IMG/VR virus record: IMGVR_UViG_2757320620_000001
Coordinates: 31,417 to 95,416 of that record
Length of the DNA: 64,000 nt
Source: a virus
Lineage: Duplodnaviria > Heunggongvirae > Uroviricota > Caudoviricetes
Direction: 5' to 3' (one strand)
Under the pieces are notes generated by a model. That model saw only the letters and a program-made list of their open reading frames with translations, did no database searches and was not told the DNA's origin. Shown here in pieces: positions 1 to 64,000 of the stretch (positions within the stretch are counted from its first letter, which is position 1; the number at the start of each line of letters is the position of its first letter). A program made the translations under genes and the position numbers.

Positions 1-54
1 AACCGCGCAGCGATGACCGGCGACATGACCGCGGCCATCAACGCAGCAGCATAA
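1..54 (+). CDS. 3' end of an upstream gene (partial; ...NRAAMTGDMTAAINAAA*)
   Basis: Open frame from the window edge to a TAA at 52-54, with a consistent RBS and start for the next gene. No start is visible and there is too little sequence to assign a product. Confidence 0.3.
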   Translation, partial: NRAAMTGDMTAAINAAA

Positions 55-64
55 GGAGAAGACC

Positions 65-1606
65 TTGAACGCAACCGCAGCCCTTTCGCTTATTCGCGAA
101 ATCGCTAATTCGCCCGGCCGCCTGGATAAACAGGCCGGCCTCGATAAGCTGCTCGCCAGCGATCTCGGCAAGTTCATCCTCAAGTGGACCTACGATCCGT
201 TCATCACCTTTGGAATCACGGTGAAGAAGATGCCGGCTCACAATCCTCTGCCTGATGTGACGATCAATAATCCCTCGGTCGACGCCCATCTGATCGATCT
301 GTCCACACGCGCGCTGTCGGGCAACGCCGCAAAGGAAGCCACTGATTATCTCCTTTCGGTTCTTGACGAGCCTTCGCGCGAAATCCTCTTCCTGATCCTC
401 AACAAGGATCTGAAGGCCGGCATTGCCAACACGACGATCGAATCCGTGCTGCCGGGCTTCCTGCCGTCGTTCGGCGTCATGCGCGCTCACCCATACGAAG
501 ACAGCCGCGTCACGAAATTCCCGGTTCCGATCGAGCCGAAGCTCGACGGTTACCGCTGCACCTTCATCGCGAAGGAAGGGAAGGGCGCCTTTTTCACCAG
601 GTCGGGCAAAGCCATTCCGGCGTTCCAGGAGCTGGCCGAGCCGCTGCTTGAGGCAGCGAAGCACATTCGGCAAGAGGCGCGCAACGGCGACGTCGATGAT
701 CACTACCGCGACCTGGCGCTGATGCTGTTCGATGGCAACAACGTCGAGCCGACCTTTGTTCTCGACGGTGAAGCGCTCTACGGGCTCTTTGCGAACATGG
801 GCGCGATCAAGCGAAAGAACGGCCAGCTCTACGATGGTGAGCTGCACGCCTTCGATCTGCTGCCGCTCTCCGGCTTCCTCGGCAACACGCCCTATAAGGT
901 TCCCTACGAGAAGCGTCGCGAGCTGTTGTCGACCTTCGTCTCGGAGCTGCGCAGCGTGACCAATGCGCCGGTCTACCAGACGCCGACCTACGAGGCGAAC
1001 AGTCACGAGGAAATCCAGGAGATCTACGAGCGCCTGGTCAATCAGACGATCGCCAATTACCTCGCTCGCGGCGACAAGGCTCGCGAAGCCGAGCTGGCGA
1101 AGAACACGATCGACAAGGCAACCGGCAAGCTGAAGTGCCTCGAAGGCGCGATGGTGAAGAGCTACGAGGGGCCATACGAAAAGAAAAAGTCCTACACCTG
1201 GTTGAAAATCAAGCCCGAGGACACGATCGACCTCTTCGTCGTCGGCTTCTACAACGGCAAGGAAAACGACGAGAACGAGAACCGCCTGGGCGGCGTCATT
1301 GTCGACCATAAGGGCGTCGAGGTGCGCATCGGCGGTGGCTGGTCGAGCGATGACCGCGATCAGCTCTGGGAAGATTGGCAGCACGACGCCGCTCTGCTCG
1401 GAATCGACCCGAAGGTCGGCTACAAGAAAGGTCACTCGCTCGCGCCGGCCGACGTCCACGAGAAAGGCTACAAGCTCCTCGGTCGCATGCTCGAAATTGA
1501 GTTCAACGAGGTGACGCCCGACGGTTCGCTGCGCCACCCGCGCGCTGTGCGCTTCCGCGACGACAAGGCCGGCGAAGCGCTTGCCGAACTGAAGGCGGCC
1601 GCGTGA
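65..1606 (+). CDS. ATP-dependent DNA ligase
   Basis: TTG start 6 nt after an AAGGAGA RBS. Nucleotidyltransferase motif I K-x-D-G-x-R is present as EPKLDGYRCTF. Length of 513 aa fits phage/bacterial ATP ligases. Confidence 0.85.
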   Translation: MNATAALSLIREIANSPGRLDKQAGLDKLLASDLGKFILKWTYDPFITFGITVKKMPAHNPLPDVTINNPSVDAHLIDLSTRALSGNAAKEATDYLLSVLDEPSREILFLILNKDLKAGIANTTIESVLPGFLPSFGVMRAHPYEDSRVTKFPVPIEPKLDGYRCTFIAKEGKGAFFTRSGKAIPAFQELAEPLLEAAKHIRQEARNGDVDDHYRDLALMLFDGNNVEPTFVLDGEALYGLFANMGAIKRKNGQLYDGELHAFDLLPLSGFLGNTPYKVPYEKRRELLSTFVSELRSVTNAPVYQTPTYEANSHEEIQEIYERLVNQTIANYLARGDKAREAELAKNTIDKATGKLKCLEGAMVKSYEGPYEKKKSYTWLKIKPEDTIDLFVVGFYNGKENDENENRLGGVIVDHKGVEVRIGGGWSSDDRDQLWEDWQHDAALLGIDPKVGYKKGHSLAPADVHEKGYKLLGRMLEIEFNEVTPDGSLRHPRAVRFRDDKAGEALAELKAAA

Positions 1607-1818
1607 GCAAGTCACACAAGCTGCGCGCCGAATTGCGCGAGGCCTACAACTTGGTTGCACCGTCTGGCGCGACCAAAACCATCATCGGCAAGGCACTCTG
1701 GCTGCATCTGCGCAGACTGGGCGACGACATGCGCTGGTATGCAATCCGTCGCCCGTTGCCGGTCCCGAAAGATTTCACGATTTTTCGAAAAGCCGAGCAA
1801 AAACTGACTATTCTATAA
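1603..1818 (+). CDS. hypothetical protein (71 aa), coupled to the ligase stop
   Basis: GTGA start/stop overlap with the ligase gene. Basic and Trp-rich, with no recognisable motif. Confidence 0.3.
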   Translation: MSKSHKLRAELREAYNLVAPSGATKTIIGKALWLHLRRLGDDMRWYAIRRPLPVPKDFTIFRKAEQKLTIL

Positions 1819-1866
1819 TCACAGCGACGTTCCGTTCATTTCGTCATTGTGATCTCCTTTCCAACT

Positions 1867-1896
1867 GGGCAGCTCTCGCGGGCTGCCCTTTTTTTT
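1867..1896 (+). terminator. rho-independent terminator (GGGCAGC-loop-GCTGCCC + T8)
   Basis: 7 bp GC stem (1867-1873 / 1882-1888) followed by TTTTTTTT (1889-1896), placed after the ligase operon and abutting the end of repC on the other strand. Confidence 0.7.
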
Positions 1897-2998
1897 ATTG
1901 CCGTCGCCTGAGCTTCTGGATCTCCTCATCAAGGTTGACCTGGCCGGCACGGATCAACCGGCACATCGCCCGGAAGTAACCGCCGAAATTCTTGATCTGC
2001 TCGGCGCCGGCAGCCGGCCGCGCCTGCATCTGGATAACCCACACAAGGGTCGCAGCAGCCGGCACCGGGCCGATCTCGCGCCTGGCCTCCTCCCAGGCCG
2101 ACGCAGACACGCCGAACGCGCCCCGCATTCGCCCGGCAGCCGCGACAAGCTCGAGGTCGTGCCGGATCTCACCCATGAACTCCATCGCATCAGGGCAAGC
2201 CATCTTCAGGTCACGCAGATCCGTCTGCCGCGCCGGCGCCTCCTCCACATTTTCATGGCTGTTGTTACAAGACTGGTCAGGGGCATATTTGTTGCTGTCT
2301 TTGTGACGGCAGTTATTGCCGGCAGAGGCGGTATAATATCTGGATTCTGCCTCCTGCCGGAGTGCTTGCCACTGCCCGCGGAAAGGGTCGGCCGATCCCG
2401 CGCTCGACCTACGCGGCGTGACGCGCACGAGCTCCAGGGCGCGCGCCGTCAGATCTTCGATGTCGACGCTCGGGTAAACCTCTGCAAGCGTTCTGAGAGC
2501 TTCCTGGGCCGAACGCCGGTGAATGGTCAGCTCGTCGAAGGCAACGCTGCGCTCGCGCTCCATTTCCTTCAGCGCCTCGAGCCTGGCGGCAAACTCCGGC
2601 CGGCGCGCAAGGAGAGGGGAGAGGTCGAAGCCGAAGGCCCGGATGATCTGCCCGGCCGGCGAGCGCTGCGCAAACCGTTTGCCGTTCGGCGAATCCTTGG
2701 AGACGATGACGCCCTCTTCAATCAGCCGGGCGATCGCAAACCGAATGGACCGCTCCGGAATGCCGGTGCGCTCGCCGATGAACTCGTTCGACGGCCAGAC
2801 AAGGATTCGACCCTCGACCGGCTCGCCATTATAGACGCCGCAAAGCTGGTCGAGCACGAAGCGCGCCGACGCCGGCAGCCGAAGGACTCGAGCTGCCATC
2901 CTGGCTGTGTCGAAGAGGTCTTGCTTTTCAAGGCTATATGGGTCTTGGAGGGCCGGTGCTGGCCGCAGACTGCGCCACCCCGATGACTGCGCTGACAT
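1895..2998 (-). CDS. repC: RepC-like plasmid replication initiator (repABC-type RepC family)
   Basis: 367 aa minus-strand ORF. The N-terminal winged-helix region ...WPSNEFIGERTGIPERSIRFAIARLIEEGVIVSKDSPNGKRF... matches the conserved core of alpha-proteobacterial RepC as I recall it. The overlapping + strand ORF 1898..2986 is an antisense artefact. Confidence 0.6.
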   Translation of the reverse strand: MSAQSSGWRSLRPAPALQDPYSLEKQDLFDTARMAARVLRLPASARFVLDQLCGVYNGEPVEGRILVWPSNEFIGERTGIPERSIRFAIARLIEEGVIVSKDSPNGKRFAQRSPAGQIIRAFGFDLSPLLARRPEFAARLEALKEMERERSVAFDELTIHRRSAQEALRTLAEVYPSVDIEDLTARALELVRVTPRRSSAGSADPFRGQWQALRQEAESRYYTASAGNNCRHKDSNKYAPDQSCNNSHENVEEAPARQTDLRDLKMACPDAMEFMGEIRHDLELVAAAGRMRGAFGVSASAWEEARREIGPVPAAATLVWVIQMQARPAAGAEQIKNFGGYFRAMCRLIRAGQVNLDEEIQKLRRRQ

Positions 2999-3053
2999 TG
3001 ATTTCCCTTGCTTTTCAAGGGCAAAGCTTCGCCAGACACTTCGAAAAGAAATG

Positions 3054-3168
3054 TTGACAAATCAGCGGTGATTCGGGATAACCAAGGTGTGAAGCGAGGC
3101 GATCCAAAGTCGCTGAGTTAATTTCAAAGGCTCTGGGATTGCCGTCCTGGAGCCTTTTGCTTTGCCGA
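3054..3168 (+). ncRNA. candidate counter-transcribed (antisense) RNA across the repC leader: promoter-like TTGACA-N17-GATAAC plus a terminator hairpin
   Basis: TTGACA at 3054-3059, a GATAAC -10-like hexamer 17 bp downstream, and the hairpin GGCTC...GAGCC (3129-3133 / 3150-3154) followed by TTTTGCTTTG. All of this is antisense to the intergenic leader between the RHH gene and repC, the same architecture as the ctRNA of repABC replicons. Confidence 0.3.
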
Positions 3169-3170
3169 GT

Positions 3171-3377
3171 TTAGTTTCCTTTGCTCAATTCGAATTCCTT
3201 GATCGCTCGCGCAATCAGATCCGACCGGTTTTTGAACTGGCCCGCCGACATCATGTCGCCGAGTTTCGTCTGTAATTCCTGATCAAGCCAGACGGTGATC
3301 TGGCTTTCGCCGGCAGCCTCGCGTCGTTCCCGATACCTGGCCGCGGCACGCGCGTTAGCATTTCCTTCAGCGTTCAT
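3171..3377 (-). CDS. ribbon-helix-helix (CopG/Arc/MetJ-like) DNA-binding protein
   Basis: 68 aa. The pattern ITVWLDQELQTKLGDMM...NRSDLIARAIKEF is a typical beta-strand-helix-helix signature. It lies immediately upstream of repC and in the same orientation, so an operon is likely. Confidence 0.5.
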   Translation of the reverse strand: MNAEGNANARAAARYRERREAAGESQITVWLDQELQTKLGDMMSAGQFKNRSDLIARAIKEFELSKGN

Positions 3378-3776
3378 GGCTTAGAGACTCAGTTGACCGT
3401 GTCGATTACCAGTGATGCCACGATTCGACAGATGGTAAAACCCCAGTGATTTTCTCGCGCTTTGGTTACACAAAATTAACCTGCGCTCGCAAAAGTCGCA
3501 TAAGGTGGCTTATGGAACTTGCTGTCAACTCCCCAGATTTCACCTATTGAAAATTTTCTTTTCGCACCGTTTGCCCTCGAATCCTTGGTTTCGGGTGCGG
3601 CAAAATGGAATTGACTGCATTTTCTGAATCAATCGGTATTGACTTACAGGTTGAAACTTTGCCAAAAGAAATCACTGCAGCCCAACACCGATGTGCTATT
3701 TACTACAGCAGAAAACAAGAAAACGCTGTTAGTGACAAGTAAAACAGAGGTCTAGGAAGAAGGGTTATAAATTAAA
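3378..3776. promoter_or_regulatory. AT-rich divergent control region between the minus-strand RHH-repC unit and the + strand gene block
   Basis: About 400 bp with no convincing ORF and GC clearly below the window average. It contains TTGACT/TCAAT inverted elements (3611-3650) and the TTGACTTACAGG box also seen at 19146 and 38587. Confidence 0.4.
3626..3650. promoter_or_regulatory. motif variant AATCAA-TCGGTA-TTGACTTACAGG
   Basis: Inverted TCAAT/ATTGA halves with a longer spacer, in the divergent control region. Confidence 0.3.
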
Positions 3777-4178
3777 ATGTCCACTACTTATGTTCGTCCC
3801 TACGCTAACACGAAGGTTGCGCGTTTTCTCGACAAGCACATTGACCAGGTGGTCAACCGATCCCACCGCGAAATCGCTCAGGCGGCCGGCTGGACCCAGT
3901 CGAACATGGTCACGATGATCAAGAAGGGCGACGCCAAGTTGCCGCTCGATCGTGTTGCCGCGCTCGCCCGTGCGATTGACGTGGATCCGCTCTTTCTCTT
4001 CCGGATGGCCCTCGAGCAGTTCATGCCAGAGGATGCCGAAACCGCGCGGATGCTCGATTTCATCTGCACCGAAAACGAAGTCGAAATCCTCGGCGTGATC
4101 CGCGAGGCTTCCGGCAACAGCGATCCGAAGATCAACGATCGGCAGCGTGCTGCCGTTACCGAGGCCTTCGCGAAATAA
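3777..4178 (+). CDS. putative HTH (XRE/Cro-like) DNA-binding protein
   Basis: 133 aa. The segment HREIAQAAGWTQSNMVTMIKKGDAKLP looks like helix-turn-helix. It is the first gene of the + strand block, divergent from the RHH-repC unit. Confidence 0.45.
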   Translation: MSTTYVRPYANTKVARFLDKHIDQVVNRSHREIAQAAGWTQSNMVTMIKKGDAKLPLDRVAALARAIDVDPLFLFRMALEQFMPEDAETARMLDFICTENEVEILGVIREASGNSDPKINDRQRAAVTEAFAK

Positions 4179-4205
4179 CCGAGGGTTACCTCGGCTATAC
4201 CACCG

Positions 4206-4240
4206 GCGATCCGGCATAGGCACCGGATCGCTTTTTCTTT
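4206..4240 (+). terminator. rho-independent terminator (GCGATCCGG-loop-CCGGATCGC + TTTTTCTTT)
   Basis: Perfect 9 bp stem (4206-4214 / 4223-4231) followed by a T-run at 4232-4240, 28 bp after the stop of the HTH gene. Confidence 0.65.
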
Positions 4241-4252
4241 CGCTAGCTCCAT

Positions 4253-4269
4253 CAGTAAATATTGACTGA
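4253..4269. promoter_or_regulatory. recurrent palindromic motif copy (CAGTAAATATTGACTGA)
   Basis: 28 bp upstream of ORF 4298. Confidence 0.5.
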
Positions 4270-4297
4270 TCGGTGTTGACATGACAAAGGACGCATC

Positions 4298-4528
4298 ATG
4301 CAGAAACAGCAGCAGGCAATCACCAACTCCCACCTCGACGCCATCAAGGAGATTCCCTTCGATGTTGCCTGGGCTGAAGGTGCGAGATTGGTGAACGGCG
4401 TGCGAACAGACAAGGAAGGCGTGACGGTTCTCACCGGCACCCACCCGGAACACGGCAATATCCACATCATCATCCCTGCGGTCGGACAAGGGCTCCTGCT
4501 CTTCCCGTTTGTAGTCCAAGATTTTTGA
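4298..4528 (+). CDS. hypothetical protein (76 aa)
   Basis: ATG with an AAGGA RBS. It is preceded by a motif copy at 4253-4269. Confidence 0.4.
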   Translation: MQKQQQAITNSHLDAIKEIPFDVAWAEGARLVNGVRTDKEGVTVLTGTHPEHGNIHIIIPAVGQGLLLFPFVVQDF

Positions 4529-4535
4529 TGCGATA

Positions 4536-4560
4536 AATAATCAATCAAAATTGATTTAAC
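4536..4560. promoter_or_regulatory. motif variant (AATAATCAATCAAAATTGATTTAAC)
   Basis: 11 bp upstream of the cobT-like gene. Confidence 0.4.
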
Positions 4561-4570
4561 GGAGTGCGAC

Positions 4571-7081
4571 ATGAACAATGACATTGTGATCCTGCGCGAA
4601 GCGATCAAGAAGATCGTGCCGATGCTTGCTGGCAAAGGCCTGACCGTGACGCAAATGGGCACACAAGCCTATGTTCAGCCGCACCCCGTCACCGGTCTGC
4701 CCTGGCGCGTGAATATCCCTCTCCTGCCCGACAACGCCGAGCCGGAGTTTGTGTTCGCGATCCAGGGCTTCATCGACCATGAGGTCGCCCACGTCCTCTT
4801 CACCGACTTCCTGTTCAAGGCGCGCGACAAGTCGAAGCGCCTGCACAATTTGCATAACATCGTGGAAGACACGATGATCGAGCGGCTGATGAGCAACGAG
4901 TTCCCCGGCTCGAAGCGCAACATCTCCAAGCTCCGCGAATACTTCCTGCGCAACGTCACCGCGGCCGCGATCGCAAAGGCGCGCTCGAAGGAAGAAGAGT
5001 TCGGCTACCTGGTCGTCGTCTTGATGCGGGCGCTCGCCGGCCACGTCGAGTTCCAGGAATTCATGGACGACAACAATTACTGGGAGCATGAGCTGGTCAA
5101 GCCGTTCATGCAGCGCTTCCCGAAGGCGTCGCAAGACAAGATGCCGCTGCTTCAGACGACCGAGCAGACCTATGACATCGCGGTCGAGATCGAAGCCATT
5201 CTCTACCCGCCACCGCCGCCCGCCCCGCCGCAGCCGCCCGAGCCTGAAGAGCAGGACGATCAGGATCAGGGTGAAGGTTCTGATGACCAGGAGCCGTCGG
5301 AAGGCGAAGACGACAAGGATCATTCCGACGAACAGCAGACCGGCGACGGCGAAGGTGACGGTGAGCGCGAGCACACCGAAGACAACGACGATGCGTCGGG
5401 CGGTGAAGGCGAAAGCGAAGAGGAGAAGGATGACGATGCCGGCGACGGTGAAGACGAAGGTTCCGGCGCAGGCGAAGAAAAAGCCGACGATGAGGAAGGC
5501 GATGACGTCGCTCCCGGAACGAGCGCAGATGATGGCGACGACGATTCGGCTGACAAAGAAGATGCCAGCGACGAAGACAGCGATGGCTCGGCCGGTGAGC
5601 AGGACGACGCTGACGACGAGCCCCAGACCGGTAAGAGCTCCAGCTCGCCCAAAGAAGACGGCGATGATGATGCCGATGATCAGGGTGGTTCCGGCAACGG
5701 CGACGACGATGAGCATGACCAGGGCGAGGAAGGTTCTGATGAGCATGCTGACGCTGGGCAGGAAGCAGCGGATTCTGATGCAGAGGGTGAAGACCAGCCC
5801 GCTGAGATGGAAGATGGCGCCGATGAAAGCGGCGAGGCAGATCAGTCAGATGATGGCGAAAGCGGAAGCGACGCTGGAGGCTCTGGTTCCGATGATCAGT
5901 CCGAAGAAGATGGCGAAGACGACGAGGCGGGCGGCAACCCTCTGAACAACGTTGCCATCGAGGACGCCGGCAGCGATGAAGACGGTGAAGATGGCGAACC
6001 TGCCGAGGATGACGACACGCCGAGCGTCGAACTCGCCGGCATCGGCTACGATCCGAACCAGAACCCCTTCTCCGCAATGAGCGACGATGAGCTTGACGAG
6101 AAGGATATCTCGTCGGCGCTGGTCAAGATCATCGTCAAGGAAGCGATCTCGGCCTGCCGGGCTGCCGACTATTCGGTCTTCACCCGCGACTACGACATTA
6201 TCAAGCCGCTCGAGGTGCCGGAAAACTTCAGCAGCAAATATATCGTGGAGCTCGAGGAGCAGACCCGCGCGCTGACCGGCGTGATGCAGAAGGATATCGA
6301 GCGCATGATGGCCGCCCAGGCGCGCGTCTTCAATGTCGCCGGTCAACGCTCCGGTCGCCTCAACAGCGCCGGCCTGCATCGCCTGACGGCCGGCGACGCG
6401 CGCGTGTTCTCGCGCCGTGAGGAGATCCGCGCGAAAGATACGGCTGTGGCGCTTCTGTCCGACTGCTCCGGCTCGATGAAGGGTCGCCCAATGGCAACGG
6501 CGCTGTCGGCCGCATACGCGCTTGCCTCGGTGCTTGAGCGCTGCAATATCCCCTCCGAGTGCATGGGCTTCACGACCGCGCAATCATACGGCAGCGGCAG
6601 CGTCATGTCGGAAGACCGGGTCCGGCAGTTCAGCGCCGACCTTATGAATGAGACGCAGAAGTCCGGCGTGCGCTTCTCGCGCACCGTGCCGATCTACATG
6701 CCGATCTTCAAGGACTTCAACGAGCGCATCAACGCCGACGTCAAGAAGCGCTTCGCCTATCAGCGCAAGAACCAGCCCTTCATGGGCGCAAACGTCGACG
6801 GCGAGTCCCTCGAATACGCTGCGATGCGCCTGGCGCGCCGCAAGGAGAAGCGCAAGGTGATCATCGTTCTGTCCGACGGCTTTCCTGCCGGCGCCAGGAA
6901 CGACGACGAGCACCTGAAATACATGGTCGAGCGCCTGACCGGCATGGGTTACGACCTCGTCGGTATCGGCATCGAGTCCGACGCCGTCGAGCGCTTCTAC
7001 GACAACCATATCGTCCTGCAGTCGGTCGACGAGCTGCCGCGCGCCGTTATGGGCGAGCTGAAGAAAATCCTCATGAAATGA
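4571..7081 (+). CDS. CobT-like von Willebrand factor A domain protein with a roughly 270 aa Asp/Glu/Gly/Ser-rich linker
   Basis: N-terminal region resembles aerobic cobaltochelatase CobT. The C-terminal VWA/MIDAS motif D-x-S-x-S is present as LLSDCSGSMKG. A long acidic low-complexity insert occupies 5200-6060. Confidence 0.75.
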   Translation: MNNDIVILREAIKKIVPMLAGKGLTVTQMGTQAYVQPHPVTGLPWRVNIPLLPDNAEPEFVFAIQGFIDHEVAHVLFTDFLFKARDKSKRLHNLHNIVEDTMIERLMSNEFPGSKRNISKLREYFLRNVTAAAIAKARSKEEEFGYLVVVLMRALAGHVEFQEFMDDNNYWEHELVKPFMQRFPKASQDKMPLLQTTEQTYDIAVEIEAILYPPPPPAPPQPPEPEEQDDQDQGEGSDDQEPSEGEDDKDHSDEQQTGDGEGDGEREHTEDNDDASGGEGESEEEKDDDAGDGEDEGSGAGEEKADDEEGDDVAPGTSADDGDDDSADKEDASDEDSDGSAGEQDDADDEPQTGKSSSSPKEDGDDDADDQGGSGNGDDDEHDQGEEGSDEHADAGQEAADSDAEGEDQPAEMEDGADESGEADQSDDGESGSDAGGSGSDDQSEEDGEDDEAGGNPLNNVAIEDAGSDEDGEDGEPAEDDDTPSVELAGIGYDPNQNPFSAMSDDELDEKDISSALVKIIVKEAISACRAADYSVFTRDYDIIKPLEVPENFSSKYIVELEEQTRALTGVMQKDIERMMAAQARVFNVAGQRSGRLNSAGLHRLTAGDARVFSRREEIRAKDTAVALLSDCSGSMKGRPMATALSAAYALASVLERCNIPSECMGFTTAQSYGSGSVMSEDRVRQFSADLMNETQKSGVRFSRTVPIYMPIFKDFNERINADVKKRFAYQRKNQPFMGANVDGESLEYAAMRLARRKEKRKVIIVLSDGFPAGARNDDEHLKYMVERLTGMGYDLVGIGIESDAVERFYDNHIVLQSVDELPRAVMGELKKILMK

Positions 7082-7098
7082 TCGGGTAATGCAGTCGG

Positions 7099-7116
7099 TC
7101 AGTAAAAACTGATTGC
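7099..7116. promoter_or_regulatory. motif copy, upstream half of a bipartite module (TCAGTAAAAACTGATTGC)
   Basis: Followed by CATCCCATCGCTACGCTTGTTAG and the second copy at 7139-7158. Confidence 0.5.
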
Positions 7117-7138
7117 ATCCCATCGCTACGCTTGTTAG

Positions 7139-7158
7139 TAAGTAAATATTGATTGAGA
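7139..7158. promoter_or_regulatory. motif copy (TAAGTAAATATTGATTGA), upstream of the cobS-like gene
   Basis: 35 bp upstream of ATG 7193. Confidence 0.5.
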
Positions 7159-7192
7159 GCGACGATAGATCGCAAAATCGAACGGAGATAAA

Positions 7193-8413
7193 ATGAGCGA
7201 CGACATGATCACCTGCCAGATCGACGGCGGGAAAACACATTCCATCCGCATCTATCTCAGAGAGAACCATCCCGACTGGACGGTCGAGCGCTACAAGGAA
7301 GCCTATCCCGGCCAGCCGACGCTGTCTGAGCGTGGCAAGCGAGCCGCGCTGAAGGCCAAAGAGGCTGCTGATCGCAAGTCCGCTGCCGCATCCTTCCAGC
7401 CGGGCCAGGCTTTTGCCTTCGCAGAGCGCTCCCTCTCCGAAATCTTCGGCCTCGATGCGTCGACGGCGCTGTCATCGACCGGCAATCCGATCATGCTGCG
7501 CTGCCTGACCGAGCATCATCCCGAGGCTGACGCCTACGTCAACGACGTCGATGCCGACTACGTCTTCAATATCGACCTCGTCAAGAAAGTCTGCCTCGGC
7601 TTCGAGCTCGGCATGAACGTCTATCTCTGGGGCTATCACGGCACTGGCAAGACGACCGTGCTCGAGCAGTGCGCCGCCCGCACCGGCCGGCCGTTCTTGC
7701 GCGTCCAGCACACCGGCAACACCGAAGAGGCGCACATTCTCGGCCAGTATGTCGTCAAGTCCGTGCTCGTCGACGCTCAGGAGCTCGGCCCCGACGGCAA
7801 GCTCCACATCGTCAAGAAGCCGCAGACCGTCACCGAGTTTCAGTATGGTCCGCTGGCGATGGCGATGAAATACGGCATGGTCTACTGCGCTGACGAATAC
7901 GACTTCGCCATGCCGTCGGTGATCGCGCTCTATCAGCCGGTGCTCGAGGGCAAGCCGCTCGTCATCAAGGATGCGCCGATCGATCAGCGCGTCATTCATC
8001 CGCATCCCGACTTCCGCTTCGTTGCGACCGGCAACACCAACGGCGTCGGCGACGAGACGGGCCTCTACCAAGGCACGATGATCCAGAACGCAGCCTCCTA
8101 CTCGCGCTTCCACATCACCGAAGAGGTGAAATACATGGACGCCAAGCAGGAAAGCCTGGTGCTGCGCTCGAAGGCCGGGCTCGGCAAGGCCGACGCCGAC
8201 AAGTTCGTCAAGGTCGCGAATTCGATCCGCGAGAGCTTCACCAAGGGCGAAATGTCGATGACGATCTCGCCGCGCGAGCTGATCACGGCAGCGTCGCTGA
8301 CGATCGTCTTCGGTAACAATCCGACGCTCGGCTTCAAGCTCGCATTCGCCAACCGCTGCTCCCGCGTCGACCAGGTGACGGTCGAGCAAGTGCTGCAGAG
8401 GCACTTCGCATGA
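7193..8413 (+). CDS. CobS-like / MoxR-family AAA+ ATPase
   Basis: Walker A GYHGTGKTT and Walker B-like VYCADEYD. At 406 aa and immediately after the CobT-like VWA gene, this is the classical CobS/CobT pairing. Confidence 0.75.
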   Translation: MSDDMITCQIDGGKTHSIRIYLRENHPDWTVERYKEAYPGQPTLSERGKRAALKAKEAADRKSAAASFQPGQAFAFAERSLSEIFGLDASTALSSTGNPIMLRCLTEHHPEADAYVNDVDADYVFNIDLVKKVCLGFELGMNVYLWGYHGTGKTTVLEQCAARTGRPFLRVQHTGNTEEAHILGQYVVKSVLVDAQELGPDGKLHIVKKPQTVTEFQYGPLAMAMKYGMVYCADEYDFAMPSVIALYQPVLEGKPLVIKDAPIDQRVIHPHPDFRFVATGNTNGVGDETGLYQGTMIQNAASYSRFHITEEVKYMDAKQESLVLRSKAGLGKADADKFVKVANSIRESFTKGEMSMTISPRELITAASLTIVFGNNPTLGFKLAFANRCSRVDQVTVEQVLQRHFA

Positions 8414-9045
8414 CGATCGACCACAAGGAGAGCGTCGATCTGATCCGGCGTCTGTCCTGGTCGATCGCAAGAAAGCTTCATGGCAACGGCGCAACGTCGC
8501 TCAGCCATGAAGACGTCGAGCAGGAGCTTTGGCTCGTCTGGTGCCGCGCACGCGACACGTTCGATCCGACGCTCGGCGTGCCCTTCAAGGCCTATCTGAT
8601 CGAGGGCATTCGCCGGTCGAAGCTTGCGATCAATCGCCAGATGTTCAAGCGCATCGGCGAGGAGCGCGCCCAGCGGCTCGACGCCCCGGTTGGCAACGAC
8701 GGCGAAGGTGACAACCTGATCGACCTGATGCCCTCGAGCGCACCCTTGCCGGATGCGCAGGTGGATGAAGCCACCCACATCGCATGGGCGCTGAAGAAGC
8801 TGTCAGAGCGCACCGCGCTGTTCCTGAAGCTCCTCTACGAGCAGCCGCCCGAGCTCCTGGAGCAGATGCGTCTGCTGAAGGCGCGCGCTGAATACGCCAA
8901 GTCGATCGGCGCGCAGAACATTCTGATCAGCCACATAACGACGTCCTTCGTGTTTCGCCTGATGGACGCCGATCGCCCGGAACGCACGAAGATCCTCGCC
9001 GAGCTGCGCACGCTCTCCGAGAAGGTTCAAAGGACTGCCGCATGA
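8410..9045 (+). CDS. sigma-70 family (ECF-like) sigma factor
   Basis: Region-2-like segment DVEQELWLVWCRARDTFDPTLGVPFKAYLIEGIRRS. It has an ATGA overlap with the cobS-like gene. Region 4 is less clear. Confidence 0.5.
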   Translation: MTIDHKESVDLIRRLSWSIARKLHGNGATSLSHEDVEQELWLVWCRARDTFDPTLGVPFKAYLIEGIRRSKLAINRQMFKRIGEERAQRLDAPVGNDGEGDNLIDLMPSSAPLPDAQVDEATHIAWALKKLSERTALFLKLLYEQPPELLEQMRLLKARAEYAKSIGAQNILISHITTSFVFRLMDADRPERTKILAELRTLSEKVQRTAA

Positions 9046-9572
9046 ACGCATTTATTCCGTCATTCGCGCCTGGCTGCTTCGGCTCCGCACTCGCATTCGA
9101 GGAGACGGCGCCGGTGTGCGCGGTCTGCGTCTTTGCTGAGACCTGCCGGCCGCTGCACTTTACCAATCTCGAGATCCTGCGAGAGCGCGTCGGCGTGAAG
9201 GGCAAGGGCTCGAAGAAGGCCAAGAACCCGCTCGCTGAAAAGCCAGCGGCGCATCCCGCCGAGCTGACGGTGCCGAAGAAGGTCATGGCGCTGATCGAGA
9301 AGCTCGACAGCTCCAACCTGCGCGTGACCGAGAATTTCGCCAAAGGCGTCAACCCGTTCGCCGGCTCGTCGGGCTTCCTGAAGATCGCCGGGCATCTGCT
9401 GCTCAAGATGCGCCAGCCGCTCGATCGCCACACGCTCGCCTATGCCTTCACGACGAAGCTCGGCTGGACCGAGGGCACGGCTGACAGTCACGCGCGCATG
9501 ACGATCCAGGCGCTCACCCACATTGGCGCCGTCGACAATATCGACGGCCTGGTCACACTGAGGAGAGGCTGA
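9042..9572 (+). CDS. Cys-rich hypothetical protein, possible anti-sigma or zinc-binding partner
   Basis: N-terminal cluster C-x13-CAVC-x6-C. Translationally coupled (ATGA) to the sigma factor gene. Confidence 0.35.
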   Translation: MNAFIPSFAPGCFGSALAFEETAPVCAVCVFAETCRPLHFTNLEILRERVGVKGKGSKKAKNPLAEKPAAHPAELTVPKKVMALIEKLDSSNLRVTENFAKGVNPFAGSSGFLKIAGHLLLKMRQPLDRHTLAYAFTTKLGWTEGTADSHARMTIQALTHIGAVDNIDGLVTLRRG

Positions 9573-9838
9573 TGGCCGGCATTAGGGTGTTCTTCACCTG
9601 CGACTTCACCGAGCAAGGCCTGGTCGGCGCCGGCTACTTCGACATGGTGCTGGAGCATGAGCGCCGGCCCAGCCCCGATTTGCTGCAATATCTCGAGCGC
9701 ACCATTCAATCCGCCTGCCAGCACCCGGTGCTGGTTCACCGTTGGGAAATGACGCCCGCGGTCACCAAAAGCGACATTTATCTGACCCATTCCCAGGAGT
9801 TGCCTATCAATGCACGCCATTCTCGCAGCCCGAACTGA
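9572..9838 (+). CDS. hypothetical protein (88 aa)
   Basis: TGATG coupling to the upstream gene. It overlaps the dnaE start by 29 nt, so this is a weak call. Confidence 0.25.
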   Translation: MAGIRVFFTCDFTEQGLVGAGYFDMVLEHERRPSPDLLQYLERTIQSACQHPVLVHRWEMTPAVTKSDIYLTHSQELPINARHSRSPN

Positions 9839-12800
9839 CTTCTCACTCGGCGAAAGCATTCTCAACGCCGGGAAGCTGGTCGATATCGCCAAAGAGCAGG
9901 GCGCCAAAGCCGTCGCGATCACCGACACCATGAGCGTGACCGGCATGATCGACTTCTCCAACCGCGCCAAGAAGGCTGACGTCAAGCCGATCATCGGCGT
10001 GCGTCTGCGCCTGTCGGAAGATCCGGCCTGGCGTCCGGCCAAGGGTCAGAAGAAGAAGCACATGCCGCCCGAGCACTTCATCACCGCCTACGTGCTGACG
10101 GAGACCGGTCTGAAGGCGATCTACCGGCTGCTCAGCAAGGCCAATGCCGGCGACACCGAGGACGCGGCCGGCAACAAGGTGCCTGGGCGTTTCTACTATA
10201 CGGCCAAGCTCGGCTATGACGATCTCTGGGAAGAGTTCGAAAAGCTAGGCGCCGGCCACCTGGCTGTTCATCTCGGCGACACGCACGGCGTCATCATGCG
10301 CCCCGACGCCGAAGCGATCTGCGCCAAGCTCGTCGATTATCTGCATCCCGATTACGTGTTTGCGCCGCTGATCCCTGTCGATACGCCATATTTCGGCGCG
10401 CTCAACAAGCGCTCGCTGGATCTCGTCGCGCGTTTCAAGGCTCGCCCGCTCGTCGTGCGCCCCGCCTATTACGAGGCCGAGCAGGCTGACGCTCACGAAA
10501 TCATGTCGGCGATCTCCAACGGCAACAAGATTTCCGACGGCTGGCACAAGTCGAATTGGAATAGAGATTTCCACGTTCTGAAGGCAGCCGACCTCGGCGC
10601 TGAAGTCGTCAAGGCTGCAAAGCACGTTGCGCTGCGCGGTGTCGTCGGCGCCGGCGCTCACTTCAAGCAGGGTCTGGCAAACACCGACTGGCTGGTCGAT
10701 ACGGTCGAATACACCTGGTCGAAAGCGCCCGTCTCGCTGCCGGTCATGGCGCCGGACGAATTCGGCAAGCTGGTCGAGGAGTGCAAGCTCGGCTGGAAGG
10801 AGCGTTTCAGCCAGGAGAGCTTCGGGCACAAGCCGGCGCCGCAAGAGCTGGTCGATCTCTACAAGCCGCGCCTGGTCTATGAGCTCGAGGTGCTGAAGAA
10901 GCTGTCCTTTGCGGGCTACTTCCTTTTGGCGCAGGACGTCGTGCGCTTCGCCAAGTCGAACGGCATTCTCGTCGGCCCTGGTCGCGGTTCTGTCGGCGGC
11001 TCGCTCGTTGCGTATCTGATGGGCATTACCGATTGCGACCCGATCCGCTTCGGGCTGCTCTTTGAGCGCTTCATCAACCCTGAGCGTCTCGACCTTCCCG
11101 ACGCCGACCTCGACTTCATGTCGACACGCCGGCACGAGGTCGTCGATTACCTCATCCAGAAGTTCGGCGAGAAGCGCGTCGCCGGCGTTTCGAACTTCGG
11201 CACGCTCGCTGCTGCATCCTCGATCCGCGACGTCGGCCGCGCCTTCGAGATCCCGGAGAAGGAATATTCGATCTCCAAGCTGGTGCCGAAGAAGCACGGC
11301 GCCAACGTCAAGCTGCCGGTGTGCCGCGAGGAAGTCGCCGAGATTGACGAGTTCGCCGGCAAGTATCCCGGCCACTGGGATATCATGGAGCGCATCGAAG
11401 GCACGATCCGCAATATGAGCCAGCACGCGTCCGGCATCGTCGTCGGTGGCGTCGATCTCGAGGAGCGCGCCGTCATCGAGCGCCGCAAAGGCGACAGCGC
11501 CGTCGTCTGCTGGGATAAGCGCATCGTCGAGGATCAAGGCCTGGTCAAGCTCGATATCCTCGGCCTATCCACGCTCGATCTGATCGCGCTGGTGCTGCGC
11601 TACATCTTCGAGCGCCACGCCAAGAAGATCAATTTGATGAAGGTGCCGCTCGACGACCAGGCGGTGCTGAAGAATTTCGCCGCAGGGCTCACCACCGGCG
11701 TCTTCCAGTTCGAAAGCGCTGGCATGCGCAAGCTGCTGCGCGAGCTTGGCGCCGACGGCACCATCACCTTCGACGATATCACCGCGGCGACCGCCCTCTA
11801 CCGCCCTGGCCCGATGGAGTCAGGCATGATGGACAGCTACTATCGGCGCAAGCAGGGCAACGAGACGGTCGATTACGACCACCCGCTGATGGAAGCGGTG
11901 CTGAAGGACACTTTCGGCGTCATCGTCTACCAGGAGCAGGTCATGAAGATCTCGCAGGTGATCTGCGGATATTCCGGCGCCGACGCTGACAAGCTCCGCA
12001 AGATCATGGGTAAGAAATTGCCCGAGGAGATGAAAAAGGAGCGCGGCAAGTTCTGCGACGGCGCGGTCAAGACGATCGGCTGCACCGAGGATTGGGCAGG
12101 CGCGCTGTTCGACAAGATCGAAGGCTTCGCCGGCTACGGCTTCAACAAGAGCCACTCGGTCGAATATTCGCTGATCTCCTGGCAGTCGATGTGGTTGAAG
12201 ACGCACTATCCGGTCGAGTTCTTCGCCGCAGCGCTGACGCAGATGGACGAGGACAAACTGCCGGCGCTGCTGCGCGATGCAGGGCGCTTTGGCATCGACG
12301 TCAACATGCCCGACATCAATATCTCCACCGATCGCTTCGAAATCGTCACCGACGTCCGGCTGGTCATGCCATTCCAGCGCATCAAGGGAATCTCGGGCAC
12401 GACCACCACCGCGATCCTGGCCGCGCGCACAGCCGTCGACGAGAAGACAGGCAAGCCGGTCGGTCCCTTCCAGAATAAGGCCGACTTCCTGGCGCGGGTC
12501 AACAAGACCAGGTGCAACAAGCGGCACCAGGAGAACCTCGATCTCGTCGGCGCATTCTCGCGCATCGAGCCTGGGCAGCTCGGCCCGAACGACCCAAGCC
12601 GCATCCGCGACCAGCTCGAGCTCCTGCCCGGCCTGGTGACGGCGACCGTGCCGGTGCCTCGATCGATGGAGAACGACAAGGCGACAAAGGAAGCGATCGC
12701 CGAGGTGATCGACGATTACAAGGCGGATCTGTCGGAAGACGGCATTATGGTGCAGCCGCATTTCGGCAAGCAAGCGCAGTTCATGATCATCACGGATGCG

Positions 12801-13223
12801 CCGAACAATCCGGAAGAGCAGGAAGGCATGATGTCGATCGGCAAGGCCTCGGCGCCGGTCATCGATGCGCTGATGAACCATCAGCTCGACCGCAAATCCT
12901 TCTATTGGACGGCGCTGCTCAAGCGACCGAAGGCGGGCAAACAGATTTCGCCGGAAGAGATCCGCATGTATCTGCCCTACCTCGAGCGCGAGATCAACGT
13001 CCTGCGGCCGCCCATCATCGTGCTGCTCGGCACGAGCGTCGTTCGCCACTTCCTGCCCGACTTCAAGGGCAAGACCTCCGAGGCGGCCGGCAAGATCGTC
13101 TATCACAAGGAGCTCGATGCGAACCTGGTGATCGGCTTCAATCCTGGCGAAATCTACTATTCGCCCGAGAAGCAGGAGCTGATGGAGGACGTGTTTGCGT
13201 CCGTCATCGATCTCCTCGACTGA
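9810..13223 (+). CDS. dnaE: DNA polymerase III alpha subunit (DnaE-type replicative polymerase)
   Basis: 1137 aa. N-terminal PHP domain, DnaE fingers/palm signatures (GRGSVGGSLVAYLMGITDCDPIRFGLLFERFINPER, GVIVYQEQVMKI) and a characteristic C-terminal region. Confidence 0.9.
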   Translation: MHAILAARTDFSLGESILNAGKLVDIAKEQGAKAVAITDTMSVTGMIDFSNRAKKADVKPIIGVRLRLSEDPAWRPAKGQKKKHMPPEHFITAYVLTETGLKAIYRLLSKANAGDTEDAAGNKVPGRFYYTAKLGYDDLWEEFEKLGAGHLAVHLGDTHGVIMRPDAEAICAKLVDYLHPDYVFAPLIPVDTPYFGALNKRSLDLVARFKARPLVVRPAYYEAEQADAHEIMSAISNGNKISDGWHKSNWNRDFHVLKAADLGAEVVKAAKHVALRGVVGAGAHFKQGLANTDWLVDTVEYTWSKAPVSLPVMAPDEFGKLVEECKLGWKERFSQESFGHKPAPQELVDLYKPRLVYELEVLKKLSFAGYFLLAQDVVRFAKSNGILVGPGRGSVGGSLVAYLMGITDCDPIRFGLLFERFINPERLDLPDADLDFMSTRRHEVVDYLIQKFGEKRVAGVSNFGTLAAASSIRDVGRAFEIPEKEYSISKLVPKKHGANVKLPVCREEVAEIDEFAGKYPGHWDIMERIEGTIRNMSQHASGIVVGGVDLEERAVIERRKGDSAVVCWDKRIVEDQGLVKLDILGLSTLDLIALVLRYIFERHAKKINLMKVPLDDQAVLKNFAAGLTTGVFQFESAGMRKLLRELGADGTITFDDITAATALYRPGPMESGMMDSYYRRKQGNETVDYDHPLMEAVLKDTFGVIVYQEQVMKISQVICGYSGADADKLRKIMGKKLPEEMKKERGKFCDGAVKTIGCTEDWAGALFDKIEGFAGYGFNKSHSVEYSLISWQSMWLKTHYPVEFFAAALTQMDEDKLPALLRDAGRFGIDVNMPDINISTDRFEIVTDVRLVMPFQRIKGISGTTTTAILAARTAVDEKTGKPVGPFQNKADFLARVNKTRCNKRHQENLDLVGAFSRIEPGQLGPNDPSRIRDQLELLPGLVTATVPVPRSMENDKATKEAIAEVIDDYKADLSEDGIMVQPHFGKQAQFMIITDAPNNPEEQEGMMSIGKASAPVIDALMNHQLDRKSFYWTALLKRPKAGKQISPEEIRMYLPYLEREINVLRPPIIVLLGTSVVRHFLPDFKGKTSEAAGKIVYHKELDANLVIGFNPGEIYYSPEKQELMEDVFASVIDLLD

Positions 13224-13282
13224 CCACCCGCAAACCGCGCTGACAAGCGCTATTCTAGTGCAGCAGATCAAAGGAAACGATC

Positions 13283-13822
13283 ATGAGCGAAGAAACGGAA
13301 GAGAAGAAGGCGCACAACAAGATCACGGTGCGCAACTATGTCGAAACGGCCAAGCTCAAGGAGGATCTCGGCTATTCGCTGGTCGACCTCTCCGGCGCCC
13401 AGGCCCAGCAGGCGCAGCTCTTTGCCCATTACGGCGTCCAGGCAGCCAAAGCCGCGCGCCAGGTGGACAACATCAAGCTGCTGCTCGAAAACACCGAGGC
13501 GGCCGTCTACCGCGTCATTCGCGACCAGGCGGTGAAGGCCGGCGAGAAGGTCACGGAAGCCCTGCTTGACAAGCTGGTGACGCGCCATGAGCGTGTGACG
13601 GCCGTCAAGAAGGCGCTGAACGAGGCCAAACAGATCGAGGCGATCGCCAAGACTGCGGTTGAAGCCTTCCGACATCGCAGAGACATGCTTGTCCAGCACG
13701 GCGCCACCGAGCGCGAGGAAATGAAGGGCGAGCTCGTCACCAAGCTGCGCTCCGGCCGCGAGGAAGACCTGTCCAATCTCAAGGCCGGCTATCTCGAGCG
13801 GATCAAGCAGAACGCCGCATAA
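13283..13822 (+). CDS. hypothetical protein (179 aa, coiled-coil-like)
   Basis: ATG with an AAAGGAAACG RBS. No recognisable motif. Confidence 0.45.
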   Translation: MSEETEEKKAHNKITVRNYVETAKLKEDLGYSLVDLSGAQAQQAQLFAHYGVQAAKAARQVDNIKLLLENTEAAVYRVIRDQAVKAGEKVTEALLDKLVTRHERVTAVKKALNEAKQIEAIAKTAVEAFRHRRDMLVQHGATEREEMKGELVTKLRSGREEDLSNLKAGYLERIKQNAA

Positions 13823-13856
13823 ATTTTTCGTCATCCGACGATTTTTCGTCTATCTA

Positions 13857-13880
13857 ACAGTCAGTCAATATTGACTGACT
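13857..13880. promoter_or_regulatory. motif copy, perfect 18 bp palindrome TCAGTCAATATTGACTGA
   Basis: 20 bp upstream of ORF 13900. Confidence 0.55.
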
Positions 13881-13899
13881 TCAACCGCGGAGCCCTCGC

Positions 13900-14151
13900 A
13901 TGAAATTCTCTCTTGAAGACTTCCTCGCCTCCCTGCGCAAGCTGTTTGGTCGCGAGCAGTCCGTCGACAATATCCTGAAGCCGATCACGAAGATCACCAA
14001 CAAGCTCGCCAAGCACGAGCGCGTCCAGAACCGCGAGCGCACTCGCCGCCTGGAAGCTGCCGAGCGTGCCCGCAACGCCGCGATCGCCGCTGAAGCAGCC
14101 GCTCGCCGTGCTGCTGAAAAGCGCTCGAAGATCCTCGACACCTTCGCCTGA
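13900..14151 (+). CDS. hypothetical basic coiled-coil protein (83 aa)
   Basis: Preceded by the perfect palindrome TCAGTCAATATTGACTGA at 13861-13878. Confidence 0.4.
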   Translation: MKFSLEDFLASLRKLFGREQSVDNILKPITKITNKLAKHERVQNRERTRRLEAAERARNAAIAAEAAARRAAEKRSKILDTFA

Positions 14152-14202
14152 AAAATCTTCGATTTTTCTAACGCAACCCGACCGAAAACTGTCTATTCTT
14201 AC

Positions 14203-14230
14203 TTAGCGATTTAGCGATTTCGCTAATAGC
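14203..14230. promoter_or_regulatory. second palindrome family: TTAGCGATTTAGCGATTTCGCTAATAGC, whose core TTAGCGATTTCGCTAA is a perfect 16 bp palindrome
   Basis: 55 bp upstream of the gp32-like SSB gene. A related perfect palindrome TCGCTAATTAGCGA lies at 18180-18193, upstream of the ASCH gene. Confidence 0.45.
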
Positions 14231-14284
14231 AAGCACGAACCGACAAAGCACCAAGCTCACAGCCTCGAAAAAGGAAAACTCGAA

Positions 14285-15226
14285 ATGGCTCTCTCTCCCG
14301 CACTGCAGAAGCTCGTCGCCAATGGCGCCAACAAGTATCAGCGCTCCACTGGCGAGCGCATCAAGCCGAAGGAAGGTATCAACCGCTACCGCATCCTCGT
14401 GCCCGACGTGAACGCGCAGTTCTGGGCCGACCTCGGCGTTCACTGGATCAAGCCGGAAGTTGATGGCAAGGGCAAGCCCATCGCCGTCGTTGGCTGCTCC
14501 GACGTCTGCTTCGGCCAGCCCTGCGAAATCGACACGGCGATCAACGCGGCGCTCTCCGGCGCGATCGACGAAGACTCCAAGAAGCTCTACGAAAGCTGGC
14601 GCGCTCGCAAGACCGTCCTGCTCAACGTTCTCGACCGTTCGAAGGGCTCGACCGATCCCGACAAGGTGCAGATCCTCGAGATCACGACCGGCACCTTCGG
14701 CGCCATCCTGAACATCGTCCAGCAGTATGCCGAAGAAGGCGAAGACATTCTCGACGCGACCGTCGGCATGGATATCTCGATCAGCCGCAGCGGCAAGGGT
14801 CTGCAGACCGAATACACGGTCAACGTCGCGCCCGGCAAGTCCCAGCCGGTCACGAAGGCTCACCTGAAGGACGTTCACAACCTGACCGACCACATCAACA
14901 AGGAATTCTTCCGCGGTGATGAGCAGAAGGCGCTGAACTTCATCGGTCAGGTCGCCCAGGTCAACCTCCCGCGCCTCGGCAACAAGACGCCGACCGCAGC
15001 ACTCACCTCGAAGGCCGCCCAGGTCGATCCGGACGTTGATGCCGATGCACTGGCTGACGCTGCCGATCTCGACGACGCCCCGCCGTTCGACACCGAAGAA
15101 ACGGCACCGGTCACCAAGGCCGCTGCCCGCACTGCTCCGTCCAAGCCGGCTGTTGTCGAAGAAGATGCCGTCGTCCTCGACGACAATGACATCGACGACG
15201 TCCTCGCTGACCTGGACTCCATCTAA
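14285..15226 (+). CDS. gp32-like single-stranded DNA-binding protein with an acidic C-terminal tail
   Basis: Collinear with T4 gp32: RYRILVPD corresponds to AVIRFLPS, the zinc-site segment GCSDVCFGQPCE corresponds to the CSSTHGDYDSCPVCQ region, and KTVLLNVLD corresponds to SYWANILVV. It ends in an acidic tail DDNDIDDVLADLDSI. Confidence 0.55.
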   Translation: MALSPALQKLVANGANKYQRSTGERIKPKEGINRYRILVPDVNAQFWADLGVHWIKPEVDGKGKPIAVVGCSDVCFGQPCEIDTAINAALSGAIDEDSKKLYESWRARKTVLLNVLDRSKGSTDPDKVQILEITTGTFGAILNIVQQYAEEGEDILDATVGMDISISRSGKGLQTEYTVNVAPGKSQPVTKAHLKDVHNLTDHINKEFFRGDEQKALNFIGQVAQVNLPRLGNKTPTAALTSKAAQVDPDVDADALADAADLDDAPPFDTEETAPVTKAAARTAPSKPAVVEEDAVVLDDNDIDDVLADLDSI

Positions 15227-15230
15227 GTCG

Positions 15231-15342
15231 TCACTGCGCCGCGCGTTCACGCGCAGTGATCTCTGGCCCGGCACGTCGCGCTGCCGGGCCTGTTCGTCAG
15301 GAGGTTGCACCCCTGTCTCCCGTTGTTCGCTCGCAACCTCCT
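15231..15342 (+). promoter_or_regulatory. three consecutive stable hairpins downstream of the gp32-like gene
   Basis: TCACTGCGC/GCGCAGTGA (15231-15259), GGCCCGGCA/TGCCGGGCC (15265-15290) and AGGAGGTTGC/GCAACCTCCT (15299-15342). None has a clean U-tract. Confidence 0.35.
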
Positions 15343-15373
15343 GACGCCCCTTCCCCGAGATAAAGGCTTAGAA

Positions 15374-16330
15374 ATGTCCCGCTATTTGCTGATCGACGGC
15401 ATGAATATTGCTCATGCGGCCAACAACGCCAAACCGCTGAAGGTGGGCGAGGTTCAGGTTCAAGCCATCTTTCACTTCGTCAAGATCGTCCGCAAGCTCG
15501 TTGCAGCCTACCCGACCGCGAAGCCCGCGGTGCTCTGGGATGGCGCCAGCTGGCGTTACATGGATTTCCCGGACTATAAGTCCGCCCGCAAGAAAGAAGA
15601 TACCGCGACCGCAATCAAGGCGGCCGAAATGAAGAAGATCGCTGAGAGCCAGATCCCGGCGATCAAGAAGGCGATGCAGCTGATCGGCATGCCCCAGGTG
15701 CGCGCGTCGAACATGGAGGCTGACGATCTCGCAGCAATCATGGGCGATCGCTACGCGGCCAAGGGCGGGCGCATCGTGCTCGTCTCCGGTGACAAGGACT
15801 GGGTGCAGCTCGTCAACGACCGCATCATCTGGCTCGATCCGATCAAAGATCGCAAGATCATGAAGCCGGCCGACATGGAGACGGCGATCGACGTCAAGCT
15901 CGACAGCTTCGAGCAGTTCGTGGAAATGAAGTGCCTGGCCGGCGACCAGGGCGACAGCGTGCCCGGCGTCGGCGGCATCGGTGAGAAAGGCGCGATCGAG
16001 TTTCTCAACACCTATGGCTCGACGTCGAATTTTTCCAACATGCTGATCGACAAGACGCTCGATCCGAAGAAGGTCTTGAAGAAGTTCCGCGACTTCGCCG
16101 AGAGCGAGGAAAAGCAGATGATCTTCCAGCGCAATCGCAAGCTGATGGATCTGCGCACGCCGCTGCGCCCCGAGCCGATCAATCTGCGCGTCGACGCCGG
16201 CGAGCCTGATCTCGAGCGCTTCCGGACCTTCTGCAACCGGCTGATGTTCCGCTCGATCGCCAGCGATCTGAAGAGCTGGATCTCGGTCTTCCCCGCATTT
16301 CACTATCTGCAAGAGGAGCTCGCAGCTTGA
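15374..16330 (+). CDS. 5'-3' exonuclease / flap endonuclease (phage RNase H-like, PIN domain)
   Basis: The N-terminal LLIDGMNIAHAANNA matches the FEN/5'-nuclease LLVDGxxLxxRA signature. Acidic metal-binding clusters and a helix-hairpin-helix-like region follow. Confidence 0.8.
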   Translation: MSRYLLIDGMNIAHAANNAKPLKVGEVQVQAIFHFVKIVRKLVAAYPTAKPAVLWDGASWRYMDFPDYKSARKKEDTATAIKAAEMKKIAESQIPAIKKAMQLIGMPQVRASNMEADDLAAIMGDRYAAKGGRIVLVSGDKDWVQLVNDRIIWLDPIKDRKIMKPADMETAIDVKLDSFEQFVEMKCLAGDQGDSVPGVGGIGEKGAIEFLNTYGSTSNFSNMLIDKTLDPKKVLKKFRDFAESEEKQMIFQRNRKLMDLRTPLRPEPINLRVDAGEPDLERFRTFCNRLMFRSIASDLKSWISVFPAFHYLQEELAA

Positions 16331-16530
16331 TCCCGACCTTTCTCATCTACTTCATCGCCGCCTGGCTCTACCTGGTCGGCGCCGTCGTGACGCTGTTCAT
16401 CGGCGCCGGCATCAAGAGCCTCTACCGCTGGCGCCTGGCGCTCGCCGCGCTCTTCTGGCCGCTCACCTGGGCCTATATCCTGATCGCCGCTGCGATCGAC
16501 ATGCTCAAGGATCGTCGGCATGCAAACTGA
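16327..16530 (+). CDS. small membrane protein (67 aa, two predicted TM segments)
   Basis: Hydrophobic sequence IYFIAAWLYLVGAVVTLFIGAGI...LFWPLTWAYILIAAAI. TTGA coupling to the upstream gene. Confidence 0.35.
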   Translation: MIPTFLIYFIAAWLYLVGAVVTLFIGAGIKSLYRWRLALAALFWPLTWAYILIAAAIDMLKDRRHAN

Positions 16531-17065
16531 AGCAAACCCCAAGGGCGAGCCGAAGCGGGCGCTCGAGCAGGCCATCAGCAAGATCGGCAAGGCTTACGGC
16601 GATCTGCTGCGCGTGGCTGAAAAGCACGGCCACGAAATCGGCCAGACGGACTACGACAAAGCCCGGTTCTTCCTCGACAGCACGATCGGCAAGATCTGGG
16701 AGAAGATCGACGTGGTGCGCGACGTTGCCAAGGCGACGAACGGCGATTTCTCGCTCGACAGCATCGAGCTGCCGGAGACCGAAACCCTGCAGATCAGGAC
16801 GGCGACCGGTGTGAAGGAATGGCAGGTGCCGAAAGGAGCGCCCTTCGCGACGCCGGCTGTTATGCCCGTTGTGCCGGCCGGCCCGATCGACGCCTCGAGA
16901 ATGGACGGCCGATCCCTGGCGCAGGCCATTGGCGGGCGCCTCACAAAGCAGGCTAAGGCCGCGATTCCGCGTCCGACGCAGTCAGTCAATACTGACTTAG
17001 ACGACGACCTTGGCCCAACAGATACGTCATTTGAGGATGACGGTGCAGACTTCATCGACGAATAG
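16520..17065 (+). CDS. hypothetical protein with an acidic C-terminal tail (181 aa)
   Basis: Ends in DDDLGPTDTSFEDDGADFIDE, an SSB-tail-like acidic patch. A motif copy at 16981-17000 lies inside its 3' end. Confidence 0.45.
   Translation: MQTEANPKGEPKRALEQAISKIGKAYGDLLRVAEKHGHEIGQTDYDKARFFLDSTIGKIWEKIDVVRDVAKATNGDFSLDSIELPETETLQIRTATGVKEWQVPKGAPFATPAVMPVVPAGPIDASRMDGRSLAQAIGGRLTKQAKAAIPRPTQSVNTDLDDDLGPTDTSFEDDGADFIDE
16981..17000. promoter_or_regulatory. motif copy (GTCAGTCAATACTGACTTAG) inside the 3' end of ORF 16520..17065, 76 bp upstream of the recA-like gene
   Basis: Seen directly. Confidence 0.45.
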
Positions 17066-17075
17066 GAGAAAAACG

Positions 17076-18179
17076 ATGGCATCAGCAGCAGATATCGCAG
17101 CGTCACTCGCAGGGGCGATCGGCGCAAACGACGAAGAGGTGACGGTCACGCAATTCCTGCCGTCCGGCTTCCCGCCGCTCGACCACGCATCCAATGCGAG
17201 CTGGGATCAGGGCGCTTTCCCCGTCGGCCGCATGATCGAGATCGCCGGCCCGCCCTCCTCCGGCAAGACCGCGCTCGCAACGGCAGCTATGGCCGGCGCC
17301 CAGGCAATGGGCGGTATTGCCGGCTTCATGGATCACGAGCGCTCGTTCTCGCTGAAGCTGGCGCCGAAGCTCGGCCTCGACGTTACGCCGGGACGCTTCA
17401 TTTTCAAGACACCGAAGACCTTCGAGGAAAGCCTGCAGATTTGCGTGGTTGCGGCCAACCATATCCGCAAGAACAAGCTGATCAAGAAGGACGCGCCGAT
17501 CTGCTGGGTGTTTGACTGCCTGGCCGCAATGGTGCCGCAGTCGGCCTATTACGAAATGAAGAACGGCAAGGTCGTCGGCGTCAAGTCGCTCGAGGATCGC
17601 AACATGAACGACAACACGGCGCTTGCCCGTGCCACGTCGAACGCCTTCCCTGCGTTCTCGCAGCATTGTGAAGAGCTCGGCATCTGCGCCATCTTCCTCA
17701 ACCAGATGCGCACCGATTTGAACGTCAAGTTCGGCGATCCGCGCAAGACGACGGGCGGCAACGCTCCGGCATTCTACTTCTCGCAGCGCCTTTGGCTGTC
17801 GGCCGCCCAGATCAAGAAGGGCACCGAGATCATCGGCATGGAAGTCACCGGCTCCTACAAGAAGAACAAGATCGCACGTCCGTTCCAGACGGCCGCCTGG
17901 CGCTTCATGTTCCAGGAAGACGGCACCGGCAAGTTCGACCGGCAGCGCTCGCTGGTGGAGTTCCTCGAGACGAACGGCTTCCTGCCGAAGGCCAAGCCCG
18001 GCTTCGTGACGTTCGACGGCAAGACGATCGCGAAGGAAACGCTCGCTCGGCAGATCGAAAGTGAAGGCGAAACTGGCTTCAAGCGGCTGATGGCGCTACT
18101 GCCGGCCAACTTCGAGCCGCCTGTCGTCGCCGAAATCGACGCCGACTTTGACGAGGACGCCGATCCTATCGCGGCGTAA
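17076..18179 (+). CDS. RecA/UvsX-family recombinase
   Basis: Walker A IEIAGPPSSGKTALA corresponds to the RecA EIYGPESSGKTT segment. Length is 368 aa. Strong GGAGAAAAACG RBS. Confidence 0.8.
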   Translation: MASAADIAASLAGAIGANDEEVTVTQFLPSGFPPLDHASNASWDQGAFPVGRMIEIAGPPSSGKTALATAAMAGAQAMGGIAGFMDHERSFSLKLAPKLGLDVTPGRFIFKTPKTFEESLQICVVAANHIRKNKLIKKDAPICWVFDCLAAMVPQSAYYEMKNGKVVGVKSLEDRNMNDNTALARATSNAFPAFSQHCEELGICAIFLNQMRTDLNVKFGDPRKTTGGNAPAFYFSQRLWLSAAQIKKGTEIIGMEVTGSYKKNKIARPFQTAAWRFMFQEDGTGKFDRQRSLVEFLETNGFLPKAKPGFVTFDGKTIAKETLARQIESEGETGFKRLMALLPANFEPPVVAEIDADFDEDADPIAA

Positions 18180-18255
18180 TCGCTAATTAGCGAAAATTGC
18201 CGTTCAACTCCGATGAATTCCAGTCTATTAAAGAAGCAAATCAGCGGAGACGAAC

Positions 18256-18765
18256 ATGAAGGTAATTTCGATCTGGCAGCCGTGGGCGACACTTATCGTC
18301 CACGGCTACAAAAGGTTTGAGACACGAACCTGGGCGCCGCCCAAATCAGTGATTGGTCAGCGCATCGGTATTGCCGCGACAAAGAACGTTCTGCCAAAGC
18401 AGCTCGAAGCCTTCAACGATCCGGAATTCCAGTTCTTTTGGGATTTGCTCGACGAAGATTGGCAGTTTGAGGATCTCAAGCGCGGCTATCTGCTCGGCAC
18501 GGTTCTGCTCGACAGCTTCGAGGAGATCACCGAGGAGTTCATCGCCGATATCACGCGCGAAGAGAAGGCATACGGCTGGTATCAGGGTGGTTTTGCCTGG
18601 CGCCTGAAAGAGCCGCAGCTCCTCGAGCACCCGATCCCGATCAAAGGCGCGCAAGGTCTTTATGAATGGAAGGGCTTTGAAAATGGCGCGCAAGCCGAAA
18701 GTGCCGACAACAATCGTCCGCCGCGGCCGACGAATCTACGGCCACATCTATCACTTTGCCAATAG
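18256..18765 (+). CDS. ASCH-domain protein
   Basis: ISIWQPWATLIVHGYKRFETRTW matches the ASCH beta-barrel signature G-x-K-x-x-E-x-R. Confidence 0.5.
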   Translation: MKVISIWQPWATLIVHGYKRFETRTWAPPKSVIGQRIGIAATKNVLPKQLEAFNDPEFQFFWDLLDEDWQFEDLKRGYLLGTVLLDSFEEITEEFIADITREEKAYGWYQGGFAWRLKEPQLLEHPIPIKGAQGLYEWKGFENGAQAESADNNRPPRPTNLRPHLSLCQ

Positions 18766-19081
18766 AGACGTTTACCTCGCCGCCCGGAAGCTCGATCAGA
18801 TCTTCCGGTTCGGCGAGAAGTGCAACTCGGATGCGCTGCGCAAGGACGTCGCGGCCTGGGCGCTGGATGAGGAAACTATCACCGAGCTGCGCCTGATGAA
18901 GATCGTCTGGGTTGGCGTTCGCGTAAAGCAGAACAACGACATCTACATCACCCGGATCGAAAACTTCTTTGACAGCAAGAAGACCAAGTTCCTGAACTTC
19001 GAACGCCGCGGCGGGGCCGCGCAGCGCTACCTTCCCCTGAAGCATTTCAAGCACATTCCCGGCGCCGTTAAAATCCGCTGA
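18683..19081 (+). CDS. hypothetical protein (about 132 aa)
   Basis: Overlaps the end of the ASCH gene in another frame. AT-richer codon usage makes this a weak call. Confidence 0.3.
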   Translation: MARKPKVPTTIVRRGRRIYGHIYHFANRDVYLAARKLDQIFRFGEKCNSDALRKDVAAWALDEETITELRLMKIVWVGVRVKQNNDIYITRIENFFDSKKTKFLNFERRGGAAQRYLPLKHFKHIPGAVKIR

Positions 19082-19084
19082 AGA

Positions 19085-19103
19085 GTCAGTAAAAACTGAT
19101 TGC
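19085..19103. promoter_or_regulatory. motif copy, upstream half of a bipartite module (GTCAGTAAAAACTGATTGC)
   Basis: Same architecture as 7099-7158. Confidence 0.5.
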
Positions 19104-19134
19104 GTCCCTATCTGCGACGCGCTATTCAAGCATT

Positions 19135-19155
19135 AGTCAGTCAATAATGACTTAC
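19135..19155. promoter_or_regulatory. motif copy (AGTCAGTCAATAATGACTTAC) followed by an AGGAG RBS
   Basis: 11 bp upstream of the small ORF at 19166. Confidence 0.5.
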
Positions 19156-19165
19156 AGGAGATTTA

Positions 19166-19342
19166 ATGTTTTACCGCATCATTTCGGCGGGCGGCGCGCT
19201 CGGTGTCGCCATTGCGATCGTCAATGTGGCGCCTGTCGCCTGGGCTGCAAATCAATGGGATACCTGCGTGGTTATCCTCGCCGCAAACCTCACCGTCTTG
19301 CGTTGGGTGCTCGATGCAATCGAGGGAGAGAAGAGCAAATGA
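19166..19342 (+). CDS. unlisted small hydrophobic protein (58 aa; MFYRIISAGGALGVAIAIVNVAPVAWAANQWDTCVVILAANLTVLRWVLDAIEGEKSK)
   Basis: ATG at 19166 lies 6 nt after an AGGAG RBS. Its stop overlaps the sbcD ATG (ATGA). It sits directly downstream of the bipartite motif module at 19085-19155 and is below the 60 aa cutoff of the ORF track. Confidence 0.4.
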   Translation: MFYRIISAGGALGVAIAIVNVAPVAWAANQWDTCVVILAANLTVLRWVLDAIEGEKSK

Positions 19343-20430
19343 GCTACGTCGTCATTTCGGACCTTCACGCGCACAAGTGGTCGACCTTCTCGACCTTCAC
19401 GACCAATGGCGTAAACAGCCGTCTGCAGATTATCCTCGACGAGCTGTTGCGCGCCGCGCAGGCCGCTAAAACGATTGGCGCCGAGTTCATCATCTGCGCC
19501 GGCGACATTCTGCACGTCCGCGGCTCGATCGACCCTGAAGTGCTCAATCCGCTCCAGGCTGTCATCAAAGAGATCCTCGACATGGGCCTCGATATCTACG
19601 CGATACCAGGCAATCACGACCTGGCCGGCAAGGACACGACGGCGCTCGGCAACGCGATCAACACGCTCGCCGAGACGAAGAGCGATCACGGTGACTTCCA
19701 TGTCTACAATGAGCCGAGGGGTGTCACGCGGAACAATCATCATGTGGCGATGGTCCCGTATCGCATGAAGACGGAGCTTCTGCTCGCTGATCTTGCCGAG
19801 CTCGCGAAGCACCCTCATAAAGCCGAAATGGACGTCTTCATTCACGCCGGCATTGATGGCGTCCTGCCTAACATGCCCGATCACGGGCTCACCGGCGAAA
19901 TGCTGGCTGACTTCGGCTTCCGCAACGTCCTTGCCGGCGACTATCACAATCACAAGCAGGTTGTGCCGGGCGTCTGGTCGATCGGCGCAACCACGCATCA
20001 GACCTGGGGCGACGTCGGCAGCAAAGCCGGCTTCCTATCGGTCGATGACAATGGCGCCGTTGCCTTCCATGCGACCCACGCGCCGCGCTTCGTCGATGTC
20101 AGCGGTATGGATGAGGCTGACATGGCGCTTGCGGCCGACGGCAACTATGTCCGCTTCTCCGGCCCAGAAATGACCTCGAGCGATATCGCCGAGCTGCGCA
20201 AGTTCCTCGAGGACGCCGGCGCCGAAGGTGTCGTTATTATGGCGCCGAAGAAGGTTACGGCGACCGCACGTAGCGGCACGCCCAAGACCGGCACCGTCAC
20301 CGTCGATGAGTCCGTCGCCAACTTCATCGACGAGGCCAAGGATATCTCGACGCTTGTCGACCGCGCCCGGCTGAAGGTCGAGTGCGCCGAGGTGCTCAAC
20401 GCTGCCAGAGCGGTCACTGAAGACGCCTGA
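19339..20430 (+). CDS. sbcD: SbcD/Mre11-family calcineurin-like phosphoesterase (nuclease subunit)
   Basis: Motif I ISDLHAH, GDILHVRG and the GNHD motif (IPGNHDLAG) identify the metallophosphatase fold. The ORF-track start at 19147 is trimmed to the ATG at 19339. Confidence 0.8.
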   Translation: MSYVVISDLHAHKWSTFSTFTTNGVNSRLQIILDELLRAAQAAKTIGAEFIICAGDILHVRGSIDPEVLNPLQAVIKEILDMGLDIYAIPGNHDLAGKDTTALGNAINTLAETKSDHGDFHVYNEPRGVTRNNHHVAMVPYRMKTELLLADLAELAKHPHKAEMDVFIHAGIDGVLPNMPDHGLTGEMLADFGFRNVLAGDYHNHKQVVPGVWSIGATTHQTWGDVGSKAGFLSVDDNGAVAFHATHAPRFVDVSGMDEADMALAADGNYVRFSGPEMTSSDIAELRKFLEDAGAEGVVIMAPKKVTATARSGTPKTGTVTVDESVANFIDEAKDISTLVDRARLKVECAEVLNAARAVTEDA

Positions 20431-20493
20431 AGATACCCTAGCGCAGACGCGCTAGTGTGTATCATGTCGTTGAAATAGCAGAGGAAATACATC

Positions 20494-20844
20494 ATGCAGC
20501 TTTACAGTATCACCTACGACCAGGTCACGCAGATTTCGACCTTCGACGGCAAGGGCAACAAGATCGGTGATCGTGAGGAGCGCATTCGCGTTTCCATGCA
20601 CGATCTGCCGCTCCAGACGGCGCAGATGTATCGCGGCAAGATGACCGGCTTGAACTTCGTCATGACCGCGCAGACGGCGATCTCGAATGAGCAGCCGCGC
20701 AGCCACAAGCGCGATCGGCGCGATTACAGCGCGTCCACGCAGAGCGCAGCGGCTCGTCCCGCCCAGCCTTCGAAACAGCAGCAGATCAACCAGGCCGCCG
20801 CAACCGGCGACCTGACGGCTGCGCTCAACAACAGGAGCAAGTGA
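20494..20844 (+). CDS. hypothetical protein (116 aa)
   Basis: ATG with a GAGGAAA RBS. Confidence 0.4.
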   Translation: MQLYSITYDQVTQISTFDGKGNKIGDREERIRVSMHDLPLQTAQMYRGKMTGLNFVMTAQTAISNEQPRSHKRDRRDYSASTQSAAARPAQPSKQQQINQAAATGDLTAALNNRSK

Positions 20845-21149
20845 TGGAGCTCAAGGAGCATCTTATCGCTGCCAGAGCACTGATCGCCGATGAGGGTGAT
20901 TGGGGCCAGGGTGAGGATCGTTGCCGCGCTTGCGCGCTCGACGCCCTTCGCATCGAAGAGGACATGACCGACGACGATCCGCGTGCGATCAAGGCGACCG
21001 AGGCACTTAGGCTCGCATTGCCGGCGTCCTTCACGGATGACCCGAATAACTGGAACCATCCGGTTGCCCAATTCAACGATCGTTCGGAGACGCGCCATGC
21101 GGACGTGCTGGCTCTTTACGACCGAGCGATCGAGATGGCCGGGGTTTAA
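20844..21149 (+). CDS. hypothetical protein (101 aa)
   Basis: Translationally coupled GTGATG start. Confidence 0.4.
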   Translation: MELKEHLIAARALIADEGDWGQGEDRCRACALDALRIEEDMTDDDPRAIKATEALRLALPASFTDDPNNWNHPVAQFNDRSETRHADVLALYDRAIEMAGV

Positions 21150-21152
21150 GTG

Positions 21153-21386
21153 ATGGCTGACTGGATCGTTCAGACGCGCGGCAAGTATCGCGGGCGCATT
21201 GGCGTTGTCGACCTCGATCTTGCCGATGAGGGTGGTTTCGTCACTGCTCGTTTTGGTTCTGACGGCCCGGTCGCGACGCTCGCACCTACCTCCATCCGCA
21301 AGGCAACCCAATCCGAGATCGCCGAGAAGCTTGGCTGTAAGCCGGCCGATCTGCCCGACTATTTGAAGAGGTCACACCCAGAATGA
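21153..21386 (+). CDS. hypothetical protein (77 aa)
   Basis: Coupled start after the upstream TAA. Confidence 0.35.
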   Translation: MADWIVQTRGKYRGRIGVVDLDLADEGGFVTARFGSDGPVATLAPTSIRKATQSEIAEKLGCKPADLPDYLKRSHPE

Positions 21387-23329
21387 AATTCACCTCCATA
21401 ACCATCGAGAACTTCATGGCGATCAGCAACGCCACGTTTGCTCTCAACGACCGCGGCCTGACGCTCATCCAGGGCGTCAATCTCGACGATACCTCGGCGA
21501 TGTCGAACGGCGCCGGCAAGTCCTCGATCTTCGATGCGCTCTGCTGGGCGCTGTTCGGCGTGACGGCGCGCGATGAGACTGGCGACGCTATCGTCAATGA
21601 GAAGGCCGGCAAGGGCACGCGGGTCGTGATCGAGATCAACGACAACGGCCACATGTTCCTGATCGCGCGCCATCGTAAGCACAAGCAGCACAAGAACGCC
21701 CTGATCGTCAGCCACCTGCCGCCGACGCTCGGCGCCGCCTGGGGCGATCTAACCAAAGGCACCGACAAGCTGACGCAGGAGGTGGTCGACAAGATCCTCG
21801 GCTGCTCGCTCGACGTCTTCATCGGCTCGATCTACGCCGGCCAGGAGCGCATGCCCGATCTGCCCGGCATGACCGACAAGCAGCTCAAGATCCTCATCGA
21901 GGAGGCGTCCGGAGTCACCGTGCTCGAGCAGGCCTACGCCGAGGCGCGTGAGCGTGCGCAGAAGAAGAAGCTCGCCGCGCAGGGCGTCATCCAGAGCCAC
22001 GAGACGACGACGGCCAGCAAGGCTGCGACCGAAGACAATCTGCGCAACGCCGAGGCGCAGCATAAGACCTGGGAGGATGAGCGCCAGGTGCGGATCACCC
22101 AGGAGACCGGCTATGCGCGCGACTATGTGCAGAAGGTTCGGGCGACCGAGGCGCTGATCCAGGCCGAGCCGACCAAAGCCGAGCTCGAGATGCGGATCAA
22201 GGATCTCGACGACAAGGTCGCAGCCGTCGGCCATGAGCAGCAGAAGCTCGCCGATCTCTCCAAGTTGGTCAATGACGCCGATCACGTCGCCTACCGGCTG
22301 GATGACCAAATGAAGACGGCGCACGCGAGCGCGCTGAAGCACAAGGCTGATCTGGAAGGGATCAACCACAAGGTCGGCTGCCCGTGTGACGGCTGCGGGC
22401 GCGAAATTACTGCTACGGAGATCTCCGCGGCCGCCGATGGGGTGAAGCGCGAGCTGACCGCGAAAGCGAACGAATACAAGACGCTCAAGTCTGCGCTGGA
22501 AGCTGCTCTCAAAGACACAGAGAAGCGCGCTGAAGAGCGGGACGCGTTCAAAGCGTCAATGACTGATCTCAGCGAAGCCACGACGCTCAGAAGCGAGCTG
22601 CAAGCGAAACTGAACGAGGTTAACCGCCTGCTGCAGCTGAAGGAGAACGACACGATCCGGGCGCGGCAGCACGCCGAGCGCGCGAAGGGTATCAAGACCG
22701 AGGTCAATCCGCACGATCGCACCATCGAGCGCTTCAAGGGACAGATCGAGGAGCTCGAGCAGCGGCTCACAGACCTCGCCGGCGAGAAGGAAAAGGCCGA
22801 TACCGACGTTGCGCACGCCGAAGCGGTTGTGAAGGTCTTCTCGCCGGCAGGGGTCCGCGCCCACATCATGGACGAAGTGACGCCGTTCCTCAACCAGCGC
22901 ACGGCGCATTATCTCGGCATCCTGTCCGACGGCAATATCAGCGCCACCTGGACGACGCTCGTGCCGAACGCCAAAGGCGAGCTGAAGGAGAAGTTCTCGA
23001 TCGAGGTCGAGAATAACCTGGGCGGCAAGCGGTTCGGCCTGCAGTCGGGAGGCGAGAAGCGCAAGGTCCGGATTGCATGTGCTCTTGCGCTGCAGGATCT
23101 CGTGGCGACCCGCGCGCAAAAGCCGATCGATCTCTTCCTCGGCGACGAGATTGACGACGCGCTCGACGAAGCCGGGCTCGAGCGGCTGATGCAGGTGCTT
23201 GAGGAGAAGGCCAAGGAGCGCGGCTCGGTCTTCGTGATCTCGCACCGGTCGCTGCGCGACTGGATTCCCCAGGTGATCGAAATCGAAAAGAAGGACGGCG
23301 AGACGACCGTCAGAGAGGTAGCGGCATGA
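21383..23329 (+). CDS. sbcC: SbcC/Rad50-family SMC-like ATPase with a CxxC zinc hook
   Basis: N-terminal Walker A (NGAGKSSIFDALCWALFG), central coiled coil, zinc hook GCPCDGCG, and C-terminal signature/Walker B LFLGDEID...D-loop. Confidence 0.8.
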   Translation: MKFTSITIENFMAISNATFALNDRGLTLIQGVNLDDTSAMSNGAGKSSIFDALCWALFGVTARDETGDAIVNEKAGKGTRVVIEINDNGHMFLIARHRKHKQHKNALIVSHLPPTLGAAWGDLTKGTDKLTQEVVDKILGCSLDVFIGSIYAGQERMPDLPGMTDKQLKILIEEASGVTVLEQAYAEARERAQKKKLAAQGVIQSHETTTASKAATEDNLRNAEAQHKTWEDERQVRITQETGYARDYVQKVRATEALIQAEPTKAELEMRIKDLDDKVAAVGHEQQKLADLSKLVNDADHVAYRLDDQMKTAHASALKHKADLEGINHKVGCPCDGCGREITATEISAAADGVKRELTAKANEYKTLKSALEAALKDTEKRAEERDAFKASMTDLSEATTLRSELQAKLNEVNRLLQLKENDTIRARQHAERAKGIKTEVNPHDRTIERFKGQIEELEQRLTDLAGEKEKADTDVAHAEAVVKVFSPAGVRAHIMDEVTPFLNQRTAHYLGILSDGNISATWTTLVPNAKGELKEKFSIEVENNLGGKRFGLQSGGEKRKVRIACALALQDLVATRAQKPIDLFLGDEIDDALDEAGLERLMQVLEEKAKERGSVFVISHRSLRDWIPQVIEIEKKDGETTVREVAA

Positions 23330-23490
23330 AGAAGGCTTGGCGCAGATTGTTGTCACTCTTGCGGATCGAACGAACCTGCAAGAGCGGACACGGCCACTCC
23401 TGGGAGTTCAACTGGGATATGCATCCGTCATTTTGCATTCGTTGTGGCCTTCGCCACGATGATCGCTTCAATCGTGAGGATGCAGCATGA
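23326..23490 (+). CDS. unlisted small zinc-ribbon-like protein (54 aa; C-x3-H-x-H ... C-x2-C)
   Basis: ATGA overlap with the sbcC stop, and its own stop overlaps the next ATG at 23487. Below the ORF-track size cutoff. Confidence 0.35.
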   Translation: MKKAWRRLLSLLRIERTCKSGHGHSWEFNWDMHPSFCIRCGLRHDDRFNREDAA

Positions 23491-23867
23491 TCAGGCTGAT
23501 GAACAATTGCGGCAAACACGCCGTCGAAGCCTTGCGTTACCTGTCAAAGCACGAGCGTCCGATCGGCGGCGAGCAGACGTTTAACGCCATCGACCTGCTC
23601 TATACCGCCGACTTTCTGGAGCGTGAGTTGACGCGCCTGGAAATCACCGACCAAATGGTCGAGCGCGCGGCAAAGGCGCTCGAGAAGAAGATCAAGCAAT
23701 CCAAATACGAATGGACTGACGAGCAATTCGAGATCTGGTGGAACAAAGATCCGTATTTTGTCAGCGCCGAAACGAGCTGGGGCGACGCGTTTGGGCGCGG
23801 CACCAGAAAGAATCGTGCGCTCTGGGAAGCCCGGATTATCCTTGAGACGGCGCTGGTGAAGGCATGA
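23487..23867 (+). CDS. hypothetical protein (126 aa)
   Basis: ATGA-coupled. Confidence 0.4.
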   Translation: MIRLMNNCGKHAVEALRYLSKHERPIGGEQTFNAIDLLYTADFLERELTRLEITDQMVERAAKALEKKIKQSKYEWTDEQFEIWWNKDPYFVSAETSWGDAFGRGTRKNRALWEARIILETALVKA

Positions 23868-24268
23868 CGGATATCATTGATGCCCTCGCCTATCGCTTCT
23901 GGTCGGTGCATCCCAAGGACATCGACGAGTGGGAGAAGACAGCACCCAAGATGCCCGAGGGCTACAAGGGCGGCATGCGCGCCTGGTTCTATGCTTGCGA
24001 GATCCGCAAGCTGGTCGAATTCGACAGCGACGTGGCGCCGGCCGGATCTGGCGACCTGGCCGAGCTGCTCAAGTTCGCTTTCGCGGCCGGCCTGGGTAAG
24101 CACCCGGTCGACATGAACACCAAAGAGCGGCTGCGGTTCAAGGATTTCACGCCCTGCCCGCGCAGCACGTTCCAGCGCGTCGAGGCTGCCGTCGAAGGTA
24201 ATGTTCTTTGGCGCTTTTGGAGGAAGCGGGCGGGCGAGCTGGCCGCAAAGAAGGGAGAGGCAGCATGA
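23864..24268 (+). CDS. hypothetical protein (134 aa)
   Basis: ATGA-coupled. Confidence 0.4.
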   Translation: MTDIIDALAYRFWSVHPKDIDEWEKTAPKMPEGYKGGMRAWFYACEIRKLVEFDSDVAPAGSGDLAELLKFAFAAGLGKHPVDMNTKERLRFKDFTPCPRSTFQRVEAAVEGNVLWRFWRKRAGELAAKKGEAA

Positions 24269-24636
24269 TCCCTCGTGAAATCACAACCCTCAAGCGGCGA
24301 CTGATCCGCGAAATCAAGGCAATCGTTCTCCCTCATCTTTGGGAGAGTGGTTACAGAACGCGCATTGATCCGAAAGGCGATCGTCTTTCCAAGGAGAACT
24401 CACGTCCTTGGAAGATTTGGTGTCCTCGTGACAAGAATGGAAAACCAAAAGAACAGGTTTTTCATTTGGGCGGCAGCATTCTGGACGAATTCGAGGGTCT
24501 TTCTGAGGACGGTCCCGTGAGCGAATTCTATGTCGGCGCGGTGTGGATTGGCTGGGGCGCATTGCCTGTGGAAGATCTCATCAAGCTCAAAGCTTGGTGC
24601 TTGAAAAGGTTCGCGGCCCAAAAGGTGGCAGCATGA
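24266..24636 (+). CDS. hypothetical protein (123 aa)
   Basis: ATGA-coupled start at 24266. Confidence 0.35.
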
Positions 24637-24803
24637 GCGGCAATCTCTACCAGCTCCAAACGACCGCTCGCCCAGGTCAGATCATGACCATCGCCGGCCC
24701 GTATGACACCTATGGTCGGGTGATCAAACTGCAGGACAGCGGCTTCCACCTGATCCGCGGCCTCGGGCACCAGAAGCCATCGGGATTGACGATCTCCAAG
24801 TAA
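24634..24803 (+). CDS. hypothetical protein (56 aa)
   Basis: ATGA-coupled. Confidence 0.3.
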
Positions 24804-24840
24804 CTTTTTCGAAATACCGAGGCCAAACTGACTATTCAGC

Positions 24841-24860
24841 AGTCAGTAAACATTGACTAA
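24841..24860. promoter_or_regulatory. motif copy (AGTCAGTAAACATTGACTAA)
   Basis: Upstream of ORF 24871. Confidence 0.5.
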
Positions 24861-24870
24861 CGAGGAATGA

Positions 24871-25377
24871 ATGCCGCCCAAACCCACCAAGACGCCGATC
24901 AGCGCCGAGGAAAAGGCTCTGACCGAGCGCGCCGGCAAGCGATTGCTGGAAGCGCTCAAGAACATCGACGAGCCTTTTGCCGTTGAAGGCATGCACACGC
25001 GCCCCGTCATGAAGCAGGACGCGACCGACCGTCCCGGCTATCGCCAAAAGCCGCTGCTGCCGAAGTCCGAGCACTTCCTGGCCGACTTCTATCTCGGCGC
25101 CAAGGGCCAGCTGATCTTCAAGGCGGTGCCGACCGAGACCAAGGAATATGATTGGGCTGATGTCGACGAAGCGTCGATGGACGCGGTCTTCCCCCTGGTC
25201 GGCTCGTCCCTGGCCGAGGCGCTCGATATCACCGAATGCGAGGACTTCCGCGCGATCGTCACGACGATGAAGGCGCGCATCCTCAAGGAAGATGCGGACG
25301 CAGCAGCCGCTGCGCTCGAGGAGAAGAAGGAGGCTTCGAAAGCCTATGAAACTAACCCCAATTTTGGAAGGTTCTGA
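24871..25377 (+). CDS. hypothetical protein ending in the C-terminal tail ...NPNFGRF
   Basis: 168 aa. Preceded by the motif at 24841-24860. Its C-terminal heptapeptide is shared with four other ORFs (see findings). Confidence 0.5.
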   Translation: MPPKPTKTPISAEEKALTERAGKRLLEALKNIDEPFAVEGMHTRPVMKQDATDRPGYRQKPLLPKSEHFLADFYLGAKGQLIFKAVPTETKEYDWADVDEASMDAVFPLVGSSLAEALDITECEDFRAIVTTMKARILKEDADAAAAALEEKKEASKAYETNPNFGRF

Positions 25378-25380
25378 CAC

Positions 25381-25953
25381 ATGAAGATCAAGATCGCCGG
25401 GCTCGACGGCTCGCTTCGCAATTTCGGCATCGCCAAGATGCTCTACGATGTCGACACCGCGGAGCTCTCGGTGCTCGATCTCAAGCTGATCGAGACGGAG
25501 AAGGAGCAGACCAAGAAGATGCGCGCATCTTCTGACACCTTCGAGCGCGCCAAGAAGCTCGCGGCTGAGGCCAACGAGTTCACCAAGGACTGCATCATCA
25601 CCTTCGCCGAAGTGCCGTTCGGCGGGAAGAGCTACGACGCCGTGCTCGGCTTCGGGATCGTGATCGGCGTCTATGCCGGCCTCGACGTCGTGCCGGAAGA
25701 AGTGGCGCCGGCGCAGACGAAGATTGCAGCTGTCGGCACCCGCACCGCCTCGAAGGAAGAAATGATCGATTGGGCGTTCCGGCTCTATCCGGACGCGCCG
25801 TGGCTGACGACGAAGCGCGGTGGCGTCATGGTGCCCACCCAGAAGAACGAACACCTGGCCGACGGCGTCGGTGTCGTGCATGCCGGTATCAAGCTGCCGA
25901 GCTTCCGGCAGGCTGTGCAGATCCTCGCGGCGAGCCAAAAGGCAGCGGCATAA
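25381..25953 (+). CDS. putative RuvC/YqgF-like Holliday junction resolvase
   Basis: N-terminal KIAGLDGSLRNFGIA resembles the RuvC/YqgF motif I (LGxDxGxxxxGxA). A conserved acidic/His region EHLADGVGVVHAG lies near the C-terminus. Confidence 0.4.
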   Translation: MKIKIAGLDGSLRNFGIAKMLYDVDTAELSVLDLKLIETEKEQTKKMRASSDTFERAKKLAAEANEFTKDCIITFAEVPFGGKSYDAVLGFGIVIGVYAGLDVVPEEVAPAQTKIAAVGTRTASKEEMIDWAFRLYPDAPWLTTKRGGVMVPTQKNEHLADGVGVVHAGIKLPSFRQAVQILAASQKAAA

Positions 25954-25975
25954 TCTGCGTAAAATTCAAGCCTAT

Positions 25976-25999
25976 GCAGTCAGTCAATATTGATTTAGC
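25976..25999. promoter_or_regulatory. motif copy (GCAGTCAGTCAATATTGATTTAGC) flanked by inverted CCTATGC/GCATAGG
   Basis: Upstream of nrdB. Confidence 0.5.
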
Positions 26000-26037
26000 A
26001 TAGGCACCCTTTCAAATCCAAGATCACGAGACACGCC

Positions 26038-27000
26038 ATGCTGTTTGAACGCCAGGTCGAGCGTTTGCCCGACCATTACCCGTGGACCCAGGACTACATC
26101 GAAGCGATGCAGGACGGCTTCTGGACCGCGAAGAAATTCACCTTCGACACCGACAAGACCGACTACGAGCTGAACCTCTCCGAGGCTGAGCGCCAGATGG
26201 TCACGCGCTGCCTCGCGGCAATCGCCCAGATCGAGGTCTCAGTGAAGGAGTTCTGGAAGCGCCTCGGCGATCATCTGCCGCATCCCTCGATCAAGGATCT
26301 GGGGATCACGATGGCCTATATCGAGGTCATCCACAACAACGCCTACGAGAAGCTCCTGAAGAAGCTCGGCCTGATCGACGTCTTTAAGGAGAACATGAAC
26401 GTTCCGGCCGTCGCCGGCCGCGTCGGCTATCTCAACAAGCACGGCGAGCGCGTCTATACCGACAATCGCAAGCAATACATCTACAGCCTGATCCTTTTCA
26501 CGATGTTCGTGGAAAATGTCAGCCTTTTCAGCCAGTTCTACGTGATCCTCTGGCTCAACCGCTTCCAAAACGTTCTGAAGGATGCCGCGCAGCAGGTGAA
26601 ATACACCCGCAACGAGGAGCTCCTGCACGCCCAGGCCGGCGCCAAGATCATCAACACGCTCCGCAAGGAATACCCGGAGCTGTTCGACGAGGAGATGGAA
26701 CGCAAGATCAAGCACGAATGCCACGTCGCGTTCGGCGCTGAATGCGAACTGATCAACTGGATGGTCGGCGACTACCAGGGCGACAAGCTCAATGCCGAGC
26801 TGATCAAGGGCTATGTCGCACAGCGCTTCAACGAGAGCCTCGAAATGGTCGGCTACGAGCCGGTTTTCCATGTCGATAGCGCCGTTCAGGAGGCGACCTT
26901 CTGGATGACCGAGGGGCTCTACGCTCCGTCGAAGGTCGATTTCTTCCACTCCGAGCCCACCGAATATGCGCAGGCCGACACTGCCGACGACGAATTTTAA
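26038..27000 (+). CDS. nrdB: ribonucleotide reductase small subunit (class I R2, ferritin-like)
   Basis: Two E-x-x-H iron-ligand motifs (YIEVIHNNAY and NEELLHAQAG) in a 320 aa protein. Adjacent to the large subunit. Confidence 0.8.
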   Translation: MLFERQVERLPDHYPWTQDYIEAMQDGFWTAKKFTFDTDKTDYELNLSEAERQMVTRCLAAIAQIEVSVKEFWKRLGDHLPHPSIKDLGITMAYIEVIHNNAYEKLLKKLGLIDVFKENMNVPAVAGRVGYLNKHGERVYTDNRKQYIYSLILFTMFVENVSLFSQFYVILWLNRFQNVLKDAAQQVKYTRNEELLHAQAGAKIINTLRKEYPELFDEEMERKIKHECHVAFGAECELINWMVGDYQGDKLNAELIKGYVAQRFNESLEMVGYEPVFHVDSAVQEATFWMTEGLYAPSKVDFFHSEPTEYAQADTADDEF

Positions 27001-27014
27001 CGAGGACTGAAAAC

Positions 27015-28697
27015 ATGCGAAACGATTATGCCTGGCTGAACCAGGTTGCCCTAACGACGCTCTCGCGCGGCTATCTGCGCGAGGGCATTGCGCCTGAAAA
27101 CCTCAAGGACGAGGCGATCGCCCGGATCAACGCCATCGTCGATCGCGCCGAAGAGATCCTCGGCTTCGAGTTGCCGACACTGCGCTACGGCATAAAGCGC
27201 GGCTGGGTCTCGCCCGCCTCTCCCATCTGGTCGAATTTCGGCGCCGGCCGCGGTCTGCCGATCAGCTGCAACGGCAGCTATATGGCCGACAACATGGATT
27301 CCATCCTGTTCAAGAATGCCGAGATCGGCATGATGACCAAGGAAGGCGCCGGCACGTCTGTCTACATGGGCGCTCTGCGCGCGTTCGGGAAGCCGATCTC
27401 GGGCGGTGGCCGCTCGGAAGGCCCGACGCACTTCGCCCGTCTGCCGCAGGAGCAGGTCACTGTCGTCTCGCAGGGCAACACCCGGCGCGGCAATGCGGCC
27501 GTCTATATCGATATCGAGCATGAGGACGCCGATCGCTGGCTGGACATGCGGTCGATCTCCGGTGGCGTGCATCACCCGATCCAGCACCTGTCGTTCGGCT
27601 TGGTTATCGGCGATGATTGGATGAACGCCATGCTCGCTGAAGAGAAGGGTGGCCCGAAGCGCAAGCTGATGGCGAAGATCCGCAACAAGCGGCGCGAGAC
27701 CGGCTTCCCCTACCTGATCTTCCGCGACAACGCCAACAACGCCCGGCCGGATGTGCTTAAGCGGCTTGGTCTGCTGATCTACGCGTCGAACCTCTGCACC
27801 GAGATCATGTTGCCGTCGGGACCGGATGAAAGCTTCGTCTGCGATCTGTCCTCGGTCAACCTGCTCTATTACGACGAATGGAAGGGCACGCCGTTCGTCC
27901 GCGAAATGATCTATCTGCTCGATGCGGTGATGTCCGAATACATCGAGAAGATCAAAGGCGTGCGGCTGCTGGCTGATGCGCTGCGGTTTGCGGAGCGCTG
28001 GCGCGCGCTCGGCCTTGGCGTTCTTGGCTGGCACTCGCTGCTTCAATCGCAGATGATCGCCATCGAAAGCGACGAGGCGCGGGCGCTGAATATCGAGATC
28101 AGCGAATACATCGCCACCGAGTCGCACGCCGCATCCCGCGACCTGGCTGAACGGCTGGGCGAACCGTCGGGCCTGAAGGGCACCGGCTACCGGAACCTGA
28201 CGGTCAATGCGATCGCGCCGACCACGTCCTCCTCGATCATCTGCGGCCAGGTTTCGCAGCAGCGCGAGCCGTGGACGGCAAACATCTTCGAGAACGACAA
28301 TGCCAAGGGCGTCTTCACGCAGCGCAACGTCTTCCTCGAGGAGCTGCTCGAAAGCAAGGGCCGCAACGACCAGCAGACCTGGCTCTCGATCCTGCAGAAC
28401 GCCGGCTCGGTGCAGCATCTGGACTTCCTGACGCAGCACGAGCGGAACGTCTTCAAGACCTTCGCCGAGATCGACCAGGCCGAGCTGATCCGCCAGACGG
28501 CAGACTGCCAGAAGTTCATCGACCAGGGTATCAGCCACAACATCATCCTGCCGCCTGACGCGACGATGAAGGAAGACATCGATCTGATCGTGCTGGCGTG
28601 GAAGAGCGGGCTGAAATCGCTCTACTATCGCAAGGGGCTCAACAAGGCGCAGGAGCTGGCTCGCCAGAACGCGTCCTGCGTGGCGTGCGAGGCATAA
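27015..28697 (+). CDS. nrdA: ribonucleotide reductase large (catalytic) subunit
   Basis: Active-site N-x-C-x-E is present as SNLCTEIM. A C-terminal Cys pair (CVACEA) is the redoxin shuttle. Short at 560 aa. Confidence 0.8.
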   Translation: MRNDYAWLNQVALTTLSRGYLREGIAPENLKDEAIARINAIVDRAEEILGFELPTLRYGIKRGWVSPASPIWSNFGAGRGLPISCNGSYMADNMDSILFKNAEIGMMTKEGAGTSVYMGALRAFGKPISGGGRSEGPTHFARLPQEQVTVVSQGNTRRGNAAVYIDIEHEDADRWLDMRSISGGVHHPIQHLSFGLVIGDDWMNAMLAEEKGGPKRKLMAKIRNKRRETGFPYLIFRDNANNARPDVLKRLGLLIYASNLCTEIMLPSGPDESFVCDLSSVNLLYYDEWKGTPFVREMIYLLDAVMSEYIEKIKGVRLLADALRFAERWRALGLGVLGWHSLLQSQMIAIESDEARALNIEISEYIATESHAASRDLAERLGEPSGLKGTGYRNLTVNAIAPTTSSSIICGQVSQQREPWTANIFENDNAKGVFTQRNVFLEELLESKGRNDQQTWLSILQNAGSVQHLDFLTQHERNVFKTFAEIDQAELIRQTADCQKFIDQGISHNIILPPDATMKEDIDLIVLAWKSGLKSLYYRKGLNKAQELARQNASCVACEA

Positions 28698-28699
28698 GG

Positions 28700-28948
28700 A
28701 TGGGTATTCACGTTCTCGTCCGGACTACGCCGCCCTGCGGCTACTGCGTCAAGACCAAGGCTCTGCTCGACATGAAGGGTCTTGCCTACACGACCGAGGA
28801 TCACGAGACGCCGGAGAGGGTCGAGGCCTTCAAGAACGCCGGGCACCGCTCCTTTCCGCGCGTCTTCATCGATGACGAGCTGATCGGTGGTTTCGACGAG
28901 CTGCAGGCGCACCTTCAGGACAAGTCGTCGGGAGATGATGATTTCTGA
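28700..28948 (+). CDS. glutaredoxin (NrdH-like)
   Basis: The motif C-G-Y-C in TTPPCGYCVKTKALL is the glutaredoxin CxxC active site. The gene is 82 aa and sits directly after the RNR genes. Confidence 0.7.
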   Translation: MGIHVLVRTTPPCGYCVKTKALLDMKGLAYTTEDHETPERVEAFKNAGHRSFPRVFIDDELIGGFDELQAHLQDKSSGDDDF

Positions 28949-28980
28949 AAATAACTGTTGAGTCCCATCGCTGCGCTTGC

Positions 28981-29003
28981 TAGTAAGTAAATGTTGATTG
29001 AAC
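28981..29003. promoter_or_regulatory. motif copy (TAGTAAGTAAATGTTGATTGAAC) in the loop of an 11 bp hairpin (CGCTGCGCTTG/CAAGCGCAGCG), part of the third bipartite module
   Basis: The stretch 28974-29012 is 36/39 identical to 7120-7158. Confidence 0.5.
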
Positions 29004-29120
29004 ACAAGCGCAGCGAAATCAAACAGCGAGGTGAACATGAAGCGCCTTTAGGTGACCGTCGGAACAAGTCCAAAATTGATTAGCCCAAGACGAGCCGGGA
29101 TCGTCAGAAAATAAGCCCGG

Positions 29121-29225
29121 CCCTTATGCGAAGTGCGTGACGGCCCACGCGATATGGGTCGGTCACAGTAGGAAGTGGCGAGAGGGGTGTTCCTACCATT
29201 CTTCGATCCGCACTTCGCATAAGGG
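29121..29225. other. 105 nt element bounded by 17 bp perfect inverted arms (CCCTTATGCGAAGTGCG ... CGCACTTCGCATAAGGG) with an internal 7 bp hairpin
   Basis: Arms at 29121-29137 and 29209-29225 are exact reverse complements. The internal hairpin is GTAGGAA/TTCCTAC (29168-29196). It lies 66 nt upstream of tRNA-Cys in a 355 bp ORF-free gap. Confidence 0.5.
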
Positions 29226-29291
29226 ATGGATGACAGTTAGAGCGTAATCGCTGCTGAAAGTCGGCTCACACCGATCATCCCTTTTCAGACT

Positions 29292-29366
29292 GAGCTGGTG
29301 CCGGAATTGGTCACGGGACGGATTGCAAATCCGTTCATGCGGGTTCGAGTCCCGTCTAGCTCTCCA
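29292..29366 (+). tRNA. tRNA-Cys (anticodon GCA), CCA encoded
   Basis: Hand-folded cloverleaf: acceptor GAGCTGG/CTAGCTC (two G-U pairs), 3 bp D stem, anticodon stem ACGGA/TCCGT with loop TTGCAAA, 4 nt variable loop, T arm GCGGG-TTCGAGT-CCCGT, discriminator T and a 3' CCA. Confidence 0.8.
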
Positions 29367-29367
29367 T

Positions 29368-29386
29368 AAGTAAACTTTGATTGAGG
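29368..29386. promoter_or_regulatory. motif copy (AAGTAAACTTTGATTGAGG) immediately 3' of tRNA-Cys
   Basis: 8 bp upstream of ORF 29394. Confidence 0.45.
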
Positions 29387-29393
29387 AGACAGC

Positions 29394-29666
29394 ATGTCAG
29401 CCGCAATTCTTCAATTCCCGGTGCGCCAGAAGGCAGCGCCGACACCGGCCAAAATCGACATCACCGAGCAGGAATGCCGGCTGCTCGATAGCACCAAGAC
29501 CATCCTCGATCGCGTCCTTGACGTCGTGAACACCGACCAGAAGCTCATTCGCAGCTTCCTCGCCGGCGACAAGATGATCCAAGCCGCCTTCAAACACCTC
29601 GGCGTCGAATACAACGTCCGTGTCTCCCTCGAGGAAGCACACGACAACGGCCCGAGGTTCGCATGA
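29394..29666 (+). CDS. hypothetical protein (90 aa)
   Basis: ATG with a GAGGAGAC RBS, directly after the motif at 29368-29386. Confidence 0.4.
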   Translation: MSAAILQFPVRQKAAPTPAKIDITEQECRLLDSTKTILDRVLDVVNTDQKLIRSFLAGDKMIQAAFKHLGVEYNVRVSLEEAHDNGPRFA

Positions 29667-29851
29667 GCCAGGTGATCGTTCCTAATCTAAGGCCCCTCCT
29701 CCCGGCCGACTTGAAGGAAACGATCACCTGGCTGCGCGAGGACGCAACCAGACAATTCATCAACGGCAATGTCCGCGGCTCGAGCTATCGGCACGCGCTC
29801 GCGGGCGAACTTGAAAGGAGCATCCGTGAGCGAACGTCGGATCACGACTAA
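29663..29851 (+). CDS. hypothetical protein (62 aa)
   Basis: ATGA-coupled. Confidence 0.3.
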   Translation: MSQVIVPNLRPLLPADLKETITWLREDATRQFINGNVRGSSYRHALAGELERSIRERTSDHD

Positions 29852-30050
29852 CGAAGATCGGCACACGCCGAAACTGAAGACCATCGCCGGCCTTATCCAG
29901 GGTCTCACCTACCGCGAAATGAACGAGCTCACCGAGCTCCTCGCGCAGGAAATGCCCGGCGCACGTCCGGATGCGCTCGTCGAGGCGATGCTTAACGTCA
30001 CGGATAAGCTTCTCGCCCCGCCCGCTGCCCCGCAGCCCAAATTCCGTTAA
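29826..30050 (+). CDS. hypothetical protein (about 74 aa; GTG start after an AGGAG RBS)
   Basis: The frame of ORF 29769..30050 is trimmed to GTG 29826. Weak call. Confidence 0.25.
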
Positions 30051-30150
30051 CCCAAGGATTTTCGCTTTGAATATCGCACAAAAAGACCGCGTGACCAAGA
30101 TCACCGGCGATTACAGCTTCGACGGCACCATCGTCGCTGCTTTCGACAAG

Positions 30151-31083
30151 ATGGACGGCAAGCAGCGCTTTGTGGTCGAGGACGATCGCGGTGCTCTGCA
30201 TATCTACAGTGAGCAGAACCTGCGTCCGATCGGCAACATGGCTGATCACCAGTATCTGCGCATTCTCAACAAGCTTGTGCGGCACGGCGTCTATCGCGAG
30301 GGCCGCAACGGTGGCACCTACGGCCTGTTTGGCGAGCAGATGCGCTTCGACCTGGCCGAAGGCTTCCCGCTGCTGACGACCAAGAAGGTCCATTTTCACT
30401 CGATCATGGTCGAGCTGCTCTGGTTCCTGCGCGGCGACACCAATATCAAGTTCCTGAAGGATCACAACGTCTCGATCTGGGACGAATGGGCTGACAAGGA
30501 CGGCGAGCTCGGCCCGGTCTACGGCAAGCAGTGGCGTAACTTTGTCGGCGCCAAGAAGGTCGTCTACGATCGGACGTCCGGCGCCTCGGAATATCAGCCG
30601 GTCTTCGTCGACCAGATCAAGAACGTGATCGCCGGACTGAAGAGAGATCCGCACGGTCGCCGACACATTGTCTCGGCCTGGAATCCGGCCGAAGTCGACC
30701 AAATGGCGCTTCCGCCCTGCCACACGATGTTCCAGTTCCACGTCGCGAACGGCAAGCTTTCGTGTCATCTTTATCAGCGTTCTGCAGATTGGTTCTTGGG
30801 CACGCCATTCAACGTCGCCTCGTATGCGCTGCTGACGCACCTCGTCGCCCGTGAAGTCGGCCTTGCCGTCGGTGATTTCGTTCACACGTTCGGCGATCTG
30901 CACCTCTACGCCAATCACGTCGACCAGGCGAAGCTGCAGTTGAGCCGCGAGCCGCGGTCACTCCCGAAATTGCTGATCAACCCGCTCGCCAAGCTCGTCG
31001 GCATTTTTGACCTGCTGCCGCGCGACATCGAGGTCGTGGATTACGATCCGCACCCGACGATCAAGGCTGACGTGTCCAAGTGA
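30151..31083 (+). CDS. thyA: thymidylate synthase (ThyA-type)
   Basis: Core ThyA motifs: RTGTG-like [24 protein letters not shown] (catalytic Cys, [10 protein letters not shown]) and HTFGDLHLY. The start is uncertain (ATG 30151 versus ATG 30238). Confidence 0.8.
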
Positions 31084-31191
31084 CCGATCGCGAACGTGAT
31101 CTGAGGCTGCATCGCCGCCTCGAGCTTCTCGGATACGCGCTGGCGATTGCCGGCGTGATCTGCCTCTTCCTCTAACCGCAAGGAGCATTTC

Positions 31192-31458
31192 GTGTTTCTC
31201 AGAAAGACCATTCTCGCCGGCGCCGCGGTTGTTAGCGTCGCCCTCCTGTCCTCCTGCCGCGTCGATCCCCAGGATGCACAGCGCATCCTCGCCGACAGCG
31301 GCATGAAGGATATCGAGCTCAAGGGCGGCTCGTGGTTCGGCTGCTCGAAGGGTGATACCTACAACACCGAATTCGTCGCAACCGGCCCGACCGGCCGGCG
31401 CGTCGAGGGCGTTATCTGCGGTGGCCTCCTGAAGGCCTACACCGTTCGCCTCTACTAA
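31192..31458 (+). CDS. lipoprotein (signal peptide with LLSSC lipobox)
   Basis: MFLRKTILAGAAVVSVALLSSC followed by a polar mature region. GTG start after an AAGGAGC RBS. Confidence 0.45.
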   Translation: MFLRKTILAGAAVVSVALLSSCRVDPQDAQRILADSGMKDIELKGGSWFGCSKGDTYNTEFVATGPTGRRVEGVICGGLLKAYTVRLY

Positions 31459-31469
31459 AGGAGGCGCTC

Positions 31470-31586
31470 ATGGTGCTGACCGTCCTCGGCGGCCTCTGCG
31501 CCGCAATCATCGTTTCGCTGGGCGTCATCAAGGCGCTCGAACTCATCCGCAATCGTGTGGATAACTCAAAAGGAGAAAAGAAATAA
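31470..31586 (+). CDS. unlisted small membrane protein (38 aa; MVLTVLGGLCAAIIVSLGVIKALELIRNRVDNSKGEKK)
   Basis: AAGGAGG RBS 5 nt upstream of the ATG. Its stop overlaps the SPFH gene ATG (TAATG). Confidence 0.4.
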   Translation: MVLTVLGGLCAAIIVSLGVIKALELIRNRVDNSKGEKK

Positions 31587-32440
31587 TGGGTAAGCTTGGT
31601 CTTATCATCGGCGGGATTGTCGCCGTTCTCGTGCTGTCGGTTCTCGGCGGCTCATTCTACACTGTCGATGAAGGCGAACGCGCCGTTGTCGTCAGCCAGG
31701 GCAAGATCGCCAACGTCGCCGGCCCCGGCTTCCACTGGAAGAAGCCTTTCCTCGACGATGCGCACGTCATCAGCGTCCGCACCCAGGCGCTCGAGTTCCC
31801 GGAAGAGCCCGTCTATACGGCCGATCGGCAGACTGCCACCGTGACCTTCTCCGTCAACTATGCGGCTGTGCCGGCCGACAAGGAGGTCGAGGCGCTCTAT
31901 CGCGACTTCCAGACCCTCGAAGGGCTCGAGACCCGAGCGTTGAAGCGGCAGATCCGCGAGCAGATCAAGAATGTCTTCGGCACGTTCACCGCTGACACGG
32001 CAATCCGGGAGCGCGGGCGTCTCAACACGGAAGTGGCTCGAGCGGTCGCTGACCTCGGCGTCGGCCTGGTCAAGGTCGAAGGCGTGAATATCGAGAACAT
32101 CAATTTCTCCGACGCAGTTGAGGCTGCGGCCGAACAGCGCGCCCAGGCTGAAATGAGGGTCCAGACGGAAAAACAAAACCTCGAGCGCGAAAAGGTTCTC
32201 GCCCAAACGAAGGTCACGCAGGCCCAGGCGGATGCCGATAGTCAGCTTGCCGTCGCAAAAGCCGGCGCCGAAGCCACCCGTCTTGCCGGTGAAGCTGAAG
32301 CAGCGGCGATTAAGGCCAAGTCGGAAGCTTTGCAGCAGTCGCCGAACCTGGTCGAACTGACGAAGGCCGAGCGCTGGGATGGTAAACTGCCCACGAGCTT
32401 CATTCCGGGCAGCGCAACTCCCTTTCTCAGCATCAAATAA
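31586..32440 (+). CDS. SPFH/band-7 (stomatin/prohibitin/HflKC-like) membrane protein
   Basis: N-terminal TM helix, then YTVDEGERAVVVSQGKI...GPGFHWKKPF...V..RTQ, the SPFH signature. A coiled-coil A/E/Q-rich C-terminus follows. Confidence 0.8.
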   Translation: MGKLGLIIGGIVAVLVLSVLGGSFYTVDEGERAVVVSQGKIANVAGPGFHWKKPFLDDAHVISVRTQALEFPEEPVYTADRQTATVTFSVNYAAVPADKEVEALYRDFQTLEGLETRALKRQIREQIKNVFGTFTADTAIRERGRLNTEVARAVADLGVGLVKVEGVNIENINFSDAVEAAAEQRAQAEMRVQTEKQNLEREKVLAQTKVTQAQADADSQLAVAKAGAEATRLAGEAEAAAIKAKSEALQQSPNLVELTKAERWDGKLPTSFIPGSATPFLSIK

Positions 32441-32468
32441 GCGCTAGCTTCCCGATTATTTTTAATTA

Positions 32469-32508
32469 GAGTGCTCAGTAAATATTGATTGAGCACTCTT
32501 TTTGTTTT
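32469..32508 (+). terminator. rho-independent terminator whose loop contains the recurrent motif (GAGTGCTCA-GTAAATATTGAT-TGAGCACTC + TTTTTGTTTT)
   Basis: Perfect 9 bp stem (32469-32477 / 32490-32498) followed by a T-run, 29 bp after the SPFH gene stop. Confidence 0.6.
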
Positions 32509-32519
32509 ATGGAGCATGT

Positions 32520-32727
32520 CATGGACAGCGTCGAGAACCTCATACTCAAGATCCACATCGATCACTATGTCGCGCAGGAAGCAGGCGTTGGCTACTACTA
32601 CGCCATCCACCCGTCGACCGAGCTCTACGGCCCGTTCGGAACTTCTGACGCGGCAAAGGATGCAGCGATCGAGGTGATCACGCAGTCCGTTGCCGAGGCT
32701 GCAATCCACGCCCTCTTTGGAGAATAA
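32520..32727 (+). CDS. hypothetical protein (68 aa)
   Basis: ATG 32520 with a GGAG RBS. The ORF-track start at 32485 would lie inside the terminator hairpin, so I trimmed it. Confidence 0.35.
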
Positions 32728-32728
32728 A

Positions 32729-33196
32729 ATGCGCATCAACTTCAAGAAACTCCACCCCGACGCCGTCATGCCGAGCTACGGCACACCCCACGCTGCCGGC
32801 GCCGACCTGGTCGCAAACCTCAAGGCGACCTTCGAGAATGAACCCATCGGCGATGACTACGGGTATGTCCTCTCGCCGGGCGAGAGCAAGTTGTTCAAGA
32901 CCGGCATCGCCGTCGAAATGCTAACCGGCATGTGGGCCGAGGTCCGCGGCCGCTCCGGGCTCGCCTACAAGAACGGCATTGCGATCCTCGGCGGTGTGAT
33001 CGACAGCGATTACCGCGGTGACATCGGCGTGATCCTGCACAACACGTCGGATAAGCCCTTCATCGTCAAGCACGGCGAGCGCATCGCCCAGCTCATCTTC
33101 GCGACCTATATTCCGGTGAATTTCATCGAGAAGAAGGAGCTGAGCAACACGGGCCGCGGCGAAAAAGGCTTCGGCTCGACTGGCATGGCCGCCTGA
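32729..33196 (+). CDS. dut: dUTP diphosphatase (trimeric dUTPase)
   Basis: Motifs AAGADL, GxRSGLA (RGRSGLAYKNGI), GVIDSDYRGDIGVIL and a C-terminal RGEKGFGSTG. Start at 32729 after a GGAGAATAAA RBS. Confidence 0.8.
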   Translation: MRINFKKLHPDAVMPSYGTPHAAGADLVANLKATFENEPIGDDYGYVLSPGESKLFKTGIAVEMLTGMWAEVRGRSGLAYKNGIAILGGVIDSDYRGDIGVILHNTSDKPFIVKHGERIAQLIFATYIPVNFIEKKELSNTGRGEKGFGSTGMAA

Positions 33197-33816
33197 TGCT
33201 GTATTGTTGCACCGGCACCCATCGCTCCGGCAAGACGACGACTGCGAAACTCCTTGCTGAACAGCTCGGCATCGAGTTTCTCGACTCCTCGTTCGACGTC
33301 GCCAAGAAGTTCGGCTTTAACCCGGTCGGCGAAATGAGCCTCACCGATCGCATGGCAATGCAGATCCTCGTTCTCGAGGATCACATCGAAAAACTAAAGG
33401 CAGCGCCGCGCCCGCTGATCACTGATCGCTGCCCGCTCGACTACTTCGCCTACACGCTGGCGCAGTTCGGCATGACCTCGCACAAGCAGACCGACGAGAA
33501 GACGATCCTGGCAGCGCATGCGTTCGCTGAGAAGTGCCTCGAGGAGACGAAGACCTATTACGACATGGTCTTCATCATGGATCCGCTCAAGGTCTACGAG
33601 GTCGATCTGACCAAAGCCACGCCGACGGCCAATCCCGCCTTCCAGCTGCACATACACGCCCTCATCCACGGCGCCGTGTCGCAGATCCACCAGGAGGTCA
33701 ACTACGCGATGGTGCCGTTTATGCCGGTCCAGGATCGCGTGGATTTCATCGCGCAAAACATCGTGGAGCGCATGAACGATATCGACGACCTTCGGAAGTC
33801 GGAAGGCATGCACTGA
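33196..33816 (+). CDS. P-loop (deoxy)nucleoside monophosphate kinase, T4 gp1-like
   Basis: Walker A CCTGTHRSGKTTTAKLL resembles T4 dNMP kinase GVKRSGKDTTA. TGATG coupling to dut. Confidence 0.5.
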   Translation: MLYCCTGTHRSGKTTTAKLLAEQLGIEFLDSSFDVAKKFGFNPVGEMSLTDRMAMQILVLEDHIEKLKAAPRPLITDRCPLDYFAYTLAQFGMTSHKQTDEKTILAAHAFAEKCLEETKTYYDMVFIMDPLKVYEVDLTKATPTANPAFQLHIHALIHGAVSQIHQEVNYAMVPFMPVQDRVDFIAQNIVERMNDIDDLRKSEGMH

Positions 33817-33858
33817 CTTCCTGATATAGCCACGCGCATCCCGTGTGCGCGTGTGCTA

Positions 33859-33880
33859 TTCAGTAAATATTGATTGATCG
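33859..33880. promoter_or_regulatory. motif copy (TTCAGTAAATATTGATTGATCG), upstream of the rIIA-like gene
   Basis: Preceded by the hairpin CACGCGCA/TGCGCGTG (33829-33853). Confidence 0.5.
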
Positions 33881-33909
33881 CAAACGATCGACACGAAAGG
33901 AAGACAGAA

Positions 33910-36273
33910 ATGGAAGTTTCGCAGGTAGCGGCGCTCGACACCCACGTAATCATCGGTGGTGGTGCGCCCGAGGCGTTCGGCATGGCCGATACCGCTGAAT
34001 TTTACGACGTCCTCTCCGACAACATCTACCGCGACAAGAAGCGCGCGGCGATGCGCGAGACCATTTGCAACGCCTGGGATGCGCATATCATGGTCGGTAA
34101 GACCGATGTGCCGGTCGAGATCACCGTCACCGACACCGAGATCGTCATTAAGGATTTCGGCCCAGGTATTCCGGATCATCTGATGCGGCCGATCTACTGC
34201 GTCTATGGCGCCTCGACGAAGGTGAAAGACGGCAAGCAGACAGGCGGTTTCGGTCTTGGCTCCAAATCGCCCTTCGCTGTCGGCGACCACTTCAACGTCG
34301 TCAACGAGCACGCCGGCTTCAAGACCGTATATGCCCTGTCGCGCGGTGGCGCCGCAACGCAAGGCAAGCCCGACATGCGCCCGATGGTGCGCGTGCCGTC
34401 CGTCAACACCGGCATTACCGTCACGATCCCGCTGAAGAACGTCAAAGATCGCCCCGAGTTCGAGGCCCATATCCGCGCAGTCGTGCGCCAGGGCGGCATG
34501 CTTGCCAATCTCAACGGTCAGCCGCTTTTCCGCAACGATTACACCGAGGCGCGCAAGACGGAATATTGCCTCATTCCGCAGACCGGTCTCTGGGAAGGCA
34601 AGGTCTATGTGCTTTACGGCACGGTGATCTATCCGCTGACAACCACCGACGAAGACTTGCTGGCGCTCGCCCACAAGGCCGGAAGCTATACCTGCCGCGA
34701 ATCCATTCTGCTGCTCTGCGCACCGCCGAACTCGATCGGTGTCACGCCCAGCCGCGAGTCCCTCTCCTATTCCGACACAACGACCGAGACGCTGACGCGC
34801 CTTTTGCAGAAGGCCTGTCGGCAGATCAACGCGGCGATCCCAGCCGCTATCAAGCGCGTTGCCCACGCCAGGCTCGAGAGATGGGGTGTAAAGGCGTTCG
34901 ATCGCAGCTTTGACGCCGAACGTCGAACCTGCGGCATTCTCTCGACGCCGGCGATGATCGCTGACCACGCGGTCGCCACCAACTCCGCTCACATGTCGGC
35001 CAAGCAGGCTAGACGCACGATGCTCAAGGTCGCCGCACCGATGTTCCGCGACGACCGGCGCTGGTATCGGCGTGCTGTTCACGAGCATTACTCCAACGAC
35101 GAGCTTAATTTCAGGCGCACTTCGATGCCGGCCATTCGCATTGCCTCGCAGATGGGCTTGCTGAAGGATCTGATGCTGTTCGATCTGCATCGCAACCGCC
35201 TGGCCCTGCCTGGCCCGAAGACCCAGCCGATCGCCAAATATCACCGGATCGGCCACGTTCACGCCGTTCTTTGTGTGGCGCGCAATCTGCGCGATCTGCG
35301 CCCGACGCTGAATGCCACCTCCGGAAGGTTCCGCAACGAGGAGCATAGCTACGTTCCCGGCGTCGTGATGCGTCAATGGACGGAAAAGAACCTCAAGGCC
35401 CTGCGCGAACTCTGCTCGCGGTTCAAGATTGAGCTGGTCGAGTTCGATTACGAGGAAGAGAAGGAGCGTCGCGCGAGCCAGGCGAAGCGGGTGAAGACCG
35501 AGGAGAAATACCTGACCCTCGAGGACTACATCAAAAGCGGCTATCGCGCCGACCCCACCTGCAATGAGCCGGCCTTCTACATGATGACCTGGCAGCGCGA
35601 CGAGATCCCGCGCACGCCGTTCGACACTCATCTTGTGAAGGCGATCGTCGAGAAGTTCCCCAACACGGCGCTGATCACGACGAAAGCCCAGGAGGAGAAA
35701 TTCAAGAAGCTCGGTATCCGCAACCTGGCCGAAGTCGCGGCCGCACGCCTGGTCGAGCTGACGAAGCTGCGCGAGGTCGTCTACGGCGAGCTCATCCGGC
35801 ACGACCGCATCGCCGCAGACAAAGACCGCTTCTATCACGGCTCCCTTGCCGACGCCGTGCTGAAGCTCGCCAAACTCGACGTGCGTATCGCCAAGATGCT
35901 CTTCCCGGACAGGTCGACGCCGGGCGAGGCCCACAGGGAGGCCGCACTGCTTTGGGACTTCCTCGTCAACGCCCAGTCGCTCTCCGAGGAGACTACAGCG
36001 ATCGTCAAAGCGGCGAAGAAGGGATTGCGCCGAGCCTGCGCCGAATTGTTCAAGCCGCTCACTGCGGATGAAGTGGACCGGCGCTTTGCATACCTCGAAG
36101 TTCTGCGTGGCGCCAACATCATCGGCTCCATGAACTACAGATCAACCTCGAAGGAGGCTGAGAACTTGATCGAGGTGATCAAGATTCTCCAGCGCCGCAG
36201 CAGTAAATCAAAATTGATTGCACACAACACCCAGGCCGCGAAGGTCACAACCGCCCACAAGGAGGCAGCATGA
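33910..36273 (+). CDS. rIIA: rIIA-like protein with an N-terminal GHKL (HATPase_c) ATPase domain
   Basis: Bergerat-fold motifs: N box ETICNAWDA, G1 box KDFGPGIP, G2 box TGGFGLGSKS. About 787 aa, immediately followed by and coupled (ATGA) to a clear rIIB homolog. Confidence 0.65.
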   Translation: MEVSQVAALDTHVIIGGGAPEAFGMADTAEFYDVLSDNIYRDKKRAAMRETICNAWDAHIMVGKTDVPVEITVTDTEIVIKDFGPGIPDHLMRPIYCVYGASTKVKDGKQTGGFGLGSKSPFAVGDHFNVVNEHAGFKTVYALSRGGAATQGKPDMRPMVRVPSVNTGITVTIPLKNVKDRPEFEAHIRAVVRQGGMLANLNGQPLFRNDYTEARKTEYCLIPQTGLWEGKVYVLYGTVIYPLTTTDEDLLALAHKAGSYTCRESILLLCAPPNSIGVTPSRESLSYSDTTTETLTRLLQKACRQINAAIPAAIKRVAHARLERWGVKAFDRSFDAERRTCGILSTPAMIADHAVATNSAHMSAKQARRTMLKVAAPMFRDDRRWYRRAVHEHYSNDELNFRRTSMPAIRIASQMGLLKDLMLFDLHRNRLALPGPKTQPIAKYHRIGHVHAVLCVARNLRDLRPTLNATSGRFRNEEHSYVPGVVMRQWTEKNLKALRELCSRFKIELVEFDYEEEKERRASQAKRVKTEEKYLTLEDYIKSGYRADPTCNEPAFYMMTWQRDEIPRTPFDTHLVKAIVEKFPNTALITTKAQEEKFKKLGIRNLAEVAAARLVELTKLREVVYGELIRHDRIAADKDRFYHGSLADAVLKLAKLDVRIAKMLFPDRSTPGEAHREAALLWDFLVNAQSLSEETTAIVKAAKKGLRRACAELFKPLTADEVDRRFAYLEVLRGANIIGSMNYRSTSKEAENLIEVIKILQRRSSKSKLIAHNTQAAKVTTAHKEAA
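36201..36223. promoter_or_regulatory. motif copy (CAGTAAATCAAAATTGATTGCAC) inside the 3' end of the rIIA-like CDS, upstream of rIIB
   Basis: Seen directly. Confidence 0.4.
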
Positions 36274-37745
36274 GCAAGGTCCGCATTATCAGCGCGATTG
36301 CGTCGGATTCCGGCGTCACGCTTTATCTCGAAACAGGCAATGAGCTGAACTTGAAGAAGGATTCGGCGCGCACAAAGGAGATCCTCGAGAAGACGATCGA
36401 GGCTTTGAAGCGCGGCGAGCACATGGAGATCGACACCGCCGACTTCTCGATCCACCAGACGATCGAGGAAAAGACCAACGGCGTCGTGAAGTTTGTCCGC
36501 GGGCGGTTCTCGCAACTCAAGGCGCTGTTCGGTGGCGAGGTTGAGCAGCCGAAAATGGTCACGGTCGAACTTGGTTCCGTGAAGCCAGTTCGCGCGATGC
36601 CGCGGCAGCCAGAACCGACACCGGCCGCAAAAGCTCCGGTGGCTGCTCCCGCAGTCTACGAGCCGGAAGAGCTGCACGCCGTCGTCAACAACACCGTCAT
36701 TCCCGATATCGATGCTCTGACGCCCTACATGGACGCGATCCATGCCGGCGAAGACGCCCTTGGTTTCCAGAAATTCATGGAGCGCATCGCGACCGTCGCC
36801 AACAAGCGATCGCATACGGTCAAGGAGCTTTTGAACTTCATGAGCAAGGGCGATCTGCCGATCGCCGAAGACGGTTGCATCATCGGCTACAAGGTGTTGA
36901 CGACGGCGCCTGGCAACAACGGCTTCGTCGATCGCCACTCGCGCAAGGTGCTGCAGAAGCTCGGCTCGTATGTCCAGATGGATGAAAAGCTCATCGACCC
37001 GGATCGTCGCAATGAGTGCTCGACCGGTCTGCACATCGCACGCCGAGGCTATCTGAAGGGCTTCGAAGGCAGCATCATCACCCTGGTCAAGGTCGCGCCC
37101 GAAGATGTCATTGCGGTTCCGCCTGGCGAGCCCGACAAGATGCGCGCGAAGGCATATCACATTGTCGCTGTGCTGCCCGCAGACGTCCATGCAATCCTTC
37201 GCAGCAATATGCCGATGACTGGCAACGAAAAGGCCGCGAAGCTTCTGGCTGACGTCGTGAAGGGCAATCACACGCCTGTCCTCGAGATCGTCAATATCGG
37301 CGCAGCGAAGGGCGGCAACGTCACCATCACGCCGGTCGATGGCGCCAAGAAGATCCGCCGCGCGGTTGTCGGCACGTCCGGCGAAGCCAAAGCGCTTGAT
37401 GATCGCCCCGTGGCGCCTGGAGAAGAGACGGTTCCGGTCTCGCTCAAGGAGCTTCGCGCTAAGGCCGCTGATCTTGATATCAGCAAGGCTGCAGCTGCCG
37501 GCGACATGAGCGCTGCGATCAACGCGACGCCGCAGAAAATGAGCCGCATCAAGAAGACCGAGCCGAAGCCCACGCCGGTCGTTGTTGATCACGCAGCCTC
37601 GGCGGCTCCCGCCGACAAGAAGGCGCAGGCGCTCATCTTGCACGGCGAAGGCAAGTCGAACCGCGCGATCGAGGCCGAGCTGCACATCTGCCGCAAGACC
37701 CTCAAGAAGCTCTTCGACAAGCATGGCCTGAAGCCCAACGGCTGA
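36270..37745 (+). CDS. rIIB: rIIB-like protein
   Basis: The C-terminal half is collinear with T4 rIIB as I recall it: IAEDGCIIGYKVL corresponds to ITEDGYFYAWKVV, ECSTGLHIARRGYLKGFEGS...TLVKVAPEDVIAVP corresponds to TCSRGLHVCSKSYIRHFGSS...VKVKVHPRDVVSIP, and KMRAKAYHIV corresponds to KMRTCQYEVV. It carries an extra C-terminal HTH-like tail. Confidence 0.7.
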   Translation: MSKVRIISAIASDSGVTLYLETGNELNLKKDSARTKEILEKTIEALKRGEHMEIDTADFSIHQTIEEKTNGVVKFVRGRFSQLKALFGGEVEQPKMVTVELGSVKPVRAMPRQPEPTPAAKAPVAAPAVYEPEELHAVVNNTVIPDIDALTPYMDAIHAGEDALGFQKFMERIATVANKRSHTVKELLNFMSKGDLPIAEDGCIIGYKVLTTAPGNNGFVDRHSRKVLQKLGSYVQMDEKLIDPDRRNECSTGLHIARRGYLKGFEGSIITLVKVAPEDVIAVPPGEPDKMRAKAYHIVAVLPADVHAILRSNMPMTGNEKAAKLLADVVKGNHTPVLEIVNIGAAKGGNVTITPVDGAKKIRRAVVGTSGEAKALDDRPVAPGEETVPVSLKELRAKAADLDISKAAAAGDMSAAINATPQKMSRIKKTEPKPTPVVVDHAASAAPADKKAQALILHGEGKSNRAIEAELHICRKTLKKLFDKHGLKPNG

Positions 37746-37801
37746 TCCCAGGCGCAACGAGGGGCGACAATTGTGCCGCTCCTCAAACCCAAGAGGAAAG
37801 C

Positions 37802-37909
37802 ATGAGTAACTATCGCCGCATCGCCAGCCGTCGCCGTCGTTCGGGCACCGTTGGTATTGTCTTTCTGGCCGCTGCCGCAATTCTGCTGCTGCTCCAACAC
37901 GTTCTCTAA
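37802..37909 (+). CDS. unlisted small membrane protein (35 aa; MSNYRRIASRRRRSGTVGIVFLAAAAILLLLQHVL)
   Basis: GAGGAAAGC RBS. Arg-rich N-terminus followed by one TM helix. Below the ORF-track cutoff. Confidence 0.3.
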   Translation: MSNYRRIASRRRRSGTVGIVFLAAAAILLLLQHVL

Positions 37910-37919
37910 GGAGGCTCCA

Positions 37920-38570
37920 TTGATCGAGCTTGACAGCCAAGGTCGCCGCGCCAATCGCGGCCAATACATGCACTCGGCAAACGGCAAGAAGATCTATCTC
38001 TTCGATCCGCGGCCGGAGGAAATCAACATCGAGGTCGTGGCGCATCATCTGGCGACCAACAATCGCTGGAACGGCGCAACGCAGCACAAGCTGTTCCGCA
38101 GCCGCATCTCCTTCTCCGTGGCCGAGCATTCGGTCTATTGCGCCTGGTATGTGCGCGACGTGCTCCAAAAGCCGGAATACGAGCTCGAGGCGCTGCTGCA
38201 TGACGGCCCGGAATATGTCACCGGCGACATGATCCGCCCATTGAAGCACGAGCCGACGGTTCACCGCGTCTATGCGCCGATCGAGCTGAACTGGGAGCAG
38301 GCTTTTGCGAAGCGCTTCAACCTCGCCTTCCCGCTGCCCAAGGAAGTGAAGATGGCTGATGAAGCTGTCTGCGCGGCCGAGAGCCGGCAGATCGTGCCGA
38401 AAGACCCGAACGAGGAGTGGCGTTCCGGCATCATGCACGACGATTCCGCGGTGGCTCCCTACGAGATCGAAATGATGGGTGCGTTTCAGGCCAAGGAATT
38501 CTTTCTGCAGGCCTATGAAGATGCCATCCGGCGCCGCGCGAAATACGCTTCACTTCCAATCGCAGCGTGA
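37920..38570 (+). CDS. HD-domain phosphohydrolase (YfbR-like 5'-deoxynucleotidase)
   Basis: H...AEHS...LLHDGPEYVTGD is the HD-superfamily metal-binding pattern. TTG start 6 nt after a strong AAGGAGG RBS. Confidence 0.6.
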   Translation: MIELDSQGRRANRGQYMHSANGKKIYLFDPRPEEINIEVVAHHLATNNRWNGATQHKLFRSRISFSVAEHSVYCAWYVRDVLQKPEYELEALLHDGPEYVTGDMIRPLKHEPTVHRVYAPIELNWEQAFAKRFNLAFPLPKEVKMADEAVCAAESRQIVPKDPNEEWRSGIMHDDSAVAPYEIEMMGAFQAKEFFLQAYEDAIRRRAKYASLPIAA

Positions 38571-38571
38571 T

Positions 38572-38598
38572 TATAGTCAGTAAACATTGATTTACAGG
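38572..38598. promoter_or_regulatory. motif copy (TATAGTCAGTAAACATTGATTTACAGG) plus an AGGAG RBS
   Basis: Upstream of ORF 38607. Confidence 0.5.
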
Positions 38599-38606
38599 AG
38601 AACGAC

Positions 38607-38951
38607 ATGCAGCAGCCGCACATTGCCGAAGCGCCATCCTATCCGGTGACGATCCACATCGCCGGCGATCCGTTTAAGGCTCGCGTTGCCTGCGCAAGCT
38701 TTTGCGACAAGGTGGGGCTCTGCGTGACCGTTACCGATACCGACTATATTTACAGCTTCGGCTCTGAGGTCGGCGTTCGCGTCGGCCTCATCAATTACCC
38801 GCGCTTCCCGAAAACCGGCCCTGAAATTGAGGAGCTCGCCTACAAACTCGCGGTGCTTCTCCGCGAACAGCTCGACCAGCAGAGCTTCACCATCGAGTCT
38901 CCGGGCACAACGATGTGGTTCTCCTGGCGCGAGCAGGACGTCGCCAAGTGA
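38607..38951 (+). CDS. hypothetical protein (114 aa)
   Basis: Motif at 38572-38598 followed by an AGGAG RBS and ATG. Confidence 0.45.
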   Translation: MQQPHIAEAPSYPVTIHIAGDPFKARVACASFCDKVGLCVTVTDTDYIYSFGSEVGVRVGLINYPRFPKTGPEIEELAYKLAVLLREQLDQQSFTIESPGTTMWFSWREQDVAK

Positions 38952-39196
38952 GCGGCGTCACCCCAGAAGCCGCTGAATGGCCGACGCACGTCGAGGAGCT
39001 GAGCCGCAAGCTCAATGAGCAGCTCAAGCGCCGCGTCGATGCTCACACCCGAGGCGTCATCAACGACAAGGAGCTCTATCTCCTTGTCAGCTTCGCCTGG
39101 GATCTCACGGCCGGCCTCGTCTTCGAAAGCGACAGCCGCACGCTCGAGACCCTGCACACTGCGCTGCGCGCCACGCTGAAGGGGCAGAAGAAGTGA
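38948..39196 (+). CDS. hypothetical protein (about 82 aa, GTGA-coupled)
   Basis: ORF-track frame 38915..39196 trimmed to the coupled GTG start. Confidence 0.3.
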   Translation: MSGVTPEAAEWPTHVEELSRKLNEQLKRRVDAHTRGVINDKELYLLVSFAWDLTAGLVFESDSRTLETLHTALRATLKGQKK

Positions 39197-39768
39197 CCGA
39201 CAAATTTCCCAAAGATTTGTGGATCCTCGAGGCGATCAAGGTTCGCTACATCATCCCGAGGGAAGATGGCACGATCTGGCGCCGGAAGTGGATCGGCGCC
39301 GACCTCAAGAGCATGAGCAAAGAGGTCCACCCGATCAAATACCGGACGCACAAGGCGACCGGCCGGGTCTATTTCAACCTGACCTTCAAGGGCGTCACGA
39401 AGTCCGTCCTCGTCAATCGCGTCATCGCACTGGCGTTCCTGCCCAACCCGCTCAAGCTGCCGCAGGTCAATCACATCGACGGCGACAAGAGCCATAATTA
39501 CCTGCGGCAGCCGACACCGGAGCTGATCGCCAAATGGGGCGAATATCAGCTTGAATGGTCGACCGGCCGCGACAACGAGAAGCACGCCCATGCCAACGGC
39601 CTGAAGACCGGGCGCGGCTCGCAGAATTCGAACGCCAAGCTGACAGCACCCGAGGTCGCCGAGATCCGCGCATCGACGGAGAGTCCCTCGGTGCTGGCGA
39701 AGAAGCACGGCGTCGCCCGATCCACCATTGTTAACGTCCTGGAGAAGAAAACATGGTTACACGTCTGA
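39193..39768 (+). CDS. HNH homing endonuclease (HNH_3/AP2-like with a C-terminal HTH)
   Basis: YFNLTFKGVTKSVLVNRVIALAF...VNHIDGDKSHN is the HNH motif. The C-terminal VLAKKHGVARSTIVNVL is a NUMOD-like HTH. Confidence 0.7.
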   Translation: MTDKFPKDLWILEAIKVRYIIPREDGTIWRRKWIGADLKSMSKEVHPIKYRTHKATGRVYFNLTFKGVTKSVLVNRVIALAFLPNPLKLPQVNHIDGDKSHNYLRQPTPELIAKWGEYQLEWSTGRDNEKHAHANGLKTGRGSQNSNAKLTAPEVAEIRASTESPSVLAKKHGVARSTIVNVLEKKTWLHV

Positions 39769-39878
39769 GAACACCGCGGCACACGAAAGAGTGCCGGCTG
39801 ATCCTGTGGGGCTCGATCTTCGTGGCCTTTGTCATCTATTCCGGCATCATGTTCGGTCTGTCGGTGATGGCGCCATGA
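39753..39878 (+). CDS. unlisted small membrane protein (41 aa)
   Basis: MVTRLRTPRHTKECRLILWGSIFVAFVIYSGIMFGLSVMAP. Its stop overlaps the next ATG at 39875 (ATGA). Confidence 0.3.
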   Translation: MVTRLRTPRHTKECRLILWGSIFVAFVIYSGIMFGLSVMAP

Positions 39879-40177
39879 AGATGGAATTGTCCCGGCATAT
39901 CGATTTCGCTGAGCTCGAGTGGAGAACGGCCTGGCTCGGCGGCTCGCCGACCGACAAACGCATCGAGGCTTCTTTCGAGGAGATTGGCGAGGACGGTGGG
40001 ATACCGTTCTATGTCAACAACGGTGGTTGGAATGGCACGCTCTACCAGGAGCCGATCGAGGGCGCGCTGCACATTATCGATGCGCGCGGTGTTCGGCACG
40101 ACGCGGTCTATATCGTGGAGTTGGTCGAGAATGCACTTGAGCAGGCCGAAACCGATGAAGATAGGATTCCCTACTGA
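39875..40177 (+). CDS. hypothetical protein (100 aa)
   Basis: ORF-track frame 39728..40177 trimmed to the coupled ATG. Confidence 0.4.
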   Translation: MKMELSRHIDFAELEWRTAWLGGSPTDKRIEASFEEIGEDGGIPFYVNNGGWNGTLYQEPIEGALHIIDARGVRHDAVYIVELVENALEQAETDEDRIPY

Positions 40178-40470
40178 TGGCCTGGGGAGCACGCCAAGAG
40201 GAAGACGGCAGCTGGAGACTCTGTGAGCGTCGTGGGCGCACGATCACCCAATTGTCGCGTCAGCTATCGCCCGAGGTCGAAATACGTTTCCCTGGGCGCG
40301 CTATGGCCGAGCAATGCGCCCACGCGATGAACGACCACTGGGCCGAATACGATCGCACCAACCGGCGCCACCCGAACGCCTGGGCAATCGTCGATATCAT
40401 AGTTGCACACAAGGGCATCAGCCCCGCCGATCTGCAACGAGTAAAGGAATGGAAAAATGCAACATCTTGA
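40177..40470 (+). CDS. hypothetical protein (97 aa)
   Basis: TGATG-coupled. Confidence 0.4.
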   Translation: MAWGARQEEDGSWRLCERRGRTITQLSRQLSPEVEIRFPGRAMAEQCAHAMNDHWAEYDRTNRRHPNAWAIVDIIVAHKGISPADLQRVKEWKNATS

Positions 40471-41026
40471 GCCTCTCGAGGCGGGCGTCGATATCGAGAC
40501 AACTGGCCTCGAGCGTGGCGATCACCGCATCATCGAGGTCTATATCGGCCTCTATCGCGGCGACAAGCTGCTGAAGGAGTTCAATCAGCGGATCGATCCG
40601 CAGCGCTCGATCGCCAAGGAGGCGCAGGACGTCCACAAGATCAGTTCCGCCGATCTCGTTGGCATGCCGGTCTGGTCGGCGGTCGCTCCCACTGTCCACG
40701 CCTTTCTGAACAAGGCCGACAGCTGGGTGGCGCACAACGGCAATGACTTCGACTTCCCCTTCATCGCTTACGAGCTGAAGCGAGCCGGCCTGGTCATGCC
40801 GGAGAAGCCGACCGTGGACACGATGCATTTCAGCTGGGCGACGCCGGACGGCAAGAAGCCGAACCTGCGCGAGCTGTGCCTGGCCTGCGACGTGCCCTAT
40901 GACCCGAGCCTGGCGCACGCCGCGGACTACGACGTTCACAGAATGATGGAAAGCCTCTTTGCTGCGCGCCGGTTCGGCTATGTCGAGTGGCCGCAAGTCG
41001 CCGTCCAAATCCCTGCGGCTGCCTGA
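40457..41026 (+). CDS. DnaQ-like (DEDDh) 3'-5' exonuclease, Pol III epsilon-like proofreader
   Basis: Exo I DIETTGL, Exo II HNGNDFDFPFI, Exo III HAADYDVHRM. Confidence 0.75.
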   Translation: MQHLEPLEAGVDIETTGLERGDHRIIEVYIGLYRGDKLLKEFNQRIDPQRSIAKEAQDVHKISSADLVGMPVWSAVAPTVHAFLNKADSWVAHNGNDFDFPFIAYELKRAGLVMPEKPTVDTMHFSWATPDGKKPNLRELCLACDVPYDPSLAHAADYDVHRMMESLFAARRFGYVEWPQVAVQIPAAA

Positions 41027-41115
41027 ATTATCCTACCGAGTTCCAATAAATGACGCGCTATAAAGACAATGCAAGCGAAAACAACGACTTGAACGAACTC
41101 GAAAAGGAGACAGAA

Positions 41116-41910
41116 ATGGCGAAATTGCTCGCATCGACCTCTACCACCGCTCTCGCCGGCTCGACCGTAGCCGATCTCGAAAACCTCCTCGATGATCTGG
41201 AGCTCGATGGCCTTGCCGGCGACGAGATTTCCGACGAAATCGAAGAGGTCGTCGAAACCTCGGCAGCCGACGGCGACAGCGCGACCGTGACGGAAGAGGA
41301 TCTCGAAAACGTCAGCGTCGACGACCTCGAAATGTCCCTCGACCGTGAAGACGGCTACGCCGAACAGACGAGCGACACCGACGTCGCCGAAAAGCCGGCC
41401 GAAGCAGCCGCTGCCGCACGCAGCCAGCCGGCGACGACGCCCCGCGCGCCGCGTGCAGCTTCCACCCCGCGCACGCCGCGCGACATGGCCTCACTCGACG
41501 CGAAGGTCTTCGTGCTCGAAGGCGACGCGGCAAGCATGAGCGACGACGATCTCGCCGTGAACAAGACGGCCGTCATGGGCACGGTGCCGAGCCAGAAGAA
41601 GATCGCCGAGAAGTTCGAAAATCTCTTCGCCGCTCTCAACGCCGGCAAGCAGCCGTCGGTCTACGTCGTTCAGGCGTTCAAGCTCTTGGACGAGAAGAAG
41701 ACGCTCAGCGGCACGGACATCACGACGATGTTCAAGGCGAGCTACAAGCAGGGCACGGCGCAATCGCAGTCGGGCCAGGTCATGACGCTCTTCGAAGCGA
41801 CGAAGATCGCCACGCGCACCAAGAACACCTTGGTGCTTAATGAGAACTCGACCGTCGCCCAGCGGCTGCGCGAGATCCTCAAGGCGGCCAGCGCGCCGGC
41901 GACGGCCTGA
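41116..41910 (+). CDS. acidic low-complexity hypothetical protein
   Basis: Strong GAAAAGGAGACAGAA RBS before ATG 41116. D/E-rich N-terminal half and a PR/T-rich middle. Confidence 0.45.
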   Translation: MAKLLASTSTTALAGSTVADLENLLDDLELDGLAGDEISDEIEEVVETSAADGDSATVTEEDLENVSVDDLEMSLDREDGYAEQTSDTDVAEKPAEAAAAARSQPATTPRAPRAASTPRTPRDMASLDAKVFVLEGDAASMSDDDLAVNKTAVMGTVPSQKKIAEKFENLFAALNAGKQPSVYVVQAFKLLDEKKTLSGTDITTMFKASYKQGTAQSQSGQVMTLFEATKIATRTKNTLVLNENSTVAQRLREILKAASAPATA

Positions 41911-41918
41911 TTGCTCGC

Positions 41919-41952
41919 TGACCGACGGGAATAATTCTGTTCTCGTCGGTCA
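41919..41952 (+). terminator. hairpin (TGACCGACG/CGTCGGTCA, 9 bp) after the acidic protein gene, overlapping a motif copy
   Basis: Stem 41919-41927 / 41944-41952, followed by the A/T-rich ATCATTATT. No classic U-run. Confidence 0.35.
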
Positions 41953-41968
41953 ATCATTATTGACTTAC
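41948..41968. promoter_or_regulatory. motif copy (GGTCAATCATTATTGACTTAC)
   Basis: Upstream of the lipoprotein gene at 42022. Confidence 0.45.
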
Positions 41969-42021
41969 TCCGCGGCGCATCCCATAAGCGCCTTCGAAGT
42001 CTCAGCAGAAGGAAATCCAAC

Positions 42022-42303
42022 ATGAAGAACCTCGTCATCCTGACGGGCGTGGCTTTGCTCGCCGCTTCCTGCTCGAGCGTCTCGGAGCATGCCGCCTCGC
42101 CGGCATACAAGACGCTGAAGCGCAACGAATACCAGATCGCCGGCCATCCCTATAAGTCGGCCAATGACTGCGAGCGCACCGCACCCGTCGGCAAGTTCGA
42201 CCGGCGCTGCGATATCCCGGTTGTCGGCTTCCGCAATTTCAACGACCCGGCGATCGGCGTGCAGGCCGGCACACCGGGCGGCTTCGGCCTCGGCGGAATG
42301 TGA
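42022..42303 (+). CDS. lipoprotein (LAASC lipobox)
   Basis: MKNLVILTGVALLAASCSS, a signal peptidase II type signal. Confidence 0.5.
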   Translation: MKNLVILTGVALLAASCSSVSEHAASPAYKTLKRNEYQIAGHPYKSANDCERTAPVGKFDRRCDIPVVGFRNFNDPAIGVQAGTPGGFGLGGM

Positions 42304-42315
42304 GGAGGCACGATC

Positions 42316-42666
42316 ATGTGGATCCACCTCACCGACGCCGAGACCTCCCTGCTTCAGGAAGCGCTCCGCGGGAACTGCACGGATATTCCCGGTCACGAGA
42401 ATGACCACGATCGTCTGTTCGACAAGGTCGAGGCTGCTGCGGCCCGGCAGCGCGAGCCGGAAGCTATTCTTGTAAGCGGCACCATCGTCTACGGCGACGA
42501 TTGCTCCGGAGTTCAGAGCGTCGCCTTTGAGCGTTACGACGCCCTGACCGACGGCAATATCAACTATGACGCCAACACGATCATGTGCCGCGTAGACGAC
42601 GGCGCATACGTCATGGGTTGGATCTACGTCTCGAACATGGAGATCGAAGATGTGGATCAATCTTGA
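42316..42666 (+). CDS. hypothetical protein, paralog family MWI[HN]L (116 aa)
   Basis: Shares its N-terminus and a GWIYVSN/AWIWVRN box with the next ORF. Confidence 0.45.
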   Translation: MWIHLTDAETSLLQEALRGNCTDIPGHENDHDRLFDKVEAAAARQREPEAILVSGTIVYGDDCSGVQSVAFERYDALTDGNINYDANTIMCRVDDGAYVMGWIYVSNMEIEDVDQS

Positions 42667-43126
42667 CGACAAGCAGATGACCGGCGTGGAGTCGGCCCTT
42701 GCTTCGAGCATCAGCCGTTACCGCGAGGCGCTCGACACGCTGATGAACGGCAACCAGGCGCTGAATGCCAGCGCGATCAGCGATATCACCAAGGCCAAGG
42801 ATGAGCTGCAGGCGATCCTCGATCGCTTCGGCAAGGCCCGCGCTGAATTCGATCCGGCCGATCCCTACCGCGCCTACCTGCAGACCCAGGCCGACGATGA
42901 AATGGAAGTCGACGATGACGCCGTCGTTTCGCCTGGCAGTGATCCTGGCGCCTTTGTCCAGGCTTGGATCTGGGTGCGCAACGACGAGGCCGGCGTTCAG
43001 GACGAGGACGATGAAGATGCCTGTCGCGACTGCGGCGCGCACTACGAGGACGGTGGCGACGGTTACAACGGGCGCTGCCCGGACTGCGCCGACAAAGCAG
43101 AAGAGGAAGGACGCGCCGATGACTGA
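42650..43126 (+). CDS. hypothetical protein, paralog of 42316..42666, with a C-terminal CxxC...CxxC zinc ribbon
   Basis: CRDCGAHYEDGGDGYNGRCPDC. Confidence 0.45.
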   Translation: MWINLDDKQMTGVESALASSISRYREALDTLMNGNQALNASAISDITKAKDELQAILDRFGKARAEFDPADPYRAYLQTQADDEMEVDDDAVVSPGSDPGAFVQAWIWVRNDEAGVQDEDDEDACRDCGAHYEDGGDGYNGRCPDCADKAEEEGRADD

Positions 43127-43400
43127 GGCTGTCTTTCGCTACCGCTATTTACCGAGCGGCAACGCAGATGCCTTCCCGGAGATCGATGCTTTCCTGAAGG
43201 AGCGTCAAGTTAAGGCGCAGATTTCAGAGATCAACGGCGGGCGCATGTATCGCGTGCCTGTCGAGGATCTTTCCAAGATGCCCAGCGACGAGCACGGCCC
43301 CTACTTCGGGACCGAGGAGTCTGGCTGGAGCTTCCATCAGGACGATTGGGATTTCATGCGCGTCGCTTGGGGCGGCTCCGAATGGAAGGAGCTCGCATGA
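43119..43400 (+). CDS. hypothetical protein (93 aa)
   Basis: ATG 43119 overlapping the upstream stop. Confidence 0.35.
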   Translation: MTEAVFRYRYLPSGNADAFPEIDAFLKERQVKAQISEINGGRMYRVPVEDLSKMPSDEHGPYFGTEESGWSFHQDDWDFMRVAWGGSEWKELA

Positions 43401-43531
43401 CGGCAGTCGGCCAATACGACCCAAAGCTCGGGCGCGACCGCACCCATAGCGACGATTTTTACGATCACCGCAAACTGGTCCAGGAGCGCATCACTGACGC
43501 CCTGCGCCGTGAAAAGGAAGGAAAGAAGTGA
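43397..43531 (+). CDS. hypothetical protein (44 aa)
   Basis: ATGA-coupled. Confidence 0.25.
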   Translation: MTAVGQYDPKLGRDRTHSDDFYDHRKLVQERITDALRREKEGKK

Positions 43532-44985
43532 GCAATATCTCTGGGAAGACCCTCGTCGCGTGGGGCCTCGAGCCTGGCGCCTGGTTCAAGGACGCTCTGC
43601 CAGTCGCCAATGCGATGCGCGCCGAGGGCAAGACCGATCGCCAGATCATCGACCACCTCTTCACGCTGCGCGTCATGCCCAACGTGACTGAAGGCGTGCC
43701 GCTGCGCACGAACTCCATCCCGTTCGGTCGCTTCATCGAGCCGGAGAGCGAGGACGAGATCCTAAACACTGCGTCGGTCATTGCGCACATGGATGCGCTG
43801 CTGCGCACCCCGACGATCGTCAAGGGCGCGGTTATGCCTGACGCCTGCCCTTCCGGCAGCCAGATGGGCACGATTCCCGTCGGTGGCGTCGTGGCGACCA
43901 AAGACGCGATCCATCCGGGCTTCCACTCGGCCGATATCTGCTGCTCCGTCGCCATGAGCGTCTTCAAGCGCAACAACGACACCGGCAACGTCATGACCGC
44001 GGCGATGAAAGCGACCCACTTTGGTCCCGGCGCCCGGCCGGACAGCAAGGATATCCCGTCGGCCTTCACGCCGATCCTCGGCCAGATCATCGCCAAGTTC
44101 GACAGCAACCCGTTCCTGCGCGGCCTCGAGGATATCGCGGTCGAGCACTTCATGACCCAGGGTGACGGCAATCACTTCCTGTTCGTCGGCGAGCTGGAGA
44201 GCACGAAGCAGATGGCGATCGTCACGCATCACGGCTCGCGCGGCCTCGGCGCCCAGCTCTACAAGCGCGGCAAGCGGGTCGCAGAGAAGCACACGCGCAT
44301 CGTCGCGCCGCGCGTCCCGCTGCACAACGCCTGGATCGACGCCAACAGCGAAGACGGCCAGGCCTACTGGGACGCCTTGCAGATCATCCGGCTGTGGACG
44401 AAATACAATCACTTCGGCATCCACCAGCTGATCTCGCACTATCTCGGCAACGCGATTGTCGACCAGGTCTGGAACGAGCACAATTTCGTCTTCCGGCGCG
44501 CCGACGGGCTCTACTACCACGGCAAGGGCGCGACGCCCTCCTATGACGGCTTTGCCGCTGATGACCAGGGTCTGACGCTGATCCCGCTCAACATGGCGCA
44601 GCCGATCCTCGTCACCAAGCACGCCAACAACGAGGACGCGCTCGGCTTTGCCCCGCACGGCGCCGGCCGCAATCTGTCACGCACGGCGCACCTGAAGCGC
44701 CTGGCAGCTGCATACGGCTCTGACGACCGCGGCTTGAGCCCGCGCGACGTGTCGACCCAGATGGTCAAGGAGACGGCCGGCCTCGACGTGCGCTTCTACA
44801 CCGGCTTTGCCGACCCGTCGGAGTTCCCGTCTGCCTATAAGAGCGCCGACCAGGTGCAGGCGCAGATCAAGCAGCACGGCCTGGCCGAGGTTGTCGATCG
44901 CGTTCTGCCCAAGGGCTCGATCATGGCCGGCGAGATGAAGTGGCAGCGCGCCAAGAAAAAGAAGCCCGAGGTCGTCGCCTCGTAA
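43528..44985 (+). CDS. rtcB: RtcB-family RNA 3'-phosphate ligase
   Basis: Conserved RtcB metal- and GMP-binding residues in context: VMPDACPSG, DICCSV, HHGSRGLG, GDGNHFLF, APHGAGRN. Length 485 aa. Confidence 0.75.
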   Translation: MSNISGKTLVAWGLEPGAWFKDALPVANAMRAEGKTDRQIIDHLFTLRVMPNVTEGVPLRTNSIPFGRFIEPESEDEILNTASVIAHMDALLRTPTIVKGAVMPDACPSGSQMGTIPVGGVVATKDAIHPGFHSADICCSVAMSVFKRNNDTGNVMTAAMKATHFGPGARPDSKDIPSAFTPILGQIIAKFDSNPFLRGLEDIAVEHFMTQGDGNHFLFVGELESTKQMAIVTHHGSRGLGAQLYKRGKRVAEKHTRIVAPRVPLHNAWIDANSEDGQAYWDALQIIRLWTKYNHFGIHQLISHYLGNAIVDQVWNEHNFVFRRADGLYYHGKGATPSYDGFAADDQGLTLIPLNMAQPILVTKHANNEDALGFAPHGAGRNLSRTAHLKRLAAAYGSDDRGLSPRDVSTQMVKETAGLDVRFYTGFADPSEFPSAYKSADQVQAQIKQHGLAEVVDRVLPKGSIMAGEMKWQRAKKKKPEVVAS

Positions 44986-45015
44986 GGCGAGATATAACGT
45001 TTAAGCAACAGACCA

Positions 45016-45048
45016 AGGCGGCGCATCCCAGGCGCCGCCTTTCTCATG
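45016..45048 (+). terminator. rho-independent terminator after rtcB (AGGCGGCGC-loop-GCGCCGCCT + TTTCTCATGTT)
   Basis: 9 bp GC stem (45016-45024 / 45032-45040) followed by a T-rich tail. Confidence 0.55.
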
Positions 45049-45157
45049 TTCAGATAGCATTCATGCAATATGTTGCATATACCGCCGACGTGCTCCAGTA
45101 GAGCGCCTAGTAATAATGCGCGATAATTCTTCTGTTATTCAACGGAGAGCTTTGCGC

Positions 45158-45451
45158 ATGGCATTTATATACGATGAAAGCGTTCGCGGCAGCGCCAGCA
45201 ATATTTCCATCGACAAAATGGACGGCACAAAAGCGTATCTGCGCCACTATGAAAATAAGCTGACGCTGACGTTCTTTGCCGAGCGCGGATCGCGGCTCGA
45301 GCGTTGGCAGGCGGAAAAAGAGCTGGTGATATGTGAGCGCAAACTGAAGTTCTGGGAAAAACATCCTAACTTCGTGGGTGCTTTGGCGCGCGCAGGCATG
45401 GAGAAGCTCAACCATGACTGGAAAGGAAGGGGCGCTATGCCGCGCCCCTAG
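45158..45451 (+). CDS. hypothetical protein (97 aa), lower-GC codon usage
   Basis: ATG 45158 with an AACGGAGAG RBS. Lies in an AT-richer island. Confidence 0.4.
   Translation: MAFIYDESVRGSASNISIDKMDGTKAYLRHYENKLTLTFFAERGSRLERWQAEKELVICERKLKFWEKHPNFVGALARAGMEKLNHDWKGRGAMPRP
45429..45448. terminator. bidirectional hairpin between convergent genes (GGGGCGC-TATGCC-GCGCCCC)
   Basis: 7 bp GC stem between the 3' ends of 45158..45451 (+) and 45464..45694 (-). Confidence 0.35.
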
Positions 45452-45463
45452 CCTGCAGGGGTT

Positions 45464-45694
45464 TTAGGCGGCGATTGTGAGGTTGTCGGCGAGGCCTGAT
45501 TGCTGATAAGCGGGGGAAAGGTTCGCGCCGAAAATGACCAGCTCTCTCGTTGCATCCTCAAGGCCGAAGGACGATTGCGCCTCGTAGCCGGGTAAATCGA
45601 ATTCTATGCCGCGCTCTTCGAAGAACCGAGCCGCGTGCTCGAGGAGGGAGGCTTTTAGGTCATGCGCGATTTCGTCAAAGGCTCGCCGGGTCAT
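45464..45694 (-). CDS. hypothetical protein (76 aa), one of the few minus-strand genes
   Basis: Not shadowed by a + strand gene. Flanked by an AT-rich non-coding stretch (45695-45959). Confidence 0.4.
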   Translation of the reverse strand: MTRRAFDEIAHDLKASLLEHAARFFEERGIEFDLPGYEAQSSFGLEDATRELVIFGANLSPAYQQSGLADNLTIAA

Positions 45695-45959
45695 TCCTGT
45701 ATTTCCTTTTCATCATGTAACGCTCTTAGGACTTCATTCCTAAGCTACCATGGGGTGATCACGCAACCCAACATTTTCTCTTGTGTGGAGAGAGGCACAG
45801 AACTTGTGCAACCGTCAGATAGCCCAGGGCGAATCGGCACACAAGCAGAACCGCTAAAATTCTCATGCATCCCGATGTCTAACTAACTATTCTAACTTAG
45901 TCACTAAACAACTTTTAGGTAACACCATCCCTAAAAGTAATGAGTAGGAAAGGAATAAA

Positions 45960-46286
45960 ATGATCACCAACGCCCTGGAGAAAATGACGGCTGAAATCGG
46001 GCGGGAGCCCGCTGCACGGGCATTTCACCTCAACAATGGCGACTGTGGGTTGGTCATCCGTAAGGATGGAACGACCGAAATGTTCCAGCAAGGTTTTTGC
46101 ATAGCTGGTTTGCAGCAAACGCATAGCACAATGTCGGCAGAAGACAAACAGGCGCTGCTCAATGGACAGACGCTGATGGTGCTTAGCATTGTTGCTGCGT
46201 CGCCGGAACTGCAAAGTTCGATTCTCGCCGTCGCAATCAACCAGGGGGCGGTCGATATTCCCACCGCAAACGCCAATGCCGCATAG
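45960..46286 (+). CDS. hypothetical protein (108 aa)
   Basis: GGAAAGGAATAAA RBS. Confidence 0.45.
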   Translation: MITNALEKMTAEIGREPAARAFHLNNGDCGLVIRKDGTTEMFQQGFCIAGLQQTHSTMSAEDKQALLNGQTLMVLSIVAASPELQSSILAVAINQGAVDIPTANANAA

Positions 46287-46689
46287 GAAGCGCCTGCGGG
46301 ACCACCTCAACACGATACCGATCGAAGACCGCACCGGCGAGGCGATCATCGAGGCTATTCGGACCTGTCTCACCAAGTTCCCGGACCTGATCGAGGAGAT
46401 CCTGCCGGGCAAGCGCCTGGTCCGCGTCCGCATGACGCCGGCCGAGCGCACCAAGGTCGCCGCAAAGGCAGCAGCGGTCGCGTCCAAGATCGAGGCCGAT
46501 AAGCGGCACGCCCTGGTCCTGCCGATCATCGACAAGATCCTGAAGGACGATCCGGATGCCTCGCTTGCGGATATCAAGAAGGTGCTGGACAATAGTGACA
46601 TCACGCCTGTCCGGTCGGCCAAATGGAGCCGGGCGACGATCAACTACATCATGACGAAAGCCAACCTTCGTGCAAAAGATCAATCGTAA
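46277..46689 (+). CDS. hypothetical protein (about 137 aa)
   Basis: ATG 46277 overlaps the upstream stop by 10 nt. The ORF-track frame 46189..46689 is trimmed. Confidence 0.35.
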
Positions 46690-46918
46690 GCGCCTCGAGT
46701 TCGCCTGTAATGCGTTCCTCACCTCGATGACGCGGCAGTTCTTCGCGCTCAATCCTGACGCTACCGAGTGTCCGGTGAAGCCGCTGACCGAATACCCCGA
46801 GGATCAACGCAGCGCGCTGATGCGCTCGGTCGGCGCGGCGCTGAAAAGCACCGATACCGACGGCGATGCGGCTTTCGAAGCCTGGGTGGCGCAACAGCAG
46901 TCTGCCCAGGCCGCTTAG
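46670..46918 (+). CDS. hypothetical protein (82 aa)
   Basis: Alternative (GTG) start. Weak call. Confidence 0.3.
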   Translation: MQKINRKRLEFACNAFLTSMTRQFFALNPDATECPVKPLTEYPEDQRSALMRSVGAALKSTDTDGDAAFEAWVAQQQSAQAA

Positions 46919-46930
46919 TTTAGGCTGCAT

Positions 46931-46952
46931 GGTCAGTAAAAATTGATTGACC
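46931..46952. promoter_or_regulatory. motif copy (GGTCAGTAAAAATTGATTGACC), extended palindrome
   Basis: Upstream of ORF 46999. Confidence 0.5.
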
Positions 46953-46998
46953 GCGATCACGCGCCGCGCTATCAGCAGATCAACAACGGAGATTCCAC

Positions 46999-47550
46999 AT
47001 GGCTAACACCAGCCTGCCGGCGAAGCTTACCGACCTCCAGCAACACATGCTCTCGATGGTCGACCACATGCTGAAGCAATACGGCCAACCCGGCTCCACC
47101 TCGATCTTCTCGCCGGCGCGGCGCCACGGCAAGTCCCTGGCAATGAAGGCGATCACGACGAATGCAGTCGCGGGTCTCAACCCGACAATGATAACTGTCG
47201 ATGAGTGGACGAGCGTTTTCAACGAGCCTGTCAGCGCCAGCGAATTGACCTCGGTTTTGATACCTGAGTTCAAGGCCGTCGGCCCCGAGGTTACGCTCGA
47301 CGATCCGAAGTGGCCGGGCAGCCGGATCGAGATCTGGCGCAAGGAGACCGAGAAGCGCGATCCGCGCCACCCTAATCCGAAGGCCGGCCGGATCGTCCGC
47401 TACGAGATCCGCGGCGAGCACGCCGAGGGCGAAAGGGAACTCCATAGTCTCGATGTCGCCCGGCGCCGCGCCCAGATGCTGCACGAGCGCGCCATCAAGC
47501 GTATCCAGCGCCAGATGCAGGCAGCAAACCCGATGTTCGGCCGCTTCTAG
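46999..47550 (+). CDS. hypothetical protein ending in ...NPMFGRF
   Basis: Preceded by the motif at 46931-46952. Carries the C-terminal tail shared with four other ORFs. Confidence 0.5.
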   Translation: MANTSLPAKLTDLQQHMLSMVDHMLKQYGQPGSTSIFSPARRHGKSLAMKAITTNAVAGLNPTMITVDEWTSVFNEPVSASELTSVLIPEFKAVGPEVTLDDPKWPGSRIEIWRKETEKRDPRHPNPKAGRIVRYEIRGEHAEGERELHSLDVARRRAQMLHERAIKRIQRQMQAANPMFGRF

Positions 47551-47587
47551 CCACAACGATCCTACCGCGTTCCTGCGTGCGTTGTGC

Positions 47588-47612
47588 GATAAATAAACAT
47601 TGATTGATTATC
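47588..47612. promoter_or_regulatory. motif copy (GATAAATAAACATTGATTGATTATC)
   Basis: Upstream of the alarmone hydrolase gene. Confidence 0.45.
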
Positions 47613-47623
47613 AGGAGATCAGG

Positions 47624-48181
47624 ATGGTTTACTCGATCTATGGCGCGCAGATGATTGCGCGCGCCCAGGCCTTTGCGACTGCCGCGCATCATGCGATCGA
47701 CCAGCGCCGCAAATTCACCAACGAGCCCTATATCGTCCATCCTGGCGCCGTTGCCGCGATCATTCAGGCGCTGCCGGATCACACCTGGCAGCAGGTCGTT
47801 TGGGCTTGGCTGCACGACACGGTCGAGGACACGGCGATCACGCTCGATGTCGTCGAGAAGGCCTTCAACCACGAGATCCGCTATGGCCTCGAATACCTGA
47901 CCAATGTCGAGCGCGAGGCCGGCAACCGTAAGCATCGGCACCGGTTGAACGTCGACCGGCTGGCGCGCGCGCCTGCCCGCGTCCAGACCGTCAAGATCGC
48001 CGACATCAAGGACAACACCAAGAACATCGCCGCGCTCGGCGGTTCGTTCGGCCCGGTCTTCCTCGAGGAGAAGCTCGACGCGATGATCGCTCTCACCTTC
48101 GGCGACCAGGTGCTTTGGTCGCTGACGATGGATCAAATTCTCAAACAGAAAGAGGAGATCGCCCATGCCAAAGAAGCGTGA
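47624..48181 (+). CDS. small alarmone hydrolase (SpoT/Mesh1-like HD domain, (p)ppGpp hydrolase)
   Basis: H-x3-VA...LHDTVEDT is the (p)ppGpp-hydrolase HD signature. There is no synthetase domain. AGGAGATCAGG RBS. Preceded by the motif at 47588-47612. Confidence 0.6.
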   Translation: MVYSIYGAQMIARAQAFATAAHHAIDQRRKFTNEPYIVHPGAVAAIIQALPDHTWQQVVWAWLHDTVEDTAITLDVVEKAFNHEIRYGLEYLTNVEREAGNRKHRHRLNVDRLARAPARVQTVKIADIKDNTKNIAALGGSFGPVFLEEKLDAMIALTFGDQVLWSLTMDQILKQKEEIAHAKEA

Positions 48182-48377
48182 AGCGCCGACGTTCCGCAGC
48201 TATCTGCAATGCACCGACTGCGGCCACGTCACCACGGTCAACACCGTGCCGTTCTCCATCGTCAAGCCGAGCCGGCGTCTGGAGTGCAGCTGCGAGGACT
48301 ATAGCGTGCGCTCGATCTCGGAAGAGGAAGGCTTTGACGCGATTGTGCGCCAGCAGGTCGAGGGCGTTGCGGCATGA
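48165..48377 (+). CDS. small zinc-ribbon protein (CTDCG ... CSCED)
   Basis: 70 aa with two Cys pairs. Confidence 0.4.
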   Translation: MPKKREAPTFRSYLQCTDCGHVTTVNTVPFSIVKPSRRLECSCEDYSVRSISEEEGFDAIVRQQVEGVAA

Positions 48378-48739
48378 GTGTCTCGATCGTCACCCTCTCC
48401 TGCGGCTGCTTCATCGCCGGCCGGGATTTCCACTCATGCGCCGGCCACGAGAATAGCGAGCCGAACGGCATCGAGACCAAACAGGTCGAGATCCGCCTCG
48501 AAAATACCTGCGGCGCCTGCCCCGAGCAGTATGACGCCTTCTTCGGCGACGAGATGGTCGGCTATCTGCGTCTGCGGCATGGCTATTTTCGCGTCGAATA
48601 TCCGGACATCGGTGGTGACGTAATCCTCGACGGTCATCCCGTGGGCGACGGCTGCTTCGATCCGGACGAGCGCGACGAATGGCTGAACAGGGCGAAGACA
48701 GCGATCGCCGCCCGCCTGGTCAAGGAGGGAAAGGTCTGA
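48374..48739 (+). CDS. hypothetical Cys/His-rich protein (121 aa)
   Basis: ATGA-coupled. Clusters CGC...HSCAGH...CGACPE. Confidence 0.4.
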   Translation: MSVSIVTLSCGCFIAGRDFHSCAGHENSEPNGIETKQVEIRLENTCGACPEQYDAFFGDEMVGYLRLRHGYFRVEYPDIGGDVILDGHPVGDGCFDPDERDEWLNRAKTAIAARLVKEGKV

Positions 48740-48933
48740 TGAAGAAGCAGCACAACCGGCAACGCCCGAACCAGAAGAAACAGCGTCAGAAATCGACACA
48801 GCGAGTCACCAGCGCGATCCGTCGCAATGCGTGGCCGACAGCTTATCAATTCGGGAGCTCGCTTCAAATGGCTTCTCTCGCATTGGCTATGGGCTGGGTC
48901 GGTATCGACAGACTCCAGGAGCGGACGCGATGA
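48739..48933 (+). CDS. hypothetical basic protein (64 aa)
   Basis: TGATG-coupled. Confidence 0.3.
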   Translation: MKKQHNRQRPNQKKQRQKSTQRVTSAIRRNAWPTAYQFGSSLQMASLALAMGWVGIDRLQERTR

Positions 48934-49370
48934 ACTGGACCTCATCCAATGAGCACGAGCGTTTCAAGCACAAGGACTGGCAGTATCTGGTCCAGACCGA
49001 GCAACTGAAGCTCTCCTATCACGACTGGGTCGTCGCTCAGGTCGACGAATGGACGTCCGACGTCCGGGCGCTGAACGACAAGCTCCGGCGCGGGCAGACT
49101 AGCGGGACGATTGCGATCGCCGGCGCTCTGGCAAATGCGGAGCAAGAGGAGATCCTCGCCGCTGCGCGTCAGGTGATGGACTACGCCGCCTTCGACCCGA
49201 AGGACGATCCCCATAACGAGCACGACTTCGGCTCCTTTGAGATCGAGGGCCAGCGCTACATGTGGAAGATCGACTATTACGATCTGGCGATGGAGAACCT
49301 GTCGGAGAATCCGGCCGATCCCAAAGTGACGAACCGCGTGCTGACGATCTTCTACGCCGAGGATTACTGA
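48930..49370 (+). CDS. hypothetical protein (146 aa)
   Basis: ATGA-coupled. Confidence 0.4.
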   Translation: MNWTSSNEHERFKHKDWQYLVQTEQLKLSYHDWVVAQVDEWTSDVRALNDKLRRGQTSGTIAIAGALANAEQEEILAAARQVMDYAAFDPKDDPHNEHDFGSFEIEGQRYMWKIDYYDLAMENLSENPADPKVTNRVLTIFYAEDY

Positions 49371-49699
49371 TGATCCAGGAGGCGGTTCTCGATTCGCTCG
49401 AAGGCGATCGTTACATCGGCTTCCTGGTCGAACAGGAAGAGTGGCGCGATGTCATCAACAGCTATGGATTTGCCGAAACGAAGCTTGTCGGTAAGAATTG
49501 GATCTGGCGCATCACCGATCGCCTGACCGGCAACACCACGGAGGGACCGATTCCTTCAGGCACGGAAGCCGAGGTTCAAGCCTTCTTCGAAGAGACCTGG
49601 GCGCAGTTCAATAATAGCCCCTATCGGCCACCCGTGCCGGAAGTGCCGATCGTCCCCGTGGACCCTTACGCGAGCCACCCCAACTACGGGCGGTTCTAG
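49371..49699 (+). CDS. hypothetical protein ending in ...HPNYGRF
   Basis: TGATG-coupled. Carries the shared C-terminal tail. Confidence 0.45.
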
Positions 49700-49773
49700 C
49701 TACCGAACGCTCCCGAGTGCAGCCCTGACGCTCGCATGCAATAACAGAATGTAAACAGCAGCTTAGAGGTTAC

Positions 49774-50028
49774 ATGAAGCTTTTCAATTGCCTTTCGAAG
49801 AAGACGCAGGCCGCCCTTGAGAGCATAGGTGATTGCTGGCGCCTTGAGTTAGGCCGCAAGCATATTCGGATCTTCGTCCACGACACCCTAGCGGCGTCGG
49901 CACCGAGAAAGCTCCGCGGCGACGGCGACGGTGGTTACCGCGCGGAGCTCAACGTGGTTTCCCAGATTCGCCGCGCCGCTCGAGGAGAGGCAACGTCGCG
50001 GCGCACGGACTTGACGTCTGCCACATAA
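49774..50028 (+). CDS. hypothetical protein (84 aa)
   Basis: AGAGGTTAC RBS. Confidence 0.35.
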   Translation: MKLFNCLSKKTQAALESIGDCWRLELGRKHIRIFVHDTLAASAPRKLRGDGDGGYRAELNVVSQIRRAARGEATSRRTDLTSAT

Positions 50029-50065
50029 ATCCTGCCGCAATCCTTGTCGCATCGTGCGACATTTG

Positions 50066-50086
50066 ATAAGTCAACATTGATTGAGG
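50066..50086. promoter_or_regulatory. motif copy (ATAAGTCAACATTGATTGAGG)
   Basis: Upstream of ORF 50095. Preceded by the palindrome GTCGCATCGTGCGAC. Confidence 0.45.
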
Positions 50087-50094
50087 AAACGCAC

Positions 50095-50304
50095 ATGCCG
50101 AAGAACGCAGCGCAGAAGATCCAGCCGGTGGTCATAGACCTGAACGGCACCAACGAGAAGGGCGAGCCGACCTTCGCCGGCTACACCGTTTTCCAGGCGA
50201 CGCAGATCGCCTGCGAGAGCAGCAGCCCCAACGCCCTCGAGTGGCTCAAGGCCTGGTGGAATGCCGACCTGACCGCGATGAACACGACACCGGAGAGCTA
50301 CTGA
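50095..50304 (+). CDS. hypothetical protein (69 aa)
   Basis: Motif at 50066-50086, then a GAGGAAACGCAC RBS and ATG 50095. Confidence 0.4.
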   Translation: MPKNAAQKIQPVVIDLNGTNEKGEPTFAGYTVFQATQIACESSSPNALEWLKAWWNADLTAMNTTPESY

Positions 50305-50720
50305 TGCAGGTCACGACCCGCTACCTCAACTTCCCCGCCCTCCTCTACCGCGTCGGCCACGCCGACAGCTCGCAAGGGCTCTGGTATGACGGCGACGGCC
50401 AGGAGACCGGCATCATCCACTCGCTGAAGGACGGCGCTGCTGGTGCGCTGCCGATGGGGCCGCACGAGGTCTTTAAGGCTGACGGCCGGGCATGGATCAG
50501 CGCCACCGACAACCTGCCGGATCTCGGTCGCTGGTTCAGCCATGCCGACATGATCGAGCTGCTCGACCGTGGCTATCAGCTCGAGGAGATCGGCGTTCAC
50601 CGCTATCGCTATCTGCAGTTTGCCACCTACGGGCACCAGGTCTTCTGCGTGGAAGATGTGATCTTCCGGCGCGCCATCGACCCGATGCTGCCATATCAGC
50701 CGGTTCGGAGGGCAGCGTGA
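50304..50720 (+). CDS. hypothetical protein (138 aa)
   Basis: TGATG-coupled. Confidence 0.4.
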   Translation: MQVTTRYLNFPALLYRVGHADSSQGLWYDGDGQETGIIHSLKDGAAGALPMGPHEVFKADGRAWISATDNLPDLGRWFSHADMIELLDRGYQLEEIGVHRYRYLQFATYGHQVFCVEDVIFRRAIDPMLPYQPVRRAA

Positions 50721-50887
50721 GCGAAACCTTCATGAAGATCGTGATCGAGACCGCGCGGCCGCCCTCACCCGACGACCTCAAGCGCATCGAGTGGCAAGTC
50801 GCCGACGCCCTGAAGGCGCTCGAATACACCGGCGAGCCAGAGGGTAATCAAATCACCGGTGCTTTCGTCGTAAAGGAGAAGTCTTGA
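50717..50887 (+). CDS. hypothetical protein (about 56 aa)
   Basis: GTGA-coupled start. Alternative ATG at 50741. Confidence 0.25.
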   Translation: MSETFMKIVIETARPPSPDDLKRIEWQVADALKALEYTGEPEGNQITGAFVVKEKS

Positions 50888-51405
50888 TGGGCGCGCTCGG
50901 CAATCTAACCCGCAAGGTCAAGCGACGCGCTGATCCAGCCAAGTTTGCTCGGCAGGTGCTGCGCAAGGATAGAATCATCATGGATCACCTGGCACGCAGC
51001 GAGCGCCGGCCGGCGACCGGCTTCTATGCCGGCCTGACCGACGAGCAGAAGCGCCTGGTCATGGTGGCGAAGGATGGCTCCGTTCAACTCGACGTGGAAA
51101 TGAGCCGCGCCGAGCTCGAGGAGCGCTCGACCGTCGGCGAGATCCAGCCATCGCACCCGCAGCGATACGAGAGCCACGGCCACGAGACCAAGGGTCGCAT
51201 CTTCAATGGCGAGTGCAATCGATCGGCGTGCGACAACTGGCGCGCCACCTACTACAACGTCATGACCTATTCGTATTATTGCCGGCCGTGCGGCTGGGCG
51301 ATCAACGAAGCGCCGCAAGGCCGCGGCAAGCCGATCTGTATCGAGGTGACGGAGAATCTGACGCACGAGCGCATGGATTATCTCTATCAGGAGCAGTATC
51401 GATGA
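50887..51405 (+). CDS. hypothetical Cys-rich protein (172 aa)
   Basis: Coupled start. NGECNRSACDNW...YYCRPCGW. Confidence 0.4.
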   Translation: MGALGNLTRKVKRRADPAKFARQVLRKDRIIMDHLARSERRPATGFYAGLTDEQKRLVMVAKDGSVQLDVEMSRAELEERSTVGEIQPSHPQRYESHGHETKGRIFNGECNRSACDNWRATYYNVMTYSYYCRPCGWAINEAPQGRGKPICIEVTENLTHERMDYLYQEQYR

Positions 51406-51788
51406 GGGTCGTCCAGCGCATGCTCAACGACCTGCACAGCGACCTCGGGTGCGGCGGCTCCCGTGGCGACTTCACAAACGACATATGGACCGTGACCTGG
51501 CGCTTTGGCGTCAAGCGCATCGAAGATAAGGCGCGCGACAACGTCTTCTCGATCCACAATGTCACCTTGGCCGAGAGGCACCGCGGCCGCGGGTATTTCA
51601 CCGACCTGCTGCGGCGTCTGGATGAGCACCCGGAACTGGGCGGCCAGCGCTTCGATTGGATCTACCTCGAGCAGGTGAACTACCGGCTCGCCGGCCACCT
51701 CGAGCGCGAGCTCCACTACAAATCCGAGTTTGGCATGGTGATCGACTGCTGGCGCCGGGTAACCGGGCAATTGGAGATGAAGCTGTGA
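51402..51788 (+). CDS. putative GNAT-family acetyltransferase
   Basis: IHNVTLAERHRGRGYFTDLLRRL resembles the acetyl-CoA binding motif A (R/Q-x-x-G-x-G/A). ATGA-coupled. Confidence 0.35.
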   Translation: MRVVQRMLNDLHSDLGCGGSRGDFTNDIWTVTWRFGVKRIEDKARDNVFSIHNVTLAERHRGRGYFTDLLRRLDEHPELGGQRFDWIYLEQVNYRLAGHLERELHYKSEFGMVIDCWRRVTGQLEMKL

Positions 51789-52351
51789 TCGAGCCTGATT
51801 ACAATGAGAGCATCTGGACGCTGGATTCCCACACCGGCGACTATGCGCTCCTGACCCTCAATAAGGACGCTGGGCACGCCTGTGTCATCCGCTGCGTTGA
51901 CGGTGACTGGGAGACCAACGATAGCGGCACGCTCGAGGCGATGCGCCGGAAGTTCATGCGCGTGACCGGCAAGACCTTCCCACAAGGTCTCGGCCGCGAC
52001 TCTTTTGACGCAGCCTATCCGCCTGGCGAATGGGTTCAGGTGGACGCGCTCTTTCTCGATGGCTTCGACTATTATCTTTGGCAAGGCGGCCCCAACCCCA
52101 AAAGACCCCTTGGGGTCTGCGTGCGAGTTACCCAGCATAGCTTCCGCTGGGAGGTTCTTGATCAAGGTGAGTATCCAACGGTTCACCACACGATGACGGG
52201 TTTCAAAGCAACGGTAGGCGCGCAGCCGATTGAATGGACTCATGCCGGGCATCCGCCGCAGCACCGCTGCACTTGTAGCGCCTGCGCCGACGGCAGGGCG
52301 GAAGAGGCAACGCGAACCTATGCCGGCAACCCAAATTTCGGGCGGTTCTGA
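51785..52351 (+). CDS. hypothetical protein ending in ...NPNFGRF, paralog of the next gene
   Basis: Shares GLGRDSFDAAYPPGEWVQVDALF with GIGYDSFDKAFPHAEWEQLDAFT of 52351..52671. GTGA-coupled start. Confidence 0.45.
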   Translation: MIEPDYNESIWTLDSHTGDYALLTLNKDAGHACVIRCVDGDWETNDSGTLEAMRRKFMRVTGKTFPQGLGRDSFDAAYPPGEWVQVDALFLDGFDYYLWQGGPNPKRPLGVCVRVTQHSFRWEVLDQGEYPTVHHTMTGFKATVGAQPIEWTHAGHPPQHRCTCSACADGRAEEATRTYAGNPNFGRF

Positions 52352-52671
52352 TGCTCCAGAAAGGTATCGGCTACGACTCCTTCGACAAGGCCTTCCCGCA
52401 TGCCGAATGGGAGCAGCTCGACGCCTTCACGACCAAGAACGACATCGGCTACACGCTATGGAGAATGCGCGGCGTCCGCGGACCAAATCCACCCGCCTTT
52501 AGCTCGAGCTCGCACCTCGACATCGATGGCGATCTCGCCTGGCAGCAGGTCCACAAAGGGAATCTTTGGCGGGTGCAGGAGAGCTGGGATCGAGCCAAGG
52601 CGAACCTCGCATATGTGCCACCGCCGAAGGTCGACGAGTATGCCGCGCACCCCAACTTCGGGCGGTTCTGA
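52351..52671 (+). CDS. hypothetical protein ending in ...HPNFGRF, paralog of the previous gene
   Basis: TGATG-coupled. Carries the shared C-terminal tail. Confidence 0.45.
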   Translation: MLQKGIGYDSFDKAFPHAEWEQLDAFTTKNDIGYTLWRMRGVRGPNPPAFSSSSHLDIDGDLAWQQVHKGNLWRVQESWDRAKANLAYVPPPKVDEYAAHPNFGRF

Positions 52672-52767
52672 CAATCTATTTGGCATGTGAAAACAGCCAC
52701 TTACTACCAGATACTATGCCTAGATTTGTCGTTCTATGATTGATCATAGTCAACGCGAGGAAACATA

Positions 52768-53058
52768 ATGAAAACGCTCGACCAGCTTCTCAAGCACTGC
52801 GCGGACACCGGCATGATGATGGTCTGCTACTACGACGATCCGAGCGAGCCGGACTACAGAGGCACCGACCAGGCGCAAGCCAAGGAAGCGCTCGAGGCGT
52901 GCGACGAAATGCGCCTCATCATACTCGACGCCGACGGCAAACGCTGGGGCTGGGCGCACATCGTCAACGATCACGACCAGGATCCAGAAGAGCAGATTGC
53001 CGACCACACGACCGGCGACCAGCTCGACGCCTGGATGCAAGAGGGAGAACAGGCATGA
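52768..53058 (+). CDS. hypothetical acidic protein (96 aa)
   Basis: GGAAACATA RBS. Confidence 0.4.
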   Translation: MKTLDQLLKHCADTGMMMVCYYDDPSEPDYRGTDQAQAKEALEACDEMRLIILDADGKRWGWAHIVNDHDQDPEEQIADHTTGDQLDAWMQEGEQA

Positions 53059-53531
53059 GAACCGACGAACAGATCGTCATGGAAACGAACGACCTTGCCC
53101 GGCTGATGCTGGGCGAGCTGGTGGGCACGGGTTACGTGGCGCCGGACGGGCACAAGTTCTGGGAGGCGGCCGATCCGCGCTCGCAGAAGGCCTGGGCGGC
53201 TGCCGTCAAGGCGATGGAGCTGATCACCAAGACCGAGGTCGAGGATGCGCTCAACAACTATCTCGCTGACCTCGAGGCGAAGCCAAAGGTCTATCGATCA
53301 CCCACCGGCAATGTCATCGTCGGCACCGCGGAGACCGTGCTGGCGCTGGCGCAAATCATCGGCATCAACCAGGACGGCACGCCTGAATATGAAGGTGGAA
53401 CCACAATCCATTGGGATACTCAGCGGACGCTCACACGCGATGGTAAGATTCTCTTCACCGACGAGGCCGGCGAGGACTGGACTTTCGACCAGCTCACTGA
53501 AAACGAGGAGGATACCGATGGAGACCAGTGA
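53055..53531 (+). CDS. hypothetical protein (158 aa)
   Basis: ATGA-coupled. Confidence 0.4.
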   Translation: MRTDEQIVMETNDLARLMLGELVGTGYVAPDGHKFWEAADPRSQKAWAAAVKAMELITKTEVEDALNNYLADLEAKPKVYRSPTGNVIVGTAETVLALAQIIGINQDGTPEYEGGTTIHWDTQRTLTRDGKILFTDEAGEDWTFDQLTENEEDTDGDQ

Positions 53532-53946
53532 TATCTGGAAGAAGGTCAAGATCGATCCGGAGCTGGCGAAGCACGTCGTCCTCTCGCCCGCTGATGTTCT
53601 GCACCTTGCCGAGCTGGCCGCTTGTGCTGAAAATCCGGCCGAGTGGCTGTCTACCGAGCTGACCAACCGCGGTCAACAGCGCAAGAACCAGGTCGAGGCG
53701 CGGAAGATCCAGCGCATGAAGGAGGACGCAGCCCGGCTGCGCAACTTCGGCGCTTGGCCCGCTATTCCGGTGCTGGCGCTCAAAACGCAGCCCTGGGTCA
53801 CTGAGGCGGCCGGCACGATGCGCTTTGCGACCATCACGCGGATGACCATCGAGCGCGGCGCGCCTATTCTTGTCGTGGTCGATGATGGGCCAAACGAGAC
53901 CTTCGACAGCGTTGAGGATCTCGTCAAGGTGTGGAGCGTCGACTGA
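53518..53946 (+). CDS. hypothetical protein (142 aa)
   Basis: Overlaps the upstream gene by 14 nt in another frame. Confidence 0.35.
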   Translation: METSDIWKKVKIDPELAKHVVLSPADVLHLAELAACAENPAEWLSTELTNRGQQRKNQVEARKIQRMKEDAARLRNFGAWPAIPVLALKTQPWVTEAAGTMRFATITRMTIERGAPILVVVDDGPNETFDSVEDLVKVWSVD

Positions 53947-54338
53947 TGCAGCTCGCCTTCACCATCGCTGCTGCCGAAGAGACCGAGGAAGAGCCCGAGC
54001 GGATCGACCTCTCCTCACCTGAAGACGTGCTGATCGAGGTGATCATGCACGACCCGGCCGGCTCCAAGACCGACTGGGAAAATTTCGGCATCGAATCCAC
54101 GACCGTCATCAACGGTAAGGAAGGCATCACCGGCGCCGCTGAATACGAGCGCTGCTATGGCACCTCCCTCGACTACACGATCAAGGATCTCATCGATCCG
54201 CCAGGCGAAGGCTGGTTCGTGGTTCAGGGCGTGACCGCAAAATTCCACCGCGGCGACGGCTGGACGACCGATGACGACATGAGCTTCTGGCACGAGGCCG
54301 TGCGGCCGGCCACACCCGAGGAGATCGCAGAGGCATGA
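53946..54338 (+). CDS. hypothetical protein (130 aa)
   Basis: TGATG-coupled. Confidence 0.35.
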   Translation: MQLAFTIAAAEETEEEPERIDLSSPEDVLIEVIMHDPAGSKTDWENFGIESTTVINGKEGITGAAEYERCYGTSLDYTIKDLIDPPGEGWFVVQGVTAKFHRGDGWTTDDDMSFWHEAVRPATPEEIAEA

Positions 54339-54565
54339 CCAATCCCAAATATTTCGTCCTCAACGAGCACACGCTCGGCTACACGATCGAGGAGACGCCT
54401 GGCTGGTTTGGTATCCTGCACGCCAGCATCCTCAAGGGCAGCACCTACGATCGTCTGAGCGGACCAGTGGTGATCTCGCCGAGCGACACGCTCCGGCCGG
54501 CCACCAAGGCTGACTTCGACGAATACCGCGTCTCCTGGAAAGGACACCTCGATGAAAATAGTTGA
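54335..54565 (+). CDS. hypothetical protein (76 aa)
   Basis: ATGA-coupled. Confidence 0.35.
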   Translation: MTNPKYFVLNEHTLGYTIEETPGWFGILHASILKGSTYDRLSGPVVISPSDTLRPATKADFDEYRVSWKGHLDENS

Positions 54566-54725
54566 TCGCAAATGCCCGGAGTGCGGCGTTCCCTTCGACG
54601 AGCTGCCCTGGCAGGAATGCGAGACCCATCGCAGACACCAGGCGGACGAGCCGGAGCTCACCGAGGACGAACACGAGGTTTATAGAGAAGACGTTCTCGC
54701 CGAAGTCACCCAGGAGCAGTCATGA
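54552..54725 (+). CDS. unlisted small zinc-ribbon protein (57 aa; MKIVDRKCPECGVPFDELPWQECETHRRHQ...)
   Basis: ATG 54552. Its stop overlaps the ATG at 54722 (ATGA). Cys pair CPEC plus C/H cluster. Below the ORF-track cutoff. Confidence 0.35.
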   Translation: MKIVDRKCPECGVPFDELPWQECETHRRHQADEPELTEDEHEVYREDVLAEVTQEQS

Positions 54726-54919
54726 CCAAGCAAGTAAAGAACGAAATTGCGGTGCTCCGGCTCGCCCAGGCGCTCAAGGATTTCGACGACTGCAATCCTG
54801 ACGTCGGTATGGGGCCGTCCAACGACTATTTCATTGAGCAGGCTGCCCGACAGCTCAGCCTCGAAACCGCGGACTATGACGCCAAGCACGTCGAGGATCT
54901 GATGAGGGCGGCGCGGTAA
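54722..54919 (+). CDS. hypothetical protein (65 aa)
   Basis: ATGA-coupled. Confidence 0.35.
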   Translation: MTKQVKNEIAVLRLAQALKDFDDCNPDVGMGPSNDYFIEQAARQLSLETADYDAKHVEDLMRAAR

Positions 54920-55161
54920 TGGGCGTCTGGCGCTATTGCGAGTGTGGTCAAGGCACCTCCTTCCCTGACGCAGACGAGCACATACAGGGCTACCAGCGCT
55001 GCGCGGCATGTAACGCCGAGGTGCCGGTTAACGAAGACGAGCGCCGGCGTTTCTTCCTCGAAATGCACGAGCGCCTGCAGAAGGTCGAGCACCAGGTCGC
55101 CATGCTGATCAAAGCGACCAAGCTGCTCGCGCAGCCGCACAGGAGGGCAAACCAATCATGA
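54919..55161 (+). CDS. small zinc-ribbon protein (CECG ... CAAC)
   Basis: TAATG-coupled. Confidence 0.35.
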   Translation: MGVWRYCECGQGTSFPDADEHIQGYQRCAACNAEVPVNEDERRRFFLEMHERLQKVEHQVAMLIKATKLLAQPHRRANQS

Positions 55162-55343
55162 CGACCTACACCAACATGGGGCGGTTCGAGAACGACAGCG
55201 AGGCCACAGTTAAATTCATGTGCGACGGCTGCTCGCACGAGTATGTCGCCATCTGCCGCGAATGCTACGTTGAAAACCACCCCTACAGCTATTACGCGAC
55301 GAAATGCGCCAAATGCGGCACCTACAATCAAGAGGTTTCCTGA
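55158..55343 (+). CDS. small zinc-ribbon protein (CDGC ... CREC ... CAKCG)
   Basis: ATGA-coupled. 61 aa with three Cys pairs. Confidence 0.4.
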   Translation: MTTYTNMGRFENDSEATVKFMCDGCSHEYVAICRECYVENHPYSYYATKCAKCGTYNQEVS

Positions 55344-55538
55344 CCACCGATAATCAATAGTTATCGGAAGCGAGCCACGCCGCCCGCGAATCCCATGGCT
55401 GACGGAAGAGACGAGTCCAGCCGCTTCCGTTAACGTTTCATTAATCCTAAATATCAAGGTCTTATTAACCCTTCGGTTTTCGCCGATGGACTCCTTTTCG
55501 CCATGGGTATATCCATGGGAACGAAAGGAGAACGCGCA

Positions 55539-55811
55539 ATGAGAGATAGACCCAATTTTCAGGGCGACTGGTTTGTGCATGCGATCGATATCCAAGGACC
55601 GCACGACGAGAAGCCTCAGAAGGTAGGCGGGATAGATAACGCCGGCGCTGCCCAGGCCGCCTTCAAATACCTGGTGAGCTCCGAGCCGCCCGACCGGATC
55701 ATCACACTGCGCGACGGCGCCCGCGTCATGGACCGACAGAATGGACGTGCCGTCTGGGAGCCAACGATATCGCGCTGGGTCGAGGCGTCGGCCGAGCGAA
55801 ATGATCCGTAA
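55539..55811 (+). CDS. hypothetical protein (90 aa)
   Basis: GAAAGGAGAACGCGCA RBS before ATG 55539. Confidence 0.4.
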   Translation: MRDRPNFQGDWFVHAIDIQGPHDEKPQKVGGIDNAGAAQAAFKYLVSSEPPDRIITLRDGARVMDRQNGRAVWEPTISRWVEASAERNDP

Positions 55812-56246
55812 TCTTCCACCCGCTTTCCAAAGCGCAACGTGCGATAACAAATCATCGACAGAGAGAAAGCAGAAAGCGAGCAAACAGTGAGATCGCCATG
55901 TGAACGATGAGGGTAGCTACCTCGACCGCAAATAGCTCGGCTCCGATTAAGGCCGTCACGCTCATACGGTAGGCAGACCGCTAAATAGGAGATGGGCAAG
56001 AGGCTCTACCTCCCGGCTGCTGAGCCCGATAGTCGCCCACTCGTCAGAGATCCGGGGTGAAACCAACCTTCTGTATGCCGCAAACCAACGGCCCCGGCGC
56101 GCGCATTGTCACAGTGAAGCAACCGCTTGATTGCTCACGATCCACTCCTAGACCCGTATCCCGCGGCCTTCCCTGCCTGACACCCGGCATATGTGCAGTG
56201 ATGACGGTGCGGAGTGTGATCAATGAACAATCGATGGAGACGTGAG

Positions 56247-56438
56247 ATGGCAATTCTCGAGACCGAGGCCTCGCTGACCGAGGAGCTGAAAGCCTGGTGC
56301 GCCGACCAGAACCTCGAATGGCTGGAAGCCGAGGAGCTTCTGCTTAATCCGGATCTCTCCGCTACGCAGCGGCGATATCTCTCCAGCTTCCTTCTTCGCT
56401 GGGAAGCGGTCATGGCAGACGAGGACGCCGAGGCCTGA
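56247..56438 (+). CDS. hypothetical protein (63 aa)
   Basis: Weak call. Sits in a 1 kb stretch with little coding signal. Confidence 0.25.
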   Translation: MAILETEASLTEELKAWCADQNLEWLEAEELLLNPDLSATQRRYLSSFLLRWEAVMADEDAEA

Positions 56439-56799
56439 TATAAATCGGCGATTCGAGTGGTGGAAGCAGTAAGTGCCGGAGCCAGCCCGGCGCGCCGATG
56501 AAGATGGGCAACATCGGCATTGGCGAGTGCCTCGCCCTCGAAACGGAGGATGTCTATGTGGTGGATACCATTTAGCGTCACGTTCACGATAAGGAAAACC
56601 CGCACGAGCTGGCAAGCTACCGTGCGGGTCCAATTCCTGGCGTAAGCGTAAACGTTGGCAGGAGGTTCGCGCTTCCTGCCAACACTCCTGCAATATAGCC
56701 CGGCCGGCCATGGGCTTCAAGTGCCTCTCGCTGCCTGCCGCAATCCGCGTTGCGACATGCGAAAACAGATCATCGAAACGCAAGCGAGAGAGCGAAACG

Positions 56800-57246
56800 A
56801 TGATACAGCAGCCGCAAATCCACATCGAGCGCAACGCGGAATATTACGACGCGGGCTACAACGATCCAAGTCATTTCAGGGTCATAATCACGGTTCCGGG
56901 CGAGATCGGTCAGGTCATCGGCATGGCGTGCGTCGACTCGGCGAACAACGGCTACGGCGTTTTCAGCACGATCGGCGGTGAAATCGTCGACATCTACGGC
57001 AGCGAGTTCGAAAACGAGGAGCTGCAGTGGGCGCATTTCAGCTTCGGCAACGCCAATGCACGCATCAGCCGCAACGATGACGGCTCTTACGAGCTGAGCT
57101 TGGATTGTCAAAAACACGGCGAATACGAGGATGACTATCTCGACTATCTGGATTTCGGCTGGCGCATGGATAACGCGCTGCCGGATCTCTTCTGGATCGA
57201 GCCGGCGAACCTCATCCGCAAGTTGATCGCAGCAACAAAGCACTAA
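56800..57246 (+). CDS. hypothetical protein (148 aa)
   Basis: ATG 56800 after a GAGAGAGCGAAACG stretch. Confidence 0.4.
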   Translation: MIQQPQIHIERNAEYYDAGYNDPSHFRVIITVPGEIGQVIGMACVDSANNGYGVFSTIGGEIVDIYGSEFENEELQWAHFSFGNANARISRNDDGSYELSLDCQKHGEYEDDYLDYLDFGWRMDNALPDLFWIEPANLIRKLIAATKH

Positions 57247-57302
57247 GGCAAGTAGAGTGGCGCTTCTGGCGCCTTGTTTGCCGGCCGCTCCCATGGCGCT
57301 CT

Positions 57303-57323
57303 GGTAAATCAATATTTACTTAG
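57303..57323. promoter_or_regulatory. motif copy in reverse orientation (GGTAAATCAATATTTACTTAG; minus-strand reading TAAGTAAATATTGATTTACC)
   Basis: Between ORFs 56800..57246 and 57373..57642. Confidence 0.4.
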
Positions 57324-57372
57324 TTATCCATGCGGCTTACAATACTGCCTCAATCAATTGAGGATCAGCGCC

Positions 57373-57642
57373 ATGGCTAACCGTTTTACTTCCACGCTTG
57401 TCGAAGCTGCGAGCGCCGTCTGGTCGCCGGCTGGCGAATCCATTCTGCAACTCGACGCGCAAGACCCGAACGCCCAGGTCGAAATCATGGCGCGCGTCAG
57501 CAACACGGCTGCCTGGCACCGCGTCGGCCTGCTGGTGAACAACCGCGAGCACTTCGTCCGCCTGCCGAAATTCCCCTACCTGCAGGCGGTGATCGTCCGC
57601 AACACCGACGGCAAGACCATCACGGTCACTGACGACCAATGA
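57373..57642 (+). CDS. hypothetical protein, possibly tail-associated
   Basis: Sits upstream of the tail fiber. ATG 57373. Confidence 0.4.
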   Translation: MANRFTSTLVEAASAVWSPAGESILQLDAQDPNAQVEIMARVSNTAAWHRVGLLVNNREHFVRLPKFPYLQAVIVRNTDGKTITVTDDQ

Positions 57643-57956
57643 TCGTCACCATCCCGATAAAGCTGCCCGTGCGTGAGCCGCCGCGTCTGCGGCTGCTGCG
57701 TCGCCGTGGCCCGGTCGTCCCGCTGCCTGATCCCAGCGAGAGCGAAGCCGTGCTGCGCTTTACCGACGGAGCAATTGTCGCCCTCGCCGGCGATCAGGCT
57801 GCCTTTGACCTGGGCATCAATTCTGTCGGCGACCGCACGATCGGCGACCTCCCTATCCGCACCGAACTGTCCCTCACCGACCTGCTGCTTGTCCGCACGA
57901 GCGCCGGCTCGCGCAAGGTCACGCTCGGCGACCTCATCAACATTCTGGAGACCTAA
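57639..57956 (+). CDS. hypothetical protein, possibly tail-associated
   Basis: ATGA-coupled, and directly precedes the tail fiber gene. Confidence 0.4.
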   Translation: MIVTIPIKLPVREPPRLRLLRRRGPVVPLPDPSESEAVLRFTDGAIVALAGDQAAFDLGINSVGDRTIGDLPIRTELSLTDLLLVRTSAGSRKVTLGDLINILET

Positions 57957-60900
57957 ATGACTCGCCGCACCGTGAATGAACTGGCCGATGCATCGCCCGA
58001 GACCGTGGCGACCGGCTTTATGATCGTCGCCGATACCAACGGCAACGAGTATCGCGCTCCGACCTCGGTTCTGGGCGGCGCGCACATCTTCTTTACCGCC
58101 GAGGACAATCAGACGCCGTTCGTCTACGGCCGCCTGGTCAGCCCCGGTCATTCCGTCGTGGGCACACCCATCACGCTCACCGCAACGCCTATCCTGGGCG
58201 GCACGGCAGTCGTCAAGACAGCGACGACCGACGACCTGGGGGATTTCTCCTACGACTTCACCACCTCGCTGACGCGCGGCGTCACCTATATCATCGAGGC
58301 GCGCGCCGCTCTCTATCTGACGGCAACCACGGTCAAGCTGATCGCAGCCCTCGCGGCCCCGGTCAGCGGCGTCACCGCGACCTCGACCGGCAAGGTCGGT
58401 GATGTGATCGCCATCGACAATCCGGTCTTCAGCGGCAACCCGACGGCCTTCCGCTTCCGCTATCTGCGCGGCACGGCCTACGTCATTCCCGGCGCCGACC
58501 AGCAGAGCTACATGAGCCAGGCCGACGATGACGGCGACGTCATTACGGCGCAGGTCCAGGCGATCAATGCGGGCGGTGAAAGCCCCTGGTATAGCGCCAA
58601 CGCCATCGGCCCGATGACCAACAAGACGTCCGTGCTGCTGTCGAGCCCGGTGATTGCCGGCCCAACCACGCTCGGCGGCCGCATGACCGTCACCAGCCCC
58701 GGCGCTGCATCTCAGAACGCCATCATCAAGTCGGATGAGTGGCAGATCGACGGCGCCAAGATCCCCGCCCAGAAGGCACCAGCGACCCGCTATATGGCTG
58801 GCGCTGCCGGCACCGTGGCGCCGACCGCCTTCCCGGACGGCAGCAACCATCATGGCGTCGGGCTCAGCACCGCAACCTACACCGGCTCCAACACCTACAG
58901 CTACTCCGTCGGCATCAGCGCCACGGAGAACGACTACATCAACGTCGCCGTCGGTGCAGCCGGTGGCAACGAAGGCCCGCAGAAATACGACATCGCCATC
59001 AAGCACCTGAACTCCAACTCGGCGCTGCGCTTCCGCATGTATGCCGCAAAATACCGCGGTGGCGTGCTGGTCGAAGAAGTGCAGATGGCAAAGGTTGGCG
59101 TTTCCGGCGCCACGCAGTTCTCCCAGCTGGCCGTGTCCACGAACGCGCTCAGCCAGTGGACGATCACCTATGACTTCGGTGAATGGCTTGCCGGCGATAT
59201 CCTGGTTTTCCGGCAGAACGTGCTCAACACGTCCGCCTCGTCGGCCAACAGCTATCAGTGGGATGCTCGTGCCGGCGCCTCTTATGCGACGCTGCCGATC
59301 GGCGCGGTGCAGGATCTGCAGAAGACGCTGTCCGTCTTCACCACCCGTGGCGACATGGGCGGCAAGAAGGTGCGCCTCGCCCGGACCTTCACGAACAACA
59401 ACAACGAGATCGTCGCCTACTCCAACGAGATCACGCTCGAGGCCGCTGCAGGCCAGACCCTGGTGCCGGCAAACACGACCATGCCGGCGATCGTTGCCCG
59501 CTCCGACCGCTCCAACACGCCCTGGCAGATCGATCTCGGCGCCTGGAGCAATCAGCCGACCGGCTACACCGTCCAGTGGGTGGATAACGGCGTTGATATC
59601 GCCGGCGCCACGCTGATGAGCTACACGCCGACCACGGCGCAGGAAGGCCACACGATCACCTGCCGCGTCACGCCTTCCAACGCAATCGGCCCTGGTATTG
59701 CTCAGACCACGGCTGGGAAGGTCGTGCAGCCGGCTGCCATCTTCGCCAATGTTGCGACCGGCAATGACGGCAATGACGGCCTGACCGCTGAAACGGCCAA
59801 GCAGACGCTGGCGATCTCCGAGACGATCCCGACCGGCGCCACGCTGATCATGGCCGGTGACTTCGGCACCCGGCTGCGGGTTGGCAGCAACCGCAACTAT
59901 GAGGGCCTGGGGGCGGCGCTGACGTCGATCGGCGGCACCAATATCACCTATGCGATCGACCAATACACCGACGACGGCTCGCTCGGCCGCAGCTTCGTCA
60001 AGGTCTCCAAGATGACGATGCGCTCGGGTGACCGCGCCATCAACGCTCGCCAGGGCTCCAACTGGACGATCGAGGACGTCGTGCTGGCCGATGTCGGCTT
60101 CAGCCCGCTGGGCGGCATCGCAGAAAACGCCTCGGGCTTCATGTTCTATCGGGTCAACAGCCTGACGCTGACCCGTGTCGAGTTCAACCTGGTCAACTCG
60201 GACGCGCTCTTCTCCGACACCAACGACAGGGTGCTGATCCAGGACTGCAAATTCCTGCCGGTCGCCACGGTTGAAGGAGATACGATCCAGACCCGTGCCG
60301 ACCGCACGGTCAACAACGCGCCAGGTCCGCATCAGAAGGGCTTCATCCTGCGCGGCACGCTGCTGGACATGCATTCGCGCAAGACCTCGTCCGGCAAGGG
60401 CTGCCTGGTCACCAACATGCAGGACTACGCCTATATCCATGACAACGTCATGGACGGCAACAACTTCGTCCATGGCACCGACGAGGGCGACAACCAGGTC
60501 TTCTGCCGTAACGTCTCGCGGTATGCTCGCAAGAGCAGCTATTCGTTCGGCTATGCCATCGGTGGCTACGACAACCAACCGGCGTCGCACAATCACCAGA
60601 TCTACGACAACTCCTGGTATGACATGAACCGCGCCCTGTCGTTCACCGGGATCTCGGTCACGGGCTATACCGGCGAGAAGTCGGGTCGCGTCGATATCGT
60701 TGCGCATGACGAGACCATCGTGAAGTGCGCCAACGGCGTGCGTGTCGACCGGCCGACCTCGGGCCAGTTCCGCGGCTTTGTCTTCCACAACGTCACCAAG
60801 CCCCAGGACCGGACGCTGACCACGCTGCCGGCCGGTGGTGATATTCAGGCGTTCCTGTGGCAGGATCACTTCACCTATAACGGATCTGTCGCGGCTCCGC

Positions 60901-61574
60901 CTGCCGTTGTCACGCGTGCCGTCATCACGGGCGGCCGCAACTCCGGCGATACGCTGACCGGCCCCGACACCGTGTTCGATACCGCAGCCGTTCTCGCTGC
61001 CTTCCCGACTGCGGTGATCACCCGCTCCTACCAGTGGCGCCGGCACAAGCCGGCTATCCAGTGGGCGGGCTGGAGCGAGCACCTCGGCTATCAGTGCGAG
61101 TGGATCGCCGGCGCGACCGCGGCGAGCTACACGATCACCGACGCCGAGCAGGGCTGCCTGGTCAGCCGTGTCGATCGTATTCACCTGACCTTCACCGAGG
61201 GCGGCGTGTCGAAGACGGTCACGGCGCTGGCCTATGACGCGACCTATGCCACCTCGGCGCCGATCACCCGCACCGGTGACCTGGCTGTGCCGCTGCCGCT
61301 GATGCCGACCTCGGCGACGGTCTCCGCAGCCGCTGCAGAAGGCGCTCTGGTCGTTGATCTGCCGACCCTGCTGCCGGGCGCGTCGCGCACGCTACTGCAC
61401 CCCAGCCGGGCCTACGACCTCTATACCGGTGGTGCGGTTGCGATCGACGCCAACGGCGATCTGGTGCGTGGCACGGCCGCTCTGACGGCCGGCAGCACGT
61501 TCAGCGTCAAGATCCGACAGAGGCGCGGCATCGACGTGGTCGATACCTCGGTGTCCTTCACGGTCACGGCCTAA
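57957..61574 (+). CDS. tail fiber / tailspike protein with a right-handed parallel beta-helix (pectate-lyase-like) region
   Basis: 1205 aa, rich in Gly/Thr/Ser/Asn/Val. The segment NWTIEDVVLADVGFSPLGGIAENASGFMFYRVNSLTLTRVEFNLVNSDALFSDTNDRVLIQDCKF shows beta-helix repeat features. The antisense 1202 aa ORF 57576..61184 is a shadow. Confidence 0.65.
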   Translation: MTRRTVNELADASPETVATGFMIVADTNGNEYRAPTSVLGGAHIFFTAEDNQTPFVYGRLVSPGHSVVGTPITLTATPILGGTAVVKTATTDDLGDFSYDFTTSLTRGVTYIIEARAALYLTATTVKLIAALAAPVSGVTATSTGKVGDVIAIDNPVFSGNPTAFRFRYLRGTAYVIPGADQQSYMSQADDDGDVITAQVQAINAGGESPWYSANAIGPMTNKTSVLLSSPVIAGPTTLGGRMTVTSPGAASQNAIIKSDEWQIDGAKIPAQKAPATRYMAGAAGTVAPTAFPDGSNHHGVGLSTATYTGSNTYSYSVGISATENDYINVAVGAAGGNEGPQKYDIAIKHLNSNSALRFRMYAAKYRGGVLVEEVQMAKVGVSGATQFSQLAVSTNALSQWTITYDFGEWLAGDILVFRQNVLNTSASSANSYQWDARAGASYATLPIGAVQDLQKTLSVFTTRGDMGGKKVRLARTFTNNNNEIVAYSNEITLEAAAGQTLVPANTTMPAIVARSDRSNTPWQIDLGAWSNQPTGYTVQWVDNGVDIAGATLMSYTPTTAQEGHTITCRVTPSNAIGPGIAQTTAGKVVQPAAIFANVATGNDGNDGLTAETAKQTLAISETIPTGATLIMAGDFGTRLRVGSNRNYEGLGAALTSIGGTNITYAIDQYTDDGSLGRSFVKVSKMTMRSGDRAINARQGSNWTIEDVVLADVGFSPLGGIAENASGFMFYRVNSLTLTRVEFNLVNSDALFSDTNDRVLIQDCKFLPVATVEGDTIQTRADRTVNNAPGPHQKGFILRGTLLDMHSRKTSSGKGCLVTNMQDYAYIHDNVMDGNNFVHGTDEGDNQVFCRNVSRYARKSSYSFGYAIGGYDNQPASHNHQIYDNSWYDMNRALSFTGISVTGYTGEKSGRVDIVAHDETIVKCANGVRVDRPTSGQFRGFVFHNVTKPQDRTLTTLPAGGDIQAFLWQDHFTYNGSVAAPPAVVTRAVITGGRNSGDTLTGPDTVFDTAAVLAAFPTAVITRSYQWRRHKPAIQWAGWSEHLGYQCEWIAGATAASYTITDAEQGCLVSRVDRIHLTFTEGGVSKTVTALAYDATYATSAPITRTGDLAVPLPLMPTSATVSAAAAEGALVVDLPTLLPGASRTLLHPSRAYDLYTGGAVAIDANGDLVRGTAALTAGSTFSVKIRQRRGIDVVDTSVSFTVTA

Positions 61575-61669
61575 CAGACAACAGAGATGGCGCTTAACGG
61601 CGCCATTTCTTTTTCTTGCACGCCCATGGCTCGGGCTCTATTTGATCTCGGAAATAATCAGAGGTCATC

Positions 61670-61963
61670 ATGCGCTATTTCACCACCTTCGCTCTTCTCT
61701 TCCTCACCACGGCACCTGGAGCTCAGGCGCTCACCATCACCGACGAGACGCCAGCCAGGGCCATCACCATCGGCAAGCCAAGTGGCGATCTCAGCCGTCT
61801 GGTCGTGGCGCCAGAGGTGATCTCCATGAAGGAGTGCCGTGATGCGTTGCTCGAGAACGCCGAAGCGCTCAAAGAGAATTCCGTGGCGATGCTTTGCGTG
61901 CCCGCTGACATGACCGAGCCTGGCCGGCCGAGCGGCGATCTGCCCTTCATCGACCTGCAATAG
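61670..61963 (+). CDS. secreted protein (Sec signal peptide)
   Basis: MRYFTTFALLFLTTAPGAQA|LTI. Confidence 0.45.
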   Translation: MRYFTTFALLFLTTAPGAQALTITDETPARAITIGKPSGDLSRLVVAPEVISMKECRDALLENAEALKENSVAMLCVPADMTEPGRPSGDLPFIDLQ

Positions 61964-62029
61964 CCAGATTCTCATCCTACGCTCGCGCTGCTACAGTCAG
62001 ATCATCAAGCAGCAAGAGAAGGACAACCG

Positions 62030-62560
62030 ATGCATAGAGTGGAACGCCGCGTCATGGTGAGCACCTTTGCCCGCCTCGACCCTATCAAAGCTCGCGCTGA
62101 GTGCTGGAATCAGGTGGCGCTCAGCCGCGAGGAGAATTCGAACCTGGTGTTCGTCATGGACGAGGACACCTACCGCGGCCAGGGCGACTACTGGGCGCTT
62201 CAGAGCCACTACACCCCGGATAGCGCCGTTCTTCTCACGGCCGACCGCTATGTGATCCGCAAGGGCACTGAGGAGCGCGTGGTTAAGGATCGCTATCAGG
62301 ATATCTTCGGGCAGCCCAGCGGCGCCGAGAGGCTCACCCACACCTTCGTCAAGTTCGACAACGGCATGACCTTCTACGGCCCGATCGCAGCGGTGCAGGA
62401 GGCCATCACCGTCTACGTGGCGCACAAGGTGGCCGAGGACAGCGGCACGATGATCGTCGACGCCTCAAACGAGCTCGGCACCTTCCTGGTGGAGCTGATG
62501 CGCAAACACCCGCCCAAGCCGATCATCACCATTCCCTCGTTCATCGAACCCAAGCACTGA
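62030..62560 (+). CDS. hypothetical protein (176 aa)
   Basis: ATG with an ACAACCG upstream context. Confidence 0.4.
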   Translation: MHRVERRVMVSTFARLDPIKARAECWNQVALSREENSNLVFVMDEDTYRGQGDYWALQSHYTPDSAVLLTADRYVIRKGTEERVVKDRYQDIFGQPSGAERLTHTFVKFDNGMTFYGPIAAVQEAITVYVAHKVAEDSGTMIVDASNELGTFLVELMRKHPPKPIITIPSFIEPKH

Positions 62561-62569
62561 GGAGACACC

Positions 62570-62848
62570 ATGAAAGTCCAGGAACTGATCGAGCAGCTCA
62601 CTCAGCTGCCTGCAGACGCCGAGGTTGCCTACATCTATGACGGCATGCCCTATGGCCTGGCCGACAACGTCTGGCTGGCTCGTTCCGGCACCGTCATCGT
62701 GGCGAGCACCGATGAAAACGTCTATCGCACCGAGGATCGGCCTGCAGGCGCACCAACGAAAGACGAGGACAGATACTGGCACGCACCCGGCAAGAAGCGC
62801 GACTGGCAGACCTTCGAGCCCTATGGCGAGGAAGACGATAGTCTATGA
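62570..62848 (+). CDS. hypothetical protein (92 aa)
   Basis: GAGGAGACACC RBS. Confidence 0.4.
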   Translation: MKVQELIEQLTQLPADAEVAYIYDGMPYGLADNVWLARSGTVIVASTDENVYRTEDRPAGAPTKDEDRYWHAPGKKRDWQTFEPYGEEDDSL

Positions 62849-63357
62849 CCATCGGCAAAGGCGACCGGTTCGAGTTCAACGCCTATCCCTCGCATCTGAT
62901 CTCCGGGCGCAGCGGCGTGCGCATGATCGGCGTTACCGTGGAATGGAACGACGGCACCAATATTCACTACCGGCGAGACGACAACCCTTCCAAGGTCGAG
63001 CAGACGCCGATCGAGCGGTTCACCGAGGTAGCTAAGCCCCTTCCACGATCAATCACCGAGCAGATCCACAATCCTTTTCGACAGGATTTAATGCGCAGAC
63101 AATTCACAGCGCTCATCAAATCCTACGAAACCAAGAACCCGGATCTGATCCGGCCGGATGGCGCCAGGCACACTGGCAACTCCTGGGCGATACATTTCTG
63201 GTGGGGCTATGATAACTCTCTGCCGCAGCGCTACGACGACCGAGCCTCGAGAGACACCCTTGGATACGCCGCCTTCAAGGCCGGTCGTGCAGTAGCCGAA
63301 TGGGAAGCCAAGCGCCAGGCGCAACCACCCCTCGACAAGATTCCACCCATGCGGTAG
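62845..63357 (+). CDS. hypothetical protein (170 aa)
   Basis: ATGA-coupled. Confidence 0.4.
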   Translation: MTIGKGDRFEFNAYPSHLISGRSGVRMIGVTVEWNDGTNIHYRRDDNPSKVEQTPIERFTEVAKPLPRSITEQIHNPFRQDLMRRQFTALIKSYETKNPDLIRPDGARHTGNSWAIHFWWGYDNSLPQRYDDRASRDTLGYAAFKAGRAVAEWEAKRQAQPPLDKIPPMR

Positions 63358-63380
63358 GTCTAATGTTCCCATGAACGGAA

Positions 63381-63623
63381 GTGGAACAGGCCATGATCAC
63401 CGCACCCAAGCAGCTCGCACCCTACGCCGATCGCGACCTCGACTGCCAGGCCGCCTTAGAGAGCACCTTCAACCAGGTGCTGCTGCTCGCCGAGCAATAC
63501 GGCTGGAGCCGGTCCGAGACCGCCCAGGCACTCCAGGAGCTCGCCTTCAACCGCCTCGCCCAAGAGGAAGAGAACCGGCTAACCACGCTCACCATCGAGC
63601 AGCTGAGCTTCGCCCGGCATTGA
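63381..63623 (+). CDS. hypothetical protein (80 aa)
   Basis: GGAACAGGCC RBS. Confidence 0.35.
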   Translation: MEQAMITAPKQLAPYADRDLDCQAALESTFNQVLLLAEQYGWSRSETAQALQELAFNRLAQEEENRLTTLTIEQLSFARH

Positions 63624-63824
63624 CAACCCCGGTCCTGATGTTGACAGGCAGCCCATTCTGTCAACACAGCCACCCCAAAACTCCTCGCAGACCTACTGTC
63701 CATGTTGACAGCATTCCCACCCATTTTGTCCAATGACCATCTCAACAAGGCTTTGATGTTGACGTAAGTTAACCCTATGTTGACAGCCAAGCCCAATTTC
63801 AGCCTTTTCTCCAAGCCGTCAACA
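63619..63824. repeat. iteron-like cluster: four direct and two inverted copies of ATGTTGAC(A/G)
   Basis: Direct copies at 63637, 63701, 63755 and 63776. Inverted copies GTCAACA at 63659-63665 and GTCAACAT at 63817-63824. A partial TTGACAAC sits at 63619. No ORF overlaps. Confidence 0.55.
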
Positions 63825-64000
63825 TATCTCCCCAAATCAGCAGCAACCTGAAAACTCTCATAGCAGCGCACAGAATCGATCCATCAGCTCAAGAGCAGCG
63901 ACAGAGCAGACAACACGACAAAACGCGTCACAGCGAAAGCTCGACAGCTACAGACAGCACACCAACGCTATAGAGCAGAACGCAGACCACGCAGCGCTTA

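Follow-up and report, generated by a model that had tools for sequence, protein, structure and literature searches.

A RepC-family replication cassette with a candidate counter-transcribed RNA and a candidate intragenic origin in Rhizobium phage RHEph10, a probable phage-plasmid

Genomic context of the repC region

The window, which is the whole stretch of 64,000 nucleotides analysed, corresponds to bases 31417-95416 of Rhizobium phage RHEph10 (JX483881), a record obtained from an isolated phage. The RHEph10 genome has about 115 kb and 172 annotated features, and its annotation includes a complete tailed-phage gene set (terminase, portal, capsid, tail, tape-measure and lysozyme). Many other genes encode unannotated hypothetical proteins. 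A first-pass annotation of the window had described two minus-strand open reading frames of 367 and 68 aa, and both were recovered with the same limits (1895..2998 and 3171..3377). Apart from these two genes, repC and the gene of a probable ribbon-helix-helix (RHH) protein, no minus-strand gene is annotated in the window; the whole 115-kb genome adds only gp154-159 and gp172 on that strand. The DnaE polymerase, ligase, gp32-like SSB, exonuclease and RecA-like protein previously attributed to this phage were all found. A helicase and a primase are encoded in addition to DnaE, ligase, SSB and RecA, and no second initiator besides RepC is annotated. The genes and elements at the limits of the region are the following:

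1867..1888, no strand assigned: GC-rich hairpin with an A-run on one side and a T-run on the other, in the gap where gp38 (plus) and repC (minus) converge, from a terminator scan and the sequence
1895..2998, minus strand: repC, 367-aa RepC-family initiator, with the RP-C N domain at residues 23-170 and RP-C_C at residues 263-364
3171..3377, minus strand: 68-aa protein, first gene of the RHH-repC unit, with a homolog upstream of repC in every close relative
3777..4178, plus strand: divergent XRE-type HTH regulator of 133 aa, from domain search and synteny

The hairpin at 1867..1888 is a probable bidirectional terminator shielding repC from lytic-strand transcription. The HTH gene keeps its place in all relatives that are phages or phage-plasmids, but it is not located beside the cassette in the non-phage plasmid pRlX1.

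RepC and the candidate origin within its gene

The resemblance to RepC initiators proposed earlier, for which a search with the Pfam RepC profiles had been recommended, was borne out by both profiles. The 367-aa protein matched PF03428 (RP-C) with an E-value of 7.2e-39 and 133.8 bits (cutoff 24.4), residues 23-170 covering profile positions 24-173 of 175, and PF11800 (RP-C_C) with 8.4e-16 and 58.5 bits (cutoff 32.6) at residues 263-364. It also reached 209 bits against the NCBIfam equivalog NF040974 RepABC_RepC (cutoff 150; model positions 30-388 of 393) and matched PHROG 22671 at 1.4e-144. By these profile matches it is a true member of the RepC family, far beyond chance. The peptide quoted in the first-pass annotation, WPSNEFIGERTG...NGKRF, corresponds to residues 68-109. 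In GenBank this gene is gp039, labelled 'repC family' and given a shorter start (334 aa); the 367-aa start is preferred here because the N-terminus MSAQSSGWR is kept in relatives. The nearest RepC from a canonical repABC operon in the collection searched was 41% identical to that of RHEph10.

The centre of repC differs in composition from the rest of the gene, and two nested segments were delimited:

2231..2356, no strand assigned: AT-rich centre of repC and candidate oriV, codons ~215-256
2261-2329, no strand assigned: near-invariant core of about 70 nt, codons 224-246, from the nucleotide alignment

The GC content at 2231..2356 is 0.51-0.52 versus 0.64 for the repC gene, GC3 is about 0.50 versus about 0.75, and the identity of synonymous codons reaches 0.84-0.94 in this region versus 0.55 gene-wide. 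A GC dip within repC is seen in all 11 relatives. This AT-rich core occupies the place equivalent to oriV of p42d, a plasmid that requires its corresponding A+T-rich stretch (nt 658-822) and whose RepC is active only in cis (PMC3155836). The suggestion that oriV lies inside repC is supported by an AT-rich core under synonymous constraint, and 2231..2356 is a candidate oriV on which RepC would probably act in cis. The constraint on the core could also derive in part from recombination that homogenises this segment, or from an RNA element instead of an origin. An overlapping ORF as its cause is not favoured, the antisense ORFs being usual high-GC artefacts. BLASTN with the core gave matches in the same RepC clade only (12 plasmids), so that its sequence is clade-specific and not a general repC motif.

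Leader and candidate counter-transcribed RNA of repC

The spacer between the RHH gene and repC contains conserved elements on both strands, those of the leader being taken from an alignment of 9 relatives:

3005..3054, minus strand: repC leader, of putative function
3005-3021, minus strand: leader hairpin with the SD
3019-3033, minus strand: invariant leader block GGCGAAGCTTTGCCC
3036-3054, minus strand: covarying leader hairpin
3054..3082, plus strand: promoter-like element of the candidate ctRNA (TTGACA at 3054-3059, 17 nt, GATAAC at 3077-3082)
3087..3166, plus strand: candidate ctRNA of about 80 nt, antisense to the RHH-repC spacer, from folding, covariation and a covariance model; its parts are hairpin 1 (3098-3114), a terminator hairpin (3126-3157) and a T-run to 3166

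The leader hairpins lack a downstream U-run, and attenuation as known from p42d may therefore not operate here. The -35/-10-like pair recurs at the corresponding position of all 12 relatives, and the block around it is conserved throughout the 9 relatives aligned, five of them sharing an identical sequence. This promoter was missed by a sigma-70 promoter scan because the -10 hexamer GATAAC does not have the required final T. The conserved block GGTTATCCCGAATCAC was considered as a DnaA box and rejected, since distant relatives retain a -10-like hexamer there without the box.

The minimum free energy of the plus strand was -34.5 kcal/mol (z -3.3) versus -21.0 (z -1.2) for the minus strand. The terminator helix is 97.7% paired, with compensatory pairs at 6 of 13 positions, and its wobble pairs hold on the plus strand only; both promoter and terminator of the ctRNA are kept in all 12 relatives, and its two hairpins are conserved as well. 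A covariance model (CM R1) scored 81.6 bits at 3087..3166 and gave one full-length antisense match per locus, directly upstream of repC, out-of-sample loci included. Among the latter was a Microvirga repB-repC spacer in a canonical repABC operon (40.8 bits), and of the 80 loci taken from the genome collection 24 were matched. In Rfam, searched at E<=1 with the region and with eight related loci, no ctRNA family was retrieved, the sole match being a sub-threshold 'ar14' in M. oryzae. As in inc-alpha-type ctRNAs, the predicted gene lies immediately upstream of repC. Covariation and conservation therefore point to a candidate ctRNA gene between the RHH gene and repC, apparently homologous to the repB-repC spacer element; its RNA would be expressed and act on repC.

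The 68-aa protein and its upstream region

The assignment of the 68-aa protein to the RHH family received moderate support. A profile of 9 homologs gave a weak match to the NikR RHH domain (E=0.007), in which both the strand and the 'NRSEA' helix could be aligned; a single-sequence AF2 monomer of mediocre quality (pLDDT 72) displayed an extended segment and two helices in an RHH-compatible topology; and PGAP names its homologs RHH. On the other side, the Pfam search of the protein gave no match, and Foldseek of the AF2 model versus PDB retrieved nothing significant. The 68-aa product is regarded as a probable RHH protein. Upstream of its gene, the alignment revealed conserved non-coding blocks:

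3405..3528, minus strand: conserved non-coding blocks
3405-3426, minus strand: block GAATCGTGGCATCACTGGTAAT
3496-3517, minus strand: palindrome TTCCATAAG-N4-CTTATGCGA
3523-3528, minus strand: TTGACA adjoining the palindrome

These blocks are a candidate promoter and operator of the RHH-repC unit; that the operator is bound by the RHH protein is a guess.

Partition genes, plasmid relatives and mobility of the cassette

As previously noted, repA and repB are missing from the window. The search for parAB elsewhere in the genome, which had been proposed, located a small ParA (gp155) and a ParG-like RHH protein (gp154):

102263-103179 of the record, outside the window, minus strand: ParA/ParG-like cassette gp155 and gp154

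No integrase or recombinase of this kind was found in the whole RHEph10 genome, either among the 172 annotated features or in a Pfam scan of 20 unannotated proteins of at least 180 aa, and pLM21S1 also lacks an integrase according to Dziewit et al.

In the genome-collection scan a single-RepC query matched nothing, and matches were obtained with an alignment-based query. Eleven relatives come from bacterial assemblies of at least 8 genera: six are circular plasmids of 115-119 kb, sharing RHH-repC-HTH synteny and homologs of RepC and TerL, and five further genome contigs show phage synteny. Each one is either a circular replicon in its own right or a free-standing contig, about 110-119 kb long. 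These 11 relatives and all 10 phages, whose records all derive from virions or plaques, carry an intact cassette at one and the same site. The sister phage B1VFA and plasmid pRlX6 share 93-94.5% identity (PMC12509600). Plasmid pLM21S1 was not inducible with mitomycin C (PMC4447125, PMC5537653), and consequently no single element of the family has yet been demonstrated as both virion and plasmid. Taken together, RepC, the Par cassette, the absence of integrase and the circular plasmid relatives favour the phage-plasmid lifestyle raised as a question in the first-pass annotation.

The RHH-ctRNA-repC cassette is also present in pRlX1, a 318-kb conjugative plasmid without phage genes. The cassette phylogeny is discordant with that of the phage backbone, and pRlX6 is a chimera with a crossover in the repC core. 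The cassette thus appears to recombine independently of the backbone. The RHH gene occupies the position of repAB, and homologs of RepA/RepB are not found at phage-type loci but beside RepCs of at most 41% identity. On the basis of pRlX1, the phylogenetic discordance and the pRlX6 chimera, it is proposed tentatively, with somewhat less than even confidence, that RHH-ctRNA-repC with its intragenic origin may be a portable minimal replicon class distinct from repABC, which siphovirus phage-plasmids and the large conjugative plasmids of rhizobia would exchange through homologous recombination. Crossovers would fall in the near-invariant origin core and in the promoter block of the ctRNA, and phages would thus recombine the two (incompatibility) halves of RepC, N- and C-terminal, and be able to coexist with the numerous repABC replicons of the host.

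Proposed mechanism and alternative explanations

With good confidence, the region is considered the plasmid-type replicon of a phage-plasmid, a compact RHH-ctRNA-repC cassette whose orientation is opposed to that of the lytic genes. This reading draws on the observed membership in the RepC family, on synteny, on constraint at the sequence level, on covariation in the RNA and on the plasmid relatives; plasmid lysogeny is documented for the relatives only, and presumed for RHEph10 itself. RepC produced from the RHH-repC transcript would act, probably in cis, on the intragenic AT-rich origin (~2231-2356) and initiate theta replication of the circularised 115-kb genome. The ~80-nt antisense RNA would pair with the repC leader and lower RepC synthesis, like the inc-alpha ctRNA in repABC plasmids, and the RHH protein probably autoregulates the operon, replacing the transcriptional-repressor role of RepA/RepB in repABC. 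Segregation would depend on the separate ParA/ParG-like cassette outside the window and, with integrase absent, this replicon would keep the phage in the cell as a plasmid prophage of low copy number.

RepC could instead be only an origin-specific lytic initiator, recruiting the DnaB-like helicase, primase and DnaE of a strictly virulent phage. This would account for a genome in which helicase, primase, DnaE, ligase, SSB and RecA are encoded and yet no other initiator is annotated; the ten phage records come from virions or plaques, and no documented RHEph10 lysogen was found in the literature consulted. It is nevertheless unlikely, because ctRNA-type negative copy control and ParA/ParG are traits of low-copy maintenance that have no evident function in a lytic burst, near relatives reside in bacteria as circular plasmids (PMC12509600), and the cassette, read in the direction opposed to the lytic genes, is shielded from them by a probable terminator. 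RepC might also have a dual role, serving lytic replication as well as plasmid maintenance.

The presence of the same cassette in a 318-kb conjugative plasmid without phage genes and its discordance with the backbone would also be expected of a passenger from a rhizobial plasmid that is not the replicon of the phage, either a decaying remnant or a tool for interference with repABC plasmids through RepC/ctRNA incompatibility, RepC and ctRNA being incompatibility determinants in those plasmids (PMC3155836). Such a passenger role is very improbable: conservation of an intact cassette at one position in 10 phages and 11 relatives of at least 8 genera speaks for an essential function, no other replicon is annotated close to this site in the phage-like plasmids, and the 41% identity of the closest repABC-context RepC makes incompatibility with resident repABC plasmids unlikely, as far as the collection compared, which did not comprise the host's own plasmids. 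Least probable of all, to the point of being nearly negligible, is the possibility that RHEph10 integrates like any temperate phage and that its integrase was overlooked among the many hypothetical proteins, given that none is annotated and Pfam brought out none among the 20 larger unannotated proteins, that pLM21S1 was reported without integrase (Dziewit et al.) and that every relative is either a circular replicon in its own right or a free-standing contig (~110-119 kb).

Comparison with known systems

Rhizobia carry many symbiosis-encoding repABC plasmids. The RHEph10 replicon resembles those of the repABC type (R. etli p42d, Ti plasmids) in both RP-C domains, with a score above the NCBIfam equivalog cutoff, in the AT-rich stretch inside repC where oriV of p42d maps, and in the predicted antisense ctRNA gene immediately upstream of repC, the RHEph10-type covariance model matching the Microvirga repB-repC spacer as well. 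However, RHEph10 has no repA/repB operon and carries the 68-aa RHH gene in that position, its partition functions correspond to an unlinked pair of small ParA and ParG-like proteins, and the Rfam ctRNA families do not match its ctRNA.

The closest known elements are pLM21S1 (Sinorhizobium sp. LM21), pRlX6 and the phages B1VFA, V1VFA-S and RHph_X66, all of the same size class (115-122 kb). They share with RHEph10 the ligase / repC / RHH / HTH / CobT / CobS synteny and a homologous TerL; their RepC is 68-74% identical and integrase is absent from both (PMC4447125; PMC12509600), whereas identity between backbone genes falls to 40-66%. The genome of RHEph10 is known from virions only and pLM21S1 only as a plasmid, which has nadV-nadM genes that RHEph10 lacks. 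RHEph10 had been paired with the plasmid-prophage pLM21S1 by Dziewit (2015), and a 2025 announcement describes its sister phages. The phage-plasmid idea for this family is already known from the GenBank 'repC family' label and PMC4447125, PMC7969092 and PMC12509600, with further literature on the lifestyle in PMC5537653. For this core claim the present value is confirmation; what is added is the mapping of the intragenic candidate origin, the candidate ctRNA, the RHH-ctRNA-repC anatomy replacing repAB, the apparent independent recombination and the 11 bacterial-resident relatives. The cassette, of about 1.7 kb, is small enough for direct minimal-replicon testing, and a phage persisting through the same initiator family would tie phage biology to plasmid incompatibility and gene flow in rhizobia.

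The SSU5-like phages, the Acinetobacter 'AB' group, P1 and N15 are also tailed phages kept as low-copy plasmids with plasmid Rep and Par functions. The TerL of RHEph10 is about 60% identical to AB-group terminases, and this phage was put at the edge of that community by Pfeifer et al. The N15 initiator is likewise active only in cis according to Cervantes-Rivera et al. (PMC3155836). The RepC-type replicon is not known outside Alphaproteobacteria, and P1, N15 and SSU5 use different replication systems. Unlike these, the initiator of RHEph10 is a RepC with an intragenic candidate origin and putative control by a ctRNA.

Organization of a probable plasmid replicon in the RHEph10 genome

The first 8 kb of the window showed 100% identity to Rhizobium phage RHEph10 (JX483881.1 / NC_034248, record positions 31417-39416), and the window therefore corresponds to positions 31417-95416 of that record, a 115,042-bp Caudoviricetes genome with R. 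etli CFN42 listed as host. The two opposite-strand open reading frames described in the first-pass annotation were located exactly (367 and 68 aa), and in the deposited annotation they are the only minus-strand genes from gp001 to gp153, with gp154-159 and gp172 as the only others in the genome. This region very probably constitutes the low-copy replicon of a phage-plasmid: replication would be driven by RepC from an origin within repC, control would be exerted by a counter-transcribed RNA (ctRNA) and probably also by a ribbon-helix-helix (RHH) protein, and segregation would depend on an unlinked ParA/ParG cassette. The elements considered are the following:

1895-2998, minus strand: repC, 367 aa
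2261-2329, within repC: conserved AT-rich core, candidate origin
3054-3082, plus strand: TTGACA-17 nt-GATAAC, -35/-10-like pair
3087-3166, plus strand: predicted ctRNA
3171-3377, minus strand: probable RHH gene, 68 aa
3405-3426: second conserved block upstream of the RHH gene
3496-3517: conserved palindrome TTCCATAAG-N4-CTTATGCGA
3777-4178, plus strand: divergent XRE-type HTH gene

The 367-aa protein, first described as RepC-like, matched Pfam RP-C (7.2e-39) and RP-C_C (8.4e-16), the NCBIfam equivalog RepABC_RepC (209 bits, cutoff 150) and the dedicated phage family PHROG 22671 (1.4e-144). Its GenBank product (gp039) is labeled 'putative DNA replication protein, repC family' and starts at an internal ATG 33 codons downstream (334 aa), the ATG at 2998 giving 367 aa; the region concerned is 2899-2998. 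Relatives keep the N-terminal MSAQSSGWR, which favors the longer form, and the annotated gene probably lacks its first 33 codons.

Evidence for a phage-plasmid

No partition genes were found in the window, which also lacks repA/repB, as had been noticed. Elsewhere in the genome, a 213-aa ParA-type ATPase (gp155) and a 92-aa protein with ParG/RHH_10 matches (gp154) are encoded on the minus strand (record 102263-103179, outside the window) and make up a type Ib-like partition pair.

The comparative data are stronger for the phage-plasmid reading than the HMM, partition and integrase checks. A tblastn search of PLSDB with RepC and a separate search with TerL converged on the same six circular plasmids (115.6-119.4 kb).

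Phage-like circular plasmids with both RepC and TerL matches
Pararhizobium qamdonense p5
Shinella zoogloeoides unnamed3
R. beringeri pRlX6
Sinorhizobium pLM21S1
Methylobacterium pAMS5a
M. oryzae unnamed2

In the plasmids examined the local order is alike: the ligase gene comes first, next repC with the RHH gene on one strand, and after these the divergent HTH gene and CobT/CobS on the opposite strand. A genome-collection scan (one genome per species) revealed the same synteny in five more contigs, from Ancylobacter (114 kb), Phyllobacterium (118 kb), Faunimonas (109 kb), Chelativorans and a Methylocystis MAG. CobT and CobS (a MoxR/AAA ATPase) adjoin the replication module in all relatives, CobN being absent, and the CobT-like protein of RHEph10 (4571-7081, 836 aa) contains an extremely acidic, low-complexity D/E/G-rich insert of about 250 residues.

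The phage-plasmid lifestyle, previously raised as a question, is thus supported by RepC, the Par pair, the absence of an integrase from the annotation and from the larger proteins scanned, and the circular plasmid relatives, in which the plasmid state is seen. This reading is not new, since it is already in database annotation and in the literature. pLM21S1 was described as a plasmid-like prophage with RepC-like replication, without integrase and with 83 genes common with RHEph10 (Dziewit et al. 2015, PMC4447125); RHEph10 was listed among phages with plasmid genes and its homology to pLM21S1 noted (Pfeifer et al. 2021, PMC7969092); and the sister phages B1VFA and V1VFA-S, 93-94.5% identical to pRlX6, were proposed as possible prophage-plasmids with parA, parB and repC (Gunathilake et al. 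2025, PMC12509600).

That RepC serves lytic initiation only is unlikely, since the Par genes, the ctRNA and the existence of plasmid relatives do not fit such a role well; quite possibly it acts in both the lytic and the plasmid state. Universal synteny counts against the cassette (RHH gene, ctRNA gene and repC) being a passenger or an incompatibility weapon, which is highly improbable. The chance that an integrase was overlooked is almost negligible: none is annotated among the 172 features of RHEph10, extending the earlier observation on the window, and a Pfam scan of the 20 unannotated proteins of at least 180 aa gave no integrase, resolvase or recombinase domains.

The RHEph10 TerL (11415-12689 of the fetched locus L003, outside the window) is about 60% identical to terminases of Acinetobacter baumannii plasmids of about 105-115 kb, and more distant matches bring the total to 1,038 plasmid records, the majority of them from Klebsiella, Escherichia and other enterobacteria. 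Through this likeness the rhizobial group is connected with a very large supergroup of phage-plasmids in which other replicons are used.

Candidate origin within repC

Midway along repC the GC content drops to about 0.46, and this dip, at codons ~220-248, was present in 11/11 relatives compared, even at 37-44% RepC identity. GC3 is about 0.50 in the dip versus about 0.75, and in lineage pairs identical codons are used at same-amino-acid positions with a frequency of 0.84-0.94, compared to 0.55 gene-wide. In the nucleotide alignment a core of about 70 nt (codons 224-246) is almost invariant and its flanks diverge freely. In plasmid p42d, repC itself contains the origin, within a large A+T-rich region devoid of iterons and DnaA boxes; replication is lost when silent mutations are introduced at nt 658-822, and the RepC protein functions exclusively in cis (PMC3155836). 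The phage core, at nt ~645-768 of a shorter gene and between the two Pfam domains, occupies the equivalent place. An oriV inside repC, as first suggested, is consistent with this constraint, from which we infer that the core is a candidate origin.

Candidate antisense RNA and RHH protein

The RHH-repC spacer (172 bp) contains a block, GGTTATCCCGAATCACCGCTGATTTGTCAAC, kept in 9/9 close relatives and identical in five, which carries the plus-strand -35/-10-like pair; such a pair is found at this site in 12/12 relatives, all with a GC-rich hairpin 70-100 nt further on and then a T-run abutting the RHH stop codon. The predicted fold is -34.5 kcal/mol (z -3.3) on the plus strand versus -21.0 (z -1.2) for the complement. 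Across ten aligned sequences, 97.7% pairing was seen in the terminator helix, with 6/13 pairs changed on both sides; its covariation score was equaled by none of the shuffles, and the pairing collapsed when the partners were slid. Several helix positions are U.G or G.U on the plus strand and C.A mismatches on the sense strand, so that pairing on the latter falls to 86% (helix 2) and 57% (helix 1).

A covariance model built from the ten-sequence alignment scored 81.6 bits at the RHEph10 site; in each related locus it gave exactly one full-length match, which in every case was antisense and lay shortly upstream of repC. Among sequences outside the build set, a canonical repABC operon of Microvirga terrae was matched in its repB-repC spacer (40.8 bits), where the 3' tail CCUUUUGCUUUGCC is shared and the stem shows compensatory changes. 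Further matches were to pAMS5a (33.2 bits), to a solo repC of Bosea (20 bits) and to 24/80 loci fetched from the genome collection, in repAB and RHH contexts. No Rfam match was obtained for this RNA, a candidate counterpart of inc-alpha. A sub-threshold match to the alphaproteobacterial sRNA ar14 (27.9 bits, gathering score 58.8, E=0.31) in the M. oryzae phage-like plasmid (L014 2264-2353, minus strand) coincides exactly with its candidate ctRNA. The 14-nt sequence CTTGCTTTTCAAGG, which on the repC strand is a palindrome able to form a hairpin, is present in two exact copies 87 nt apart, one shortly upstream of the repC start (3007-3020) and one within codons 22-26 (2920-2933); these are the sole copies in the 64-kb window, and the motif is present in the RHEph10/Y2_11/N1_10 lineage and absent from the X66/B1VFA lineage.

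The 68-aa protein, first described as an RHH regulator, had no Pfam match, and its single-sequence AlphaFold model (pLDDT 72; basic N-terminal helix, extended segment and two helices) retrieved nothing significant in Foldseek; in a nine-homolog profile, the strand and second helix aligned to the NikR RHH domain (E=0.007), making an RHH fold probable, not proven. The conserved palindrome and second block upstream of its gene may be a promoter and operator, and the protein would regulate its own expression. With a GC content of 0.43, the divergent RHH-HTH intergenic region (3378-3776, 399 bp) is richer in AT than any other part of the locus; it includes an 18-nt inverted repeat (3555-3572/3654-3671) and may hold the operators of a lysis-lysogeny switch.

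Cassette mobility and comparison with repABC replicons

RHH-ctRNA-repC is also present on the 318-kb conjugative plasmid pRlX1 without phage genes nearby, and the cassette is therefore considered portable and the divergent HTH gene part of the phage backbone. Relative to p5, flanking proteins are 74-77% and TerL 92% identical, against 44% for RepC and 35% for the RHH protein; relative to the X66, B1VFA and pLM21S1 group, flanks are 41-51% and RepC 68-70% identical. The pRlX6 repC (L004 5751-6897) is a chimera, 95-99% identical to B1VFA at nt 1-756 and 82-89% to the RHEph10 type at nt ~790-1060, the change from one type to the other falling in the AT-rich conserved core. The annotation of this gene shows two overlapping ORFs, an apparent frameshift, although the plasmid is maintained; either a sequencing error or a split gene might explain this. 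Because the C-terminus of RepC determines incompatibility in p42d (PMC3155836), such exchanges could reset compatibility. In the 692-kb Bosea plasmid pANAM02 (L017 2265-7070), a solo repC lies between RtcB and CHC2 zinc-finger (primase-like) genes, both also found in RHEph10-type genomes; a megaplasmid may here have absorbed the remains of a phage-plasmid.

A full-text search, in incomplete literature coverage, found no paper on repC with ribbon-helix-helix and repABC; the origin core, the ctRNA, the RHH-for-repAB substitution and the cassette recombination are new detail on a known kind of element. RepCs at most 41% identical to that of RHEph10 are found in repA-repB-repC operons, and the closer RepC clade has an RHH gene in place of repA-repB. 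The RHEph10 cassette thus differs from repABC in carrying an RHH gene where the latter has repAB, and its candidate RNA has the same position and orientation as the ctRNA inc-alpha, a down-regulator of RepC in repABC plasmids (PMC3155836).

What the first reader, a model, noticed from the sequence alone, without database searches (positions are those of the whole stretch)
3054..3168. Candidate counter-transcribed antisense RNA (ctRNA) across the repC leader
The + strand between the RHH gene stop (3171) and the repC start (2998) carries a -35-like TTGACA (3054-3059), a weak -10-like GATAAC 17 bp downstream, and about 75 nt further a terminator-type hairpin GGCTC-N16-GAGCC followed by TTTTGCTTTG (3129-3168). 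All of this is antisense to the repC mRNA leader.

This is the arrangement of the incompatibility ctRNA that controls repC in repABC plasmids: a small antisense RNA whose pairing aborts or blocks repC expression. The correspondence in position and orientation with the RepC-like ORF strengthens both calls.
Basis: inference. Interest (0 to 1): 0.6.

Follow-up and report, generated by a model that had tools for sequence, protein, structure and literature searches.

The report
Antisense copy-control RNA upstream of phage repC
The stretch very probably encodes a small antisense RNA that holds down production of the replication initiator RepC in a Rhizobium phage that can also live as a plasmid; this is a well-known type of plasmid copy-number control, not annotated here and missed by the standard RNA-family model.

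Summary
The window is Rhizobium phage RHEph10, a phage-plasmid. The stem is really 10-11 bp.

The motifs alone are not beyond chance. Comparison makes the case:
- The -35 box is invariant and the -10 region nearly so in 9 related phages and plasmids. The same layout recurs upstream of RepCs only about 40% identical.
- Promoter and terminator are better conserved than the flanking genes.
- Ten base pairs show compensatory changes (0 of 500 shuffles).
- In 21 lineages the terminator stem has 40 G·U pairs against 1 A·C, and it is always more stable on the strand antisense to repC.

So a roughly 77-nt plus-strand RNA with two stem-loops is predicted, antisense to the leader of an RHH-repC operon.

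Rfam ctRNA_p42d and S-element do not match. A model built here does find the repB-repC spacer of true Microvirga repABC operons.

How it represses repC is inferred. Refolding of the leader to hide the ribosome-binding site was inconclusive in modelling.

This is a new member of a known kind, of moderate to low interest.

The parts
3054..3059 (+). -35 box TTGACA of the predicted ctRNA promoter
   Evidence: Sequence. Invariant in 9 of 9 relatives. TTGAC(A) recurs in the equivalent position before distant repC genes and in canonical repABC loci.
3070..3074 (.). GATTC, a GANTC (CcrM methylation) site in the promoter spacer
   Evidence: The window has only 76 GANTC sites against about 386 in shuffles, yet 9 of them lie in 2343-3630. 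GANTC motifs in repE/ctRNA promoters are a described hallmark (PMC11514494). The site is present in most homologues.
3077..3082 (+). -10-like box GATAAC, 17 nt after the -35 box
   Evidence: GGGATAAC is nearly invariant in the phage group. The equivalents are GATTCT in canonical repABC loci and CATAA/GATAAG in Microvirga.
3087..3163 (+). Predicted ctRNA, about 77 nt; both ends are inferred, not mapped
   Evidence: The start is placed by analogy at the conserved GGTG 4-6 nt after the -10 box. The end is placed in the U-tail. The + strand folds to -34.1 kcal/mol (z -4.2) and its complement to -20.4 (z -1.1). The model built from relatives scores 78.9 bits here on + and 28.8 on - (the window was in the training set).
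3098..3114 (+). Stem-loop 1 (GGCGAU / CCAAA / GUCGCU), candidate recognition loop
   Evidence: 4 of 5 consensus pairs show compensatory changes. This part of the RNA is the least conserved segment, 28-51% identity in distant relatives against 71-97% for promoter and terminator in most of them.
3126..3157 (+). Stem-loop 2, an intrinsic-terminator hairpin (core 3129-3154)
   Evidence: -20.7 kcal/mol on + (z -4.1) against -15.0 on -. Six pairs carry compensatory changes. 40 G·U against 1 A·C, and 21 of 21 lineages are more stable on the ctRNA strand.
3155..3166 (+). Terminator tail TTTTGCTTTGCC
   Evidence: CTTTTGCTTTGCC is conserved from Rhizobium phages to Microvirga, Faunimonas and Chelativorans.
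2999..3170 (-). repC mRNA leader (RHH-repC spacer), the target of the ctRNA
   Evidence: It is fully complementary to the ctRNA over about 3087-3163.
3159..3166 (-). 5' strand (GGCAAAGC) of a predicted long-range leader helix; it lies in the segment complementary to the ctRNA tail
   Evidence: The minimum-energy fold of the leader pairs it with 3020-3027. The same duplex is the best one in nearly all lineages, with compensatory changes in Ancylobacter L012 and pRLb1 L010 and one disruption in L022. Support is moderate.
3020..3027 (-). 3' strand (GCUUUGCC) of the long-range helix; overlaps the SD hairpin by 2 nt
3005..3021 (-). Hairpin CCCUUG-AAAAG-CAAGGG whose 3' arm holds the repC Shine-Dalgarno sequence (AAGGGA), 5 nt before the AUG
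   Evidence: Equivalent hairpins with changed arms occur elsewhere: CCCUC/GAGGG in Microvirga, UCCCG/CGGGA in Ancylobacter, CCUC/GAGG in P. qamdonense (sequences). It corresponds in position to the 3' part of the Rfam S-element.
1895..2998 (-). repC (367 aa), replication initiator
   Evidence: Pfam RP-C and RP-C_C. Homologues are annotated with the long start. GenBank RHEph10 annotates a shorter form starting at window 2899.
3171..3377 (-). 68-aa ribbon-helix-helix (CopG-like) gene, co-oriented with and upstream of repC
   Evidence: There is no Pfam hit for this copy. It is 45% identical (E 1e-15) to the Ancylobacter homologue, which passes Pfam RHH_1. Homologues are annotated CopG/RHH. Alignment A3.
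3495..3528 (-). Candidate promoter/operator of the RHH-repC operon: TTGACA-N17-CCTTAT overlapping the palindrome CATAAG-N6-CTTATG
   Evidence: The GTTCCATAAG-N6-CTTATGC block is conserved in all phage-group relatives. Function is inferred only.

Best explanation
The + strand of the RHH-repC spacer carries a small gene for a counter-transcribed RNA (ctRNA).

A host sigma-70-type promoter (TTGACA-N17-GATAAC, with a CcrM GANTC site in the spacer) starts transcription near 3087. An intrinsic terminator (hairpin 3129-3154 plus U-tail) ends it near 3163. The product is a roughly 77-nt RNA with two stem-loops, fully complementary to the leader of the repC message. That message is probably made as an RHH-repC operon transcript.

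Pairing of the ctRNA with the leader lowers RepC synthesis. This sets the copy number of the plasmid form of the phage and its incompatibility with related replicons.

Shown here, by comparison only:
- the promoter and terminator are conserved;
- the RNA structure covaries;
- selection acts on the antisense strand;
- the layout equals that of experimentally studied repABC ctRNA loci.

Inferred:
- That the RNA is made, and that it represses repC.
- The route of repression. The leading idea is that ctRNA binding takes away the upstream partner (GGCAAAGC, 3166-3159) of a long-range leader helix. This frees GCUUUGCC (3027-3020) so that the adjacent hairpin fully sequesters the Shine-Dalgarno sequence.
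- Transcription attenuation or cleavage of the duplex are equally possible.
- The variable stem-loop 1 is the likely specificity (incompatibility) determinant.
For: Identity and context:
- The window is phage RHEph10. Relatives exist as phages and as 115-120 kb plasmids (PMC4447125).
- repC is a true RepC.

Promoter:
- The -35 box is invariant and the -10 region nearly so in 9 relatives.
- -35-like and -10-like boxes 98-125 nt before a conserved CTTTTGCTTTGCC tail recur in Ancylobacter, Chelativorans, Faunimonas and Microvirga loci, whose RepC is 38-62% identical.
- Promoter (81-100% identity) and terminator (71-100%) are better conserved than repC (66-93%) or the RHH gene (41-87%) in all but the most distant relative. 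The RNA's 5' part is variable.

Structure:
- RNAalifold finds two hairpins.
- 10 of 19 pairs have double changes against 3.5 in shuffles (0 of 500). 95.8% of cells are paired against 30-58% when the partners are slid.

Strand:
- 40 G·U against 1 A·C in the terminator stems of 21 lineages, and 21 of 21 are more stable on the antisense strand.
- The window RNA has z -4.2 on + and -1.1 on -.

Link to known ctRNAs:
- Canonical repABC loci L033 and L034, where Rfam calls ctRNA_p42d and the S-element, have the same order: start codon, SD hairpin, TCTTGACA-N17-GATTCT, hairpin, CCTTTTTCTTTTG.
- Model R1, built without any Microvirga sequence, hits the antisense strand of the spacer upstream of repC in 11 Microvirga loci (E 5e-7 to 4.5e-3). 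In the loci with a repB gene upstream this is the repB-repC spacer. The upstream gene was confirmed as RepB by Pfam for L016 and L018.
- GANTC sites in repE promoters are described (PMC11514494).
- A ctRNA upstream of repC in replicons without repAB is described (Izquierdo 2005, as cited in PMC10194956).
Against: - There are no transcript data. The start and end of the RNA are inferred.
- Rfam RF00489 and RF00490 do not match the window even at E<=10. R1 reaches the Rfam-positive loci only at E 0.41 and 9.1, although at the right place and strand.
- The -10 box lacks the canonical final T, and the consensus scanner did not call the promoter.
- The refolding mechanism is not supported for this phage by thermodynamic modelling. 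SD accessibility is 0.28 free against 0.25 with the ctRNA site blocked. It drops clearly in only some relatives: L008 0.47 to 0.05, L012 0.31 to 0.00.
- The SD hairpin is not followed by a U-run, so attenuation as described for p42d is not evident.
- The sequences are phylogenetically related, so the shuffle statistics overstate independence.
Confidence: 0.8

Rival explanations
1. The hairpin is only a minus-strand element, a terminator or attenuator between the RHH gene and repC. No functional plus-strand RNA is made.
For: The hairpin is nearly palindromic and flanked by AAA on one side and TTTT on the other. On the minus strand it still folds (-15.0 kcal/mol, z -2.0) and is followed by UUUG. 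It lies 17 nt after the RHH stop codon.
Against: - Every wobble pair but one is G·U on the + strand, which is a C·A mismatch on the - strand: 40 against 1.
- All 21 lineages fold better on +.
- The long conserved T-rich tail is on + only. The minus strand has just 3-4 U.
- This reading does not explain the invariant -35 box at a fixed distance upstream on the + strand.
Confidence: 0.07
2. The conserved blocks are DNA operators or leader-RNA elements (S-element-like structure, binding sites for RHH, RepC, GcrA or CcrM) rather than a promoter. The TTGACA is conserved for that reason.
For: - The promoter spacer is more conserved than spacers usually are. It contains a palindrome (AATCA-N4-TGATT) and a GANTC site.
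- The complement of the -35 box is the first 8 nt of the Rfam S-element model.
- RHH proteins bind such sites.
Against: - In the Rfam S-element consensus, UGUCAAGA is unpaired. RNA structure therefore does not explain its conservation.
- Homologous boxes in p42d, pTi and A. tumefaciens Ch2 were shown to be active antisense promoters (PMC11514494; PMC3155836).
- A + strand terminator at a fixed distance downstream has no role without a + strand promoter.
- Operator and promoter functions are not mutually exclusive.
Confidence: 0.08
3. The promoter-like and terminator-like motifs coincide by chance.
For: TTGACA alone occurs 14 times in the window against about 20 expected. The -10 box is weak.
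Against: Conservation, covariation and strand asymmetry hold across lineages whose RepC proteins are only about 40% identical.
Confidence: 0.01

Closest known systems
ctRNA of repABC replicons (p42d ctRNA, pTi RepE, pSymA/B IncA; Rfam RF00489) with the S-element (RF00490)
   Same: - The RNA is encoded just upstream of repC on the opposite strand.
- It has a TTGACA-type promoter about 55 nt from the repC start codon, a terminator hairpin as the main structure with many G·U pairs, and a U-rich tail of the CTTTT(G/T)CTTT(T)G type.
- The promoter carries a GANTC site.
- The SD sequence sits in the 3' arm of a leader hairpin.
- The leader segment complementary to the ctRNA tail can pair next to that hairpin.
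- The model built here also finds the repB-repC spacer of Microvirga repABC operons.
   Different: - There is no match to RF00489 or RF00490.
- The predicted length is about 77 nt with an extra 5' stem-loop, against 55-59 nt as described (PMC10194956).
- The upstream gene is a 68-aa RHH protein, not repB.
- The host replicon is a 115-kb siphophage genome.
- The SD hairpin has no U-run, so the intrinsic-terminator mode described for p42d is not apparent.
Antisense RNA of 'repC family' replicons (pRmeGR4a; Izquierdo et al. 2005, cited in PMC10194956)
   Same: [quoted passage not shown] An antisense RNA upstream of repC acts as negative regulator and incompatibility determinant. This is the organisation seen here.
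   Different: The pRmeGR4a sequence was not compared here. Whether that replicon has the RHH gene is unknown to me. The present element sits in a phage-plasmid.
pMV158 dual control: CopG (RHH repressor) plus antisense RNA II on the copG-repB operon
   Same: A small RHH gene lies immediately upstream of, and co-oriented with, the initiator gene. An antisense RNA is encoded between them and targets the initiator's translation-initiation region (PMC4485353 abstract). The logic is the same: transcriptional plus antisense control.
   Different: The initiators are unrelated (RepC theta-type against RepB rolling-circle), as are the RNA and the hosts. This is analogy, not membership.

Membership tests
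repABC/repC-family ctRNA (inc-alpha, RepE; Rfam RF00489) | Gene lies in the spacer immediately upstream of repC, on the strand opposite to repC | tested here: met
   RepC is confirmed by Pfam. Promoter and terminator are both on + while repC is on -.
repABC/repC-family ctRNA (inc-alpha, RepE; Rfam RF00489) | Conserved sigma-70-type promoter reading away from repC | tested here: met
   The -35 box is invariant and the -10 region nearly so in 9 relatives. The same boxes occur in distant loci and in Rfam-positive controls. Promoter activity itself was not tested.
repABC/repC-family ctRNA (inc-alpha, RepE; Rfam RF00489) | Rho-independent terminator stem-loop on the antisense strand as the main structural element | tested here: met
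   covariation, 40 G·U against 1 A·C, and a U-tail on + only.
repABC/repC-family ctRNA (inc-alpha, RepE; Rfam RF00489) | Scores at or above the gathering threshold of covariance model RF00489 | tested here: not met
   No hit at gathering or at E<=10 on 2900-3800. Controls L033 and L034 score 59.9 and 47.5 bits. True repABC Microvirga loci are also missed, so the model does not cover the whole kind.
repABC/repC-family ctRNA (inc-alpha, RepE; Rfam RF00489) | Length of 55-59 nt (as described, PMC10194956); I recall a single stem-loop, which was not checked here | tested here: not met
   The prediction is about 77 nt with two stem-loops. The ends are inferred, so this is a prediction, not a measurement.
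repABC/repC-family ctRNA (inc-alpha, RepE; Rfam RF00489) | GANTC methylation motif(s) in the ctRNA promoter | tested here: met
   GATTC at 3070-3074. The feature is described in PMC11514494.
repABC/repC-family ctRNA (inc-alpha, RepE; Rfam RF00489) | RNA is made, represses repC and causes incompatibility in trans | not testable with these tools
   Needs Northern blot or RNA-seq, reporter fusions and incompatibility assays.
S-element (Rfam RF00490) | Match to the covariance model between the ctRNA -35 complement and the repC AUG | tested here: not met
   No hit at E<=10. Controls hit at 64.6 and 50 bits.
S-element (Rfam RF00490) | Leader hairpin whose 3' arm contains the repC Shine-Dalgarno sequence just before the AUG | tested here: met
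   CCCUUG-AAAAG-CAAGGG at 3005-3021. The arms covary among lineages (sequences).
S-element (Rfam RF00490) | ctRNA binding switches the leader into the inhibitory fold | tested here: inconclusive
   Constraint folding gives an SD unpaired probability of 0.28 against 0.25 for the window. It drops clearly in only some relatives.
repC-family replicon (pRmeGR4a type) | repC not preceded by repA and repB | tested here: met
   The upstream gene is a 68-aa RHH. B1VFA and V1VFA-S are reported to carry parA and parB (PMC12509600), but their positions were not located here.
pMV158-type CopG + antisense RNA control | RHH repressor gene and initiator gene in one operon, with an antisense RNA against the initiator leader | tested here: inconclusive
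   The gene order and the RHH fold are supported. Co-transcription and repression by the RHH protein were not tested.
pMV158-type CopG + antisense RNA control | Initiator of the rolling-circle RepB family | tested here: not met
   The initiator is RepC. The resemblance is functional only.

The most novel reading that the evidence does not exclude
RHH-ctRNA-repC is a distinct and widespread replication-control cassette of Hyphomicrobiales. It occurs in phage-plasmids of the RHEph10, X66/B1VFA and pLM21S1 groups, in large Rhizobium plasmids, and in Ancylobacter, Faunimonas, Chelativorans and some Microvirga.
- A CopG-like repressor has replaced RepA/RepB as the transcriptional arm of control.
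- The ctRNA, a two-hairpin subfamily not covered by Rfam, also serves the phage as an immunity-like determinant. A resident prophage-plasmid would block RepC synthesis of an incoming relative.
- The fast-evolving stem-loop 1 would define compatibility groups among co-circulating rhizobiophages.
Probability: 0.25. Interest if true: 0.55.

Novelty: new member of a known kind. Interest (0 to 1): 0.35.

Why it matters
- It adds an unannotated regulatory RNA gene to a group of rhizobial phage-plasmids (RHEph10, Y2_11, N1_15, X66, B1VFA, V1VFA-S, pLM21S1, pRlX6). Their plasmid-type replication has so far been inferred only from protein genes.
- It shows that these phages carry the antisense control of the plasmid replicon along with the initiator. 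This bears on copy number in the carrier state and on compatibility with the host's repABC plasmids; I recall that R. etli CFN42 has six.
- The current Rfam ctRNA model misses a sizeable branch of these RNAs, including some in true repABC operons. The alignment made here could seed a broader model.
- The kind of regulation itself is textbook for alphaproteobacterial plasmids.

Tried and rejected
- Rfam at gathering on the whole window found only a tRNA. At E<=10 on 2900-3800 there was nothing relevant: a 17-bit CC2171 hit that merely aligns the terminator hairpin, and a weak CopA-like hit elsewhere, at 3432-3513 on the minus strand, 16.6 bits against a gathering score of 60.
- The consensus promoter/terminator scan did not list either element. 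This follows from its rules, not from real absence.
- The search for related loci with the single RepC protein found nothing in genome or viral contigs. The alignment query worked.
- tblastn of the 68-aa RHH against plasmids gave no match at 1e-3.
- I tried to fetch the p42d repABC region as a reference by guessing coordinates and got the wrong region. Aquibium and Methylocystis repABC loci were used instead.
- The key mechanism paper (PMC2897686) is not held. The mechanism is cited second-hand from PMC3155836.
- The MAFFT alignment of the terminators put the 5' arms out of register between groups. Stems were therefore registered from their base in a script.
- Modelling of SD accessibility with the ctRNA site blocked was inconclusive.
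- The 14-nt repeat CTTGCTTTTCAAGG was considered as a conserved operator. It was rejected as a general feature because only the RHEph10 subgroup has it.
- Model R1 against the Rfam-positive loci gave only non-significant hits, although at the correct site.

Full report
**What the window is**

The 2-kb region around the finding is 100% identical to Rhizobium phage RHEph10 (JX483881; record coordinate = window + 31416).
- Relatives at 90%, 84% and about 70% identity are the phages Y2_11, N1_15, X66, B1VFA and V1VFA-S. Others are 115-120-kb plasmids: pRlX6, pLM21S1 and P. qamdonense p5.
- The literature treats this group as phage-plasmids with a RepC-type replicon (PMC4447125; PMC12509600). None of the papers I could read mentions an antisense RNA.
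- GenBank annotates no RNA feature here.

**Genes around the finding**

- The ORF at 1895-2998 (-) is a true RepC: Pfam RP-C 7e-39 and RP-C_C 8e-16.
- The Pfam match begins at residue 23 of the long form, and homologues are annotated with the long start. GenBank's shorter RHEph10 start (window 2899) is therefore probably wrong.
- The 68-aa ORF at 3171-3377 (-) has no Pfam hit itself. It is 45% identical (E 1e-15) to an Ancylobacter homologue that passes Pfam RHH_1, and other homologues are annotated CopG/RHH.
- repC and the RHH gene are the only minus-strand genes in the 50 kb of annotated plus-strand phage genes examined.

**The observation**

Three corrections apply.
- The stem is 10-11 bp with G·U pairs.
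- The hairpin begins 47 nt after the -10 box.
- There is a further stem-loop at 3098-3114.

On their own the motifs are not beyond chance. TTGACA occurs 14 times against about 20 expected. The consensus scanner called neither element, for reasons that follow from its rules.

**Comparative evidence**

*Promoter and spacing.*
- In an alignment of nine relatives, GTTGACA is invariant and GGGATAAC nearly so.
- A scan of one genome per species with a RepC alignment gave 21 further loci.
- Upstream of repC, on the antisense strand, Ancylobacter, Chelativorans, Faunimonas and many Microvirga loci show the same order: start codon, C-rich/G-rich hairpin, GGGCAAAGC, CTTGAC(A)-N17-(G/C)ATAA, a variable part, a G+C-rich hairpin, then CTTTTGCTTTGCC.
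- The distance from the -35 box to the tail is 98-125 nt.

*Conservation by segment.* Against five of the six relatives compared, promoter (81-100% identity) and terminator (71-100%) are better conserved than repC (66-93%) and the RHH gene (41-87%). The 5' part of the RNA is the least conserved, 28-51% in distant relatives. This pattern is usual for antisense control RNAs whose recognition region sets specificity.

*Structure.*
- RNAalifold predicts two hairpins.
- On that structure, 95.8% of cells pair, against 30-58% when the partners are slid.
- Ten of 19 pairs have changes on both sides, against 3.5 in shuffles (0 of 500).

- Across 21 lineages, including two canonical repABC loci, the terminator stem holds 40 G·U pairs. 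These would be C·A mismatches in the repC mRNA. Only 1 A·C pair was found.
- All 21 hairpins are more stable on the antisense strand, mean -18.6 against -14.1 kcal/mol.
- For the window, the + strand RNA folds to -34.1 kcal/mol (z -4.2) and its complement to -20.4 (z -1.1).
- The long T-rich tail is on + only.
- No + strand gene lies upstream that would need this terminator.

**Relation to known ctRNAs**

- Rfam finds nothing here at gathering or at E<=10, and nothing in the 20 related loci.
- As positive controls, two canonical repABC loci (Aquibium L033, Methylocystis L034) give ctRNA_p42d at 59.9 and 47.5 bits and the S-element at 64.6 and 50 bits. L034's ctRNA score is just under the 50-bit gathering threshold.
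- Their sequence has the same layout as the window. The -35 box sits about 55 nt from the start codon, GATTCT lies 17 nt downstream, and then come GGTG, a G·U-rich hairpin and CCTTTTTCTTTTG.
- A covariance model built from the phage group plus three close loci (R1) hits all 11 Microvirga loci where it should, upstream of repC and antisense (E 5e-7 to 4.5e-3). Where a reverse-strand hit was reported, it scored lower.
- Nine of those Microvirga loci have a roughly 340-aa ORF immediately upstream. Pfam confirmed RepB and ParB_N domains for the two tested, L016 and L018. These are true repABC operons that the Rfam model misses.
- Ancylobacter, Faunimonas, Chelativorans and two Microvirga loci have the RHH gene instead.
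- R1 reaches the Rfam-positive loci only at E 0.41 and 9.1, though at the right site and strand.
- The window's element is therefore best filed as a ctRNA of the repABC/repC kind, in a branch outside RF00489.
- The GATTC in the promoter spacer (3070-3074) fits the described excess of CcrM GANTC motifs in repE promoters (PMC11514494). The window as a whole is depleted in GANTC, yet 9 of its 76 sites fall within 2343-3630.

**Mechanism (inferred)**

For p42d, the free leader is reported to form a large stem-loop that leaves the SD sequence open. ctRNA binding is reported to let an inhibitory element form (PMC3155836).

In the window:
- The minimum-energy leader fold pairs GGCAAAGC (3166-3159, inside the segment complementary to the ctRNA tail) with GCUUUGCC (3027-3020).
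- That helix abuts, and overlaps by 2 nt, the hairpin CCCUUG-AAAAG-CAAGGG, which holds the SD sequence 5 nt before the AUG.
- The same long-range duplex is the best one in nearly all lineages. Compensatory changes occur in Ancylobacter (GCUUUGU:ACAAAGC) and pRLb1 (GCGUU:AACGC), and one disruption in M. vignae.
- The SD hairpin arms covary among lineages.
- Blocking the ctRNA target in silico lowers SD accessibility clearly in some relatives but not in RHEph10 itself: 0.28 against 0.25.
- The SD hairpin has no U-run.

I therefore commit to negative control of RepC synthesis by pairing with the leader. Translational sequestration is the leading route, at roughly 40%. Attenuation or duplex cleavage remain open. 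Because the upstream strand of the long-range helix lies only 5 nt after the RHH stop codon, the repC message most likely starts upstream of it, as an RHH-repC operon transcript.

The overall logic, an RHH repressor plus an antisense RNA acting on the initiator gene, parallels CopG and RNA II of pMV158 without any homology.

**Verdict**

It is a new, unannotated member of a well-known kind. Two modest twists are the RHH partner in place of repAB and the extra 5' hairpin in a branch missed by Rfam. Interest is moderate to low.

Noticed in passing
window 1-64000; cluster at 2343-3630: GANTC (CcrM) sites are strongly depleted in the window, 76 against about 386 in shuffles. Yet 9 of them fall in the 1.3 kb covering the 5' half of repC and both flanking spacers, as described for repABC modules.
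   Followed up: partly
window 2920-2933 and 3007-3020: An exact 14-nt direct repeat, CTTGCTTTTCAAGG, itself a palindrome. One copy forms the SD hairpin of the repC leader and the other lies inside repC codons 22-27. It is present only in the RHEph10/N1_15 subgroup (one mismatch in Y2_11). Function unknown.
   Followed up: partly
window 3495-3528 (- strand) and about 3400-3430: Two conserved blocks lie upstream of the RHH gene. One is TTGACA-N17-CCTTAT overlapping the palindrome CATAAG-N6-CTTATG, conserved in all phage-group relatives. The other is a GAATCG...GCATCACTGG block with a GANTC site, also seen in Ancylobacter, Chelativorans and Faunimonas. They are candidate operon promoter and operators.
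   Followed up: partly
window 63620-63826: At least seven copies of (A)TGTTGAC(A/G), in both orientations, lie within about 210 bp of a 510-nt unannotated gap between gp140 and gp141. This looks like an iteron, operator or centromere-type array. The ctRNA -35 region also reads ATGTTGACA (3051-3059).
   Followed up: no
window 1895-2998 (GenBank CDS = window 1895-2899): The GenBank repC of RHEph10 (and of V1VFA-S) is annotated with a start 33 codons downstream of the one used for homologues. The Pfam RP-C match and the conserved SD sequence support the longer form.
   Followed up: partly
L016-L022, L024, L026 (Microvirga repABC loci), about 1245-1416 minus strand: True repB-repC spacers carry a ctRNA-like element that Rfam RF00489 and RF00490 do not detect even at E<=1. 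The model built here does find it.
   Followed up: partly
window 1867-1888 (+): A strong + strand terminator (GGGCAGC-TCTC-GCGGGCTGCCC followed by T8) sits between gp038 and the 3' end of repC. It would stop plus-strand phage transcription from running antisense into repC.
   Followed up: no
window 29292-29363 (+): A tRNA gene (Rfam RF00005, 56 bits).
   Followed up: no
L010 and L011 (Rhizobium plasmids pRLb1 and pSM51_Rh08): Large Rhizobium plasmids of 260-320 kb carry a stand-alone RHH-ctRNA-repC cassette about 75% identical to the phage one over its spacer. Its terminator tail is degenerate (CCTTCAGCGTTTT) and the promoter spacer is 1 nt shorter, so it may be decaying or differently tuned.
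   Followed up: no

Follow-up and report, generated by a model that had tools for sequence, protein, structure and literature searches.

What does a short palindrome do when it recurs, gene start after gene start, along the genome of one phage? The window, the whole stretch of 64,000 nucleotides that we analyzed, belongs to Rhizobium phage RHEph10 (record positions 31417-95416). We read its palindrome as the operator of a phage-encoded dimeric regulator, most likely one that represses the lytic genes of a plasmid-prophage, and we give this reading a probability of roughly one half.

The repeated unit is an 18-bp dyad, T[C/A]A[G/A]T[C/A]AAT-ATT[G/T]A[C/T]T[G/T]A, with a 7-N4-7 architecture, and not a unit that may be as short as 14 bp, as the first-pass annotation had it. 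Allowing up to two mismatches, the window has 12 matches to AGTCAATATTGACT where 0.06 are expected, and the degenerate dyad TMARTMAAWATTKAYTKA is found at 22 distinct positions where 0.02 are expected. None of 100 dinucleotide-preserving shuffles of the window comes near the observed dyad count. The recurrence is real, and the positions, given here without strand, agree with those listed at first reading.

3629..3646, copy TCAATCGGTATTGACTTA where the RHH-repC operon and the XRE gene gp041 diverge, the gp041 ATG 130 nt on
4252..4269, copy TCAGTAAATATTGACTGA, gp042 28 nt downstream; a terminator-like hairpin (4205-4232) ends 19 nt upstream
4541..4558, copy TCAATCAAAATTGATTTA, cobT ATG 12 nt downstream with the SD between
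7099..7116, degenerate copy TCAGTAAAAACTGATTGC followed by aTCCC, the upstream one of a pair before cobS
7139..7156, copy TAAGTAAATATTGATTGA, cobS 36 nt downstream in a transcription unit that includes the sigma gene
13861..13878, perfect palindrome TCAGTCAATATTGACTGA, gp050 21 nt downstream; CTATCT stands 5 nt upstream; 13828-13841 holds a weak hairpin and T-run
16982..16999, copy within the gp054 3′ end, recA 76 nt downstream; kept in N1_10
19086..19103, degenerate copy TCAGTAAAAACTGATTGC followed by gTCCC, the upstream one of a pair
19137..19154, copy TCAGTCAATAATGACTTA, gp058 11 nt downstream, caggag SD directly 3′
24843..24860, copy TCAGTAAACATTGACTAA, gp068 10 nt downstream
25980..25997, copy before nrdB, flanked by inverted repeats gcctatgc (25970-25977) and gcataggc (25998-26005)
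28984..29001, copy in the loop of a stem gctgcgcttg / caagcgcagc (28970-29014), tRNA-Cys downstream
29367..29384, copy that begins 4 nt past tRNA-Cys (29292-29363) and ends 9 nt before gp171, GGAG directly 3′
32475..32492, copy in the loop of a terminator-like hairpin gagtgc / gcactc with T-run (32469-32508), gp164 16 nt downstream
33860..33877, copy with rIIA 32 nt downstream, TCCC and CTAT upstream
36204..36221, copy within the rIIA 3′ end, rIIB 48 nt downstream
38577..38594, copy with gp158 12 nt downstream, ATTATA 1 nt upstream, caggag 3′
41950..41967, copy with gp151 54 nt downstream
46933..46950, copy with gp140 48 nt downstream
47590..47607, copy with the HD phosphohydrolase gp139 16 nt downstream
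50067..50084, copy with gp132 10 nt downstream
57305..57322, copy with gp112 50 nt downstream; right arm TTTACT-N17-TACAAT

The perfect palindrome and the two copies inside CDS 3′ ends (16982 and 36204) had been noted correctly. A position weight matrix scan of the whole RHEph10 genome finds about 39 distinct sites, 32 of them entirely within non-coding DNA, itself only 8% of the genome, which bears out the suspected intergenic preference; of intergenic gaps of 60-119 bp, only 20 of 35 have a dyad. The sites do lie next to gene starts, at gaps of 9-130 nt to the next start codon rather than the 10-80 bp first proposed, with one exception (392 nt, ahead of a tRNA). The element had also been assigned to the early and DNA-metabolism module, but about 10 copies outside the window precede structural, lysis and packaging genes.

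The degeneracy of the dyad is mirror-symmetric, and mirrored positions vary independently, without covariation: variable positions that face each other across the dyad agree in the Watson-Crick sense less often than independence predicts (13 vs. 19.0, 15 vs. 19.1, and 19 vs. 22.8), C-T and A-G mismatches between the arms are frequent, and only 1 of 39 sites is perfect. As predicted RNA hairpins, the sites reach a median of -1.3 kcal/mol, and the perfect palindrome reaches -7.7; 14 of the 39 sites are essentially unfolded as RNA, and an Rfam search of the window reports only a tRNA. Independent mirrored positions and weak hairpins suit a dimeric DNA-binding protein and do not suit a hairpin. 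Such a protein is the best fit, and the description of the palindrome as a phage regulon's dominant cis element, with dyad symmetry, stands.

Where are the sites with respect to promoters? They adjoin or overlap promoter-like elements in several registers. Counted from the palindrome start, -10-like hexamers are most frequent at offsets -8/-5 and +16 and -35-like hexamers at -8/-7, and only about a third to half of the sites have a recognizable -10 or -35 in a fixed register. In B1VFA, 8 of 12 plus-strand GCGYTATAA elements have the palindrome 2-4 nt downstream, and in SSU5 it occupies the spacer of predicted TTGAAA-N17-TATGAT/TATCAT promoters. T-runs and terminator-like hairpins lie directly upstream of sites or surround them. 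All these promoter positions are putative, placed by resemblance to consensus. At the other end, 10 of the 22 window copies end 9-17 nt before an ATG with the SD between. With promoter-like elements in several registers and so many sites this close to an ATG, a -35 role for the TTGACT half cannot hold generally.

Comparison with related phages, which had been suggested as a check, finds the same architecture in relatives. RHph_N1_10 keeps 37 of the 39 RHEph10 sites; identity between the two is 92-100% at arm positions and 70-87% in the flanks, and the palindrome is their most conserved intergenic island. The 3629 copy has an equivalent-position copy in all four other alphaproteobacterial lineages compared (N1_10, B1VFA, pLM21S1, and Shinella), each with a conserved TTGACTTA right arm, and the 7099 copy reads TAAGTAAATATTGATTGC in N1_10. 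The palindrome is common to a large phage-plasmid family that includes Salmonella phage SSU5. With lineage-specific sequence, the 7-N4-7 architecture is present in B1VFA, X66, pLM21S1, plasmids of Shinella, Methylobacterium, and Acinetobacter, and Salmonella SSU5. B1VFA and X66 have TAAGTAA-N4-TTACTTA, with near-invariant arms and a centre that varies freely between orthologous sites; Methylobacterium pAMS5a has 51 sites of TCAGTCA-GCGC-TGACTGA; SSU5 has 17 sites where 0.5 are expected; and the Acinetobacter plasmid has 11 within 50 kb. X66 and N1_10 share one host species and yet have different palindrome types, which argues that the factor is phage-encoded. Nickie and BUCTxx99 are lytic-looking relatives without detected plasmid genes, a comparison that covers one lineage fully and one in part: nickie, with 38 proteins in common with RHEph10, lacks the palindrome family and has no RepC, ParA, XRE, or sigma that we could find, and BUCTxx99, judged on its first 50 kb, has no palindrome there.

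How would such an operator work? Its two inverted 7-bp arms about a 4-bp centre would be read as double-stranded DNA by the dimer. The operators would lie on or directly beside the predicted core promoters of about 40 transcription units in a plasmid-prophage of roughly 115 kb, and therefore one protein could control nearly all phage genes together. Bound regulator would most likely block RNA polymerase, and the lytic genes would stay silent while RepC and ParA maintain the plasmid. The upstream regions of repC and parA are free of the palindrome. Relatives are known as resident plasmids of about 115 kb (PMC12509600, PMC4447125). RHEph10 itself is a plaque-forming isolate, and the papers that we read give no demonstration of its lysogeny; we infer both the repressive direction and the link to lysogeny.

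Functionally, such a regulon would resemble the C1 operators of P1 or the stoperators of L5. P1 is also a plasmid prophage, in which one repressor binds many genome-scattered operators beside promoters of lytic functions. The C1 operators are asymmetric 17-mers, roughly 15-20 of them. RHEph10 sites differ in being palindromic, in numbering about 40, and in also preceding structural genes, whereas in P1 the control of late genes is indirect, by way of Lpa. C1 binding to its operators is necessary for P1 lysogeny (PMC8198154). In L5 and cluster A phages, more than 20 copies of one short motif, in promoters and short intergenic spaces genome-wide, silence the prophage (PMC9283540), much as many copies of one short motif are dispersed between the genes of RHEph10. 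The L5 sites, however, are asymmetric 13-mers that a two-domain monomer binds and that work only when oriented one way with respect to transcription (PMC9283540), whereas the dyad symmetry in RHEph10 implies dimeric binding that does not depend on orientation. The 434 and lambda Cro/CI operators and the C-protein boxes, which dimeric XRE-HTH proteins bind, likewise have inverted half-sites spaced by about one helical turn, with a weakly specified or unspecified centre as in B-type copies, but there the operators number 3-6 and lie in a single immunity region, not about 40 genome-wide.

Which protein binds? Three candidates had been named.

3777..4178, + strand, gp041, XRE-type HTH protein, candidate binder; weak HTH_3 match
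3171..3377, - strand, gp040, small RHH-like regulator upstream of repC; PHROG 'transcriptional regulator' match
8410..9045, + strand, gp045, sigma-70-family protein; Sigma70_r2 match

Gp041, whose profile weakly matches C.BclI and 434 Cro, is syntenic across all alphaproteobacterial lineages, and we detect no homologue in SSU5, the Acinetobacter fragment, or nickie. Gp040, with a 29% identical counterpart in B1VFA, is the weaker candidate binder and more likely a regulator of repC. Both keep their places as candidates, and the sigma protein is the least likely of the three. We found no repressor gene that co-occurs with the motif in every lineage: the XRE protein is undetected in SSU5, and gp085 is present in motif-less phages.

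A different possibility, which we consider unlikely, is that the dyad is the activator site of phage-specific middle or late promoters, where the dimer would take the place of the -35 contact and bring in host RNA polymerase, in the manner of P1 Lpa; at sites that lie at +1 it might also repress, as a dual switch. P1 late promoters, which are activated rather than repressed, carry a 9-bp inverted repeat at -22 that occurs at late genes only. Contrary to repression, class-L copies of the RHEph10 dyad match this geometry, centred near -20 and directly upstream of the -10, in place of or beside a -35. The structural-gene copies end in TA followed by CAAT or CCAT, giving TACAAT or TACCAT; both Rhizobium groups show an enrichment of TAnnnT at offset +16, and TAnnnT is frequent in SSU5; and a 'TTA ccattgg' tail is common to RHEph10 and SSU5. 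Lpa is required by the P1 late genes (PMC8198154). Unlike the P1 element, however, the RHEph10 palindrome is also found at early and DNA-metabolism genes, against their ribosome-binding sites, and the 10 copies closest to an ATG, with the SD directly 3′, leave no room for a -10 and a start. It also follows -10-like boxes, such as CGCTATAA in B-type phages. Good -35-like hexamers stand immediately before several copies (TTGACG, TTGGCA, and TTGAAA in SSU5), so an activator should be unneeded there. Moreover, nickie has homologous lytic genes expressed without such an element, and the regulator's own transcription unit would require the regulator.

It is less probable still that the dyads are mainly loading or centromere-like sites of the ParB/Srx-family protein gp085, serving DNA organization, partition, or long-range silencing in the manner of KorB, Noc, or parS. 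Plasmid global regulons of this kind are those of RK2 KorB (ParB family, 12 palindromic OB sites) and pSM19035 omega (RHH, heptad repeats), with sites dispersed at plasmid-backbone promoters and bound by a partition-related protein. Gp085, a candidate binder only, combines a Noc/ParB-like N-domain (E about 1e-11) with a conserved C-terminal segment, KTHxxxR[FY]KV and then two helices, that is RHH-like in a structural model (pLDDT 80). Its gene belongs to the core of the whole supergroup, every motif-bearing lineage tested has it, and its own promoter region holds the palindrome in RHEph10, N1_10, B1VFA, X66, and pAMS5a; in SSU5 that region offers only a degenerate copy, with the left arm intact and three mismatches in the right arm. 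But site sequence and spacing differ from those of KorB and omega, we find no canonical ParB HTH domain, and Pfam does not confirm the RHH fold. The palindromes are tied to gene starts and do not cluster near the par locus. Moreover, nickie and BUCTxx99 retain gp085, yet in the sequence examined neither has a palindrome, even in the helicase/parB-like divergent region.

We are more doubtful again that the dyad is a promoter read by gp045, or that its TTGAYT half is a host sigma-70 -35, as the first-pass annotation had allowed. TTGACT and TTGATT do resemble a -35, the sigma gene is found in all alphaproteobacterial lineages, and an E. coli-type scan finds no plus-strand promoters in window positions 1-20000. 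By its sequence, the right arm at 57305 could be a -35, conserved in function in N1_10, which has TATACT where RHEph10 has TACAAT. But a -10 at the right distance occurs at isolated copies such as this one, and at the SD-abutting copies the geometry fails, a start 30 nt downstream of TTGAYT being impossible. B-type arms (TAAGTAA) are unlike a -35, with a freely varying centre. Dyad symmetry, which a sigma factor does not require, is conserved across lineages, even in B1VFA and X66, where the sigma is 34-36% identical; SSU5 has the motif without a detectable sigma or XRE homologue. The sigma gene's own transcription unit also carries a site, a bootstrap problem. Gp045 is an unlikely reader of the palindrome, and it may instead read lineage-specific promoter-like elements beside it.

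Least credible of all is an RNA element, whether a 5′-UTR or intercistronic hairpin for mRNA stability, processing, or translational control, or the top of an intrinsic terminator: 7-bp arms about a 4-nt centre have hairpin geometry, many copies adjoin an SD, and some lie within longer GC-rich stems followed by T-runs, but covariation and stable folding are both missing, and some copies lie in predicted promoter spacers, which would be untranscribed.

We therefore return to the operator of a phage-encoded dimeric regulator. If this reading is true, the phage regulator would switch the viral genes on or off jointly, through the dyad.

The genome of Rhizobium phage RHEph10 (JX483881 / NC_034248, 115,042 bp) has 100% identity to the window, and it was assembled whole, with gene positions taken from the RefSeq CDS table (coding share 91.8%); record positions refer to this full genome, in which window base 1 is base 31417. 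A search for AGTCAATATTGACT allowing up to 2 mismatches gives 12 matches in the window versus 0.06 expected. The true repeat unit according to a position weight matrix (PWM) is an 18-bp dyad, T-M-A-R-T-M-A-A-T followed by its mirror A-T-T-K-A-Y-T-K-A, and not a unit of 14-18 bp as in the first-pass annotation. With up to 2 mismatches the dyad occurs at 22 positions in the window (0.02 expected), the same 22 copies which that annotation had counted. Over the whole genome there are about 39 distinct sites. The near-exclusive intergenic placement proposed for them holds, as 32 of the 39 lie wholly within non-coding DNA, which is only 8% of the genome. Not all gaps carry a palindrome, only 20 of the 35 that are 60-119 bp long. 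The regions upstream of repC and parA have none. The restriction to the early/DNA-metabolism module has to be abandoned, because genes for packaging, head, tail and lysis that lie beyond the window have about 10 sites in front of them. The observation of a repeated palindrome is confirmed and extended: it is 18 bp long, genome-wide and conserved in the family.

Several annotation details surfaced in the same genome. The tRNA-Cys gene (window 29292-29363, Rfam 56 bits) has palindrome copies on both sides, one 290 nt before the tRNA and within a long stem, the other (29367-29384) beginning 4 nt past the tRNA 3′ end and adjoining the Shine-Dalgarno (SD) sequence of the next ORF. Genes gp034, gp096 and gp097 have starts or strands unlike those annotated in the relative RHph_N1_10 (N1_10), and when the N1_10 annotation is applied, their palindrome copies turn intergenic. 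The linear RHEph10 record seems to begin within the capsid gene, since gp001 (record 33-461) aligns at 95% with the last 142 aa of the major capsid protein of N1_10; gp073 (record 114340-114885) is at the opposite end of the record, and both genes are outside the window. The palindrome-free region holds a large ORF, gp110 (window 58020-61574, 1184 aa), 73% identical to a protein of the relative B1VFA and without a homologue in N1_10 or in X66, a further relative. It is an accessory gene common to otherwise divergent lineages.

The degeneracy of the PWM mirrors across the dyad, C/A with G/T and A/G with T/C. Among the 39 sites, Watson-Crick agreement at three variable mirror pairs is 13, 15 and 19, versus 19.0, 19.1 and 22.8 expected under independence, and every variable mirror pair is at or below its expectation. 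Only 1 of the 39 sites is a perfect palindrome. Folded as RNA, the 18-mers have a median energy of -1.3 kcal/mol, with 14 of 39 above -1 and the perfect palindrome at -7.7, and an Rfam search of the window returns tRNA-Cys as the sole match. On the missing covariation and the weak folding energies we reject an RNA hairpin, a terminator or a processing site, and they imply selection on two half-site sequences rather than on pairing. Independent half-sites with symmetric degeneracy are the signature that a dimeric protein bound to duplex DNA would leave. The earlier proposal of a regulon under a dimeric regulator gains support from the mirrored degeneracy, from the half-sites that do not covary, and from conservation across the family.

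N1_10 is about 84% identical to RHEph10 and has 40 palindrome sites, with an orthologous palindrome for 37 of the 39 RHEph10 sites. Per-position identity between the two genomes is 0.92-1.00 in the 7-bp arms, 0.79-0.87 in the 4-bp centre and 0.70-0.87 in the flanks, and the drift within palindromes stays inside the degenerate consensus. GC-rich stems flanking palindromes are preserved through compensatory changes, for instance at record 104328. Farther away, the 7-N4-7 architecture is retained in six lineages. B1VFA and X66, with DNA about 70% identical to RHEph10 and a sigma protein 34-36% identical, have no RHEph10-type (R-type) sequence and about 39 copies each of TAAGTAA-N4-TTACTTA (B-type), with near-invariant arms and a centre that varies freely among orthologous sites. 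The B-type motif is also found in the plasmid pLM21S1 and in a Shinella plasmid. The Methylobacterium plasmid pAMS5a has 51 sites of TCAGTCA-GCGC/GCAC-TGACTGA. The Salmonella phage-plasmid SSU5, syntenic with RHEph10 and with 39 proteins in common, has 17 copies of TA[A/G]GTAA-N4-TTAC[T/C]TA (0.5 expected), and an Acinetobacter baumannii plasmid-prophage has 11 copies of T[T/A]AGTAAGCGCTTACT[A/T]A in 50 kb. X66 and N1_10 have a common host, R. phaseoli, and different motif types, so we reject a host-encoded reader of the site in favour of a phage-encoded one.

An exact scan for the R-type motif in genome contigs gives, among the matches listed, only single chance matches in AT-rich genomes, and the same scan of viral contigs (IMG/VR) gives multi-copy matches on UViGs of about 116 kb. 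The 18-mer recurs many times on four of this size (2751185820, 2802428818, 3300049460_000134 and 2821091796), which are probably resident R-type plasmid prophages. We found no description of the motif in papers mentioning RHEph10, B1VFA, pLM21S1 or SSU5.

Another family of palindromes in SSU5, GAAAACAA-N-TTGTTTWA, has 20 sites at up to 3 mismatches (30447, 42727, 82466, 88368, 92757 and 94523 among them). At most of them a GATAAT-like box lies some 11 nt upstream and an SD follows closely, that of small early genes, parA, helicase or cobT. This is probably a second operator set.

We infer the promoter context of the palindromes from their surroundings. At 10 of the 22 window copies, only 9-17 nt, which contain the SD, separate the end of the palindrome from the start codon; there, the transcript must begin inside or upstream of the palindrome, and the TTGAYT half is excluded as a -35. 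Hexamers resembling a -10 or a -35 are enriched 3-10-fold at fixed registers, at about a third to a half of sites. A positional scan has peaks for TAnnnT at offsets -5 and +16, for CTATAA at -8 and for -35-like hexamers at -8/-7, and no TAnnnT peak at the offset needed if TTGAYT were a -35 (a -10 16-18 bp downstream). T-runs are enriched upstream of palindromes, and for several window copies a terminator-like hairpin either encloses the copy in its loop or ends just before it. The predicted arrangements are the following:

Class A: the palindrome follows a -10-like box at a distance of 0-5 nt, and the predicted start is within its left arm
Class L: the palindrome directly follows a -35-like hexamer, and its last TA opens a -10
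Right arm as -35: few sites, for example window 57305

Class L is exemplified by TTGACG/TTGGCA-N17-TACCAT in RHEph10, CTTGCA-N18-TACAAT in B1VFA and TTGAAA-N17-TATGAT/TATCAT in SSU5. Where a terminator hairpin follows (record 473, 2751 and 7575), the predicted start falls inside the hairpin, and then only read-through transcripts would terminate. By strict criteria, class A or L covers 8 of 39 sites in RHEph10 and 15 of 39 in B1VFA (about 20-40%), so we do not claim a promoter at every site. A scan for E. coli-type promoters in window 1-20000, uninformative for this host, reports no plus-strand promoter and terminators near chance.

At B-type sites, the class A box CGCTATAA is strongly enriched upstream (12 of 39, p ~1e-13) and is strand-specific, with 8 of 12 plus-strand copies in B1VFA followed by a palindrome. 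A -35-like block that differs by lineage stands at a fixed distance before it: in Rhizobium/Sinorhizobium this is GCAnTCCC, in Methylobacterium TGAAACGCCG. A composite promoter-like cassette of about 45 bp precedes many palindromes in B1VFA, pLM21S1 and pAMS5a (minus strand), and is laid out as a lineage-specific upstream block (CGCTCA..ACCTGA..GCAnTCCC in the rhizobial elements, TGAAACGCCG in Methylobacterium), 13-15 nt, and CGCTATAA. The block may be the sequence read by the phage sigma factor.

The mechanism that best accommodates these data is the operator regulon of a plasmid-prophage, to which we give a probability of roughly one half. One dimeric regulator would occlude promoters from -35, spacer and +1 positions. 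In function, its nearest known counterparts are phage-plasmid P1, with its dispersed C1 operators (PMC8198154), and mycobacteriophage L5, with its operator/stoperator sites (PMC9283540). L5 stoperators are asymmetric, their orientation follows the direction of transcription, and their repressor is monomeric (PMC9283540). Like them, the RHEph10 sites are present in many copies (~39) in short intergenic spaces, and RHEph10 relatives are resident plasmids; unlike them, the RHEph10 sites are palindromic, and they do not fit the asymmetry, the orientation dependence or the monomeric repressor that define stoperators. Their architecture is that of a classic dimer operator, as in 434 and the C-proteins, here in about 40 copies.

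Alternatively, the palindrome could be an activator site. The Lpa-dependent late promoters of P1, found at late genes only, carry, immediately ahead of the -10, an inverted repeat whose centre is near -22. Class L and the structural-gene copies of RHEph10 match this geometry, and for that reason the activator stays a live alternative. Unlike the P1 late promoters, the RHEph10 palindrome is also at early/DNA-metabolism genes, downstream of -10-like boxes, and an activator working from -35, spacer and +1 positions is harder to envisage than an occluding repressor.

Lifestyle also favours the operator regulon. The motif-bearing relatives exist as real plasmids, among them pRlX6, with 93-94.5% identity to B1VFA (PMC12509600), and the plasmid-like prophage pLM21S1 (PMC4447125); a plasmid of Pararhizobium has 80% identity to window 3000-10900, and many 110-120-kb rhizobial contigs carry homologues of the ParB/Srx-like protein gp085. 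The lytic-looking Pseudomonas phage nickie has 38 proteins in common with RHEph10, gp085 and gp083 among them, and no homologue of RepC, ParA, the ParG-like protein, the RHH, XRE or sigma proteins. The palindrome family is missing from nickie, also from the divergent region between helicase and parB-like genes, and no other palindrome is abundant there. Stenotrophomonas phage BUCTxx99, in its first 50 kb, follows the same pattern, and the palindrome family was not found there. Expression of these homologous lytic genes therefore does not need the element, a point in favour of a lysogeny-type operator and against an obligatory lytic promoter element; it draws on two lineages, nickie examined fully and BUCTxx99 partly.

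None of the candidate binders gp041, gp085, gp040 (a small RHH-like regulator) and gp091 (ParG-like) co-occurs perfectly with the motif. The XRE-type protein gp041 keeps a syntenic place, heading the rightward operon, in every alphaproteobacterial lineage, the start of its recognition helix is lineage-specific, and its profile weakly resembles C.BclI and 434 Cro, with no match in SSU5, the Acinetobacter fragment or nickie. As for gp085 (record 106243-106989, outside the window), it is a core gene and hallmark of a supergroup of ~105-120-kb phages and phage-plasmids of Rhizobium, Pseudomonas, Stenotrophomonas, Xanthomonas, Salmonella, Klebsiella, Escherichia and Acinetobacter (993 plasmids, 39 phages and 626 database proteins). 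Besides a Noc/ParB-like N-domain, the protein has an acidic linker and, C-terminally, a conserved segment of beta-alpha-alpha type. That segment, KTHxxxR[FY]KV-helix-helix, is RHH-like in an AlphaFold model built with database homologues (pLDDT 80), and Pfam gives no confirmation of an RHH there. When its beta-strand is compared with the arm sequences, HTxxR[FY]KV is nearly invariant and motif types are few, which is too little variation for co-variation.

A broader reading, which we regard as improbable, takes in the whole SSU5-related supergroup of alpha- and gammaproteobacteria, the AMR-carrying plasmid prophages of Klebsiella, E. coli, Salmonella and Acinetobacter among them, and sees the 7-N4-7 dyad (core AGTnA-N4-TnACT) as its master cis-switch. 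One conserved factor, possibly gp085 as a CTP-dependent clamp, would keep early/middle promoters silent where the site is at +1 and license late promoters where it is in the spacer, coupling plasmid maintenance to the lysis-lysogeny decision. Sites of the ParB/KorB type (parS or OB) would be expected wherever gp085 occurs, an expectation that fails in nickie and in the first 50 kb of BUCTxx99, since both phages have gp085 homologues and the palindrome family is lacking there. The sigma-70-family protein gp045, whose distribution is identical to that of gp041, had been proposed to read TTGAYT as the -35 of a phage-sigma promoter; this fails on geometry, 10 of 22 copies being too near the ATG (the copy at 57305 is the exception), and on the lack of a detected homologue in SSU5 despite its 17 motif copies.

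The motif TCGCTAA / CGCTAAA-N2-TTTAGCG is found upstream of parA, and gp091 is more plausibly the reader of this second motif than of the main palindrome. As the repeat aaTCGCTAAwt it lies at window 14203-14226 and 18180-18193 and at record 98427, 101142, 103205 and 109382, in gaps without the main palindrome, partly as inverted repeats (TTAGCGAttTCGCTAA; CGCTAAAtcTTTAGCG before parA, record 103205). Its half-sites number 21 versus 9.4 expected, 14 of them non-coding, with a strand bias of 17 plus to 4 minus. It may be a ParG-like/partition operator or the site of another regulator.

For RHEph10, the palindrome marks probable starts of transcription units and mends a few gene starts. If this is merely an ordinary multi-operator immunity system, its value is chiefly descriptive. 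Lysogeny control in SSU5-type phage-plasmids is poorly known, and a 2024 review gives regulators for P1, N15, VP882 and GIL01 and none for the SSU5 group (PMC11652158). SSU5-type elements account for about a thousand sequenced plasmids of ~110 kb in Klebsiella, E. coli, Salmonella, Yersinia, Acinetobacter and many rhizobia. One conserved 18-bp site at most phage promoters is a concrete handle on this large and clinically relevant supergroup: it predicts the operator set, defines the regulon, and makes the switch, and the search for its repressor or activator, testable.
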